NCBI RefSeq assembly: GCF_033126985.1
Contig: NZ_AP024714.1
Span: 1,472,990-1,504,989, forward strand
Origin: Methylomarinovum caldicuralii
GTDB lineage: Bacteria > Pseudomonadota > Gammaproteobacteria > Methylococcales > Methylothermaceae
Direction: 5' to 3'
Length of the DNA stretch: 32,000 nt
Shown here: piece by piece, positions 1 to 32,000 of the stretch
Numbering within the stretch: position 1 is the stretch's first letter
How the letters are laid out: each line of letters starts with the position of its first letter
Program-made: the position numbers and the translations under genes
Notes under the pieces: generated by a model
The model's input: the letters and a program-made list of their open reading frames with translations, nothing else
What the model was told of the DNA's origin: nothing
The model's database searches: none

Positions 1-1191
1 GCGGCGCTGCGGCAGGTGGAACAGGCCCTGGAGGAGGCCGACCTGATTCTTTTCCTGGTCGATGCCCGCGAGGGGCTGACCGCCGCCGACGAGGACATCG
101 CTGCGCGATTGCGCCGCCTGGACAAGCCGGTACTGTTGGTCATCAACAAGATCGACGGCGAGGATCCGGCCCTGGCGGCGGCGGAGTTTTCCGTGCTGGG
201 ATTTGCGGAGCCGGTGATGATCGCCGCCGCCCATGGCCGCGGCACCGCCAAACTGCTGGCGCGTATCGAGGCGCTGCTGCCGCCGGCGCCGCAGAGCGCC
301 ACCGAAGCGGACAGGGACGACGCCATCCGGGTTGCGGTCATCGGCCGTCCCAACGTCGGCAAATCGACGCTGGTCAACCGCCTGCTGGGAGAGGAGCGGG
401 TGGTGGTGGCCGACCATCCCGGCACCACCCGCGACGCCATCGAAATCCCCTTCGAGCGCGACGGCCGCGCCTTCGTGCTGATCGACACCGCCGGCATCCG
501 CCGCCGGGCGCGGGTGGAGGAGGCGGTGGAGAAGTTCAGCGTCATCAAGGCGATCCAGGCGATGGAGCAGGCCGACGTGGTCGTGTTCCTGATCGACGCC
601 TCCGAGGGCATCACCGACCAGGACGCGCGCCTGCTCGGGATGGTGCTCGAAGCCGGCAAAGCCCTGATCATCGGCCTCAATAAATGGGACGGGCTTTCCC
701 GGGAGCAGAAGCAGAAGGTTCGCGGCCAGCTGGAAACCCGGCTGCAGTTCGTCGATTTCGCCGAAAAACTGCCGATCTCCGCCCTGCACGGTACCGGGGT
801 GGGGGACCTGTTCGATCGGATCGCGCCGCTTTACGAACAGGCCCAGGTTGAATTCGGCACCTCCGAACTGACCCGGATCCTGCAGGACGCGGTCATATCC
901 TATCCACCGCCGCTGGTGCGCGGGCGGCGCATCAAGCTCAAGTTCGCCCACCAGGGCGGCAAGAAGCCGCCGCTGATCGTCATCCACGGTAACCAGACCG
1001 AGCGGGTGCCGGCCAGCTACCGGCGTTATCTCAACCGCAGTTTCCGCGAGGCGCTGGGGATCAAAGGGACGCCGCTGCAACTGGAATTCCGTTCCAGCGC
1101 CAATCCTTTCGCCGGCCGCCGCAACAAGCTCACCCCCAGGCAGCTGCGCAAACGCCAGCGGCTCCTGCGTCACGCCAAGAAGGGGCGTTAG
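1..1191 (+). CDS. der: Ribosome-associated GTPase Der/EngA (5' end cut by the window edge)
   Basis: Frame is open from base 1; the track start at 16 is an internal GTG. Contains the end of GTPase domain 1 (NKIDG). Contains a complete GTPase domain 2 ([17 protein letters not shown]), then a KH-like C-terminal domain and a basic tail. Stop TAG at 1189-1191. Confidence 0.9.
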
Positions 1192-2786
1192 CGGCGATAG
1201 ATCCGAGCCAGCAAATCGTCCTCTCCGGCGGCTTCCGGGGTGGCGGAGGCTTGGCGCAATAGCGCGAGCTGCGTTTGTCCCTGTTGCCGCAGTGCCTCCA
1301 GCTCCGCTTCCAGATCCTGCAATTGGGATACGACCTCGGCCTCGATTTGCTCGAATCCCCGGTAAATGCCGGCACGAATGCCGCTTTCGGCCACCTTCTC
1401 CAGGGAAGGTTCGAGCAGGCGGTGGAGTAGAAAGGGAATCAGACAGGCCAGGCCAATGAGCAACAGGCTGTGGACGGCGAAATTGAGTCCCAGATATTCG
1501 CCTTCCCCGGTAAAGCCGCGGTAGTACCTTGCGACCACCTGCCAGGCGACCCAGCCTCCGGCGGCCAATGGCAGGAGGTAACGCAGCGCGGCGGTGAGCC
1601 ACAGCAGTCCCCGGCGCAGGCTGTGGCCGGGACGGGCCAGGGCGGCACGGACCGTGCGCTGGACCTGGTCGATCAGGATGCGGTCGAGACGTTTCCTGAC
1701 AGGCTCCAGACGCTGTTTCAGGGACGCGGCGGGCAGACCCCGTTCTCCGGCTTCCAGCACCAGCCGGTCCAGCGCGTCCTGCAGGTGCTTCTGACTCCAC
1801 AGATCCCAAAGCAGCGTCTCGCCGGAATTTCCCTGCCCGGATTTGAGCCGTTTCTGGCCCTTGCCGGCGATTTCCCGGGCCAGGGCCTTGGTGGGCCATT
1901 CCAGGGAAGGCGCCAGCGCGTCACAGGTCTGACGCCAAAGCCGTTGCCATTGTTTCACCAAGGGTGCGACGCTTTCGGGATCGAGTTTCCGCACCAGCCG
2001 CTCAATGCGGTCGGCCAGTTCCTGCATCCTTTGGCTGCGGTTGCGCTGTTGCAGGTGCTCGGCGCCGCCGTTTCTGGCCAGCCGGGTGAGGATTTCCTCC
2101 AGTTTGCCGAAGTCGTCCGGGCGGCGCCGGCTGAGGTCTTCACGGCTGTCGCAACGCAGCACCACAGGCGCCTTGAAGCCTGCCTGCCGCAACATCCGGG
2201 TGAAATCCTCGATCTGGGCCTCGTGTCCCTGGTCCCAGTGGTTCATGACGAACAGCCAGCCGTGTCGGTGACCGAAGCGTTGCAGCATCTGCCAGCCGGT
2301 ATCGTCCTTGTAGCGTTCCGGGCTGACCACGTAGATCAGGACGTCCACGTGGGGCAGGCACTGGAGCACCAGTTCACGGTTGCTTTCCTCGACGCTGTCG
2401 ATGTCGGGCATGTCGATCCAGACCACGTCGCGGCGGTTGGGATTCGCGTGGCGGGCCAGGCGCAGGTGCGCCAGGGGCAGCTGGTGTTCGAGGGCTTCAG
2501 TGGGCAGGGACCGGTGCAGATAGACCGTGACCTCCCGCGATGTCGGCCGCTCGATGCCGGTGCGGGCGACCGCTTCCCCCGCCAGGCGGTTGAGCAGGGT
2601 GCTTTTGCCCACGCCCGTGCCGCCGAAGAAGGCGACGATCAGCGGGGGATGCTCCACCTCGAACAAGGGGCCGCCGTCATCGCGGGCGGCGGAAAGATAC
2701 CGCTCCGCTTCTTCAGGGGTGATGAAGCCTGCGGCGGCAAGATGCTGGAACCACTGGGAGAGACGCTCAAAAGAGACGGAGTCCAT
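1188..2786 (-). CDS. Membrane-anchored P-loop GTPase of unknown function, paralogue of the upstream gene (dynamin-like architecture)
   Basis: 532 aa. G1 GGTGVGKST (nt 2598-2624), G3-like DMPD in WIDMPDIDS (nt 2403-2414), G4-like NHWD. Long helical region. Two hydrophobic helices near the C-terminus ([25 protein letters not shown] and [19 protein letters not shown]), then a coiled-coil-like tail. ATG 2786 is preceded by AGGAA and overlaps the upstream gene by 20 nt. I cannot assign a characterised family from memory. Confidence 0.6.
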
Positions 2787-4494
2787 AACGGCGTTCCTGC
2801 AGCTGTTGATCGACGGCGGTCAGGGTCTCGGCATCGAAGCCGAAGCGGTAGGCAGGGTCGATGGCCCCGGGCAGTTGGCGCAGGCGCTGGCCGAGCCGCG
2901 CTGCAAGCATGTTTTGGACCGCCTCCAGTTGTTGTTGTTTGAGGCGGGCGGCGACCCGCTCCATGTATTTTCCCAGGGCGGTTTCCGACAGCCACGAGGT
3001 CAGCGACAGGACCGCCGGGGCCAGGAAAAAATCGTGCGGTCCGATGCCGCCGGTCTGGAGCAGCAGGGCCAGTCCGGCAGCATCGGCGCTGAGCCGGGTG
3101 GCGCGCAATGCATTGAGGGTGACCGGCATTTCCTTGAGTTTTTCGTAGAGTTCCCGGGCGGCCGCTTCCACCTGGGGCTGAAATTCCCGGTAATAACGGC
3201 CGGCATCCTGTTGGAAGGCATCGAGCGTATCCGCCATGGTTTCCTGATAGTGCCGGGACAGGGACTGCCACCACGGCTGGGCCAGTTCGGAGGGCGGGGG
3301 TTCGGCCAACACCTGTTGCAACCGGCGCAGGGCGTGCTCGACGCTGTGGATCAGCACCCGCAGTTCCTCAGGGATGGCCTGGTCGTGTTTGCCCTTTCCC
3401 AGCAACTTGCGCAGCGGCCAGGTCAAGGTCCGCCGCATCCACAGCATCGGCTTGCCGATGCCGGGAAGTTCCAGCAGGATCAGCAGTTCCGCCAGCGCCC
3501 GCTGGAAGGTTTCGTAGGCGATCGGATGGTCGAGGAAGTCGTGGCGGTAGATTTCGATGGCCTGGACCAGCGCTGCCTCGACCTGCCTGCGCCAGGCTTT
3601 ATCTGCGGCGATTTCCGCCTCCAGCGGCTGCCGCCAGGCGGGCCAGTAGCGGCGGGCCAGTTCGAGGATCCGCCTGTCGCGCTGGCGGCGCTGGCGTTGG
3701 GCGAGCGGCAGGCGCTCGAGCAAAGCGGCCCGCACCTGGGCCCCGGCCTGGCGGCGTCCTTCCTCATCCTGCCAGTAGGGCAGTGGGATCACCGGTGGCG
3801 GTGGGTCTGCGCGGTGGCCGCGCCATTTCTCGTTCCAGGATCGCAGCAGGGTGTCGCGCCCCTTCGGAGTGACCTTGTTGAGGCAGACCAGGACCGGCTG
3901 CCCGAGGGGTTCGAGCAGGGTGAGCATGTCCCACACCGCCCGGTCGGCGTACTTGTCCTTGCTCACCACCACGAGCAGGAGATCGGCCAGTGCGGCGGTG
4001 CGCAGAACCCCATGCAGATAATGGCGGGCCCGCAGGGAATCGAAGTCCGGCGTGTCCCACAGGGTCAGGGCGGGAAGTTCCGGGTGGCCTGAGACCGGTT
4101 CGACGGCAAAGTGCGTGTAGCGGTCCGCAGGCAATTGTTCCCGCGGCAGGCGCCGGTAACCTTCGAAGTAGGCATCCAGCCAGTCGGCAGGTTCCGCCCG
4201 GTGGGCGAATCCCTGGGGGTGCACGGTGTAGCCGGCCAGGGGGCTGACGCCGGCCGCCTCGGTGTCGAGGATCAGGTTGACGATGCTGCTCTTGCCCGCC
4301 TGGGTCGGGCCAACGACGGCGACCTGCAGGGTGTGGTCGGGCGGCAGTTCGGTCTTGGCCAGGGCGGCCCGGGTCAGCTCCAGGGACGGTTCCAGCTCTG
4401 TCAGGTGCCTTGCCAGCGGGGATTCGGCAGGCAGGTGCGCCTGCAGGGCGCGGCTTTGCTGCCGGTACCGGTCGAGAAAGGCTTTCAGTTCCAA
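2767..4494 (-). CDS. P-loop GTPase of unknown function, paralogue of the downstream gene (dynamin-like architecture, no clear TM helix)
   Basis: 575 aa. G1 GPTQAGKSS (nt 4288-4311), G3-like DTPD in LWDTPDFDS (nt 4045-4056), G4-like NKVT. Shares with the next gene the block W-x-D-x-P-D-x-DS ... VVS-x(3)-Y-x-D-x(2)-W-x-ML. Long helical C-terminal two thirds with one hydrophobic or amphipathic stretch (GLALLLQTGGIGPHDFFLAPAVLSLTSWL). The only in-frame start before the P-loop is TTG at 4494, 2 nt after the upstream stop, with no obvious SD, so the start is uncertain. Confidence 0.55.
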   Translation of the reverse strand: MELKAFLDRYRQQSRALQAHLPAESPLARHLTELEPSLELTRAALAKTELPPDHTLQVAVVGPTQAGKSSIVNLILDTEAAGVSPLAGYTVHPQGFAHRAEPADWLDAYFEGYRRLPREQLPADRYTHFAVEPVSGHPELPALTLWDTPDFDSLRARHYLHGVLRTAALADLLLVVVSKDKYADRAVWDMLTLLEPLGQPVLVCLNKVTPKGRDTLLRSWNEKWRGHRADPPPPVIPLPYWQDEEGRRQAGAQVRAALLERLPLAQRQRRQRDRRILELARRYWPAWRQPLEAEIAADKAWRRQVEAALVQAIEIYRHDFLDHPIAYETFQRALAELLILLELPGIGKPMLWMRRTLTWPLRKLLGKGKHDQAIPEELRVLIHSVEHALRRLQQVLAEPPPSELAQPWWQSLSRHYQETMADTLDAFQQDAGRYYREFQPQVEAAARELYEKLKEMPVTLNALRATRLSADAAGLALLLQTGGIGPHDFFLAPAVLSLTSWLSETALGKYMERVAARLKQQQLEAVQNMLAARLGQRLRQLPGAIDPAYRFGFDAETLTAVDQQLQERRYGLRLF

Positions 4495-4496
4495 AA

Positions 4497-5183
4497 TTAC
4501 GGTTTCGGTAGTTCTTTGGGTTCTTCCAGGGTGCGGATGAAGCGGTCCGCCTGCTGGATGGACTGTTCCATGACCTGGATCATCGCCGCGATGTCGACGC
4601 TGACGTGGTTCAGTTCATGCTGCAGGGCGGCGATGGCCCGGGCGTTGAGGTTGTGCTTGAGAAACAGAACCTGGTCTCGGAAGGCGTTGAGGACCGGGTC
4701 GATGCGGCTTTCCGCCTTGCGCATGGCGCCGATGAGCTGTTTGTAGTGGCGCTGGGTCAGCCTCAGCTTCTGACGGCTCTTGCTGCGCAGGCTGCGGTTG
4801 GTGTAAAGCGCCAGCTCGTCCTCCCATTCGGAGAACAGGGATTCGGCCAGGGATTCAATGGTGTCGATGTGGTTTCTGACTTCCTCGGCCTTCTGTTCGC
4901 TGTGGTCGAATTCCCGCTTGAGGGCGCGGTAGTAGCTGGCGAGGCTGCCGCCGTCGTAGGCGATCAGGGCGCTGAAGCGTTCCAGGGTGGTCTGGAGCTG
5001 TTCCTTGGTTTCCTCCAGGCCAGTGCGGGCATCCTCCACCCGGGCGACGAGGAAATCGCGCTTGTGGGAGCCGGTGGTCGATTCCGCCATCCGGTAATAG
5101 GCCTGGCGGATCCGCCCCAGCACGAACCGCCCCAGGCGTTGGGACAGGGTGCGGCGGCGCTCCGCACGGACAGGGAGTTTCAT
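4497..5183 (-). CDS. DUF2959-family all-helical protein
   Basis: 228 aa. The blocks AYYRMAES..HKRDFLVARVEDAR, LFSEWEDELALYTNRSLRSKSRQKL, MRKAESRIDPVLNAFRDQVLFLKHNLNA match my recollection of the gammaproteobacterial DUF2959 family. The N-terminus is basic, with no hydrophobic signal or lipobox. The stop TAA (4497-4499) is 2 nt from the next gene start. Confidence 0.6.
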   Translation of the reverse strand: MKLPVRAERRRTLSQRLGRFVLGRIRQAYYRMAESTTGSHKRDFLVARVEDARTGLEETKEQLQTTLERFSALIAYDGGSLASYYRALKREFDHSEQKAEEVRNHIDTIESLAESLFSEWEDELALYTNRSLRSKSRQKLRLTQRHYKQLIGAMRKAESRIDPVLNAFRDQVLFLKHNLNARAIAALQHELNHVSVDIAAMIQVMEQSIQQADRFIRTLEEPKELPKP

Positions 5184-5245
5184 GGGCTGATGGACAAGCG
5201 ATTACAATGACGTTTCAACATTCTAACATTGGTCCCAGCCGCGCC

Positions 5246-6967
5246 ATGGCCCTCAGTAACAGCGAAATCGCCGATCTTTTCGACGAACTGGCCGACCTCC
5301 TCGACATCGAGGGGGAAAACCCCTACAAGGTCCGCGCCTACCGCAACGCCGCCCGGAGCATCCGCAGCCTGCCCCGCAGCCTGGCGGAGATGGTCGCAGC
5401 TGGGGAGGATCTGACCCGGCTGCCCGGTATCGGCGAGCGCATCGCCCGGAAGATCGAAACCGTCGTCAAAACCGGCAAGCTGCCCCAGCTGGAACAGGCG
5501 CTGGCGCGCACGCCGCCGACCCTGCTGCAGCTGCTGAGGATCGAGGGTCTGGGGCCGAAACGGGTCAAAGCCCTGTTCAGCGCCCTGAACATCCGCACCC
5601 TGGAGGACCTGGAGCGGGCCGCCCGCAGCGGCAGGATCCGCCGGTTGCCAGGATTTGGACCCAAAATCGAGGCATTAATTCTCAAACATCTGGATCAGGC
5701 CCTGGAAGGGGAGCGGCGCTATCTGCGCTTCGAGGCCGAGGACATCGCCACCGCCCTGATCGCCCACCTGCGCCAGGCGCCGGGGGTCGACCGCATCGAG
5801 GTGGCCGGCAGCTACCGGCGCTGGAAGGAAACCGTGGGCGATCTCGACATCCTGGTGACGGTTCAGGGGGATTCTCCGGTCATGGACCGGTTCGTCACCT
5901 ACGAGGGGGTGGCGGAGGTGCTGTCCCACGGCGGTACCCGTTCCAGCATCCGCCTGCGCAACGGCATGCAGGTGGATCTCAGAGTGGTGGCGAGCGAGAG
6001 TTTCGGGGCGGCGCTGCAGTATTTCACTGGCTCCAAGGCCCACAACATCGAGATCCGCACCCTGGCAGTCAAGCAGGGGCTCAAGATCAACGAATACGGG
6101 GTGTTCCGCGGCGAGAAGCGGCTCGCCGGCGAGGCCGAGCGCGACGTCTACGCCTGCCTGGGACTGGCCTACATCGTACCCGAGCTGCGCGAAGGCCGCG
6201 GCGAGGTGGAAGCCGCTTTGGAGAACCGCCTCCCCAAACTGGTGGAACTGGCCGACATCCGCGGCGACCTGCACGCCCACACCAAGGACACCGACGGCCG
6301 CGACGACCTGGAGACCATGGCTCAGGCGGCCAAAGCGCTCGGCTACGAATACCTGGCGATCACCGACCATTCGCGCCGGGTCACGGTGGCCAGGGGCCTG
6401 GACGAAAAGCACCTGCGGGCCCAGATGGAGGCGATCGACGCCCTCAACGAACGTCTGGAAGGCATCACTCTGCTCAAGGGCATCGAAGTGGACATCCTCG
6501 AGGACGGCACTCTGGATCTGCCCGATTCGGTGCTGAAGGATCTGGATCTTCGGGTCTGCTCGGTCCATTACCAGTTCAATCTGTCCAAACCCAAACAGAC
6601 CGAGCGCATCCTGCGGGCGATGGACAACCCCTATTTCAACATCCTGGCCCATCCCACCGGGCGTCTCATCAACAAACGCCGTCCCTACGCCATCGACCTG
6701 CCGCGGATCATGGCCGCCGCCAAAGAGCGCGGCTGCCTGCTGGAGATCAACGCCCAACCGGAACGCCTCGATCTCAACGACGAGCATTGCCTGATGGCGC
6801 GGGATCTTGGGGTCGGGCTGGTGATTTCCACCGACGCCCACACCGCCGCCGGCCTGCAGCTGATGCGTTACGGCGTGGCCCAGGCGCGGCGCGGCTGGCT
6901 GGAAAAGACACAGATCGTCAACACCCTGCCGCTGGCGCAGCTGAAACAGGTTCTGACGCGCCCATGA
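5246..6967 (+). CDS. polX: DNA polymerase X family protein with C-terminal PHP (3'-5' exonuclease/phosphoesterase) domain
   Basis: N-terminal HhH region (EIADLFDELADLLDIEGENPYKVRAYRNAARSI). Nucleotidyltransferase core GSYRR..ETVGDLDILV plus VDLR, so the Asp triad is present. PHP motifs GDLHAHT and TDH. The start was chosen at MALSNSEIA by comparison with other bacterial PolX N-termini. The track start ATG 5207 is part of a TACAAT -10-like hexamer and remains an alternative. Confidence 0.85.
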   Translation: MALSNSEIADLFDELADLLDIEGENPYKVRAYRNAARSIRSLPRSLAEMVAAGEDLTRLPGIGERIARKIETVVKTGKLPQLEQALARTPPTLLQLLRIEGLGPKRVKALFSALNIRTLEDLERAARSGRIRRLPGFGPKIEALILKHLDQALEGERRYLRFEAEDIATALIAHLRQAPGVDRIEVAGSYRRWKETVGDLDILVTVQGDSPVMDRFVTYEGVAEVLSHGGTRSSIRLRNGMQVDLRVVASESFGAALQYFTGSKAHNIEIRTLAVKQGLKINEYGVFRGEKRLAGEAERDVYACLGLAYIVPELREGRGEVEAALENRLPKLVELADIRGDLHAHTKDTDGRDDLETMAQAAKALGYEYLAITDHSRRVTVARGLDEKHLRAQMEAIDALNERLEGITLLKGIEVDILEDGTLDLPDSVLKDLDLRVCSVHYQFNLSKPKQTERILRAMDNPYFNILAHPTGRLINKRRPYAIDLPRIMAAAKERGCLLEINAQPERLDLNDEHCLMARDLGVGLVISTDAHTAAGLQLMRYGVAQARRGWLEKTQIVNTLPLAQLKQVLTRP

Positions 6968-6992
6968 AAAAGGGAAGGCCGAAGCCTCCCCC
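6967..6992 (-). terminator. Rho-independent terminator for degP (minus strand)
   Basis: Read on the minus strand: GGGAGGC-TTCG-GCCTTCCC followed by TTTTT. This is a 7-bp stem with one bulge and a UUCG loop, about 25-45 nt downstream of the degP stop. It abuts the polX stop codon. Confidence 0.5.
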
Positions 6993-7013
6993 GAATCTTC
7001 CCCGGAAGGGAAA

Positions 7014-8417
7014 TCAGCGTTCCAGCACCAGGAACAGGGAGAAGTTGCCGCGCCGGATCCGGAGCAGCAGGCGATCGGGTGACTGGCGGGCAACCTGGAG
7101 GAACTCGGCCACCGATTTGACCCGCTTGCGGTTGACCGACAGGATGATGTCTCCCTTGCGCAGACCTGCCTGCCAGGCCGGGCTGCCCATTTCCACCCCG
7201 GCGACCAGTACCCCCTGGACTTCGTCGTAAAGGGGGTGATCGGGTGGAATGTCCGACAGGTAGGCCCCTTCCAGCATCGGGATGTCGGTCACCGGTCCGC
7301 CCTCGGCGATGGGTTTGCCGATGGTGACGGTCACCGTCATGCGTTTGCCGTCGCGGATCAGTTCGACTTCGGCTTTGTCACCGACCCGCTTCAGCCCCAC
7401 CAGGTTGCGCAGCTGGGCGGAGTTTTTCACCCGCTTGCCGTCGAAGCCGATGATGACGTCGCCGGGCTTGAGGCCGGCCTTTTCCGCGGCGCTGCCTTTG
7501 GTGATGCCGGAAATCAGCGCGCCTTCCTTGACATCGATCCCCATGGCTTCGGCCAGTTCCGGGGTCAGGTCCTGGACCTGGACGCCGAGCATGCCGCGCT
7601 TGACCTCGCCATACTTGATGATCTGCTGCATGACCTGATGGGCCATGTTGATGGGAATGGCGAAACCGATGCCGACGTTGCCGCCGGAGGGGGCGACGAT
7701 GGCGGTGTTGATGCCCACCAGTCTCCCGCGCAGATCCACCAGGGCGCCGCCGGAGTTGCCGGGGTTGATGGAAGCGTCGGTCTGGATGAAGTTCTCGTAG
7801 CCCTCGATGCCCAGACCGGTGCGTCCCAGGGCGCTGACGATCCCTGAGGTGACCGTCTGGCCCAGGCCGAAGGGATTGCCGATGGCGACCACGAAGTCAC
7901 CCACCCGCAAGGTATCCGAATCGCCCAGGGGGAGCGCCTGCAAATGGTCGGGCTTGACCTTGAGCACAGCGATGTCGGTTTCCGGGTCCGAGCCCACCAG
8001 TTTGGCCTTGATGCGGCGCCGGTCCTTGAGGATGACGTAGATCGTGTCGGCGTTCTTGACCACGTGATGGTTGGTGATCACGTAACCCTTGCCGGCATCG
8101 ACGATCACGCCGGAGCCGACACTCTGGGTCTTGCGTTCCATCTGCGGCGGCATGCCGCGGAAGAAGTAACGGAAGAAAGGATCCTGCAGCAGCGGATTTT
8201 CCACCACCACCTTGCCGGAGGCGGCGATGTTGACCACCGCCGGCAGGACGTGTTCCAGCATCGGCGCCAGGGAGGGAAGATTGTCCCGTTGCAGCCCGGC
8301 GGGGGCCTGGGCTTCCGCCTCGGTTTTGCCGCCCTTGAGCCAGGGGATGATGCCCCCCTGGGCGGACAGGGAAAAGAAGACGCCGAAGAGCAGCGTCGCG
8401 AGCAATCGATTCATCAT
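7014..8417 (-). CDS. degP: Periplasmic Do/DegP/DegQ-family serine endoprotease (HtrA)
   Basis: Signal peptide MMNRLLATLLFGVFFSLSAQG. Catalytic His (TNHHV), Asp and Ser (GNSGGAL). Two PDZ domains. Start set at ATG 8417, preceded by AAGGAA. The track start at 8555 adds a non-homologous, signal-less 46-aa extension. Confidence 0.9.
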   Translation of the reverse strand: MMNRLLATLLFGVFFSLSAQGGIIPWLKGGKTEAEAQAPAGLQRDNLPSLAPMLEHVLPAVVNIAASGKVVVENPLLQDPFFRYFFRGMPPQMERKTQSVGSGVIVDAGKGYVITNHHVVKNADTIYVILKDRRRIKAKLVGSDPETDIAVLKVKPDHLQALPLGDSDTLRVGDFVVAIGNPFGLGQTVTSGIVSALGRTGLGIEGYENFIQTDASINPGNSGGALVDLRGRLVGINTAIVAPSGGNVGIGFAIPINMAHQVMQQIIKYGEVKRGMLGVQVQDLTPELAEAMGIDVKEGALISGITKGSAAEKAGLKPGDVIIGFDGKRVKNSAQLRNLVGLKRVGDKAEVELIRDGKRMTVTVTIGKPIAEGGPVTDIPMLEGAYLSDIPPDHPLYDEVQGVLVAGVEMGSPAWQAGLRKGDIILSVNRKRVKSVAEFLQVARQSPDRLLLRIRRGNFSLFLVLER

Positions 8418-8485
8418 GGAGTGTTCCTTGTCAGGTTGTTGATGGGAAACGACCTGCCATTGCGGCAGGGGGATCGGCGCTATTC

Positions 8486-8494
8486 TGCTACAAT
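8486..8494 (+). promoter_or_regulatory. Candidate extended -10 promoter element TGCTACAAT upstream of yadG
   Basis: TGnTAcAAT lies 30 nt upstream of the yadG ATG. The same 11-mer TCTGCTACAAT recurs upstream of cvpA. No good -35 is seen, which is compatible with an extended -10 promoter. Confidence 0.35.
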
Positions 8495-8523
8495 AGCCGC
8501 CCCTCCGCCACCGTTCCGAAGCG

Positions 8524-9450
8524 ATGAAAGCCCTGAAACTGCAAAACCTTCGCAAGGTCTACGACAACGGCTTCGAGGCCCTCAAGGGCATCGATCTGGA
8601 GGTGGAGGCCGGTGACTTTTTCGCGCTCCTCGGCCCCAACGGCGCCGGCAAGTCCACCACCATCGGCATCGTCACCTCGCTGGTGACCAAGACAGCGGGA
8701 AAGGTGGAAATCTGCGGCCACGATCTCGACCGCGAACCGGATGCGGCCAAGCGCTGTCTCGGGCTGGTGCCCCAGGAAATTAACTTCAACCAGTTCGAGA
8801 AGGTCGGCCGGATCGTCCTCAATCAGGCCGGTTATTACGGCGTGCCGCGGCGGCAGGCGCGCCGTCGCATGGAGGAAGTGCTCAAGAAGCTCGATCTCTG
8901 GGACCGGCGCGACGAGGTGTCGCGGCGGCTGTCCGGCGGGATGAAACGGCGGCTGATGATCGCCCGGGCTTTGGTGCACTGTCCCCGGGTGCTGATCCTC
9001 GACGAGCCGACCGCCGGGGTGGACATCGAAATCCGCTATTCCATGTGGGAATTTCTGCGCCGACTCAACCAGGAAGGCACCACCATCATTCTGACCACCC
9101 ATTATCTCGAGGAGGCCGAGCGGCTGTGCCGCCACGTGGCCATCATTGATCACGGCCGCATCGTCGAGTCCACGTCCATGAAGCGGCTGCTGGCCCAGCT
9201 GGAATATCACCGCTATCTGCTGGAACTGCGTAATCCGCCGCAGGCCATCCCGGAGATTCCGGGTTACCGGATCGAGGCGATGGAGGCCAATGTCTGGGCG
9301 GTGGAGGTGCCGCGTTCCCAGGGGCTGAACCCGCTGTTCGCCGCCCTGAACCGGTTGGGTCTGGAGGTGATCGACATCCGTCCCACCAGCAACCGCCTGG
9401 AACAGCTGTTTTTCCAGCGCGTCCGCCAAAGGGCAGGGGAGGCGGCCTGA
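8524..9450 (+). CDS. yadG: ABC transporter ATP-binding protein, YadG type (ABC-2 exporter)
   Basis: Walker A GPNGAGKST, signature LSGGMKRR, Walker B LILDEPT. Collinear similarity to E. coli YadG along the whole length as recalled (LLGPNGAGKSTTIGI, NQAGYYGV, TTIILTTHYLEEAE). Confidence 0.9.
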   Translation: MKALKLQNLRKVYDNGFEALKGIDLEVEAGDFFALLGPNGAGKSTTIGIVTSLVTKTAGKVEICGHDLDREPDAAKRCLGLVPQEINFNQFEKVGRIVLNQAGYYGVPRRQARRRMEEVLKKLDLWDRRDEVSRRLSGGMKRRLMIARALVHCPRVLILDEPTAGVDIEIRYSMWEFLRRLNQEGTTIILTTHYLEEAERLCRHVAIIDHGRIVESTSMKRLLAQLEYHRYLLELRNPPQAIPEIPGYRIEAMEANVWAVEVPRSQGLNPLFAALNRLGLEVIDIRPTSNRLEQLFFQRVRQRAGEAA

Positions 9451-10217
9451 TGAGGCAGCGCTGGATCGCCTACCGCACCCTGGCAGGAAGGGAAATCCAC
9501 CGCTTCCTGCGCATCTGGCCCCAGACCCTGCTGCCGCCCCTGGTGACCACCTCGCTGTATTTCCTGATCTTCGGGGCCCTAATGGGGCCGCGCATCGGGC
9601 CGATGGCCGGGGTGGCCTACATCGACTACATCGTCCCGGGCATCGTGCTGATGGCGGTGATCAATCATTCCTACGCCAACGTGGTGTCGTCGTTCTTCTC
9701 CGCCAAGTTCCAGCGCCACATCGAGGAAATGCTGGTGGCGCCGATGCCCAGCTGGCTGATCCTGCTCGGCTACGTGACCGGGGGCATGGCGCGGGGGCTG
9801 ACCATCGGCCTGCTGGTGGCGGGGATCGCCGCCCTGTTCACCGACCTGCAGGTGCGTCATTGGGAAATCGCCGTGGCGATGGCCCTGCTGACTTCGCTGC
9901 TGTTTTCCCTGGGCGGCCTGATCAACGCGGTCTTCGCCCGCAGCTTCGACGACATCTCCATCATTCCCAACTTCGTACTGACGCCGCTGGTCTATCTGGG
10001 CGGGGTGTTCTATTCGGTGACCCTGCTGCCGCCGCCCTGGGGCCGGCTGTCGGAATTCAACCCGATCCTCTATATGATCGACGCCTTCCGCTACGGTTTC
10101 CTGGGGGTGGCGGACGTGCCGGTGAGGCTGGCCTTCGTCATCGTGGCGGGGTTGATCGGCGTGCTGGGCCTGACCGCCTGGTGGCTGCTGCACCGCGGCG
10201 TCGGCATCAAGCACTAA
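9450..10217 (+). CDS. yadH: ABC-2 type transporter permease, YadH type
   Basis: TGATG overlap with yadG. Six hydrophobic segments. Strong similarity to E. coli YadH as recalled (EIHRF.RIW.QTL.PP, FFSAKFQR.IEE.LVAP, VLTPL.YLGGVFYS..LLPP). Confidence 0.9.
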   Translation: MRQRWIAYRTLAGREIHRFLRIWPQTLLPPLVTTSLYFLIFGALMGPRIGPMAGVAYIDYIVPGIVLMAVINHSYANVVSSFFSAKFQRHIEEMLVAPMPSWLILLGYVTGGMARGLTIGLLVAGIAALFTDLQVRHWEIAVAMALLTSLLFSLGGLINAVFARSFDDISIIPNFVLTPLVYLGGVFYSVTLLPPPWGRLSEFNPILYMIDAFRYGFLGVADVPVRLAFVIVAGLIGVLGLTAWWLLHRGVGIKH

Positions 10218-10921
10218 CCGACCAGCCGGGCCAGGGCGTCGCGGTCGAGAATCCGGACCCGTTTGCCGTCGAGCTCGATCCAGCCCTCCCGTTCGAACTG
10301 CTTGAGGGTGCGGCTGACCGTGGCCAGGGCCAGATCCAGGTGGTTTCCCAGTTCCTGGCGGGTCAGGCCGATGGAGAACTCCTCCCCGGAAAAACCGCGG
10401 AAGGCATAACGGCGGGACAGGTCGAGTAGAAAGGCGGCCAGGCGCTCCTCGGCCGGTTTCTTGATGAAGACGGTCTGGTCGCGCTGGCTGGCGAGGGCGT
10501 CGCTGGCGTGGCGCAACATTTCCCCGAGCATTGTCGGGATGCGGAAACAGATGCGGGAGATTTCCTTGGCCGGCAGCTCGCAATAGCTGACCGTGTCCAG
10601 CGCCTGGGCGGAACAGCGGTAGCGGTTGTCCGCCAGGGCATCGAAGCCGACCACTTCCCCGGGAAGCAGCACCTGGAGGATGTGTTCCTCGCCTTGGTCG
10701 TCCTGATAGATCAGCTTGGCGGTGCCGGATTTGATGGCGATCAGGCCGTGGAAAGGATCGGCGGCGCGGAACAGGAATTCTCCCTTCCGCAATGCCTTGC
10801 GGCGCTCGACCACATCTTCAAGCTGACTGACTTCCTCGCGGGTCAGCCCCCGGGGGAAGCATACGGTTCTGAAACCGCAATTGTGACAAGTGACTTGCAG
10901 TTTTTTGTGCAAAGTCGTCAT
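10214..10921 (-). CDS. fnr: FNR-type [4Fe-4S] oxygen-sensing Crp/Fnr family transcription regulator
   Basis: N-terminal C-x2-C-x5-C (C12, C15, C21) plus C114, with the same 93-residue spacing as E. coli FNR C29 to C122. cNMP-like beta-roll. C-terminal HTH LTRQELGNHLDLALATVSRTL. Ala replaces the conserved Glu of the E--SR recognition motif. Confidence 0.85.
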   Translation of the reverse strand: MTTLHKKLQVTCHNCGFRTVCFPRGLTREEVSQLEDVVERRKALRKGEFLFRAADPFHGLIAIKSGTAKLIYQDDQGEEHILQVLLPGEVVGFDALADNRYRCSAQALDTVSYCELPAKEISRICFRIPTMLGEMLRHASDALASQRDQTVFIKKPAEERLAAFLLDLSRRYAFRGFSGEEFSIGLTRQELGNHLDLALATVSRTLKQFEREGWIELDGKRVRILDRDALARLVG

Positions 10922-11051
10922 GTATCCGAGCCAGGAACGTTTCCGGGTAATGATACACGACCTGAGCGCTCAGGAAATGCTTGAAAATCGTTCGTTTCTG
11001 TCACAATATCAATCTTATACCGTTATTTTTACTATCAACTCTAAACACAAA

Positions 11052-11894
11052 ATGAACTTAAACCAAGCAGAAGAGAACCTCATTCACAGGTTTCAAGCGC
11101 TGCGGGAAGCGATCCAGGATTTCGTCGTCCAGCTGAATCAGGAAAGCCGCAGGGCCTGGGTCTTCGATCTAGCGCATCGCGAATACCACGATGCGGAGGC
11201 CAGAAGCCAATTGATCCAGATCCTGACGCGGCTGGAATATCCGGACAACCGCGATGGCCGGGAAACCGATCCCTGTCCCGGCATCATCGGGGCAGGGCCC
11301 AGGACGCTGGCGCTGGCCGGCGCCCTCAATCAGGCCCGGGATGCCTTCAAGCAGGCGGTGCTCGCGATCAACAGTCATGACAGGGAACGGTCCCGGCGCC
11401 TGATGGCCGCCCAGGGCTTTGCCCGCCTGCATTTCAAACAGCTGTACCGTCATCAGCCGATTCTGCTGCGCAAACCCTGTTCCATCCGCTTTACCTGGGG
11501 AGCGACACGCTCGATCAAGCGTATCAGCCGCCAGGAGGCCTACCGCAGGCTGACGGCGCTGGCCGGCGACGATCCATCGCCCGGTTACCTGAGACAGCTG
11601 GAGCTTCTGGCCCAGCATCCCAAGGATGAACCCATCGCCATCGTGCAGGACCTAAAACCGCATATCAAGGCCAACGTCTGCTGGATTCAGGGAAGCGGCC
11701 AGGATCGTCAGGTCATCCGCAAAATGATCAGCGCGCCGTTGGCGATTCTGATCCCGCTGGACCCGGGTGAGGACTTGCCGCAGCATAGCGCCGCCTATCC
11801 GGAGGCGCGCAAACCGAGAAAGCCGCGCGCCGATACCAGGATCGAGCGGGAGCTGTTTTTACCGTCGATCCGGGGTCACCGTTACTGCCGGTAA
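11052..11894 (+). CDS. tus: Tus-family DNA replication terminus site-binding protein homologue
   Basis: 280 aa from MNLNQ. Hand alignment to E. coli Tus (recalled) is collinear end to end. [22 protein letters not shown] aligns with RLNTTFRQMEQELAIFAAHLEQ. PGIIG aligns with [29 protein letters not shown] aligns with [53 protein letters not shown] aligns with [36 protein letters not shown] aligns with LIIPRLHLYV. The track start at 10890 would overlap fnr and adds non-homologous residues. No SD is seen before 11052. Confidence 0.7.
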   Translation: [280 protein letters not shown]

Positions 11895-11901
11895 TACTCT
11901 A

Positions 11902-11929
11902 ACTTTACATAATATACATTATGCGAACA
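11902..11929 (-). other. dif: dif, the XerC/XerD chromosome dimer resolution site
   Basis: The minus strand reads TGTTCGCATAA-TGTATA-TTATGTAAAGT against E. coli dif GGTGCGCATAA-TGTATA-TTATGTTAAAT, 24/28 identical. The central hexamer is 6/6 and each arm is 9/11. It is intergenic and is the only such site in the window. KOPS polarity converges on it. Confidence 0.85.
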
Positions 11930-12016
11930 TATAGACAGAAGACCTTGGACTCCGTCCGCCAAGCCCCCATAATTGCCCTACGGAAGCCCGATCAATAACA
12001 AAGGAGCAAGCCATCC

Positions 12017-12721
12017 ATGACCCAGTCACTGCAGGCGCTGAAAACCCACAGGGACACCGAGGACCGCCAGGCTTTCAACGAAGTCCTGCGGCAGTTTCTG
12101 CCACAGCTCAGGCCCTATGTCGCCGCCCGCCTCCGGTACGCCGAACACGCGGGCCTGATTCCCCCGCGAATGTACTTTCCCAGTGACATCGTGGACGAGA
12201 TCTATCTGGAAGTGTTCGAGCATTTCAGCGATGCCGATCTCGATCCCAAAAAACTCAAGATCAGGCTGTTCAAGCTGGCCGACGCCAAACTGGAAAAAAT
12301 CCTCAAGGAAGAAGCCCGGTGGCAGGAACGCAAGGTTCCCATCGAGGACATCGTCCGGGAGGAACTGAAATCGCTGGAGGAAATCTTCTACCCGGAGGAA
12401 ATGCTCGACGACATCGAGTACCGCCAGGACGAATACCGCCCCAAACTTCTGTTGCTGGAAGAAGGCTTCGAGGGCGACCTGCTGGACTTCCTCGAGCTGG
12501 ACCGCAGCCTGCGCCAAGAGGCCAGGAACCGCCAATTGCTCGCCCGGGCTTACGAGAGTCTGCCGCCGTTGAGCCGGATCATCCTGGAGCTGAAAGTCAA
12601 CGGCAACCTGACGGTGGAAGAGATCGCCGATGTCCGGGAGATGGATGTGGAGGAAGTCGAGGCGGGTCTGGAGGCGGTGAAAAGGCGTTTCCGCCAGGCT
12701 TTGGGGCAGGAAGCCGCTTAG
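12017..12721 (+). CDS. Sigma-70 family (ECF-like) RNA polymerase sigma factor with a long acidic sigma2-sigma4 linker
   Basis: AAGGAG about 10 nt upstream of the ATG. Region-2-like segment AFNEVLRQFLPQLRPYVAARL...DIVDEIYLEVFEHF. Region-4-like HTH LPPLSRIILELKVNGNLTVEEIADVREMDVEEVEAGLEAVKRRFRQAL. An acidic linker of about 65 aa lies between them. No anti-sigma candidate is adjacent. Confidence 0.65.
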   Translation: MTQSLQALKTHRDTEDRQAFNEVLRQFLPQLRPYVAARLRYAEHAGLIPPRMYFPSDIVDEIYLEVFEHFSDADLDPKKLKIRLFKLADAKLEKILKEEARWQERKVPIEDIVREELKSLEEIFYPEEMLDDIEYRQDEYRPKLLLLEEGFEGDLLDFLELDRSLRQEARNRQLLARAYESLPPLSRIILELKVNGNLTVEEIADVREMDVEEVEAGLEAVKRRFRQALGQEAA

Positions 12722-13800
12722 CGGGTCGCCGGCAGGAAAGGCCGGGGGTCGAGGATCGGCGCCCGCTCCAGCACCAGGTCCGCCAGCAGGCGGGCCGCAG
12801 CCGGGGCCATCACCACGCCGTTGCGGAAATGACCGCAGTCGTAATAGAGGTTGGCGACCTGGGGATGCGGCCCGATGTAGGGGATTCCCTCGGGCGCGGC
12901 AGGCCGCAGCCCGCCCCAGTGCAGCACCACCGGGAACTCCGCCAGGGCCGGAAGCATGCTCAGGGCCGCCTGGTACAGACGCCGGTAGGCCGCCGCGGTC
13001 GGCCGCTTGTCGAAACCCGCTTCCTCGACGGTACTGCCCACCAGGATATGACCGTCGTAGCGTGGAATCAGGTAATGGTCCCCCCGTTGCACCATGAGGG
13101 TCAACAGTTCCGGCGGCGCCCGGAACAGGAGCATCTGCCCTTTGACCGGCCTGATCTGCGGCTGCCAGCCTTCCGCGTGCAGCTGTGCCGACCAGGCCCC
13201 GGCGGTGACGATGAAAACATCGGCACGACAATCGCCCGCGGGGGTGCGCGCGGCGACGATGCGCTTTCCCGCCTGCCGCCATCCTGAGACCGGGGTGTGC
13301 TCCCGAATCTCCACACCCTTGGCCTGCAGCTCTTTCCTTAAGGCCTTCACCAGACGGGGGTTGCGGATCTGGGCGATGCCTTCGATCCACAAATGGCTGC
13401 CCCCGGGAGGCGGGGCCAATTGCGGGAACCGCGTCTGGATCTCGGTAGCGGTCGGGCTTTCCCAGTCGATCCCGTGGCGGCGGCACCAGGCGACCGCCTC
13501 ACGAAGATCTGCCAGATCGAGCCACAGCAGGCCGCAGCGACGGTATTGGGGATCAATCCATGTCTCCCGCCTCAAAGTCTCGGCAAGTTCCGGATAGTGC
13601 GCCTGACTCCAGAAGGACAACTGCTGGATCGGCACAGGCTGACGCCAGGGATACAGCGGCGTGAGAATGCCGCCTCCGGCCCAGGAGGCCTCCTGCCCTA
13701 CCCGGCCGCGTTCCAGAATCGTGACCTGCCAACCGGCGGCCTGCAGTTCCCGGGCGCACAACAGGCCGCTGATACCGGCACCGACGATCAGGCAATGCAT
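12718..13800 (-). CDS. thiO: FAD-dependent glycine oxidase ThiO
   Basis: N-terminal dinucleotide fold CLIVGAGISGLLCARELQAAGWQVTILE. Length and C-terminal motifs (YDCGHFRNG) are typical of ThiO and DAO-family oxidases. The ATG at 13800 lies 2 nt after the gnd stop; the track start at 13806 is TTG. Confidence 0.75.
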   Translation of the reverse strand: MHCLIVGAGISGLLCARELQAAGWQVTILERGRVGQEASWAGGGILTPLYPWRQPVPIQQLSFWSQAHYPELAETLRRETWIDPQYRRCGLLWLDLADLREAVAWCRRHGIDWESPTATEIQTRFPQLAPPPGGSHLWIEGIAQIRNPRLVKALRKELQAKGVEIREHTPVSGWRQAGKRIVAARTPAGDCRADVFIVTAGAWSAQLHAEGWQPQIRPVKGQMLLFRAPPELLTLMVQRGDHYLIPRYDGHILVGSTVEEAGFDKRPTAAAYRRLYQAALSMLPALAEFPVVLHWGGLRPAAPEGIPYIGPHPQVANLYYDCGHFRNGVVMAPAAARLLADLVLERAPILDPRPFLPATR

Positions 13801-13802
13801 GG

Positions 13803-15302
13803 TCAATCGCTGTAGATTTCCTGGCGGCTGCCGTGCCAGTCGAAGTGGAAGAATGCCCCCCGGGGGCGATCGACCCGTTCGTAGGTGTGGGCCCCGAAAT
13901 AATCCCGCTGGGCCTGGATCAGGTTCGCCGGCAGCCGCTCGCTGCGGTAGCTGTCGTAATAGGCCAGGGCCGAGGACAGGGCCGGCACGGGCAGACCACT
14001 CAGAACGGCGTCGGCGACGCTGCGGCGCCAGGCGGCATGATCCTCGCTGAGCACCCGGCGGAAATCCCCGGCGAGCAGCAGATTGGCCAGATCGGGGCTG
14101 GTGTCAAAGGCAGCGGCGATCCGATTGAGAAAGCGGGCCCGGATGATGCAGCCGCCCCGCCAGATACGGGCGATGGTGGCGAAATCGAAATGCCAGCCGT
14201 ATTTTTCCTGGGCCGCCTGCATCAGCTGGAAGCCCTGGGCATAGGCGCAGATTTTGGCGCTGTAGAGACAGCGTTCCAGCTGCCGGGTCAGGGCGTCGGG
14301 ATCGGTTGCCTGCAACGGCTGGGGTCCGTTCAGCACCCGGCTGGCCTGATGGCGCTGCTCCACCAGCGCGGCAAGGAAACGGGCGAACACGGCTTCTGCC
14401 AGCGCATTCGCCGGCACGCCCAGATCGAGGGCACTGGTGGCGGCCCACTTGCCGGTGCCTTTCTGACCGGCGGCATCGAGGATCTTGTCGATCAGATACC
14501 CTTTTCCGGCAGGATCGGGCTGACGCAGAATCTCGGCGGTGATGGCGATGAGGTAACTGGCCAAGTCCCCCTGGTTCCAGCGCGCGAAGATGTCGGCCAG
14601 CGTGGGGTTGTCGAAACCGCCGAGGTGTTTCAGCAGCCAATAGCTTTCGGCGATCAGCTGCATGTCGATGTATTCGATGCCGTTGTGGACCATCTTCACG
14701 TAGTGGCCGGCGCCGTTCTCCCCCACCCAGGCGGCGCAGGGCTCCCCTTCCCGCACCGGCTTTCCGGGCGCTGCCCCTTCGATGGGATCGCCGGTTTTCG
14801 GGTCGACCTTGGCGGCGATGTCGAGCCAGACGGGCTCGATCCGCTTCCAGGCCTCCAGGCTGCCGCCGGCCATCAGCGAGGGACCGAAGCGGGCGCCGGT
14901 TTCCCCGCCGGAAATGCCGGAGCCGACGAAGAGGATCTCCTGCCGGCGCAGTTCCCGCTCGCGGCGGATGGTGTCGAGCCAGTGGGCGTTGCCACAGTCG
15001 ATCAGGATGTCGCCGGGATCGAGGAAGGGCAGCAGGTTATCGATGGTCAGGTCGGTGGGATCGCCGGCCTTGACCAGCAGGACGATCCGGCGGGGGCGCT
15101 CGATGGCGTTGACGAAGGCCTCCAGCTCGTGAAATCCCTGCAGCCACGTCCACGAAGGTTCCCGCTGGCGGCATTCGGCGAGAAACCGGTCCGTGACCTC
15201 GGGATGGCGGTTGAACACCGCCGTCACATAGCCGTGGTCGGCCAGGTTCAGGCTCAGATTGCGCCCCATGACGCCCAGTCCCAGCACGCCGATGTCTGCC
15301 AT
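13803..15302 (-). CDS. gnd: NADP-dependent 6-phosphogluconate dehydrogenase (decarboxylating)
   Basis: Rossmann motif IGVLGLGVMGRNL and signature GAGHYVKMVHNGIEY. C-terminal RDYFGAHTYERVD. ATG 15302 is preceded by GGGAG; the track start at 15308 is TTG. Carries a short insertion (VDPKTGDPIEGAAPGKPVREGEP) relative to E. coli Gnd as recalled. Confidence 0.9.
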   Translation of the reverse strand: MADIGVLGLGVMGRNLSLNLADHGYVTAVFNRHPEVTDRFLAECRQREPSWTWLQGFHELEAFVNAIERPRRIVLLVKAGDPTDLTIDNLLPFLDPGDILIDCGNAHWLDTIRRERELRRQEILFVGSGISGGETGARFGPSLMAGGSLEAWKRIEPVWLDIAAKVDPKTGDPIEGAAPGKPVREGEPCAAWVGENGAGHYVKMVHNGIEYIDMQLIAESYWLLKHLGGFDNPTLADIFARWNQGDLASYLIAITAEILRQPDPAGKGYLIDKILDAAGQKGTGKWAATSALDLGVPANALAEAVFARFLAALVEQRHQASRVLNGPQPLQATDPDALTRQLERCLYSAKICAYAQGFQLMQAAQEKYGWHFDFATIARIWRGGCIIRARFLNRIAAAFDTSPDLANLLLAGDFRRVLSEDHAAWRRSVADAVLSGLPVPALSSALAYYDSYRSERLPANLIQAQRDYFGAHTYERVDRPRGAFFHFDWHGSRQEIYSD

Positions 15303-15371
15303 CTTCAACTCCCGGCTTGAATATTAGGTATCGATTATAAATGTATTGACTATGGACAACACGAACGAAGT

Positions 15372-15385
15372 TTGATTACAATCAA
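15372..15385. promoter_or_regulatory. Perfect FNR/ANR box TTGAT-TACA-ATCAA
   Basis: Exact match to the palindromic consensus TTGAT-N4-ATCAA, in the AT-rich divergent intergenic region. It is 70 nt from the gnd ATG and 94 nt from the ATG of the 55-codon ORF. By my estimate about 0.03 such perfect sites are expected by chance in 32 kb. Confidence 0.7.
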
Positions 15386-15478
15386 CTCCGCCGAAATTCG
15401 GCGTTTCAGATTGTAACCGATCTGGAAGTCCCGGAAACGGGAGATAACAACGAACCAACCATATATGAGGTAGGAGAA

Positions 15479-15646
15479 ATGGCAGAGCAAAATCAGGAAC
15501 AGGAAAAAGACAATTTCTGGCTGATTATCGGCCTGATCATCGCCGCCGCGGTCGTGGGCGTGATCCTGCTCAAGAAGGCGGAAACATCTTCCGTTCCCTA
15601 TCAGGCCTGGGAAGAAGTCCGCAAGGAAGAAATGGGTAAAAAATAA
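15479..15646 (+). CDS. Small single-pass membrane protein (55 aa), not in the ORF track
   Basis: Sequence MAEQNQEQEKDNFWLIIGLIIAAAVVGVILLKKAETSSVPYQAWEEVRKEEMGKK. Strong SD (GAGGTAGGAGAA, with AGGAG 4 nt before the ATG). One clear TM helix with charged flanks. Stop TAA at 15644-15646, followed 30 nt later by a perfect terminator hairpin. I recall no homologue. Confidence 0.6.
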   Translation: MAEQNQEQEKDNFWLIIGLIIAAAVVGVILLKKAETSSVPYQAWEEVRKEEMGKK

Positions 15647-15673
15647 CAACTTCCTCTTTTCCCTTTCCTTGAG

Positions 15674-15700
15674 AAAGCCCCGCGATCGCGGGGCTTTTTT
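15674..15700. terminator. Bidirectional rho-independent terminator (small ORF and ychF)
   Basis: AAA-GCCCCGCGA/TCGCGGGGC-TTTTTT. The 18-nt palindrome at 15677-15694 is perfect, with an A-run and a T-run on either side. It overlaps the ychF stop codon (15699-15701). Confidence 0.8.
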
Positions 15701-16790
15701 ACACGTTGAAGCGGAAGTGGACCACGTCGCCTTCCTGCATGACGTAATCCTTGCCCTCCAGGCGCCATTTGCCGGCCTCCTTGGCCCCCTGCTCTCCCCC
15801 GTGGCGGACGAAATCCCCGTAGGCGATGACCTCGGCGCGAATGAAACCCTTCTCGAAATCGCTGTGGATGACGCCGGCCGCCTGGGGCGCGGTAGCCCCC
15901 TGCTTGACGGTCCAGGCGCGGACTTCCTTTTCTCCGGCGGTGAAGAAGGTCTGCAGCCCCAGCAGCCGGTAAACCGCCCGCACCACCCGGTCGAGACCGG
16001 CTTCCGCCAATCCCAGCTCCTCCAGGAAGGCTTCCCGGTCCGCCTCGTCCAGCTGGGAGATTTCCGCCTCGATCGCCGCGCACACCGGCACCACCTGGGC
16101 ACCTTCGGCGGCGGCGTGGGCCCGCACCTGTTCCAGCAGCGGATTGGCATCGAAGCCGGATTCGTTCACGTTGGCGACATACAGCACCGGCTTGGCGGTC
16201 AAGAGATGCAGGCCACGCAGCAGGGCGCGCTCGTCTTCGCCCAGATCCAGGCTGCGCACCGGTTTGCCGGCGTCCAGATGGGCGGCCACACTTTCCAGCA
16301 GCGCCTTTTCCGCCCGCGCGGCCTTGTCGCCGGATTTGGCCGCCCGCGTGACCCGCTGTAATGCCCTGTCCACCGTCTCCATGTCTGCGAGCACCAGTTC
16401 GGTGTTGATGATCTCGATGTCGCGCACCGGATCGACCGAGCCGGCCACGTGGGTGACGTCGCCGTCCTCGAAGCAGCGGACCACGTGGGCGATAGCGTCG
16501 GTTTCACGGATGTGGCCGAGGAACTGGTTACCCAGCCCCTCCCCCTTGGAAGCCCCGGCCACCAGCCCCGCGATGTCGACGAACTCCACCGTGGTCGGCA
16601 GGGTACGTTGGGGTTGGACGATCTCAGCCAGGGTCTTGAGCCTGGGATCGGGGACCGGCACCACCCCCACATTGGGATCGATGGTGCAGAAGGGATAGTT
16701 TTCCGCGGCGATTTCCGCCCGCGTCAGCGCGTTGAACAGGGTGGACTTGCCGACGTTGGGAAGCCCGACGATACCGCAATGTAATGCCAT
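15699..16790 (-). CDS. ychF: Redox-regulated ribosome-binding ATPase YchF
   Basis: N-terminal [18 protein letters not shown]. Coiled-coil insert. C-terminal TGS-like domain ([32 protein letters not shown]). Confidence 0.95.
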
Positions 16791-16823
16791 GAACCTTTAA
16801 GCTGTGTGGTTGATCGGAAGAAG

Positions 16824-18278
16824 TTAGCGCGAGGATTCTTCGTCGAAACGCAGGATGTCGCCGCCGCCCAGATAGGCGCCGGACTGGACCTCGATGACCT
16901 CCAGAGGGATCTTGCCGGGGTTCTCCAGACGGTGGCGGACCCCGACCGGGATGTAAGTGGATTGATTCTCGGTCAGCAGAAAAGTTTCCTCCTCCTTCCC
17001 TGCCCCGCGGGTGATGCGGGCGGTGCCCTTGACGACCACCCAGTGTTCGGCGCGGTGATGGTGCAGCTGGGTCACCACGTGGGCGCCGGGGCGTACCGTC
17101 AGGCGGTTGACCTGGTAGCGGTCCCCCTTGCCGATGGTTTCGATCATTCCCCAGGGGCGGTGGATCTTCAGGTGGTGAAGGTACTCGTAGCGGCCCTGGG
17201 ATTTGAGATATTCGGCCACCTTGCGCACCTGCTGGGCGCTCTCCTTGTGGGCTACGAGGATGGCGTCGGCGGTTTCGGCGACGATGAGATCCTTCACCCC
17301 CAGGGCGGCGACGAAGCGGTCGTTGGCATGGACCAGGGAGTCCTCGACCTCGTGCAGGAACACGTCGCCGTGGGTGATGTTGCCGTCGGTATCGGCGTCG
17401 GCCACCTCCCACATAGCCGGCCACGATCCCAGATCGGACCAGCCGGCATCCAGCGGCAGGACGGCACCCTGCCAGTCGCTGCCGGAAAGGCGCTCCATCA
17501 CCGCATAGTCGATGGAATCGGCGGGACAGGCGGCGAAGGCGTCGCGGTCGAGGCGGAAAAAATCGGCGTCCTCCCGCCCGTTTTCGACCGCCTGGCGGCA
17601 GGCGGCCAGGATGTCGGGCCGAAACCGCCCGATGGCTTCGAGCCAGACGGATGCACGCATCACGAAAATGCCGCTGTTCCAGAGATAGTCGCCGCTGGCC
17701 AGATAGCTTTCCGCGGTTTTGCGATCGGGTTTCTCCACGAAGCTGTCGAGCAGGCGGGCATGACCCTGGAGCGGCTTCCCCACGCGGATGTAGCCGAAGC
17801 CGGTTTCCGGCCGGGTGGGGACGATGCCGAAAGTGACCAGATATCCCTGTTCGGCCAGCTGGACCGCTTCCGCCAGGGTGGTACAGAAGGCCCGGCGGTT
17901 GCGGATGACGTGGTCGGAAGGCATCACCGCCAGTACCGGGTCGCCGCCTTCCCGGCGGCTTAACAAGGCGGCGACGGTAAGCGCGGGCGCCGTGTTGCGG
18001 CCCGCCGGCTCCAGGATGATCTCGCCGGCGGCAAAACCAAGCTCGCGCAGCTGCTCTGCGACCAGAAAGCGGTGGGCCTCGTTGCAGATCACCGCCGGCG
18101 GCGGTAGCGTGATGTCGGGATCGGCCTCGGTCAATGCCTGAAACCGCAGCACGGTTTCCTGCAGCAGGCTGTGATCGCCGGTCAACGCGAGGAACTGTTT
18201 GGGATAGGCTTCACGGGACAGGGGCCACAGGCGGGTTCCGGAACCGCCGGAAAGGATTACCGCTTTGCATTGACGCAT
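16824..18278 (-). CDS. manC: Bifunctional mannose-1-phosphate guanylyltransferase / mannose-6-phosphate isomerase
   Basis: N-terminal nucleotidyltransferase motif VILSGGSGTRLWPLSR. C-terminal cupin with HHRAEHWVVVKG. 484 aa, typical of the ManC/CpsB/AlgA/XanB family. Confidence 0.9.
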   Translation of the reverse strand: MRQCKAVILSGGSGTRLWPLSREAYPKQFLALTGDHSLLQETVLRFQALTEADPDITLPPPAVICNEAHRFLVAEQLRELGFAAGEIILEPAGRNTAPALTVAALLSRREGGDPVLAVMPSDHVIRNRRAFCTTLAEAVQLAEQGYLVTFGIVPTRPETGFGYIRVGKPLQGHARLLDSFVEKPDRKTAESYLASGDYLWNSGIFVMRASVWLEAIGRFRPDILAACRQAVENGREDADFFRLDRDAFAACPADSIDYAVMERLSGSDWQGAVLPLDAGWSDLGSWPAMWEVADADTDGNITHGDVFLHEVEDSLVHANDRFVAALGVKDLIVAETADAILVAHKESAQQVRKVAEYLKSQGRYEYLHHLKIHRPWGMIETIGKGDRYQVNRLTVRPGAHVVTQLHHHRAEHWVVVKGTARITRGAGKEEETFLLTENQSTYIPVGVRHRLENPGKIPLEVIEVQSGAYLGGGDILRFDEESSR

Positions 18279-19087
18279 CGTTTTGCTCCTTGTTGAAGTG
18301 TTTCAAGCCGGTCCATCTCCACAGCGTCGAAGCCGGCCTGCAGGCGCAGCGGCCGGTTGAACGGCCCCCGCACCGCACCGCGCAGGTGACGCCGGACCAG
18401 ATCGAGGTAAGTCTCTCCGGGCGCTTTGTTCTGCTGCCGGCACAGCCAGCGGAACCAGCGATCGCCTTTGGCGACGTGCCCGACCTCCTCGTCGAGAATG
18501 ACCTCCAGAACCGCGGCGCTCTCCTCGTCACCGGCCTGGCGCAATCCGGCGATCATGCCCGGGGTGACATCCAGCCCCCGAGCTTCCTGGAACCGGGGCA
18601 CCAGCGCCATGCGGGCGAGCACGTCGCCTGCGGTGTCCAGTGCCACCTGCCACAGCCCCTGATGGACCGGCAGGTCACCGTATTGCGCGCCCAGGTGCGC
18701 CAGCCGCCGCGTCAGCAGTTCGAAGTGCTTCAGCTCTTCCAGGACCACGGTGAACCAGTCATGATAGTACGGTGCCGGCATCCCCCGGAAGCGGCAGAGG
18801 CTGTCCCAGTGCATCAGGATGGCGCTGAATTCGATGTGCGCCACCGCATGCAACAGGGCGATGCGGCCGGCCTGGTGCGTCAGCTTCCGTTTCGGCAGCC
18901 GGCGTGGTTCGACGAAGCTCAGCTCCCGGGGCATCCGGACTTCGTGGGCAGCCGGGGGATTCCCCTGTTCCCGGAAATTCAGCCGGCCGGCCTCGAACGC
19001 CGTGCGGGCCCGGCGCGTCAGGGCCAGTTTGCCCGCCAGGTCCGGCGCGCGCAGACAGGCGCCCGCCAGCTCGAAGACGTTTTCCAT
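18257..19087 (-). CDS. DUF455 ferritin-like (di-iron) domain protein
   Basis: 276 aa. ExxH-type metal motifs (AHIEFSAI, EELKHFE, LDEEVGHV). Overall resemblance to the DUF455 family as recalled. The 3' end overlaps the manC start by 22 nt. Confidence 0.65.
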   Translation of the reverse strand: MENVFELAGACLRAPDLAGKLALTRRARTAFEAGRLNFREQGNPPAAHEVRMPRELSFVEPRRLPKRKLTHQAGRIALLHAVAHIEFSAILMHWDSLCRFRGMPAPYYHDWFTVVLEELKHFELLTRRLAHLGAQYGDLPVHQGLWQVALDTAGDVLARMALVPRFQEARGLDVTPGMIAGLRQAGDEESAAVLEVILDEEVGHVAKGDRWFRWLCRQQNKAPGETYLDLVRRHLRGAVRGPFNRPLRLQAGFDAVEMDRLETLQQGAKRCVNAKR

Positions 19088-19107
19088 TCAGAAACCGCGG
19101 CCGGGAT

Positions 19108-20298
19108 TCAAGGGTTCAGCCCCCGCTCCAGGTCGGCGATGATGTCCTCGATGTTCTCCAGCCCGACGGAGATCCGCACCAGCCCGTCGTCGATGCCGGC
19201 CTCGTTGCGTTCCTCCGGCGAAAGGCGGCCGTGGGTGGTGGTGGCCGGGTGGGTGATGGTCGTCTTCACGTCCCCCAGGTTGGCGGTGATCGAGATCAGG
19301 CGGGTATTGTCGATGACCCGCCAGGCCGCCGGCTGGCCGCCTTTAACCACGAAGCTGACAATTCCCCCGCCCCCCCGCTGCTGTTTTGCGGCCAGATCGT
19401 GCTGGGGATGGGAGGCCAGCCCGGGATAGTAGACCCGTTCCACCCGCGGATGGGTTTCGAGCCAGCGGGCCAGCTTCAGGGCATTGTCGCAGTGGGCCTG
19501 CATGCGCAGATTCAGGGTTTCCAGGCCGGTGAGGAAGACCCAGGCGTTGAAGGGGCTCATGGCGGCGCCTCCGGTGCGCAGAAAGGGGTAGACCTCCTTG
19601 TCCAGCAGCTCCCGGGGGCCGACGATGGCGCCCCCGACGCAGCGGCCCTGGCCGTCCAGATATTTGGTGGCCGAATGGACCACGATGTCGGCGCCCAAAG
19701 CCAGGGGGTGTTGCAGGGCCGGGGTACAGAAGACGTTGTCCACTACCAGCAGGGCGTCGTGGGCGTGGGCCAGCGCCGCCAGCGCGGCGATGTCGGCGAT
19801 CTCGGTCAGGGGATTGGAAGGCGTCTCCAGGAACAGAAAGCGGGTCTGGGGGCGGATGGCCTGTTCCCAGGCGTCCAGGTCGGTCAAAGCGACGAAATCG
19901 ACACCGACCCCGAATTTCGCCATATAGTTTCGAAACAGCAGCACGGTGTTGCCGAACACCGCCCGGGAGCAGACCACATGATCACCCGCCTTCAAAAGCC
20001 CCATCGCCAAGGTCATGATCGCCGCCATCCCGGAGGCGGTGGCGATGCAGCGCTCCCCGCCCTCCATGATCGCCAGGCGTTCCTCGAAGGTCCGCGTGGT
20101 CGGATTGGTGAAGCGGGAATAGATGTTGCCAGGCTCCTGGCCGGAAAAGCGCGCCTGGGCCTGGGCAGCGCTGTCGAAGACATAGCTGGAGGTGACGAAG
20201 ATCGGGTCGGAATGCTCGTTTTCCGGCGTTCGGTGCTGGCCGGCCCGGATGCTTTGGGTCTGGATGCCGAAACGGTCCCAGGACAGATCGTTGCTCAT
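19108..20298 (-). CDS. metZ: O-succinylhomoserine sulfhydrylase (PLP-dependent Cys/Met metabolism family)
   Basis: PLP-lysine motif [13 protein letters not shown] and N-terminal TQSIRAG. ATG 20298 forms an ATGA overlap with the purF stop. purF-metZ linkage is the usual arrangement. The track start at 20424 adds 42 non-homologous residues inside purF. Confidence 0.8.
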
Positions 20299-21797
20299 AC
20301 CGAATTGTGCAGGTCGAGGTTGTTGGTGTTGGATTCTTCCGCTTGCGGGCCGCGGCGGCAGAAACTGAGGCGCTCCAGGTATTCCGGGGTGATGTCCCCG
20401 GTAACGTATTCGCCGCTGAAGCAACTGGTTTCGAAACGCTCGATGGCCGGGTTGCAGCGCCGCACCGCCTCCACCAGATCGTCGAGATCCTGATAGATCA
20501 GCCAGTCGGCCCCGAGGAAATGCTGGATTTCTTCCTCACTGCAGCCGTGGGCGATCAGCTCCGAGGTGGCCGGCATGTCGATGCCGTAGACATAAGGGTA
20601 ACGGACCGGCGGGGAGGCGGAGGCAAAATAGACCTTGCTGGCGCCGGCGTCGCGGGCCAGTTGGATGATCTGTTTGGAGGTGGTGCCGCGGACGATGGAA
20701 TCGTCCACCAGCAGCACGTTCCTGCCCTTGAATTCCACGTCGATGGGATTGAGCTTGCGGCGCACCGATTTCTGGCGCAGCTGCTGTCCGGGCATGATGA
20801 AAGTGCGGCCGATATAGCGGTTCTTGATGAACCCTTCACGGTACTTCACCCCCAGGCGGTTGGCCAGCTCCAGCGCTGCGGTGCGGCTGGTGTCCGGGAT
20901 GGGAATGACCACGTCGATGTCATGATCCGGACGCAGGCGCAGAATCTTCTCCGCCAGTTTCTCCCCCATGCGCAGCCGGGCCTGATAGACCGAGATGCTG
21001 TCGATGACCGAATCGGGACGGGCGAAATAGACGAACTCGAAGATGCAGGGCGCGTGCAGGGTGCGCTCAGCACACTGGCGGCTGTGAAGACGGCCGTTCT
21101 TTTCGATGAAGACCGCCTCCCCGGGGGCGATGTCCCGCAGCCGTTTGAAACCGAGTACATCGAGAGCGACGCTTTCGGAAGCGATGATGTATTCCGGCCC
21201 CTGGGGCGAATCGCGGCGGCCGATCACGGCCGGTCGGATTCCGTAAGGATCCCGGAATCCCAGCACCCCGAAACCGGTGATCATCGCGGTCACCGCATAA
21301 GCCCCCCGGCAGCGGCGATGGACTTCGGCCACGGCATCGAAAACGTCGCTGACGTCGAGACGCAGTTTTCCCAGACGCTGCAGTTCATGGGCGAAGACAT
21401 TGAGAAGGATTTCGGAATCCGAATCGGTGTTGATGTGGCGCTGGTCCTGCAGGAACAGCTCCTGTTTCAGGAGCTCGGCGTTGGTCAGATTGCCGTTGTG
21501 GCCCAGGGCGATGCCATAGGGGGAATTGACGTAGAAGGGTTGGGCTTCGGCTGAACTGGTACAACCGGCGGTGGGATAGCGGACGTGGCCGATCCCCATC
21601 GTGCCGCGCAGGTGTTGCATGTGCTCCGGCTGAAACACGTCGCGCACCAATCCCTTGTCCTTGCGCAGATAGAAACGGCCACCCTCGTAGGTGACGATGC
21701 CGGCGGCGTCCTGACCGCGGTGCTGCAGCATCGTCAGGGCTTCGTAGAGTTCCTGATTGACCGGCTGATGGGAAACGATGCCTACGATTCCACACAT
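20295..21797 (-). CDS. purF: Amidophosphoribosyltransferase
   Basis: Ntn-type N-terminus [12 protein letters not shown]-binding loop [13 protein letters not shown]. Start set at ATG 21797, so that Cys is residue 2. The track start at 21968 is an upstream extension into cvpA. Confidence 0.95.
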
Positions 21798-21813
21798 GTT
21801 TCGGAAAATCCTG

Positions 21814-22350
21814 TCAAAGTGGAAGGGAAGGAAGACGGTAACGCTGGAGATAGGGCTTGGGGTCCAGACGCCCGAGGGTATTGGCCCAGCGCTCGGCATG
21901 GGGCAAAAGACGCGACGTGCGCCACCAGCTTTCCCGGTCCAGCTCGAAATTCTGGGCCAGCAGGACAACGGCGGCGATCAGCAAAACCCCGCGTCCGGCG
22001 CCGAAAACGAATCCTCCCAGGCGGTTCAGGACACTCAGCGGCGAATGTTCCACCAGGGTGGCGAGCAGGAACCCGGTCAGTTTGCCGACGAGCAGCGTGG
22101 CGACGAACAAAATTACGAAGGCGGTGGCGATGCGTAAGGTAGGATGCGGCAGGACGGACTCGAGCTGGTAGGCCATGGCAGGATGGAAGTGGAGTGCAAC
22201 CCAAAGCGCGGCGATCCAGCTGAGCAGCGCGAAACTTTCCTGCACCAGACCGCGGACGAACCCCAACAAGGCGGAAACCACCACCACGGCCAGGATGGCA
22301 TAATCGATCCAGAGCAATGCGGAAATTCTGCCACGATTGTAAAGAGGCAT
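21814..22350 (-). CDS. cvpA: Colicin V production membrane protein CvpA
   Basis: The [21 protein letters not shown] start block and four hydrophobic segments are typical of CvpA upstream of purF. Only the last 178 codons of the 715-codon track ORF are CvpA. The start is ambiguous: ATG 22350 lies 1 nt after a TGCTACAAT -10-like element, and TTG 22317 would give MLWIDY, as in E. coli MVWIDY. Confidence 0.8.
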
Positions 22351-22351
22351 G

Positions 22352-22360
22352 ATTGTAGCA
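22352..22360 (-). promoter_or_regulatory. Candidate extended -10 element TGCTACAAT upstream of or overlapping the cvpA start
   Basis: The minus strand reads AATCTGCTACAATC-ATG. It shares the 11-mer TCTGCTACAAT with the yadG upstream region. Confidence 0.3.
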
Positions 22361-22392
22361 GATTCCCCTCTCAGCTGATACGCTGATATACC

Positions 22393-23400
22393 ATGGAAAC
22401 CCTGTCCACGGCACTCCCGGCGCGCTTCGTCGAGCGGCTGCAGGCCATCATCCCGCCCGCCCGGCTGGCGGAAGTGCTCGCCAGTTTCGGTCGGCCCAAG
22501 ATCCCTGTCCTGCGGGTGAACACCTTGCGATCCTCCGTCCTGGAAACCTTCACCGAATTGCAGACTCAGGGGTTTCCGCTCGATCCCCTTCCCCAACTGG
22601 AATACGCCGCCAGCCTGCCGCCGGAATGGAAACGCCCGCTGACGGAGACGTCGGCGTTTGCGGAGGGACGGATCTACCTTCAGAACCCCTCCAGCATGCT
22701 CGCGGTGGAGATGCTGGTGCCCCAGCCCGGCGAGGAGGTGCTCGATCTGTGCGCTGCCCCCGGCGGCAAGACTTCCCTGCTGGCGATGAAAATGGGAAAC
22801 CGGGGCCGGATCGCGGCAGTGGAGCCGGTCAAGGACCGTTTCTACCGGCTTAAAGCCAATCTGGCCCGCCTGGGCGTGACCGTTGCCCGCGGTTACCGCA
22901 TGGACGGCCGCGCCGTCGGCCGCAAGGTGCCCGAACGTTTTGACCGCGTGCTGGTGGACGCCCCCTGCTCGTCCGAGTCCCGCTTTCGCAGCGAAGATCC
23001 CCAAAGCCACGCCCACTGGCATGAGCGCAAGATCGCCGAATGTTCCCGCAAGCAGAAACGGTTGTTGCTGTCGGCCTTTCAGGCATTGAAGCCGGGCGGC
23101 CGCCTGCTCTACTGCACCTGTGCCTTCGCCCCCGAAGAGAACGAAATGGTGGTGGACGCCCTGTTGCGGCGGCATCCGGAGGCGGAGATCGTCCCCTTGC
23201 AACTTCCCGGGGTGGCGCAGCAGCCGGGGCTGACCCGGTGGCAGGGAAAAACCCTGGCTGCATCCCTTGAGGGCGCCCTCAGGATTCTTCCGGACCAGGT
23301 TTACGACGGCTTTTTTCTGTGTCTGGTGACGAAGGGCCGTGGCGTTGGTGCCAAAGCCGGTCCAGTTCGGAAAGGCGCTGCAGTTTGGCCGCGATCTTGA
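22393..23400 (+). CDS. RsmB/RsmF/NOP-family SAM-dependent RNA (cytosine-C5) methyltransferase
   Basis: SAM-binding motif [10 protein letters not shown]. Catalytic motifs DAPCS and TCA(F)xPEENE. The conserved part ends near GFFLCLVTK, and the frame then runs 21 more codons to TGA 23398-23400, overlapping the rarA 3' end. Confidence 0.8.
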
Positions 23401-24658
23401 TTTCCAGGCCGCGCTCGACCGGCTGGTAATAGCGACGCGGTTCCATCTCCTCGGGAAAATAGTTTTCCCCGGCGGCATACCCTTCCGGTTCGTCATGGGC
23501 ATAGCGGTAGCGGCGGCCGTAGCCCAGCTCCCGCATGAGCCGGGTCGGGGCGTTGCGCAGATGCACCGGCACCTCCAGGCTGCCGGTGGCGGCGGCATCC
23601 CGTTGCGCCGCCTGAAAGGCGCGATAGACGGCATTGCTTTTCGGTGCGCAGGCCAGATAGACCGCCGCCTGGGCCAGGGCCAGCTCCCCTTCCGGCGACC
23701 CCAGCCGCTCCTGGGCGTCCCAGGCATCGAGCGCCAGGCGCAATGCCCGCGGGTCGGCGTTGCCGATGTCCTCGCTGGCGATACGCACCAGGCGGCGGGC
23801 GATGTAGAGCGGATCGCAACCACCATCCAGCATGCGGCAGAGCCAGTACAGGGCTGCGTCGGGATCGCTGCCGCGGATGGTCTTGTGCAGGGCGGAGATC
23901 TGATCGTAGAAGGCGTCCCCCTGGCGGTCGAAACGGCGCGGGCTGCCGCCGGCCAGAACATCCCGGGCGACCGCTTCGGAGATGTGGACGACGCCGCCTG
24001 CCTCCTCGCCCAGATCGACGAGCACTTCCAGCAGATTCAACAGGCGGCGGGCATCGCCGTCGGCGGCCTGGATCAGCCAGGGGCGCACCGCGGCCGGCAG
24101 CCTGATCTCCCGGCCGCCGAAACCGCACGGATCGGTCAGGGCGCGGTCGATGACCTGTTCCAGGTCGGTTTCCCCGAGCGGTTTGAGTACATAGACCCTG
24201 GCCCGGGACAACAGGGCGTTGTTGAGGGCGAAGGAGGGATTTTCCGTGGTCGCCCCGATGAAGCAGATCAGCCCGGTTTCGATATGGGGAAGAAAGGCGT
24301 CCTGCTGGGCTTTGTTGAAACGGTGCACCTCGTCGACGAAGAGGATGGTTCGGCGCCCCTGTTCCCGGATCGCCTCTGCCTGTTGGATGGCTTGGCGGAT
24401 GTTTTGGATATTGGATAAAACAGCAGATAACGGTATAAATTCGGCGTCCGCCGTCGCCGCCACCATCCGCGCCAGCGTCGTCTTGCCGGTCCCCGGCGGC
24501 CCCCAGAGAATCATCGAGTGCAGATGTCCGGCCCGAACCGCCTCATAGAGAGGCTTGCCCGGCGCCAGCAGGTGGTGCTGGCCGAAGAACTCCTCCAGGC
24601 GCTGGGGCCGCAGGCGGTCGGCCAGCGGCCGGGAATCGGCGCTGTTTTCCAACTTCAC
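23279..24658 (-). CDS. rarA: Replication-associated recombination protein A (AAA+ ATPase RarA/MgsA)
   Basis: Walker [10 protein letters not shown], Walker [11 protein letters not shown], and MgsA C-terminal domain ([25 protein letters not shown]). The GTG start at 24658 overlaps the lolA stop (GTGA). Confidence 0.95.
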
Positions 24659-25272
24659 GTGCCTTCGAAGACATCCACGCCGGGCGGCGGAGAGAAGCGG
24701 AACAGCTCAGGATCGAGGCGGGGATTGATCTCCAGCCGATGGAAGCGGATCCGGGTCAGCTGCCCGAAATTGTCCGCCAGTTCCATCGCCTGCAAAACGT
24801 CCCGTTGCAGTTCAACCCGCAAACGGCGGAAGACGTCGTTCTTGGATTTGGGACGCAGCTCCACCCAGGCCCGCCCGCCTTCGCTTCCCTGCCCTGCCAC
24901 CCGGAAACGCTCCTGCAGGCGGACCTGACCGCTGAGCAGCAGCGCCGGCGCCGATCCCAGCGCCTCGTCGAGCGGGCGCACGGTCACCTGTTCCAGATCA
25001 GGATCGTAGAACCAGACCTTGCTGCCGTCGGCGATCACCCATTGCCGGTACGGCTTGCGGTATTCCCAGCGGAACCTGCCCGGCCGCGCCAGATAGAAGC
25101 GCCCTTCGCTGCGCTGGCTGACGTTTCCGTGTTCGTCGATGACTTCCTGCTCGAAATCGGCAGCCAGGGTCTTGACCCGGGAAAGGAAGCCATCGAGCGC
25201 GTCCACGGGCGCGGCGGTGGCTGCGGCTGCCCACCACAACAGGAAAATCACTGGAAAGAAAGACAATTGCAT
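24655..25272 (-). CDS. lolA: Outer-membrane lipoprotein carrier protein LolA
   Basis: Signal peptide [22 protein letters not shown]. LolA-like length (205 aa) and conserved ftsK-lolA-rarA synteny. ATG 25272 lies 4 nt after the ftsK stop. The track start at 25494 lies inside ftsK. Confidence 0.85.
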
Positions 25273-25276
25273 GCGC

Positions 25277-28848
<3,572 letters not shown>

Positions 28849-28854
28849 CCGGGC

Positions 28855-29544
28855 ATGTTGACCCTGCTCGATCCCGACGATCCCCGCCAGCCGTTTCCGC
28901 CGCCGGCCAAGGCTCTGAGCGAACCCAACGGCCTTTTGGCCGTCGGCGGCGACCTCTCCCCCACCCGGCTGCTGAAAGCCTACCGGCAGGGGATCTTCCC
29001 CTGGTACAACCCCGGCGAACCGATCCTGTGGTGGTCCCCCGACCCCCGTCTGGTGCTGTTTCCGGAGCGTCTCAAGGTGTCCCGCAGCCTGCGCAAGCTG
29101 CTGCGCAAGGGGGAATTCGAGGTCAGTTTCGACCGCGATTTCGAGGCGGTCATCGACGGCTGCGCGGCCCCCAGACCCTACGAATCGGGAACCTGGATCA
29201 CCCCGGAGATGCGGGCCGCCTACGTCAGCCTGCATCGTCAGGGACACGCCCACTCGGTGGAATGCTGGTATGAAGGGGGGCTGGTCGGTGGCCTTTACGG
29301 GGTGGCGATCGGGCAGGTCTTCTATGGCGAGTCGATGTTCTACCGGAAAAGCAACGCCTCCAAGGTCGCTTTCGTCATCCTGGTCGAACACCTGCGCCGC
29401 TGGAATTACCGCCTGATCGACTGCCAGGTGCACACCCGCCATCTGCAACGCTTCGGGGCCGAGGAGATTCCCCGCGACAGATTCACCGCCCTGCTGCAGC
29501 GTTACTGCGCGGCACCCTGCGCACCGGAGGCGTGGCGCCTGTGA
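28855..29544 (+). CDS. aat: Leucyl/phenylalanyl-tRNA--protein transferase
   Basis: Motifs [33 protein letters not shown]. 229 aa. The aat-bpt pairing is the typical arrangement. Confidence 0.9.
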
Positions 29545-30263
29545 TGGAAGCGACGGAGATCTATCTCAGCCACCCCCACCCTTGCGACTATCTGCCGCAA
29601 CGTGAGGCGCGGATGCTGTTCCTGGCGCCGGAGCTGGAACTGTCAATGGCCGATTACAGCCACCTGGTGGCCAAGGGTTTCCGGCGCAGCGGCCGTCTGG
29701 TCTACCGGCCCCACTGCAGCCTGTGCCAAGCCTGTGTCTCGGTACGGATACCGGTCCACCGTTTCCGCCCCGACCGCAGCCAGCGCCGTTGCCTGCAGCG
29801 CAACCGGGACCTGGAACTGATCGCCCGGCCGGCGCAATTCCGCGATGAGCATTACGATCTCTATCTCCGTTATCTGAAGGCCCGTCATCCCGGCGGCGAC
29901 ATGGCCGAATCGACGCCCGAGGACTACACCGACTTTCTTATCTGCAGCTGGTGCGACACGCTGTTCTACGAACTCCGCCTCCGGGACCGGCTTCTGGCCG
30001 TCGCCGTGGTCGATCTGCTCGACGACGGCCTGTCGGCGGTCTATACCTTCTTCGATCCGGACCATCCCCGGCGGGGGCTTGGAACCTACGCCATCCTGTC
30101 AGAGATCGAAGCCGCCCGGCGCATGGGGCTGGACTACCTGTATCTGGGCTACTGGATCGCCGAATGTGACAAAATGGCCTACAAGCACCGCTTCCAGCCA
30201 CTGGAGTACTATGCCGACGGCCGCTGGCTGACCCATCCACCCACCTTCAACCCCAGGAGCTGA
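29544..30263 (+). CDS. bpt: Arginyl/leucyl-tRNA--protein transferase (ATE family, bacterial Bpt type)
   Basis: ATE N-terminal Cys motifs (HPCDYLP, CSLCQAC) and the C-terminal acyltransferase-like domain (AVYTFFDP, YLYLGYWI). ATG 29544 gives a TGATG overlap with aat. GTG 29532 is an alternative start. Confidence 0.85.
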   Translation: MEATEIYLSHPHPCDYLPQREARMLFLAPELELSMADYSHLVAKGFRRSGRLVYRPHCSLCQACVSVRIPVHRFRPDRSQRRCLQRNRDLELIARPAQFRDEHYDLYLRYLKARHPGGDMAESTPEDYTDFLICSWCDTLFYELRLRDRLLAVAVVDLLDDGLSAVYTFFDPDHPRRGLGTYAILSEIEAARRMGLDYLYLGYWIAECDKMAYKHRFQPLEYYADGRWLTHPPTFNPRS

Positions 30264-30265
30264 CC

Positions 30266-31531
30266 ATGACCCCGCAGAATGCTTTCTATGCCCAGTCCGG
30301 CGGCGTCACCGCCGTCATCAACGTCTCTGCATGCGCGGTGATCGAAACCGCCCACCGTCACCCGGACAAGATCGGCAAGGTCTATGCCGGCCGCAACGGG
30401 ATCGTCGGAGCCCTGACCGAAGATCTGATCGACACTTCCCGGGAAAGCGACGCAGCCATCGCCGCCCTGCGCCACACTCCAGGCGCCGCCTTCGGCTCCT
30501 GCCGCTACAAACTCAAGAGCCTTGAAGAGAACCGGGCCCAGTACGAACGCCTGATCGAGGTGTTCCGGGCTCACAACATCGGTTGTTTCTTCTACAACGG
30601 CGGCAACGATTCCGCCGACACCTGCCACAAAGTCTCCCAGCTTTCCGAGGCGATGGGTTTCCCCATCCGCGCCATCCACATTCCCAAAACCGTGGACAAC
30701 GACCTGCCGGTCACCGATTGCTGTCCCGGTTACGCCTCGGCCGCCAAATACGTCGCCCTGTCCACCCTGGAGGCGAGCATGGACGTCGCCTCCATGAGCG
30801 CCACCTCGACCAAGGTGTTCGTCTTCGAGGTCATGGGGCGGCACGCCGGCTGGATCGCCGCCGCCGGCGGGATGGCCTCGACCTCCGAACGGCCGGTTCC
30901 CATCGTCATCCTGTTTCCGGAGGTACCTTTCGATCAGGACGCCTTCCTCGCAAGGGTGAAAGCCGAGGTCAGCAAACACGGTTACTGCTCGGTGGTGGTG
31001 TCCGAGGGCGTCAGACGCGCGGACGGCAAGTTTCTCGCCGACGCCGGTTACACCGACGCCTTCGGCCACACCCAGCTCGGCGGGGTGGCCCCGGTGGTGG
31101 CGCGGATGATCTACGGGGAGCTGGGATTGCGCACCCACTGGGCGGTCGCCGATTATCTGCAGCGCTCGGCGCGTCACATCGCCTCCCACACCGATGTGGA
31201 GCACGCCTATGCCGTCGGCCGGGCGGCGGTGGAACTGGCGATCGCCGGCGGCAACGCCCTGATGGTGACCATCGAGCGCAGCGCCGACGACCCTTACCGC
31301 TGGGAGATCGGCAGCGCCCCCCTGGAAGAAATCGCCAACCGGGAAAAGCACATGCCGGCCGACTTCATCACCGCGGACGGCTTCGGCATCACCGATGCCT
31401 GCCGCCGTTACCTGCAGCCGTTGATCCGCGGCGAGGACTACCCGCCGTTCGCGGAAGACGGGTTGCCCCGCTACGCCCGCCTGCAGAACGCTCCGGTGGA
31501 AAAGATCCTCAACACCCCCTTCGAGCCCTGA
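30266..31531 (+). CDS. pfp: Pyrophosphate-dependent 6-phosphofructokinase
   Basis: PFK family motifs GGNDS and PKTVDND. These carry Asp and Lys at the two positions that distinguish PPi- from ATP-dependent enzymes (ATP-dependent enzymes have GGDGS and PGTIDND). MGRHAGW is present. 421 aa. Confidence 0.8.
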   Translation: MTPQNAFYAQSGGVTAVINVSACAVIETAHRHPDKIGKVYAGRNGIVGALTEDLIDTSRESDAAIAALRHTPGAAFGSCRYKLKSLEENRAQYERLIEVFRAHNIGCFFYNGGNDSADTCHKVSQLSEAMGFPIRAIHIPKTVDNDLPVTDCCPGYASAAKYVALSTLEASMDVASMSATSTKVFVFEVMGRHAGWIAAAGGMASTSERPVPIVILFPEVPFDQDAFLARVKAEVSKHGYCSVVVSEGVRRADGKFLADAGYTDAFGHTQLGGVAPVVARMIYGELGLRTHWAVADYLQRSARHIASHTDVEHAYAVGRAAVELAIAGGNALMVTIERSADDPYRWEIGSAPLEEIANREKHMPADFITADGFGITDACRRYLQPLIRGEDYPPFAEDGLPRYARLQNAPVEKILNTPFEP

Positions 31532-31533
31532 AG

Positions 31534-31568
31534 AAAAAGGCCGGAAGCGGTACCGCTTCCGGCCTTTT
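31534..31568. terminator. Bidirectional rho-independent terminator between pfp and the convergent downstream gene
   Basis: AAAAA-GGCCGGAAGCGG-TA-CCGCTTCCGGCC-TTTT. The arms are a perfect 12-bp match, and the element begins 3 nt after the pfp stop. Confidence 0.85.
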
Positions 31569-31592
31569 CATAGCGTCTTGCGAAGGACCGGT

Positions 31593-32000
31593 TCAGGAAG
31601 CCGGGGCGGCGGCGACCGGCTCGGCCTTGGCCGCTTCGGCCGCTGCCGGCTTCTCCGTTTCCTTCCCCGCCGGCGTCTCCCCGGAGGGGTTGGTCATCTG
31701 ATCGTTGAGGCGCTGGATCAGGATGTCGGCCTGATTGACGATCTTTTCCAGCTCCTCGCCGACCTTGTCGCTCCAGCCCTTGATCTTGCCGGTGGCGAAC
31801 AGGCGCCAGTTGGCGCACTGGTTGAAGGCACGCACCAGATTGAAGCGCAATCCCACCTGTTTTTGCCGGCGCGCCAGACGGCGGCGGTAAATCGCCTTGA
31901 AAATGCTGGAGAACAGCCAATGAAAGATCCCCAGGATCATCAGGCCGGCGGTGAAGGCAATGGCATCGGCCAAGGGATTGAACCAGAAACCGGTGGTGAT
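31593..32000 (-). CDS. Hypothetical membrane protein, 5' end beyond the window
   Basis: The frame is open to the window edge; the track start at 31973 is an internal TTG. It has a hydrophobic segment (FWFNPLADAIAFTAGLMILGIFHWLF), then a basic stretch, a helical segment and an Ala/Pro/Glu-rich tail. I recognise no family. Confidence 0.4.
   Translation of the reverse strand: MTTGFWFNPLADAIAFTAGLMILGIFHWLFSSIFKAIYRRRLARRQKQVGLRFNLVRAFNQCANWRLFATGKIKGWSDKVGEELEKIVNQADILIQRLNDQMTNPSGETPAGKETEKPAAAEAAKAEPVAAAPAS

Follow-up and report, generated by a model that had tools for sequence, protein, structure and literature searches.

Two overlapping minus-strand genes in a 32,000-nucleotide stretch of Methylomarinovum caldicuralii DNA (the window) encode large GTPases, here GTPase A and GTPase B, which are probably co-translated and make up a heterotypic pair of bacterial dynamin-like proteins (DLPs) of a previously uncharacterised subfamily. 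The conserved unit is this A-B pair and not the trio seen in the window, where a DUF2959 gene precedes it; DUF2959 is a lineage-specific addition to the pair. Bacterial DLPs are few and poorly understood, and have mostly been studied in a handful of organisms. A and B are a new, sequence-divergent form within the already known class of paired DLPs, and their function is a predicted one.

Organisation of the locus

The preliminary description of this DNA had proposed an operon of three minus-strand genes, separated by a 2-nt gap and then a 20-nt overlap, divergent from polX and with a last stop codon overlapping that of der. The list of open reading frames and the junction sequences agree with each of these points (Table 1). 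Direct reading of the sequence gave TAA-tt-TTG at the DUF2959/GTPase A junction and placed the ATG of B in the codons TAT-GGA of the A C terminus, which reads RYGLRLF before the stop. By the 2-nt gap, DUF2959 is co-transcribed with the pair in the window. The der stop codon TAG (1189-1191, plus strand) and the B stop codon TAA (1188-1190, minus strand) have two bases in common, and the divergent ATG codons of polX (5207) and DUF2959 (5183) are 23 nt apart. The genes of the window include der, polX, a degP-like gene, gnd, ychF, purF, ftsK and lolA.

Table 1. Coordinates, within the window, of the three genes and of the elements of the two GTPases.
Feature	Position	Strand	Basis or remark
DUF2959 protein, 228 aa, ATG start, all-helical	4497..5183	-	PF11172
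GTPase A, predicted dynamin-like, 575 aa, TTG start	2767..4494	-	AF2 model, Foldseek and orthologues
G domain of A, about residues 56-238	3781..4329	-	Strand/helix pattern of the model; MMR_HSR1 over 57-207
G1/P-loop of A, GPTQAGKS, residues 62-69	4288..4311	-	Invariant in 121 sequences
Non-canonical G3/switch II of A, D147-T-P-D150-F-D-S	4036..4056	-	Asp at the Gly position of DxxG
Hydrophobic/Gly-rich tip of A, residues 481-508, TGGIGPHDFFLAPAVLSLTSWLSETALG	2971..3054	-	Conservation and hydropathy peaks
A/B overlap, 20 nt	2767..2786	-	ATG of B within the codons for the A tail YGLRLF-stop
GTPase B, predicted dynamin-like, 532 aa, ATG start	1188..2786	-	AF2 model, Foldseek and Dynamin_N
G1/P-loop of B, GGTGVGKS, residues 55-62	2601..2624	-	Invariant
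Non-canonical G3 of B, D125-M-P-D128-I-D-S	2394..2414	-	Asp at the Gly position of DxxG
Hydrophobic helical hairpin of B, residues 389-458	1413..1622	-	Model helices 389-425 and 434-458
C-terminal 53-residue helix of B, residues 462-514	1245..1403	-	AF2 model

A and B have the architecture of dynamin-like proteins

The AF2 model of A (pLDDT 88.1, pTM 0.83) runs from N-terminal helices through the G domain and a long helical neck/trunk to a conserved hydrophobic tip, and that of B (pLDDT 88.4, pTM 0.77) from the G domain through a helical trunk and a hydrophobic hairpin to a long C-terminal helix. Both models have the large G domain, helical neck (BSE) and trunk (stalk) of the dynamin superfamily, and the conserved hydrophobic hairpin of B supplies the membrane element expected at the trunk tip. 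When the models were compared with the PDB by Foldseek, the top matches of both were BDLP, C. jejuni DLP1/2, IniA, mitofusin/Fzo1, Drp1 and OPA1/Mgm1. GTPase A matched Drp1, 5owv_C (TM 0.40), MxB, IniA and BDLP, and B matched BDLP 2j69 first (E 3.5e-11), followed by 5owv_C/5oxf_C, IniA and the mitofusins. The TM-scores were low (0.2-0.4); flexible hinges are to be expected, yet the fold match falls short of a rigid one. The Foldseek results thus support the bacterial dynamin-like architecture that had been suggested for both proteins, and Pfam and the models confirmed an N-terminal P-loop G domain followed by more than 300 helical residues in each.

Sequence searches tie A and B to the known DLPs through the P-loop only. 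GTPase A matched Pfam MMR_HSR1 (E 8e-9, residues 57-207) and stayed under the cut-off of Dynamin_N (PF00350; 21.1 bits against 27), and B matched Dynamin_N above the same cut-off over short stretches only (E 2.8e-9, 37.7 bits) and MMR_HSR1 with E 8e-7; the NCBIfam dynamin model gave E 0.099. No model of Pfam, NCBIfam or PADLOC covered either protein past the P-loop, in line with the earlier placement of these GTPases outside any characterised family, and our literature searches found no relevant paper on the pair. Orthologues of A at 35-93% identity have the start region in common with it, and the sequence of B is that of M. caldicuralii MIT9_P1461 (100% identity).

The putative membrane elements differ between the partners. 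In the B hairpin, the hydrophobic stretches lie at about 393-415 and 432-456, with Kyte-Doolittle values of 1.24 (first helix) and 2.39 (maximum), and P406, G433, F436, H439 and P451 are conserved; on the model, the hairpin is predicted to be a membrane anchor or paddle. In A, the hydrophobic patches at 333-352 and 486-503 are weaker than the B hairpin by the same scale, and the tip, although conserved (121 sequences all have G482, G483, G485, D488, P493 and E504), has lower hydropathy and is flanked by low-pLDDT loops at 358-370 and 472-484. Residues 481-508, with 333-352, are a candidate membrane-binding tip. The model and the hydropathy profile therefore bear out the contrast drawn in the preliminary description between a two-helix hydrophobic hairpin with a long C-terminal helix in B and weaker patches in A.

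The two GTPases share a non-canonical switch II

The DLPs carry the canonical DxxG motif and, to our knowledge, DxxG is regarded as universal in GTPases. A and B instead share a family-specific switch II, D-x-P-D-[FI]-D-S, where D-x-P-D, with Asp (A D150, B D128) at the Gly position, is invariant in both. In A, W146, D147, T148, D150, F151, D152 and S153 are invariant among 121 sequences, DTPDFDS occurs also in six distant orthologues, and the motif comes after strand E143-147 of the model; in B, D125, P127, D128, D130 and S131 are invariant across 120 close and 31 distant sequences. The conserved switch I Thr is present (A T90, B T82). At G4, A has NK but no Asp, and B has N-[HQ]-W-D. Measured against the canonical series G1-G4 (GxxxxGKS/T, switch I Thr, DxxG, N/TKxD), the motifs are recognisable and deviate at defining positions. 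Because the DxxG Gly is replaced by Asp in both partners and the NKxD Asp is missing from A, GTP binding or hydrolysis could be atypical or lost, and the invariant D-x-P-D of both partners offers a natural experiment on DxxG.

The G domains of A and B are related by BLASTP (27% identity over 147 aa, E 2e-7) and by hhalign (152 columns, probability 98.6%), and no sequence similarity was detectable between their helical halves. The earlier view of A and B as clear paralogues thus holds for the G domains and does not extend to the helical halves.

The A-B pair is the conserved unit

The locus survey covered the best 80 of 342 genome matches, all of them from Methylococcales and from many genera, and A lay next to B in about 77 of these 80 loci. 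The identical 20-nt overlap was found in 48 of 55 Methylococcales loci. Outside the order, all seven contigs that include the upstream side carried the pair with a 1- or 8-nt overlap, and six of the seven pairs were confirmed as orthologues (35-41% identity); the overlapping pair occurs there in metagenome-assembled genomes (MAGs) labelled Thiotrichales, Burkholderiales, Gammaproteobacteria and Phycisphaerae. The order A then B with overlapping stop and start is therefore kept from Methylococcales to Planctomycetota, and it is this pair, and not the trio, that is conserved. Clustered at 50% identity, the subfamily yields 150 or more full-length clusters (366 clusters at E<=1e-30), and its significance lies partly in this spread over many Methylococcales genera and Thiotrichales- and Planctomycetota-labelled genomes. 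An opposite-strand lipoprotein gene is present in 65 of the best 80 loci.

At the loci examined, the pair lies on the chromosome and mostly among housekeeping genes. A plasmid search gave no copies of the pair, and a search of the PHROG phage families gave no meaningful matches.

DUF2959 is a lineage-specific addition

The first gene of the trio was assigned to DUF2959, as previously proposed, by a match over the whole PF11172 profile (positions 1-190 of 190; E 1.4e-72, 244 bits, cut-off 26.8). We know of no literature on this family. Its profile search of the PDB returned coiled-coil noise only, mainly coronavirus spike HR1, and no Pfam match to PspA_IM30 was found at E<=0.1. The window protein shares the YY...G-x-HKR and LKHNLNA motifs with canonical DUF2959 proteins. 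Those are predicted to be lipoproteins: 79 of 84 proteins of other than the Methylococcales type have the lipobox Cys 3-4 residues ahead of the YY motif. They are encoded away from the DLP pair (no A-B pair in any of 32 metagenomic cases with at least 3 kb of downstream sequence). In contrast, the window protein lacks the lipoprotein signal peptide typical of the family, in which the lipobox Cys comes directly before YY; its N terminus, MKLPVRAERRRTLSQRLGRFVLGRIRQAYY, is basic and without a hydrophobic segment. The signal is likewise absent from the listed genome-locus proteins and from all six metagenomic proteins of the Methylococcales type. Judged from these sequences, it is only in the Methylococcales subclade that the export signal of this otherwise lipoprotein family has been lost; this loss is a first functional handle on the family.

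The linkage of DUF2959 to the pair is looser than that of A to B. It abuts A, at 2-16 nt, in the window and in four Methylothermaceae loci, and only in that family. Of 63 Methylococcales loci, 38 have DUF2959 on the same strand upstream of the pair, and in the other 25 it was not found within 6 kb. At the measurable loci it is about 540-740 bp upstream, with the opposite-strand lipoprotein gene in the interval, directly upstream of A, a spacing that apparently is common to most DUF2959-bearing Methylococcales loci. No non-Methylococcales locus examined had DUF2959 beside the pair; MAGs labelled Thiotrichales, Arenicellales, Burkholderiales and Phycisphaerae carry the pair without it. As a conserved module, the three-gene operon of the preliminary description is therefore not supported, and the refuting condition named there, an arrangement not kept in related genomes, applies in part: the A-B order is kept, but 25 of the 63 Methylococcales loci and every other taxon examined lack the DUF2959 link. 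DUF2959 may be a cytoplasmic accessory of the pair or a mere syntenic neighbour.

Comparison with known dynamin-like systems

Side-by-side operon pairs are the norm for bacterial DLPs (PMC6104087), so that A and B belong to a kind of system already known. In C. jejuni, DLP1/DLP2 (Cj0411/Cj0412; PDB 5owv, 5oxf) are likewise encoded by two adjacent genes in a single operon, and they are 24% identical and form a membrane-tethering 2:2 tetramer (PMC6104087). The two pairs resemble each other in the identity between partners (about 24-27%, G domain only), both A and B find their best rigid-body match in chain 5owv_C/5oxf_C (TM 0.37-0.40), and by analogy a heterotypic complex would be expected for A and B, for which the pairing is seen in the genes. 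Several points set the new pair apart from the C. jejuni proteins (84.5 and 71.2 kDa): at 575 and 532 aa its members are smaller, B carries a hydrophobic hairpin like that of mitofusins, and G3 is DxPD where the published DLP motif alignment describes a canonical G3 (PMC6104087); the sequence match is confined to the P-loop, with 5owv_A as the sole match (E 0.002, about 80 residues).

Nostoc punctiforme BDLP1 (PDB 2j68, 2j69), which gave the best Foldseek E-value of B, has the same succession of G domain, neck, trunk and hydrophobic tip/paddle between trunk helices. It differs in its length (about 690 aa), in its transient paddle and in having no detectable sequence homology to B, and the difference in conformation keeps the TM-scores down to about 0.27. 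The mitofusins/Fzo1 and Mycobacterium IniA, large GTPases with helical bundles, ranked high in both Foldseek searches, and mitofusins resemble B in a permanent two-helix membrane anchor near the C terminus followed by a long helix; these are eukaryotic outer-membrane or actinobacterial proteins with canonical G motifs, and are kin at the level of fold only.

Possible functions of the pair

On the favoured reading of A and B as a co-translated heterotypic DLP pair, the two proteins would assemble as a hetero-oligomer at the cytoplasmic face of the inner membrane, by analogy with C. jejuni DLP1/2, Streptomyces DynA/B and the fused DynA of B. subtilis. B would serve as the permanent membrane anchor, and nucleotide-driven hinge movements of the complex could bring about membrane tethering, fusion or repair. 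Should the pair prove to be a generic membrane-repair DLP, it would extend a known class only incrementally. The chromosomal, mostly housekeeping context agrees better with a role in such membrane maintenance than with a mobile defence element. Defence of the Eleos/LeoABC or B. subtilis DynA kind, in which the pair would seal or remodel membranes where phage or pore-formers attack, is accordingly unlikely, even though tandem DLP genes are common to Eleos/LeoABC, the LeoA-like architecture is structurally near C. jejuni DLP2 (PMC6104087), and two reports describe the DLP DynA as protective against phage and pore-forming agents (PMC12998192; bioRxiv 10.1101/2025.03.27.645684). The PADLOC matches to the LeoA and LeoBC models are weak, spanning 17-45 residues at the P-loop with 20-26 bits (12-26 bits over the LeoA, LeoBC and LeoC models); neither a full-length LeoA, LeoBC or LeoC match nor a three-gene system with a LeoC-like third GTPase was found, and membership in Eleos/LeoABC was rejected. 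The conserved Methylococcales gene order among housekeeping neighbours is also unlike a variable defence island, and neither plasmids nor phage families gave support.

Our literature searches found no factor that shapes the intracytoplasmic membranes of methanotrophs, which makes a membrane-anchored DLP pair a concrete and cheaply testable candidate. A Methylococcales-specific three-component machine, with the signal-less DUF2959 as cytoplasmic adaptor or regulator, that shapes or maintains the stacked intracytoplasmic membranes of type I methanotrophs would agree with this gap, with the many Methylococcales genera that make up the best 80 of 342 matches, and with DUF2959 lying upstream of or abutting A; without the signal that 79 of 84 other DUF2959 proteins carry, the protein would no longer be in a different compartment from cytoplasmic DLPs. 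We nevertheless consider such a machine improbable: the pair occurs without DUF2959 in the MAGs of other lineages, the gene between them at the measurable loci is on the opposite strand, and within-order synteny can be simple inherited gene order. Furthermore, one locus (L091) keeps a signal-less DUF2959 beside an upstream AA_kinase-type gene, and the DLP pair is absent downstream. Somewhat more speculative still is a deep cross-phylum DLP subfamily with a distinct hydrolysis or coupling mechanism, which the Asp in place of the DxxG Gly in both partners would make unlike that of all studied dynamins; in Methylococcales, DUF2959 would have left the pool of periplasmic lipoproteins for the cytoplasm and been recruited to it, and the three-part machine would build or maintain methane-oxidising intracytoplasmic membranes. 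That A and B are ordinary regulatory GTPases of the Era/Der/HSR1 type, acting in ribosome or RNA transactions, is very unlikely. Database names such as "50S ribosome-binding GTPase", MMR_HSR1 matches above the cut-off for both, best NCBIfam and PDB sequence matches to Der, Era, YlqF and EngB, and the convergence of the A/B genes on the neighbouring der would suggest it, but these matches cover about 25-80 residues at the P-loop and reach at best 30.5 bits against a Der cut-off of 306.7. The pair lies beside der only in Methylothermaceae loci (neighbourhoods of the best 80 of 342 matches), and neither protein has a KH or other RNA-binding domain. Membership in this group was rejected, as both proteins fall below all NCBIfam equivalog cut-offs and have DLP-like helices in their C-terminal halves, where more than 300 residues are predicted by the models to fold as a DLP trunk, with a membrane hairpin in B.

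Gene organisation of the window

Three minus-strand ORFs encoding a DUF2959 (PF11172) protein and two predicted dynamin-like GTPases, named here A and B, are present exactly as the preliminary description had them, with a 2-nt gap followed by a 20-nt overlap. The junction between DUF2959 and A reads TAA-tt-TTG, and the ATG of B sits within the A codons for the C-terminal RYGLRLF and stop (overlap 2767–2786). The claims made there for the flanks also held: the stop codons of B and the convergent der gene have two bases in common, and polX is divergent from DUF2959, the two starts lying on opposite strands 23 nt apart (5207, plus, and 5183, minus). The true start of polX may be Met14 (5246), which would give a spacing of 62 nt. 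Whichever polX start holds, the divergent promoters of DUF2959 and polX must lie inside or overlap coding sequence (window 5183–5246). Consensus scans turned up no sigma-70-like promoter, nor did terminator-like sites clearly exceed the shuffle expectation.

Coordinates of the DUF2959 and GTPase genes in the window and of a lipoprotein gene at genome locus L010
Feature	Coordinates	Strand	Remarks
DUF2959 gene	4497–5183	-	ORF, 228 aa
GTPase A gene	2767–4494	-	ORF, 575 aa, TTG start
GTPase B gene	1188–2786	-	ORF, 532 aa
~140-aa predicted lipoprotein gene (MKKLSTLLIILACTALIAC...)	L010:5194–5652	-	Divergent from the GTPase pair, no Pfam match

B shares 100% of its residues with MIT9_P1461 of Methylomarinovum caldicuralii, which places the window in a thermophilic Methylococcales methanotroph. 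This is a stretch of chromosome with ordinary housekeeping content, including der, polX, a DegP-like protease, an ABC-2 transporter and a Crp-family regulator, together with gnd, ychF, manC, purF, cvpA, rarA, lolA, ftsK, trxB, aat, bpt and pfk. Three of its ORFs (10890–11894 and 12017–12721, plus strand; 15350–16150, minus strand), encoding 234–334 aa, matched nothing in Pfam at E ≤ 1e-5; they fall in the two kilobases of the window with the lowest GC (0.577 and 0.580 versus ~0.65).

A and B are dynamin-like at the level of fold

The product of the first gene matched PF11172 over its full length (E 1.4e-72), as its earlier assignment to DUF2959 required. Both A and B have a P-loop G domain at the N-terminus; in Pfam, A matches MMR_HSR1, and B matches both MMR_HSR1 and, above the cut-off, Dynamin_N. 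No curated family was found for either protein in Pfam, NCBIfam, PADLOC or PHROGs, the matches being at P-loop level only. Sequence assignment to a characterised family failed: the NCBIfam matches to Der, Era, YlqF and similar GTPases were limited to the P-loop and far below the cut-offs, and the PADLOC matches to LeoA and LeoBC comprised 17–45 P-loop residues. PHROGs gave nothing useful, the PDB, searched with single sequences and with profiles, returned P-loop neighbours only, and the PDB profile search with DUF2959 gave only coiled-coil noise. In the literature, we found no relevant work on DUF2959 function, on bacterial dynamin-like proteins (DLPs) in methanotrophs or on GTPases linked to intracytoplasmic membranes.

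Structure models of A (pLDDT 88.1, pTM 0.83) and B (pLDDT 88.4, pTM 0.77) were predicted from alignments of ~120 homologues each. In both models, two helices at the N-terminus precede an alpha/beta G domain, and long helices follow it: one of 78 residues in A, and in B a trunk, a hairpin and a 53-residue helix. When the models were compared with the PDB by Foldseek, A matched Drp1, the Campylobacter jejuni DLP pair (5owv_C, TM 0.40), MxB, IniA, BDLP of Nostoc punctiforme, Mgm1/OPA1 and mitofusin/Fzo1, and B matched BDLP (E 3.5e-11), 5owv_C/5oxf_C of the C. jejuni pair, IniA and mitofusins. The ranking was consistently of the dynamin superfamily for both proteins, with IRG, GIMAP and EHD proteins below, and the TM-scores were modest because these are hinged proteins. 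The dynamin-like architecture proposed in the preliminary description is therefore supported by the predicted structures at fold level only.

The models, Kyte-Doolittle profiles and conservation also agreed with its account of a hydrophobic hairpin in the second GTPase and a weaker patch in the first. In B, two hydrophobic helices form a conserved hairpin (389–425 and 434–458 in the model; hydropathy maxima 1.24 and 2.39) with a long helix after it, an arrangement reminiscent of the paddle of BDLP or the anchor of mitofusins. The tip segments of A (333–352 and 481–508) are hydrophobic, Gly-rich and strongly conserved, with hydropathy below that of the B hairpin; the loops bordering them are the only ones modelled with low confidence.

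A and B share a G domain with an unusual switch II

A and B had been called clear paralogues, a claim that stood for the G domains and failed for the helical halves, which have no recognisable similarity. BLASTP aligned the G domains only (27% identity over 147 aa, E 2e-7), and the comparison of A-family and B-family profiles was likewise confined to them (152 columns, probability 98.6%). The test for full-length paralogy thus showed it to be limited to the G domain; the helical halves of the two proteins have diverged past recognition by sequence.

The hallmark common to both is a G3 motif of D-x-P-D-[FI]-D-S after the strand ending in the G3 aspartate (W146-DTPDFDS in A and I124-DMPDIDS in B), and Asp therefore occupies the position of the DxxG glycine. 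This Asp is invariant in 121 A-type, 120 B-type and 31 distant B-type sequences and was also found in the distant orthologues read from contigs. G4 deviates as well, with an invariant N206-K207 without Asp in A and N-[H/Q]-W-D in B; G1 and the conserved switch I Thr are intact in both. Studied DLPs have a canonical DxxG. A DLP motif alignment with this canonical form is described in PMC6104087. With a DxPD switch II, the catalytic cycle of A and B may depart from that of the studied dynamins.

The A–B pair is conserved in Methylococcales and beyond

One genome per GTDB species was scanned with the A alignment; 342 relatives were confirmed and the best 80 of these 342 loci (L001–L080) were inspected. 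Apart from a few oddly labelled MAGs, all 80 are from Methylococcales, including Methylothermaceae, Methylocaldum, Methylumidiphilus, Methylomonas, Methylobacter, Methylovulum, Methylomicrobium, Methyloprofundus, Methylomarinum, Methyloglobulus and Crenothrix. Among these 80, practically every untruncated locus has A and B side by side on the same strand. Of the 55 loci where the alignment placed the B start, 48 have an overlap of exactly 20 nt; the junction therefore dual-codes, in the window and in those 48 loci, for the conserved YGL[RK]LF tail of A and the N-terminus of B. In Methylocaldum-type loci, A is without the YGLRLF tail and the A–B gap is 3–6 nt.

Clusters at 50% identity were searched exhaustively with a profile of the B alignment; 366 matched at E ≤ 1e-30, at least 150 of them over the full length, and 83 of these 150 representatives were just 30–40% identical to any Methylococcales B. 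By the taxon labels of their MAG records, named members belong to Arenicellales, Thiotrichales, Gammaproteobacteria, Burkholderiales, Phycisphaerae and Planctomycetota. A restriction of the pair to methanotrophs, and hence a specificity for intracytoplasmic membranes, is weakened by these 83 distant representatives and by the Arenicellales, Thiotrichales, Burkholderiales and Phycisphaerae MAGs.

Eight non-Methylococcales contigs were examined. An A orthologue immediately precedes B in all seven that cover the upstream side, the eighth (L086) ending just upstream of B. The distant orthologues are 581–626 aa (A) and 544–589 aa (B) with an overlap of 1 or 8 nt, and those on six contigs were confirmed as orthologous to the window proteins at 35–41% identity. 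Pfam annotation and an HMM search of six-frame ORFs found no DUF2959 in the eight contigs, and the other neighbours of the pair are unrelated. Thus, the conserved module is the A–B pair.

As separate observations, contigs labelled Phycisphaerae (L082:710–1572, L085:3002–4029 and the contig of family representative P0487) have DUF6677 and an 83–84-aa ORF as conserved divergent neighbours, joined in one contig by Zn_ribbon_8. Another representative, P0377 (990 aa), matches B-type proteins over residues 6–550 and has ~440 extra C-terminal residues; it is possibly a fusion.

Proposed role of the pair

The reading of A and B with the best support is a heterotypic DLP pair whose members are co-translated. 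The hairpin of B would keep it at the inner membrane, A would be recruited via B and its own tip, and the pair would tether, fuse or repair membrane through hinge motions that depend on nucleotide, in analogy to C. jejuni DLP1/2. The analysis establishes the fold, the pairing together with its conservation, the paralogy of the G domains and the hydrophobic hairpin; we infer for A and B a heterocomplex, the use of nucleotide, membrane remodelling and a physiological role. A and B are like the bacterial DLP pairs in fold, and their working mode is likened to theirs. They fall outside every sequence-defined DLP family and fail the canonical G3 and G4 motifs. The A–B pair would represent a variant of the known bacterial DLP pair, with a DxPD switch II and without sequence-family membership. 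A mobile or defence-island reading was rejected on the housekeeping context and the lack of plasmid matches, PLSDB giving none to DUF2959 or B.

DUF2959 is a lineage-specific neighbour

Among the 63 loci having at least 2 kb of upstream sequence, DUF2959 lies upstream of A on the same strand in 38. It adjoins A (4–16 nt) only in the four Methylothermaceae loci, as in the window, and is ~540–740 bp away in nine other measurable loci. A small predicted-lipoprotein gene of ~140 aa lies directly upstream of A in opposite orientation in 65 of the 80 inspected loci, and DUF2959 is therefore not in the operon of the pair there; the two cannot share an operon in genomes with this intervening gene. Of the two, the lipoprotein gene is the more frequent companion of the pair (52 of 63 loci, against 38 for DUF2959); no homologue of it was found in the window or in Methylothermaceae loci.

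The association was also viewed from the DUF2959 side: metagenomes were searched with a degenerate DNA pattern that encodes its invariant motif, L-[FY]-L-K-H-N-L-N-A. The motif is specific, as 119 of the 120 stretches retrieved encode DUF2959. Neither A nor B occurs in any of the 32 metagenomic DUF2959 stretches with at least 3 kb downstream, and A was seen in only two metagenomic loci, both Methylococcales-type (L147 and L189). Nearly all DUF2959 proteins from outside Methylococcales are predicted to be lipoproteins (L088–L207, the metagenomic loci): 79 of the 84 ordinary members with complete N-termini carry a lipoprotein signal with the lipobox Cys 3–4 residues before a conserved YY (...LAGCQSAYY...). 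A hydrophobic N-terminus is absent in all six Methylococcales-type metagenomic proteins, in 42 genome-locus proteins and in that of the window, and the Methylococcales-type proteins have a basic, probably amphipathic segment instead. The pair-adjacent DUF2959 therefore belongs to a subclade whose location has probably shifted from the periplasmic side into the cytoplasm, where a functional link with the DLP pair would be possible. At metagenomic locus L091, a signal-less Methylococcales-type DUF2959 (2130–2828) is kept beside the upstream AA_kinase-type gene with no DLP pair; downstream to 10699, an ABC transporter (exporter), an MmeI-family restriction-modification enzyme and Lon are found in its place.

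DUF2959 as a core third subunit was rejected from the GTPase side, as it is absent beside the pair in many loci, and from the DUF2959 side by the 0/32 count and L091. Of the three-gene module in the preliminary description, the conserved two-gene A–B module stands; DUF2959, given also its absence from the eight distant contigs and its presence in 38/63 loci, is lineage-specific and possibly accessory.

Genes for ATP-grasp_3, hydantoinase_A-like, AA_kinase-like, His_biosynth-like and PabB-like proteins were seen ~1–6 kb before A in loci L028, L032, L051 and L061. They sit upstream of DUF2959 in Methylomonas-/Methylobacter-type genomes, and presumably the set resembles tetrahydromethanopterin-pathway genes.

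Follow-up and report, generated by a model that had tools for sequence, protein, structure and literature searches.

The closest described systems are those of E. coli, V. cholerae and P. aeruginosa, in which the FtsK gamma domain reads KOPS/FRS words (FtsK-orienting polar sequences, 5'-GGGNAGGG-3') that converge on XerCD/dif. In E. coli, the KOPS skew reaches 0.91 over the genome and 1.0 in the dif region; chromosome 1 of V. cholerae has 0.80 and 0.92, respectively, and the dif-region skew of B. subtilis is 0.90 (PMC3384302). Counts of 153/34 and 271/57 in P. aeruginosa PAO1-UW correspond to a skew of about 0.82 (PMC6199493). The gamma domain of P. aeruginosa has been crystallised on GGGCAGGG, and the roles of the KOPS-reading residues have been described (PMC2533119, PMC2680272). 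The octamer GGGCAGGG also acts as an AIMS in most Proteobacteria, AIMS (architecture-imparting sequences, Hendrickson and Lawrence) having by definition a skew that increases toward the terminus (PMC3384302).

In Methylomarinovum caldicuralii, both chromosome arms show a polarity of GGGNAGGG that runs from an origin region at about 754 kb to dif, a site unique in the genome. Convergence of this polarity on dif is textbook and represents ordinary gammaproteobacterial architecture; it was expected because this gammaproteobacterium possesses an FtsK gamma domain of the Pseudomonas/E. coli type. On the basis of word statistics and homology, GGGNAGGG is probably the KOPS of M. caldicuralii.

The octamer, dif and FtsK in the window

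We scanned both strands of the window, the 32,000-nucleotide stretch of DNA analysed here, by exact search for GGGNAGGG and found 10 matches, three on the plus strand and seven on the minus strand (Table 1). An earlier note on this DNA had listed ten copies; the search agreed with it on the position, strand and variant base of each one and added none. Its count of nine out of ten copies oriented toward dif was also reproduced, and no plus-sense copy was found right of dif in the window on either reading. The number of copies is at chance level (10 vs. a shuffle expectation of 11.35 ± 3.6), indicating no enrichment in the window. The probability of at least nine of ten copies pointing toward dif is P = 0.011 under a 50:50 null, but only P = 0.086 when the 65% bias of same-composition words in the genome is taken as the null. 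The window alone proves little, and the proportion of nine out of ten, overstated in the earlier note, is not significant after allowing for strand composition.

Table 1. Features of the window (positions in the 32,000-nucleotide stretch).
Feature	Position	Strand	Remarks
GGGCAGGG	1831..1838	-	Left of dif, points away; only non-permissive copy in the window; sense strand of GTPase gene 1188-2786 (-)
GGGCAGGG	2502..2509	+	Toward dif; antisense to host GTPase gene 1188-2786 (-)
GGGCAGGG	9431..9438	+	Toward dif; within ABC ATPase gene 8524-9450 (+)
GGGCAGGG	11290..11297	+	Toward dif, ~0.6 kb away; within Tus-like gene
Tus-like gene	10890..11894	+	7 bp from dif
dif, 28 bp	11902..11929	-	XerC and XerD arms, central hexamer; sole such site in the genome; GGGNAGGG polarity converges there
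GGGTAGGG	13696..13703	-	Toward dif; within FAD oxidoreductase gene 12718-13806 (-)
GGGAAGGG	14745..14752	-	Toward dif; within gnd 13803-15308 (-)
GGGGAGGG	16537..16544	-	Toward dif; within ychF 15699-16790 (-)
GGGCAGGG	16998..17005	-	Toward dif; within manC-like gene 16824-18278 (-)
GGGAAGGG	22586..22593	-	Toward dif; antisense to rsmF-like gene 22393-23400 (+)
GGGCAGGG	24887..24894	-	Toward dif; within lolA 24655-25494 (-)
ftsK, 828 aa	25277..27763	-	4TM anchor, alpha domain, FtsK/SpoIIIE motor, gamma domain
FtsK gamma winged-helix coding region	25280..25489	-	Residues ~759-828

On its minus strand, dif matches the E. coli dif sequence at 24 of 28 positions, and it is the only site within eight mismatches of that sequence in the 2.69 Mb genome. 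A megablast comparison of the dif region with plasmids gave no match. Both recombinases are encoded, with XerD scoring 388 bits and XerC 347 bits, each above its curated cut-off. Next to dif resides the Tus-like gene; E. coli-type Ter cores (GTTGTAAC and extensions) were found at 37 scattered positions, with neither a common flank nor an arrangement around dif.

The ftsK gene encodes a full-length protein and is located in its usual neighbourhood, trxB-ftsK-lolA-rarA, at a distance of 13.4–15.8 kb from dif, in agreement with the 13–16 kb reported in the earlier note. The gamma domain of the encoded protein is recognised as PF09397 at 93.6 bits, and its comparison with the P. aeruginosa gamma domain (PDB 2VE8/2VE9) gives E = 8e-25 with ~45 of 70 aligned residues identical (~64%, our own count). 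In the recognition helix, N794, R798, E801, and E804 correspond to E. coli N1296, R1300, E1303, and E1306; the KOPS-reading residues are kept. Relatives of this FtsK are 50–56% identical overall, and the best local segments stem from Methylococcaceae or Competibacterales MAGs. By analogy with E. coli, V. cholerae and P. aeruginosa, the gamma domains of the FtsK hexamer would bind a GGGNAGGG copy at septum closure and thereby fix the loading orientation. The motor would then pump DNA 5'-to-3' along the G-rich strand until it meets XerCD at dif, where gamma would activate XerD for the resolution of chromosome dimers.

Chromosome-wide polarity and its possible causes

Over the 2.69 Mb chromosome, 497 copies of GGGNAGGG lie on the leading strand and 166 on the lagging strand, i.e., 75%, with leading/lagging counts of 154/39 on the short arm and 343/127 on the long arm. 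The skew is 0.84 within ±200 kb of dif, 0.81 within ±400 kb, and 0.82 (40 vs. 9) in the ±94.3 kb around dif that constitute the central 7% of the genome. A two-segment likelihood places the polarity switch at -22 kb from dif with a 2-lnL interval from -23.9 to +2.8 kb. This interval contains dif. At the scale of the whole chromosome, the polarity supports the reading of the earlier note.

The polarity of GGGNAGGG goes beyond what strand composition and sub-word frequencies predict. In rankings that took in 14,000–34,000 octamer families, GGGNAGGG is always found among the top 3–8: it ranks third by skew among 34,372 one-N octamer families, third among 34,393 families after per-base composition correction (z = 7.7), and in dif-centred regions eighth by P and third by fraction. 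Strand-specific Markov models of order 3–6 predict a skew of only 0.59–0.69, and the observed/expected ratio, depending on the Markov order, is 1.13–1.43 in the leading orientation and 0.53–0.84 in the reverse orientation. The skew of GGGNTGGG is only 61%. The word is nevertheless not unique, as GGGNGGGG is equally skewed (0.763 over the whole genome, 0.82 within 400 kb of dif) and, like GGGNAGGG, shows its skew in all three gene classes considered below. Because of this equal skew, the word read by FtsK cannot be identified from statistics alone. The earlier statement that the E. coli-type KOPS word is used here is supported but overstated, since it draws on statistics and homology.

One alternative is that the polarity arises as a by-product of a general enrichment of G-runs on the leading strand, where a mutational or repair asymmetry would act more than multiplicatively on GGG-containing words without FtsK reading GGGNAGGG specifically. 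In that case, FtsK might read a broader or different word, e.g., GGGNRGGG, or none. Such a by-product would be in line with the GC skew of 0.03–0.06, which switches within 14 kb of dif, with the many G-rich octamers reaching a skew of 0.70–0.84, and with GGGNGGGG equalling GGGNAGGG in all tests on the M. caldicuralii genome. It would also fit the course of the polarity along the arms, on which we saw no increase of GGGNAGGG density or skew approaching dif. However, none of the other G6A1N1 arrangements, 42 in all, is as skewed as GGGNAGGG, which lies about 10 points over its pooled composition class (0.754 vs. ~0.655, P = 4e-8). The base at position 5 also matters, A giving a skew of 0.754 and T only 0.611 (Fisher P = 4e-9); leading strands are enriched in T, not A, and the contrast thus runs against the AT skew. 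The residual skew left by the strand-specific Markov models and the conserved recognition residues of the gamma domain also speak against G-run enrichment. We also compared the ±200 kb around their own dif in two relatives, one genome of the same genus and one of the same order. Both switch the polarity of GGGNAGGG at dif, with skews of 0.78 (P = 5e-8) and 0.87 (P = 2e-10), respectively. In the same-order genome, where the GC skew is only 0.03, the value of 0.87 for GGGNAGGG is clearly higher than those of GGGNGGGG (0.75), GGGNCGGG (0.64), and GGGNTGGG (0.58). Taking both sides into account, we regard the G-run explanation as unlikely.

The polarity could also be produced by gene orientation and codon usage, if the word were common on sense strands and genes preferred the leading strand. 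Inside the window, such an explanation is hard to set apart, as only the copies at 2502 and 22586 are antisense to their host genes, the other eight being on the sense strand, and the minus strand carries the majority of the genes right of dif. The earlier note had argued that gene orientation is not the cause, which is weak for the window but stands genome-wide. Our gene calls, 1,920 genes covering 79% of the genome, come from crude filtering by ORF length and GC3 and are not a real annotation. The leading strand holds roughly 55–60% of the coding length, as read from 100-kb bins, indicating a weak gene-strand bias. The skew of GGGNAGGG is highest in lagging-strand genes (0.86), followed by spacers (0.78) and leading-strand genes (0.65), which is the reverse of a coding artefact; the codon-driven word GGNGGTGG, in contrast, falls to 0.53 in lagging-strand genes. 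We rejected the gene-orientation artefact, which is highly improbable, on this skew by gene class: the polarity of GGGNAGGG is independent of gene orientation. Reading GGGNAGGG as the KOPS of M. caldicuralii remains the best account of these data and is probably correct.

The origin and the unequal arms

Two very unequal arms of 0.73 and 1.96 Mb (27:73) emerge alike from the polar words, the GC skew, the skew at third codon positions, and dif. A second polarity switch of GGGNAGGG is located near gidA at ~754 kb, not at dnaA, and dif lies 616 kb (23% of the chromosome) off the antipode of the gidA-linked origin. An origin at dnaA, the start of the record, was rejected, as the skew does not switch there, an AT-rich stretch is lacking, and no DnaA box lies within 3 kb. 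A cluster of DnaA boxes at 644.5 kb coincides with the maximum-likelihood switch of GGGNAGGG at 641–643 kb. The gidA site is favoured over this cluster because the GC, GC3, and intergenic skews at 640–760 kb still look like those of the long arm. For annotation, GGGNAGGG and the GC skew thus place the origin beside gidA rather than at dnaA.

The chromosome of the same-genus relative appears balanced. Synteny probes (SMC, RecB, and Lon) against the two relatives revealed several rearrangements but did not trace the event that unbalanced the arms. It is unlikely that the 27:73 arms are a stable natural state, with a Tus-like fork trap or termination far from dif, instead of the outcome of a recent rearrangement spanning the origin or of an error in the assembly. 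If they were stable, the Tus-like protein could be part of a fork trap, in which the short-arm fork would be held during well over half of the time that replication takes. Alternatively, replication would end far from dif, and the uncoupling of KOPS/dif-guided segregation from termination would be about twice that described for PAO1-UW. The unusually lopsided chromosome together with the Tus-like gene would be a good natural case for testing whether the skew switch is set by segregation polarity or by the meeting of forks. The polarity of GGGNAGGG serves mainly as an independent confirmation of the dif call and the arm structure and matters little for KOPS itself.

Comparison with described polar words

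The SRS of B. subtilis (GAGAAGGG) and the KOPS of L. lactis (GAAGAAG) are likewise polar and follow the same logic, being read by the gamma domains of FtsK/SpoIIIE translocases (PMC3384302). Unlike in these systems, the word in M. caldicuralii is a different one, and the gamma domain is of the gammaproteobacterial, not the Firmicute, type. The octamer resembles AIMS in being skewed and in marking the replichores by its polarity but differs from them in lacking a terminus-ward gradient.

Compared with the KOPS/FRS models, the differences include the equal polarity of GGGNGGGG and the word-marked arms of 27:73, which are near 50:50 in the model cases. The dif-region skew of 0.82 is below the values of at least 0.9 known from E. 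coli, V. cholerae, and B. subtilis, the genome-wide skew is likewise below the published KOPS values of E. coli and V. cholerae, and no increase of skew is seen close to dif. A dif-region skew of at least 0.9 characterises the model cases quantitatively and is no strict criterion. One leading-strand copy of GGGNAGGG occurs per 5.4 kb, in contrast to 12.6 kb in E. coli (PMC3384302), a higher density that is expected at 64.6% GC. On the other hand, the octamer family is identical to that of E. coli, V. cholerae, and P. aeruginosa, and M. caldicuralii shares with them the origin-to-dif polarity on both arms, the switch at a 28-bp dif, the presence of genes for both XerC and XerD, and the FtsK domain order of 4TM, alpha, motor, and gamma. 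With its skew of ~0.75–0.84, M. caldicuralii resembles P. aeruginosa PAO1-UW (~0.82).

Polarity of a probable FtsK-orienting word around dif

An exact search of both strands of the window recovered ten copies of GGGNAGGG, the E. coli-type KOPS octamer family with one N, with coordinates and strands identical to those listed by eye in the earlier note. The reported change of polarity at about 11.9 kb was reproduced, the plus strand carrying three of the four copies to the left and the minus strand all six to the right. The dif-type site for XerCD is identical at 24 of 28 positions to the E. coli dif sequence and is unique in the genome in a search allowing up to eight mismatches. The window by itself is thin evidence for KOPS polarity. 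The number of copies is at chance (10 observed vs. 11.35 ± 3.6 in shuffles), and nine of ten pointing toward dif gives P = 0.011 against a 50:50 null, rising to P = 0.086 when the null is the 65% bias seen in same-composition words.

The chromosome is a single contig of 2,694,844 bp with 64.6% GC, of which the window occupies bases 1,472,990–1,504,989, and its positive GC skew is confined to about 760 kb–1,499 kb. With 753.9 kb taken as the origin and 1,484.9 kb as the position of dif, GGGNAGGG has 154 leading and 39 lagging copies in the short arm (skew 0.80), 343 and 127 in the long arm (0.73), and 497 and 166 in the whole genome (0.75), with a leading-strand density of one per 5.4 kb. The skew about dif is 0.82 within ±94 kb, 0.84 within ±200 kb, and 0.81 within ±400 kb; no increase of density or skew was found on approaching dif. 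A two-segment likelihood scan placed the polarity switch at −22 to −21 kb from dif, with a 2-lnL interval of −23.9 to +2.8 kb that contains dif. The earlier note had set just this coincidence as the check on its interpretation.

Features of the window and of the chromosome (G000:C1)
Feature	Location	Strand	Description
dif-type site	window 11902-11929	minus	
Tus-family ORF	window 10890-11894	plus	PF05472 (Ter), 24.8 bits vs. cut-off 22
ftsK ORF	window 25277-27763	minus	828 aa; 4TM, alpha, motor and gamma domains
DUF2959 gene, then two paralogous GTPases	window 1188-5183	minus	closely spaced; both GTPases with weak dynamin-family matches
dnaA	chromosome 50-1426		transcribed toward origin, head-on to replication
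Second DnaA-box cluster	chromosome 644.5-644.9 kb		380-bp spacer, 52% GC
oriC-like intergenic region	chromosome ~753.7-754.2 kb		several DnaA boxes and AT-rich tract; directly upstream of gidA
Three ORFs of 275 aa	chromosome 700,206; 1,190,990; 2,016,655		near-identical weak DnaA-family matches (~33 bits)

The sole non-permissive copy of the KOPS word GGGCAGGG (window 1831) lies inside the distal of the two paralogous GTPases. The Tus-family ORF terminates 7 bp from dif, and E. coli-type Ter cores (GTTGTAAC with flanks) arranged around dif were not found.

Gene orientation and strand composition

The earlier note held that gene orientation alone does not explain the polarity. The window cannot establish this because the sense strand of the host gene carries eight of the ten copies, but the remark stands genome-wide. 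Genes were called crudely, from ORF length and a GC3 filter. By these calls the leading fraction of GGGNAGGG is 0.65 for genes on the leading strand, 0.86 for those on the lagging strand, and 0.78 for spacers; that of the codon-driven word GGNGGTGG drops to 0.53 within lagging-strand genes. The bias therefore tracks the direction of replication or segregation, not transcription, and a coding artefact is a most improbable source of the polarity. When all one-N octamer families were ranked blind by skew, GGGNAGGG came 3rd of 34,372, and 3rd of 34,393 (z = 7.7) with a fitted per-base correction; it ranked 3rd by fraction within ±400 kb of dif, and 8th by P whether the region centred on dif was ±94 kb or ±400 kb. 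It is more skewed than any other of the 42 words composed of six G, an A, and an N (0.754 vs. ~0.655 pooled for same-composition arrangements, P = 4e-8), and each of its four exact members is 1st to 3rd within its own composition class. With T in place of A at position 5 the skew is lower, 0.611 (Fisher P = 4e-9), even though leading strands favour T. Leading-strand Markov models of order 3 to 6 give an expected skew of 0.59–0.69, against which the forward word shows a modest excess (O/E 1.13–1.43) and the reverse word a deficit (O/E 0.53–0.84).

A non-specific strand asymmetry of G-runs, or a broader GGGNRGGG specificity, is an unlikely explanation that nevertheless carries some weight, as the polarity of GGGNGGGG equals that of GGGNAGGG here (0.763 overall and 0.82 within 400 kb of dif) and is likewise present in all three gene classes. 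The word selected in this genome may be GGGNRGGG. GGGNYGGG reaches only ~0.61, compared with 0.76–0.82 for GGGNGGGG genome-wide and in the ±400 kb about dif. The best argument for the A-containing word as the selected one in the lineage comes from a same-order genome (G016), in which GGGNAGGG (0.87) is well above GGGNGGGG (0.75), GGGNCGGG (0.64), and GGGNTGGG (0.58), at a GC skew of only 0.03. The A form alone stands out there among the words. In the 400 kb centred on its own dif, this genome has 35 plus- and 5 minus-strand copies to the left and 4 and 27 to the right (P = 2e-10), including a run of eight plus-strand copies up to dif followed by nine on the minus strand. The corresponding region of a same-genus genome (G008) has 34 and 14 to the left and 8 and 42 to the right (skew toward dif 0.78, P = 5e-8).

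Origin region and unequal arms

Unexpectedly, the second polarity switch does not fall at dnaA. This gene, some 754 kb away from the origin that the skews define, lacks a DnaA box within 3 kb and shows neither an AT-rich stretch nor a skew switch. The reversal of the GC, GC3, and intergenic skews is at about 755–770 kb. Past the oriC-like spacer follow gidA, parB, a run of co-oriented ORFs, and SMC; the family-model check covered gidA, parB, and SMC, and from gene order we presume the co-oriented ORFs to be atp and glmUS. The 644.5 kb spacer, flanked by a ppnN-like gene and a CBS-domain gene, contains six DnaA boxes when one mismatch is allowed (two are perfect matches), together with AT-rich tracts, and could be a second oriC-like or a datA/DARS-like locus. 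The GGGNAGGG likelihood switch (641–643 kb) coincides with this locus, but the switch of GC skew and of the other skews does not. The three 275-aa ORFs we take to be copies of a putative IstB-like IS21 helper ATPase; one, in the 640–760 kb zone near the origin, adjoins a type I restriction (HsdR) island with all its genes on the minus strand.

An origin at ~754 kb and dif at 1,485 kb result in arms of 731 kb and 1,964 kb (27:73), on which KOPS polarity, GC, GC3, and intergenic skews agree, with dif displaced by 616 kb, 22.9% of the chromosome length, from the point opposite the origin. The long arm exceeds the short arm by 169%, compared with 56% in P. aeruginosa PAO1-UW (PMC6199493). No weakening of GC3 skew was found in 1,485–2,101 kb, the reach of an unimpeded short-arm fork. 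In the same-genus genome, too, dnaA is far from gidA: one contig carries both, 578 kb apart and, we infer, on one arm; sampled skews and contig sizes imply arms of ~1.79 and ~1.70 Mb, which appear balanced. The imbalance is therefore either specific to this lineage or an assembly error. Three synteny probes made several rearrangements evident but did not single out the event behind the imbalance.

FtsK, XerCD, and known KOPS systems

The distance of 13–16 kb between ftsK and dif in the earlier note agrees with the measured 13.4–15.8 kb; trxB borders ftsK on one side and lolA-rarA on the other. The last 70 residues of FtsK match the P. aeruginosa gamma domain (PDB 2VE8/2VE9) with E = 8e-25, about 45 of 70 residues being identical when counted by hand, and the E. 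coli gamma domain (2J5P) with 4e-21. In FtsK of E. coli and V. cholerae, KOPS are no longer recognised when the residues corresponding to E. coli N1296, R1300, E1303, and E1306 are substituted (PMC2533119, PMC2680272). All four are conserved here as N794, R798, E801, and E804, with the recognition-helix spacing (N, +4 R, +7 E, +10 E) of E. coli. XerD and XerC are both encoded, with scores exceeding curated cut-offs. A polar word converging on a unique dif is accompanied by a conserved reader domain and the recombinases, and the remaining steps would follow by homology to the FtsK mechanism. Bound to GGGNAGGG, the gamma domains would fix how the hexamer is oriented; the motor would then translocate toward dif, where XerD would be activated by gamma. 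We consider it likely that GGGNAGGG serves in this way as the KOPS of this chromosome.

The skew of GGGNAGGG is lower than published for E. coli (0.91 genome-wide and 1.0 near dif) and for V. cholerae chromosome 1 (0.80 and 0.92) (PMC3384302) but near that of PAO1-UW, likewise a high-GC genome, with KOPS counts of 153/34 and 271/57 (PMC6199493). GGGCAGGG shows AIMS behaviour in most Proteobacteria (PMC3384302). The system described here is the gammaproteobacterial KOPS-FtsK-XerCD-dif system, and the observation, though correct, is an ordinary one.

Follow-up and report, generated by a model that had tools for sequence, protein, structure and literature searches.

The window analysed here comprises 32,000 nucleotides from the methane-oxidising bacterium Methylomarinovum caldicuralii, a member of the Methylothermaceae, with a GC content of 60–66%; an earlier interpretation made from the letters of this DNA (hereafter, the sequence-only reading) had rightly surmised that its host was not an enterobacterium. 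An open reading frame at 10890–11894(+) contains a tus-like gene, for which we place the start at the ATG at 11052, as backed by an alignment of 22 homologues, and the end at the TAA stop codon at 11892–11894. The gene thus delimited (11052–11894, forward strand) encodes 280 aa, and the product matches a hypothetical protein of M. caldicuralii at 100% identity. It is followed by dif, the XerC/XerD site, at 11902–11929 on the reverse strand: the sequence ACTTTACATAATATACATTATGCGAACA matches the reverse complement of E. coli dif at 24 of 28 positions. The site starts 7 bp past the tus stop codon, exactly as the sequence-only reading had placed it, with the XerD arm adjoining the stop, which is the reverse of the conventional E. 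coli orientation. Two copies of a short motif that we propose as candidate Ter sites surround this pair. One lies just upstream of tus (11012–11029, forward strand, with the core TTATACCGTTAT at 11015–11026), and the other is an exact inverted 12-mer (24427–24438, reverse strand) within the rarA/mgsA gene for the AAA+ replication-associated recombination protein A (23279–24658, reverse strand). The rarA product (P0183), a 100% match, is recognised by the Pfam families MgsA_C, AAA_assoc_2 and AAA.

The claim that the gene next to dif codes for a Tus-family protein is borne out by Pfam, profile and structural comparisons. The protein passes the gathering threshold of PF05472 (Ter) marginally, with 25.2 bits where 22 are required (E 1e-5), and the match spans residues 91–169 only. 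This is the sole Pfam family matched, a match to RTP being absent, and a precomputed PF05472 match is present in all 25 of 25 close homologues. A phmmer search of the PDB with the single sequence gave noise only and did not find Tus, which means that a profile is needed to reach Tus there. The profile of 23 homologues (alignment A1) had the Tus chains 1ecr and 4xr0 as its only meaningful PDB matches, at E ~1e-3 over residues 24–241. When a 66-member family alignment was compared with E. coli Tus by hhalign, the probability was 90.5% over 236 collinear columns. Finally, the AlphaFold2 model of the protein (pLDDT 81.4, pTM 0.73) was compared with the PDB by Foldseek, and the top four matches were all Tus (E 7e-14 to 8e-13, TM 0.50–0.55, ~280 columns aligned, 17–18% identity), followed by a next match at E 0.2. 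The two checks proposed with the original claim, against the Pfam Ter family and against the Tus crystal structures, therefore both pointed to Tus, the former marginally, and we regard the Tus fold of this protein as secure. The protein stays below both NCBIfam equivalog cut-offs for Tus, scoring 12.6 versus 178.3 bits for TIGR02648 and 27.7 versus 323 for NF002810. Judged by these sequence comparisons, it belongs to a remote Tus subfamily and is not an orthologue or equivalog-level Tus.

The collinearity with E. coli Tus was said to include the RF-W strand, and the profile and hhalign comparisons agree: LRFGWAN, the DNA-contact strand of E. coli (R169-F-G-W-A173-N), is matched by IRFTWGA in the window and by FTWANT in the wider family. 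The cytosine-lock pocket of E. coli Tus is said, after Mulcair et al. in 2006, to be made up of I79, F140, H144 and G149. In this segment, where the alignment is unreliable, both hhalign and MAFFT put non-identical residues opposite F140, H144 and G149, and hhalign puts a conserved aromatic residue opposite I79. Because the lock-pocket residues are not recognisably conserved, a Tus-type lock in this protein is unproven.

A word-index search returned 25 homologues of 57–100% identity, all of which came from Methylothermaceae. An exhaustive profile search extended the family to 741 clusters (50% identity) at E<=1e-3, 396 of them at E<=1e-10, most being full-length and 25–37% identical. Conserved blocks of the family are RLHLKQCYR, FTWANTRSIKKI, LAIVQxLAPHLRANL and RSDxKIExEPFLPSIRxHRY, and its named members are found in Neptunomonas, Sinobacterium, Pokkaliibacter, Balneatrix and Natronocella. 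By tblastn, relatives were found on plasmids of Halomonas, Pseudomonas, Vibrio, Thioalkalivibrio and Aeromonas, and none were found in phages. On a Halomonas plasmid, a family member comes immediately after a site-specific integrase gene, and no copy of the motif was found in the Halomonas plasmid relatives. Since E. coli Tus scores only ~21 bits against the homologue profile, the tus-like family is a separate, large branch. UniRef and some PGAP records automatically name its proteins “terminus site-binding protein”, so homology to Tus is not new in itself.

The surroundings of the gene were compared in ten related Methylothermaceae loci drawn from a genome collection. In all ten, tus is followed by a dif-like site of the same orientation, and in eight of them this site is at most ~130 bp (3–130 bp) from the end of the gene. 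In the remaining two, both from Methylohalobius MAGs, an insertion of 2.8–3.7 kb separates tus from dif. The 2.8 kb insertion in L005 is a single gene for a 913-aa subtilisin-like protein; the idea that it is a Xer-integrated element was considered and, given this content, set aside. The gene order is kept as ABC transporter, fnr, tus, dif, (sigma-like), dao, (gnd), ..., manC, ..., purF, cvpA, (rarA), lolA, ftsK, with ftsK 13–16 kb away and just outside the distal candidate site. Judged by conserved context and clade-congruent distribution, the criteria of Galli et al. (PMC6549158), tus is resident in the Methylothermaceae. Among 52 loci of the wider family, not one has dif near tus, which makes the dif linkage a feature specific to the Methylothermaceae. 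The survey of tus–dif adjacency suggested by the sequence-only reading thus has a divided outcome, conservation in all ten Methylothermaceae loci and none in the 52 others. GC skew is positive to the left of the vicinal site in six of seven loci and negative to the right of the distal site in seven of seven. Between the two sites it is mixed, and the switch point is placed no finer than the Ter–Ter interval. Such a change of sign is consistent with a replication terminus.

The absence of an E. coli-like Ter, another claim of the sequence-only reading, was confirmed for the window: ATGTTGTAACTA with up to 3 mismatches had 6 matches against 3.3 expected by chance, none of them near tus, and the E. 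coli-type consensus (GTTGTAAC core) likewise had no better-than-chance match. The cognate Ter sites had been described as unknown, and here that reading needs amendment, as a candidate is now available upstream of tus on the forward strand, with an inverted copy beyond dif. It was revealed by an alignment of the DNA upstream of tus as an invariant TTATRCCGTTA (11015–11025 in the window), which precedes the ATG by 25–60 nt both in the window and in nine of the nine related loci with upstream DNA. In the window, the vicinal candidate site ends 25 nt before the tus ATG. The exact 12-mer TTATACCGTTAT has 2 copies in the 32-kb window, versus 0.00 expected from shuffles, and no further copies were found there at up to 2 mismatches. 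Over 20 non-redundant sites, the conserved core reads aATTTAT(A/G)CCGTTA(T/A)(c)(t), other written forms of the candidate motif being AATTTATACCGTTATCT and AATTTATRCCGTTAT; it is not palindromic. In 268 kb of Methylothermaceae DNA, all matches with at most one mismatch fall into the classes of vicinal, distal or extra same-orientation sites. A sigma-70 promoter scan upstream of tus did not find a consensus promoter; judging only by its position and by -10-like TAnnnT strings, the vicinal site probably overlaps the tus promoter. Aligned by eye, the motif and TerB match at only 6–9 of ~15 positions in either orientation, which we did not accept as a sign of kinship at the DNA level or of polarity.

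In rarA, the distal site is written by the codons GAA TTT ATA CCG TTA TCT, for E-F-I-P-L-S. In the genes of the window, ATA and TTA each account for 1.0% of the codons for their amino acids (Ile and Leu), TCT for 2.7% of those for Ser and TTT for 18% of those for Phe, and under this usage the codon choice for FIPL alone has a probability of ~8.5e-6. The 45-mer around the site is the lowest-GC 45-mer of rarA (31%, versus a mean of 66%). The host genome has a GC content of 65%, against which the codons of the distal site run. Five other Methylothermaceae genomes keep the site in rarA: it is unchanged in L007, L016 (M. tepidoasis), L017 and L018 (Methylohalobius crimeensis), whereas L019 has a single mismatch. 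The rarA genes of two outgroups encode the homologous peptide region in GC-rich codons and lack the motif, with TTC CTG CCC CTG in Methylococcus sp. EFPC2 and TTC ATC ACC CTC in Methylogaea oryzae. In L003, rarA is missing between cvpA and lolA, and CTATACCGTTAT stands in that very spacer in the same orientation. Such evidence, i.e., the rare codons, the outgroups without the motif and the intergenic copy of L003, leads us to conclude that the distal site is selected as DNA and is not a by-product of the RarA sequence. This selection at the DNA level answers, for the rarA copy, the caveat that has been raised for intragenic Ter sites of E. coli (PMC10331603). The cvpA–lolA spacer of L006 holds a decayed version only, from which it follows that the distal site is not indispensable.

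The orientation of the sites obeys a simple rule. With the motif written as TTATACCGTTAT, all copies to the left of dif are on the forward strand and all copies to the right on the reverse strand, so that all of them point to dif. The former comprise the ten vicinal sites and, in L004, one additional copy that lies 9.8 kb farther outward; the latter comprise the rarA sites, the L003 site and, in M. crimeensis (L018), one additional intergenic copy that lies 9.9 kb farther outward. This pattern of opposite polarity around dif is found in the window (11015(+) and 24427(-)), in L007 and in L003, where the vicinal and distal sites are spaced by 13.4, 10.4 and 10.2 kb, respectively. In the window, the vicinal site is ~0.9 kb and the distal site ~12.5 kb from dif. 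No other motif copy was found between the vicinal site and dif. The order of elements is Ter, tus, dif, which puts tus inside the putative trap.

The motif was also recovered beside distant members of the family. In L013 (37% identity, in the context of tmk, gyrB and gyrA), a convergent pair of exact 12-mers, spaced by 94 bp, directly precedes tus. In L015, the locus of a Sinobacterium caligoides protein of 34% identity, one exact 12-mer precedes the ATG by 15 nt; it is on the opposite strand and thus flipped relative to tus. A further 48 metagenomic loci were found with a subset alignment (A3), the 66-sequence alignment (A2) being too diverse for a locus search. Among these, L054 and L046 have convergent pairs of the variants TTATACCATTAT and TTATACCATCAT flanking the tus gene, and L053 has one upstream copy; by a rough hand estimate, ~0.015 such variant matches are expected by chance in the metagenomic flanks. 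The two sites of L054 are identical at 23 of 25 positions over AATAACwTTATACCATTATCAwTTT; the full site may therefore measure ~25 bp, as an E. coli Ter does. The convergent pairs of L013, L046 and L054 are 94 bp to 1.3 kb apart, and the convergent geometry is shared by four of four lineages that have two sites. A recognisable motif is lacking in ~45 of 50 wider-family loci, where Ter sequences have probably diverged. Other k-mers upstream of tus in the 50 wider-family loci formed no coherent motif, CAGGGAAA being positionally inconsistent. As the motif follows tus across unrelated contexts, its partner is more likely to be the Tus-like protein than a neighbour such as Fnr.

Taken together, the topology of the locus induces us to propose that the Tus-like protein and the inverted pair of candidate Ter sites form a replication fork trap at dif, a reading that we hold to be fairly probable. 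The Tus-like protein would bind, probably as a monomer, the asymmetric 15–17 bp core aATTTATRCCGTTAT(c)(t). Like TerB in E. coli, the vicinal site would lie in the promoter region of tus, and the gene would then probably be autoregulated. Together, the vicinal and distal sites would bracket tus and dif in an interval of 13.4 kb at the replication terminus. By analogy with Tus–Ter, each protein–DNA complex would admit a fork into the interval and stop its exit, so that the forks would meet within ~13 kb of dif and their fusion would be confined to an interval of 10–13 kb. The permissive direction would be 5'->3' along TTATACCGTTAT, the blocking face being the ...GTTATct end. We assign the polarity in this way because the interval must be replicable, and the opposite polarity would exclude both forks. 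This assignment is consistent with the geometry of the sequence, in which rarA and tus are both read through their own sites in the permissive direction of the model. As tus lies inside the trap, the direction blocked relative to tus would be opposite to that of the E. coli TerB–tus pair. The minimal termination module at which the sequence-only reading had hinted can thus be drawn concretely, with two candidate sites around tus and dif. Weighed against this fork trap are this reversal of the blocked direction, the flipped site of L015, the unrecognisable lock residues, the decay in L006, the motif-poor wider family and the poor match of the motif to E. coli Ter.

Several other explanations of the same data deserve attention. 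The protein of Tus fold might be an autorepressor or transcription factor only, with the vicinal motif as its operator and the rarA copy as a second operator or a roadblock that plays no role in replication. This would account for the fact that the best-conserved site always adjoins the start codon of the gene itself, for the lack of conservation in the lock pocket, for the predominance in the wider family of loci with a tus-proximal site only or with none, and for the loss of the distal site in L006. However, an autoregulator has no need for a family-conserved site in rarA spelled in ~1% codons, nor for an intergenic site kept after rarA was lost, and the orientation towards dif, the extra copies ~10 kb out (L004 and L018) and the terminus marked by dif and GC skew are left with no regulatory rationale. 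We therefore consider a purely regulatory role unlikely.

Given that tus is 3–130 bp from dif in eight of ten relatives, one may also think that the protein and its sites aid dimer resolution or terminus segregation at dif, e.g., by positioning XerCD/FtsK or organising a terminus domain, and do not arrest forks. The location of ftsK, 13–16 kb off and just beyond the distal site, and the Halomonas plasmid relative placed directly after a site-specific integrase gene would both suit such a role. Yet sites at ~0.9 kb and ~12.5 kb from dif are too distant to serve a recombination synapse as accessory sequences, insertions of 2.8–3.7 kb between tus and dif are tolerated in two genomes, and dif is nearby in none of the 52 wider-family loci. 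Moreover, polar fork arrest is the only characterised activity of this fold (PMC8707476, PMC10331603), and we find help at dif in place of fork arrest quite improbable. Very improbable, finally, is the explanation of the inverted 12-mers as functionless leftovers of the terminal inverted repeats that once bounded a mobile cassette with the tus-like gene: the inverted copies flanking the gene tightly in L054 and L046 (the L054 pair being 23/25 identical), the relatives on plasmids and the frequent mobility described for tus genes (PMC6549158) fit it, but the Methylothermaceae copies are separated by 10–13 kb of housekeeping genes in conserved synteny, one is kept in an essential-type gene against codon bias while the Tus proteins are only 57–82% identical, transposases are not associated with the locus, and exactness is not expected of decaying relics. 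Overall, each of these alternatives covers a part of the data, and none covers the rarA site, the orientation rule and the terminus position together.

Returning to the fork trap, it is tempting to suppose a scenario for its origin, which we put forward as a tentative possibility. In this scenario, a tus-like gene with a convergent Ter pair would be a self-contained, transferable Ter–tus–Ter cassette that was captured at dif in Methylothermaceae, one Ter then being displaced by 10–13 kb into rarA. The trap would be the narrowest known on a chromosome, and the family would represent a second, large Tus–Ter branch that reads its sites by a code of its own and may use a lock other than the C(6) type. 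The compact Ter–tus–Ter form is seen in L013, L046 and L054. The family to which the scenario refers spans at least 741 clusters (50% identity), with Methylococcales, Oceanospirillales, Cellvibrionales, Chromatiales and megaplasmids among its carriers. If the scenario is true, fork fusion would be forced essentially on top of the dimer-resolution site.

It is also instructive to set the proposed trap beside known systems. With E. coli Tus–Ter (PDB 1ECR/2I05/4XR0; TerA-J) it shares the fold, the collinear alignment and the RFxWAN DNA-contact strand, an asymmetric, non-palindromic site upstream of tus (in E. coli, 11 nt separate the end of TerB from the ATG), and oppositely oriented sites on both sides of dif. 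It differs in the ~18% protein identity, in an unrelated Ter sequence, in lock-pocket residues that are unrecognisable here, and in its size, with a trap of 13 kb and two sites seen in the window versus 6–10 in E. coli. In E. coli, tus is located outside the trap, ~94 kb from dif, whereas here it is inside and abuts dif. Plasmids R6K and R1 carry two close inverted Ter sites, which are of the E. coli type and are used with the Tus of the host. Such pairs resemble the convergent pairs of the wider family in L013, L046 and L054, but there the tus-like gene is part of the cassette and the motif is another one. The likeness to RTP–Ter of Bacillus subtilis is one of functional analogy only, i.e., a polar trap and autoregulation via a promoter Ter (PMC10331603), the protein fold being unrelated.

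The closest parallels in architecture are the type I, “ancestral” traps (Toft et al. 2021), which are likewise narrow, have very few Ter sites, one innermost Ter being vicinal to tus, and contain dif and the GC-skew switch. The type I traps of Edwardsiella tarda and Dickeya paradisiaca employ canonical Tus proteins, 46–59% identical to that of E. coli, with Ter sites 74–83% identical to TerB and tus outside the trap (PMC8707476). Those of Dickeya (18 kb) and Edwardsiella (56 kb), with canonical Ter, are the narrowest traps described in the papers searched (PMC8707476). The locus analysed here departs from this type in the 10–13 kb interval, the new Ter consensus, the internal position of tus and the distance of 7 bp between the tus stop codon and dif.

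In the papers searched, a resident tus is described only in Enterobacterales, on chromosome 2 of Pseudoalteromonas and in Aeromonadales (PMC6549158, PMC10331603), in agreement with the statement of the sequence-only reading that Tus/Ter traps are characterised only in Enterobacterales and in a few related gammaproteobacterial lineages and plasmids. Our literature search did not find Tus or a fork trap mentioned together with Methylococcales, and it found PF05472 cited only by Galli et al. What is new here is thus the Ter candidate, the compact architecture, fused to dif, that encloses tus, and how large the divergent branch is. The locus shows that a further order of Gammaproteobacteria has a Tus branch which is resident, syntenic and highly divergent, and it supplies a concrete Ter candidate together with a two-site, 13-kb architecture that contains dif. 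For replication-barrier tools, which have been built on E. coli Tus–Ter, it would put an orthogonal protein–DNA pair on offer. It also bears on the reason for the existence of fork traps and on the link between termination and dimer resolution, the latter two being physically fused here. Finally, our results suggest that such systems may have been missed in many “fork-trap-less” Gammaproteobacteria, owing to a Tus that scores close to the Pfam threshold and a Ter of different sequence.

Directly beyond the distal Ter-like site (24427-24438, minus strand, inside rarA) lie lolA and ftsK (24655-27763, minus strand). XerCD at dif is activated by FtsK, a DNA translocase whose gene is thus placed just 13-16 kb from dif, immediately past the putative trap. 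The gene order ftsK-lolA-rarA is kept across the related genomes. In two metagenome-assembled genomes (MAGs), L003 and L006, rarA is missing between cvpA and lolA. In L003, the Ter-like site is retained as intergenic DNA (20120-20131, minus strand); in L006, a decayed Ter-like remnant, CTATCTTGCCCGTTGG, is all that is found (20393-20477).

On the tus side, in the related locus L009, a degenerate copy of the motif, TTATACCCATAT (2372-2383, plus strand), precedes the vicinal Ter-like site by 62 bp. This copy may be a weak second site or have arisen by chance. A second conserved motif, (T/A)AATGATACACGA, occupies the intergenic region between fnr and tus (10948-10960, plus strand). It was found in the window, L001, L002, L004, L007 and L008, and is absent from the fnr-tus spacer of L003, L005, L006 and L009. 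Read on the minus strand, the motif becomes TGTATCATT, which may serve as an extended -10 element for fnr. A loose likeness of the fnr-tus motif to a fragment of dif (XerC arm and central region) was also observed.

dif is directly followed by an ORF of 234 aa (12017-12721, plus strand), whose ECF-sigma-like matches are weak: Sigma70_r4_2 matched at 21 bits and TIGR02999 at 29.5 bits, both under the cut-off. This ORF is limited to the window, L001 and L009, the other relatives being devoid of it; thus, gene content beside dif is variable. Moreover, tus and dif are split by inserts of 2.8-3.7 kb in two Methylohalobius MAGs. The insert of L005 (10877-13618) is one gene, coding for a 913-aa subtilisin-like (S8) protein, and that of L010 spans about 780-4520.

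Among the distant tus-like loci, convergent motif pairs were found in L013 (372-383, plus strand, and 477-488, minus strand), L054 (9739, plus, and 10886, minus) and L046 (2842, plus, and 4110, minus). Spaced by 0.1-1.3 kb, these pairs flank the tus-like gene or sit just upstream of it, and they look like miniature 'Ter-tus-Ter' cassettes, recalling plasmid R6K, on contigs that may be chromosomal or plasmid.

Finally, we would like to comment on two Halomonas plasmids. In that of Halomonas sp. I5-271120 (L071, 4676-6708), a site-specific integrase gene is followed, after 36 bp, by a tus-like gene. In the other (L070), the tus-like gene is preceded by a gene for a 343-aa 'DNA-binding protein', upstream of which lies the near-palindrome TGTAATACGTATATTACA (about 4870-4890). 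Taken together, the two plasmids hint at a linked module of termination and multimer resolution.

Follow-up and report, generated by a model that had tools for sequence, protein, structure and literature searches.

A narrow, 'ancestral' form of the Tus-Ter replication fork trap, Type I, has been described in Enterobacterales outside the Enterobacteriaceae, for example in Edwardsiella tarda and Dickeya paradisiaca (Toft et al. 2021, PMC8707476), and an interval of 18 kb is quoted for the D. paradisiaca trap (PMC8707476). C(6) is strictly conserved in Ter (PMC4499146), and the E. coli ter sites that lie within open reading frames are tabulated in a review (PMC10331603). Tus homologues have been reported only from Enterobacterales, Pseudoalteromonas and Aeromonadales (Galli et al. 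2019, as related in PMC10331603), and reviews hold that most bacteria may have no fork trap. Regarding dif, a survey of 161 proteobacterial sites found the XerD arm to be better conserved and the inner arm positions to be the most conserved, with variation at positions 23-24 and at the outer ends and the greatest variation at position 13 in the centre (PMC2731167); the dif given there for Methylococcus capsulatus is TATGCGCATAATGTATATTATGTTAAAT (PMC2731167).

Here, we analysed a stretch of 32,000 nucleotides (the window) from Methylomarinovum caldicuralii, a thermophilic, marine (deep-sea) methanotroph of the Methylothermaceae. Its genome is a single complete chromosome of 2,694,844 bp with 2,614 protein genes and no plasmid (PMC10950024), and dif, Xer and Tus are not mentioned in that genome paper. 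A literature search found no paper joining Tus with Methylococcales. The window carries a dif-like 28-mer directly behind a gene for a Tus-like protein, together with two inverted copies of a 19-bp motif, one on either side of the 28-mer.

The dif-type site and its conservation

The 28-mer lies on the minus strand at 11902..11929. The plus strand reads ACTTTACATAATATACATTATGCGAACA, split as ACTTTACATAA-TATACA-TTATGCGAACA, and its reverse complement, TGTTCGCATAA-TGTATA-TTATGTAAAGT, is composed of two imperfectly inverted 11-bp arms and a 6-bp centre, with the XerD-type arm at 11902-11912, the central hexamer at 11913-11918 (TGTATA on the minus strand) and the XerC-type arm at 11919-11929. The E. 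coli reference, GGTGCGCATAATGTATATTATGTTAAAT, was located in the MG1655 chromosome (NC_000913.3), and the window site shares with it the 11 + 6 + 11 layout and 24 of 28 positions, including the identical TGTATA centre. Relative to E. coli dif, the window site is distinguished by A at position 23, by G at 27 and by TGTT in the outer XerC arm. The 17-nt core GCATAATGTATATTATG occurs exactly on the minus strand at 11908-11924 and was matched in none of 100 shuffles of the window; by our own estimate, about 2e-6 28-mers with up to four mismatches from dif are expected in 64 kb of uniform sequence, and the expectation would be lower still with a 64% GC background.

The original prediction had described an intergenic, near-canonical dif with this match, hexamer and division into arms, its XerD arm toward the tus-like gene, a T-to-A change inside that arm and no second such site in the window. 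Re-reading of the sequence against the NC_000913.3 reference upheld all these details. The site starts 7 nt past the stop codon of the Tus-like gene (11052-11894) and ends 88 nt ahead of the next ORF (12017-12721), the XerD-type arm (11902-11912) indeed lies toward the Tus-like gene, and a relaxed arm-only scan gave no other dif-like site in the 32-kb window. The T-to-A change can be refined to dif position 23, a variable position named in the survey of proteobacterial sites (PMC2731167). The window site directly adjoins its tus homologue at the 3' end, whereas in E. coli about 93 kb separate dif (1.59 Mb) from tus (1.68 Mb). Neither xerC nor xerD is encoded within the 32-kb window.

We then compared related loci, which were fetched via the Tus-like protein and via RarA homologues. 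A dif-like 28-mer followed the tus-like gene, on the opposite strand and in constant orientation, in 17 of 18 distinct Methylothermaceae loci; in the remaining locus (L003), no dif was found within 2.1 kb beyond tus, where the contig ends. The left-flank synteny is conserved among the loci, and they are therefore not fully independent samples. The distance from the tus stop codon to dif was 6-50 nt in 13 of the 17 loci and 124-353 nt or 2.8-3.7 kb in the other four, the largest distances occurring in L009 and L014. A scan of the fetched loci found the site to be single in each of them, as in the window, and dif is presumably present in one copy on the chromosome.

The family consensus, ACTTCGCATAA-TGTATA-TTATGTTAAAT (as a whole, ACTTCGCATAATGTATATTATGTTAAAT), is close to the Methylococcus capsulatus dif, and over the inner 9 nt of both arms the window site shows a single mismatch to it. 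Variation within the family is confined to positions 1-2, 4, 7, 13-16, 23 and 27, and the arms are otherwise conserved, with the XerD arm better conserved than the XerC arm as in gammaproteobacterial dif. The central hexamers TGTATA, TATATA, TCTTTA and TACACA were found, position 13 being the chief variable one. This pattern agrees with the published variability of dif, and the site thus evolves as dif sites do.

The same pattern bears on whether the 28-mer could instead serve the tus transcript or the next gene as a structural or regulatory element (terminator hairpin, operator, small RNA) and resemble dif by chance. The site is an imperfect palindrome right after a stop codon and a weak promoter-like match lies just downstream (11946-11973), as this explanation would have it. 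However, its fold energy equals that of shuffled sequences (z -0.09), and neither a terminator-like site nor promoter enrichment nor an Rfam match was detected. Moreover, the arms are fixed, the centre is free and compensatory changes are absent, which is the opposite of a hairpin pattern, while the probability of a chance 24/28 match is negligible. We regard a chance resemblance of this kind as extremely improbable.

Strand polarity and the position of the terminus

The G-rich octamer GGGNAGGG is found on the plus strand three times and on the minus strand once to the left of dif in the window, and zero and six times, respectively, to the right. Over 13 loci the counts were +33/-4 on the left and +2/-31 on the right (Fisher 6e-13). 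Permuted G-rich octamers converge on dif as well, by 54-93%, and GGGNAGGG at 91% ranks second of 56; since the permuted words are also polarised, the signal reflects a general leading-strand asymmetry and does not prove GGGNAGGG to be the KOPS word. An unbiased change-point of G-rich 8-mers was placed 0-2 kb from dif in all ten loci tested, and in L009, with 2.8 kb between dif and tus, it tracked dif and not tus. Similarly, the sign of the GC skew flips across dif in three of three loci examined. The raw cumulative GC skew within the window peaks at 24,755 and not at dif, but this does not contradict a dif at 11902-11929, because coding strands here are C-rich and the gene strand largely drives the raw signal.

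The converging G-rich polar octamers are a further likeness to E. coli dif, as is an FtsK with a gamma domain. The ftsK gene is located at 25277..27763 on the minus strand, with Pfam matches to FtsK_4TM, FtsK_alpha, FtsK_SpoIIIE and FtsK_gamma (93.6 bits); the gamma domain is the KOPS-reading, XerD-activating domain, and the gene lies 13 kb from dif. The locus tag of the tus-like gene, P1469 of 2,614, corresponds to about 56% of the way around the single circular chromosome, which would fit a place approximately opposite the origin, provided that numbering begins near dnaA.

We also considered whether the 28-mer might be the Xer site of a mobile element (IMEX), or one left behind by it, or a plasmid-type site, with the resident dif elsewhere. 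In keeping with an insertion, the GC content at 10.5-12.5 kb falls to 0.58 from 0.65, the distance between tus and dif grows to 2.8-3.7 kb in two loci, and the gene content on the XerC-arm side varies: a weakly sigma-70/ECF-like ORF at 12017..12721 on the plus strand is found in the window and in L001 and is absent from L004. However, the site and its orientation are conserved beside a conserved chromosomal gene throughout the family, and no second, degenerate dif flanks the variable segments or accompanies the larger tus-dif gaps. The 6-bp centre has the length seen in chromosomal dif (PMC2731167), and strand polarity switches at the site, neither of which suits a mobile-element site. A plasmid-type site also sits poorly with a source genome that consists of one chromosome and no plasmid. 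We consider such an origin very unlikely.

The match to dif, the conservation in 17 of 18 loci and the convergence of octamer polarity thus bear out the original prediction of a terminus site, and we are highly confident that 11902-11929 is the chromosomal XerC/XerD dif at the replication terminus of M. caldicuralii. The two replichores therefore meet at this site. Each 11-bp arm would be bound by its recombinase, XerC or XerD, and FtsK, guided by the converging G-rich polar sequences, would be expected to activate strand exchange over the 6-bp centre, so that chromosome dimers may be resolved there during division.

The Tus-like protein and the 19-bp motif upstream of its gene

Taken alone, the site is an ordinary member of the dif family, and its context, with tus and the flanking motif, is less ordinary. 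The Tus-like gene occupies 11052..11894 on the plus strand and encodes a protein of 280 aa that is 100% identical, counted from 11052, to the hypothetical protein MIT9_P1469; its true start is likely the ATG at 11052 rather than the GTG at 10890. A Crp/Fnr-family regulator at 10214..10921 on the minus strand is divergent from it and forms part of the conserved left synteny. The protein passes the gathering cut-off of Pfam PF05472 (24.8 bits versus 22) and falls short of the equivalog level of NCBIfam NF002810 (27.9 bits versus a cut-off of 323), and a phmmer search against PDB sequences returned no match; among solved structures, matches came from the comparison of folds only. An AlphaFold model built from the family alignment (pLDDT 81.4, pTM 0.73) was searched with Foldseek against the PDB, and the top four matches were all E. 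coli Tus-Ter complexes (E 7e-14 to 8e-13, TM 0.51-0.55, identity 17-18%), the next match having an E of 0.2. In addition, hhalign aligned the family with E. coli Tus over 221 columns (E 3e-5, probability 73%). The modelled fold indicates that the upstream gene encodes a true Tus homologue, at about 17-18% identity to E. coli Tus.

These results substantiate the 'tus-like' half of the neighbourhood originally proposed for the site. The other half, a sigma-factor gene, is weakly supported, as the ORF at 12017-12721 scores under the cut-offs for both Sigma70_r4_2 (21 bits versus 25.7) and TIGR02937 (23 versus 42.9).

In the hhalign alignment, F140 and L150 of E. coli Tus correspond to an invariant F128 and to L138, whereas H144 is replaced by an invariant Y132 and G149 by I137. 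These four E. coli residues are what we take to be the cytosine-lock pocket, which was reportedly described by Mulcair and colleagues in 2006. A search with the Tus family profile gave 741 cluster representatives at E <= 1e-3, among them Neptunomonas proteins already labelled as terminus-binding in the database, and the family is thus larger than reviews suggest.

By aligning the tus-upstream regions of relatives, we found a shared motif with the core TTATRCCGTTA and the consensus WAT-TTATRCCGTTA-WNWTT, which is non-palindromic and carries about 19 bp of information. In the window the tus-proximal copy, a candidate Ter, lies at 11012..11030 on the plus strand, with its core TTATACCGTTA at 11015-11025 ending 26 nt ahead of the tus ATG. 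All 16 distinct loci with sequence upstream of tus carry the motif there. The placement resembles that of E. coli TerB, which likewise lies on the tus coding strand and ends 11 nt ahead of the ATG. A generic repeat search of 9-15 kb returned GC-rich noise only. The core occurs exactly twice in the window, the two copies being inverted to each other and flanking dif; as estimated from base composition, a second copy would turn up there by chance with a probability of about 0.006.

The motif shares no significant similarity with the E. coli Ter sequence. The E. coli Ter core ATGTTGTAACTAA, searched with up to three mismatches, gave chance-level matches only in the window, all far from the locus, and neither the GTTGTAAC core nor an equivalent of GC(6) is evident near the locus or in the motif. 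An apparent TATG..GT likeness of TTATGCCGTTA to E. coli Ter TATGTTGTAA was ruled out by a matrix test, in which TerB scored against the motif matrix no better than shuffled TerB in both orientations. In the absence of such similarity, blocking polarity is not transferable to the motif by alignment. The A/G position of the motif showed no co-variation with any Tus residue.

One further locus is informative for the association of protein and motif. On an unrelated contig (L033), a full-length copy, ATATTTATACCGTTAACTTT, lies 1.4 kb from a gene for a Tus-like protein that is 35% identical, and no dif is nearby. This copy supports a link between the Tus subfamily and the motif, and it also means that the layout of motif, tus and dif is not universal. 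We consider it probable that the motif is the binding site of the Tus-like protein.

Opposed motif copies and a candidate fork trap

The second motif copy in the window, again a candidate Ter, lies at 24423..24441 on the minus strand (core 24428-24438), 12.5 kb beyond dif and within rarA/mgsA (replication-associated recombination protein A; 23279..24658, minus strand; Pfam MgsA_C, AAA_assoc_2 and AAA). It is read in the rarA frame as GAA TTT ATA CCG TTA TCT GCT GTT TTA, and several of these codons are rare in the genome: ATA makes up 1.5% of Ile codons, TTA 1.0% of Leu, TCT 2.5% of Ser, GCT 3.9% of Ala and GTT 4.6% of Val. For the encoded peptide, the four core codons would together arise with a probability of about 1e-5. 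The peptide at the motif is F-I-P-L-S in 18 and F-I-S-L-S in two of the 20 closest RarA homologues, and F-L-P-L-S, F-S-P-I-S and similar in outgroup methanotrophs. Methylococcus sp. EFPC2 encodes nearly the same peptide with the GC-rich codons TTC CTG CCC CTG TCG, and it has neither the motif in rarA nor a dif within 10 kb of rarA. The rarA gene of that strain is located at 0.23 Mb of a 4.44-Mb chromosome.

Six genomes, including that of the window, carry the motif inside rarA, and a seventh has it in a remnant of the gene. The copy is also found in L011, L026 (Methylohalobius crimeensis), L027 and L028, and with one mismatch in L030. In L004, rarA is reduced to a frameshifted remnant of about 200 nt and the motif is intact; since the motif outlives the decayed gene, the site is kept as DNA, independently of rarA.

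Among distinct loci covering about 0.45 Mb, all 25 motif copies were oriented toward dif and none away from it. Seventeen of them are on the tus side, comprising 16 proximal copies and one in L008 that lies 9.8 kb farther out between convergent genes, and eight are on the rarA side, one of these being an additional intergenic copy that M. crimeensis carries 9.9 kb farther out. The tus-proximal copy of the window lies 0.9 kb from dif, and the inverted copy is generally 10-13 kb beyond dif in the loci. The innermost copies are 13.4 kb apart in the window, where a lineage-specific RsmB/F gene widens the interval, and 10.4-11.1 kb apart elsewhere. The order of the module is the motif, the divergent tus, dif, about 10 kb of housekeeping genes, the inverted motif in rarA, then lolA (24655-25494, between rarA and ftsK) and ftsK. 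Asymmetric sites that share one orientation on each side of dif and oppose those on the other side define the layout of a Tus-Ter fork trap.

The locus resembles a Type I trap in having one tus with a site directly upstream on the coding strand, and few sites that are opposed around dif across a narrow interval. It differs from the Type I trap in its host, which belongs to the Methylothermaceae (Methylococcales) and thus lies outside the taxa reported with Tus, and in its site, which bears no relation to the GTTGTAAC core, has no evident GC(6) and in one copy is placed in rarA. The interval is 10.4-13.4 kb here versus 18 kb in D. paradisiaca. Here tus is located within the interval and is directed at dif, whereas in the E. 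coli layout it lies outside, pointing away. As with the E. coli Ter sites embedded in ORFs, a polar site predicted to bind protein lies inside a coding sequence, whereas here the embedding runs against strong codon bias, is conserved in the family and outlives the host gene in one lineage. Bacillus subtilis RTP-Ter is alike in function, with opposed polar sites around the terminus, if the arrest predicted here occurs, but RTP is an unrelated dimeric winged-helix protein and the protein here has the Tus fold.

We further examined strand-corrected GC3 skew. In the window a switch was favoured at 24.0-24.5 kb, at the rarA motif copy, with a weighted RSS of 75.9 there, 97.3 at dif and 112 for the null. 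The switch also fell near the rarA copy in L030, and at the tus/dif end in L026, L027 and L028. In these five genomes it thus lay at either motif copy and never outside the interval, in a signal that is noisy and confounded by gene identity; this is compatible with termination confined to the interval and is not decisive for polarity. The raw skew maximum at 24,755 was tried as support for arrest at the rarA site and was dropped as a gene-strand effect.

The direction of blocking can be considered from the E. coli reference, in which the blocked forks are those that travel the way tus is transcribed. With an E. coli-like polarity relative to tus, the two copies would be directed outward and would halt forks on their way in, which seems biologically implausible; were it true, it would be a termination-zone architecture without precedent. 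A polarity consistent with a trap requires the site to be inverted relative to tus in comparison with E. coli.

A different role of the motif has to be weighed in this context, namely that dif is real and TTATRCCGTTA is an operator for a Tus-like regulator, or the site of another terminus- or dif-directed factor, and not a Ter. The sequence dissimilarity to E. coli Ter, the changes at the putative lock-pocket residues and the L033 motif near tus without dif would fit such a role, as would the fact that both window copies read along the local direction of transcription; orientation toward dif is also typical of KOPS-like guide sequences. On the other hand, the motif is asymmetric and about 19 bp long, as Ter is, and is placed as TerB is relative to tus, and its copies are opposed around dif, with extra copies of the same orientation farther out in L008 and L026, as in E. 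coli Ter clusters. Its maintenance in rarA against codon bias and its survival of rarA loss would make no sense for a rarA operator, and the protein has a Tus fold. We therefore view an operator or another non-Ter role as rather unlikely.

Reading the motif as Ter, we propose that dif sits within a compact termination zone of the Tus-Ter type, in which the two opposed 19-bp motifs, in the tus promoter region and in rarA, bracket dif and are most likely its Ter sites. The Tus-like protein would bind these sites and arrest forks in a polar manner, so that forks may enter the 13.4-kb interval and end there. We give an even chance to the whole module working as a fork trap not described before, with a Ter of new sequence and in a bacterial order from which no such trap is known to have been described. 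It would then be an ultra-compact trap, its 10-13 kb being less than in the narrowest chromosomal case that we found cited.

The dif site fixes the replichore junction of M. caldicuralii and makes the window the terminus region, with ftsK, rarA and tus clustered. The site embedded in rarA offers a clean case of a DNA-level constraint overriding codon usage. If the trap is real, it would be a minimal natural one, with two to four sites and dif inside, and its protein and motif would form an orthologous Tus-Ter pair with a different recognition sequence, on which the generality of the cytosine 'mousetrap' lock could be tested and which might serve as an orthogonal polar barrier tool. A family-wide module of Ter, tus, dif and Ter in thermophilic and halophilic methanotrophs would then extend the Tus system to a new order.

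The motif copy inside rarA

The 19-bp asymmetric motif WAT-TTATRCCGTTA-WNWTT, a candidate Ter site, lies upstream of the tus-like gene on one side of dif, and we observed an inverted copy on the other side, at 24423-24441 on the minus strand within rarA (23279-24658). At this position the rarA codons TTT ATA CCG TTA TCT GCT GTT TTA form a very rare, AT-rich run, whereas the GC3 of the genome is about 0.8. The next codons, TCC AAT ATC (S-N-I), are likewise AT-rich; S-N-I after the motif is specific to Methylothermaceae, while outgroups carry S-G-V. In the relative L004, rarA is a frameshifted remnant (L004 20546-20816) between lolA and cvpA, of which only about 200 nt are left (...GPPGTGKTT... 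/ ...ADPEFMPLS...). The motif is kept in this remnant, which stops about 10 codons past it, and the remainder of the gene beyond that end is deleted.

Motif copies beside Tus-like genes

In L004, the gene-called start of the Tus-like gene is an ATG within the motif itself (L004 9999-10001; TTTATGCCG). Therefore, the annotated tus starts in genomes with G at the A/G position of the motif are probably too far upstream. On an unrelated contig, L033, a full 19-bp copy was found in an intergenic gap (L033 8540-8570, minus strand). A Tus-like gene with only 35% identity lies 1.4 kb downstream of this copy, and no dif was present within 10 kb. The neighbour there is a TerB-domain gene of the tellurite-resistance family.

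Gene order and base composition around dif

In every Methylothermaceae locus, the ftsK-lolA-rarA cluster (24655-27763 in the window) is found at a distance of 13-16 kb from dif. The outgroup Methylococcus sp. EFPC2 has lolA-rarA at 0.23 Mb of its 4.44-Mb chromosome, and ftsK does not neighbour the pair. Between cvpA and rarA, the window carries an inserted RsmB/F-type 16S rRNA methyltransferase gene (22393-23400, plus strand), encoded on the strand opposite to its neighbouring genes; the other loci lack it there. A low-GC patch (0.58; 15309-15698) separates the 6-phosphogluconate dehydrogenase gene from ychF; the 266-aa ORF at this patch (15350-16150, minus strand) gave no Pfam match.

Directly next to dif, on the side of its XerC arm, is a sigma-like ORF (12017-12721, plus strand), whose similarity to sigma-70 region 4 / ECF is sub-threshold only. 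Given that this ORF is found in some relatives (L001 11307-12008) but not in others (L004), variable DNA abuts dif directly.

Across the whole window, the third positions of coding strands are C-rich, so that raw GC skew in short windows mostly reflects gene strand, with a sign reversed from what might be assumed. Measured on the coding strand, the GC3 skew of leading-strand genes was about -0.04, and that of lagging-strand genes was about -0.2.

Outer motif copies

Two loci carry an extra intergenic copy on the plus strand, one on the tus side (L008 152-162) and one on the rarA side in Methylohalobius crimeensis (L026 345-355). The matching rarA-side position in the window would be just past base 32000. 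Both extra copies are about 9.8-9.9 kb more distant from dif, each in the orientation of the inner copy on the same side, and by analogy they may resemble back-up Ter sites.
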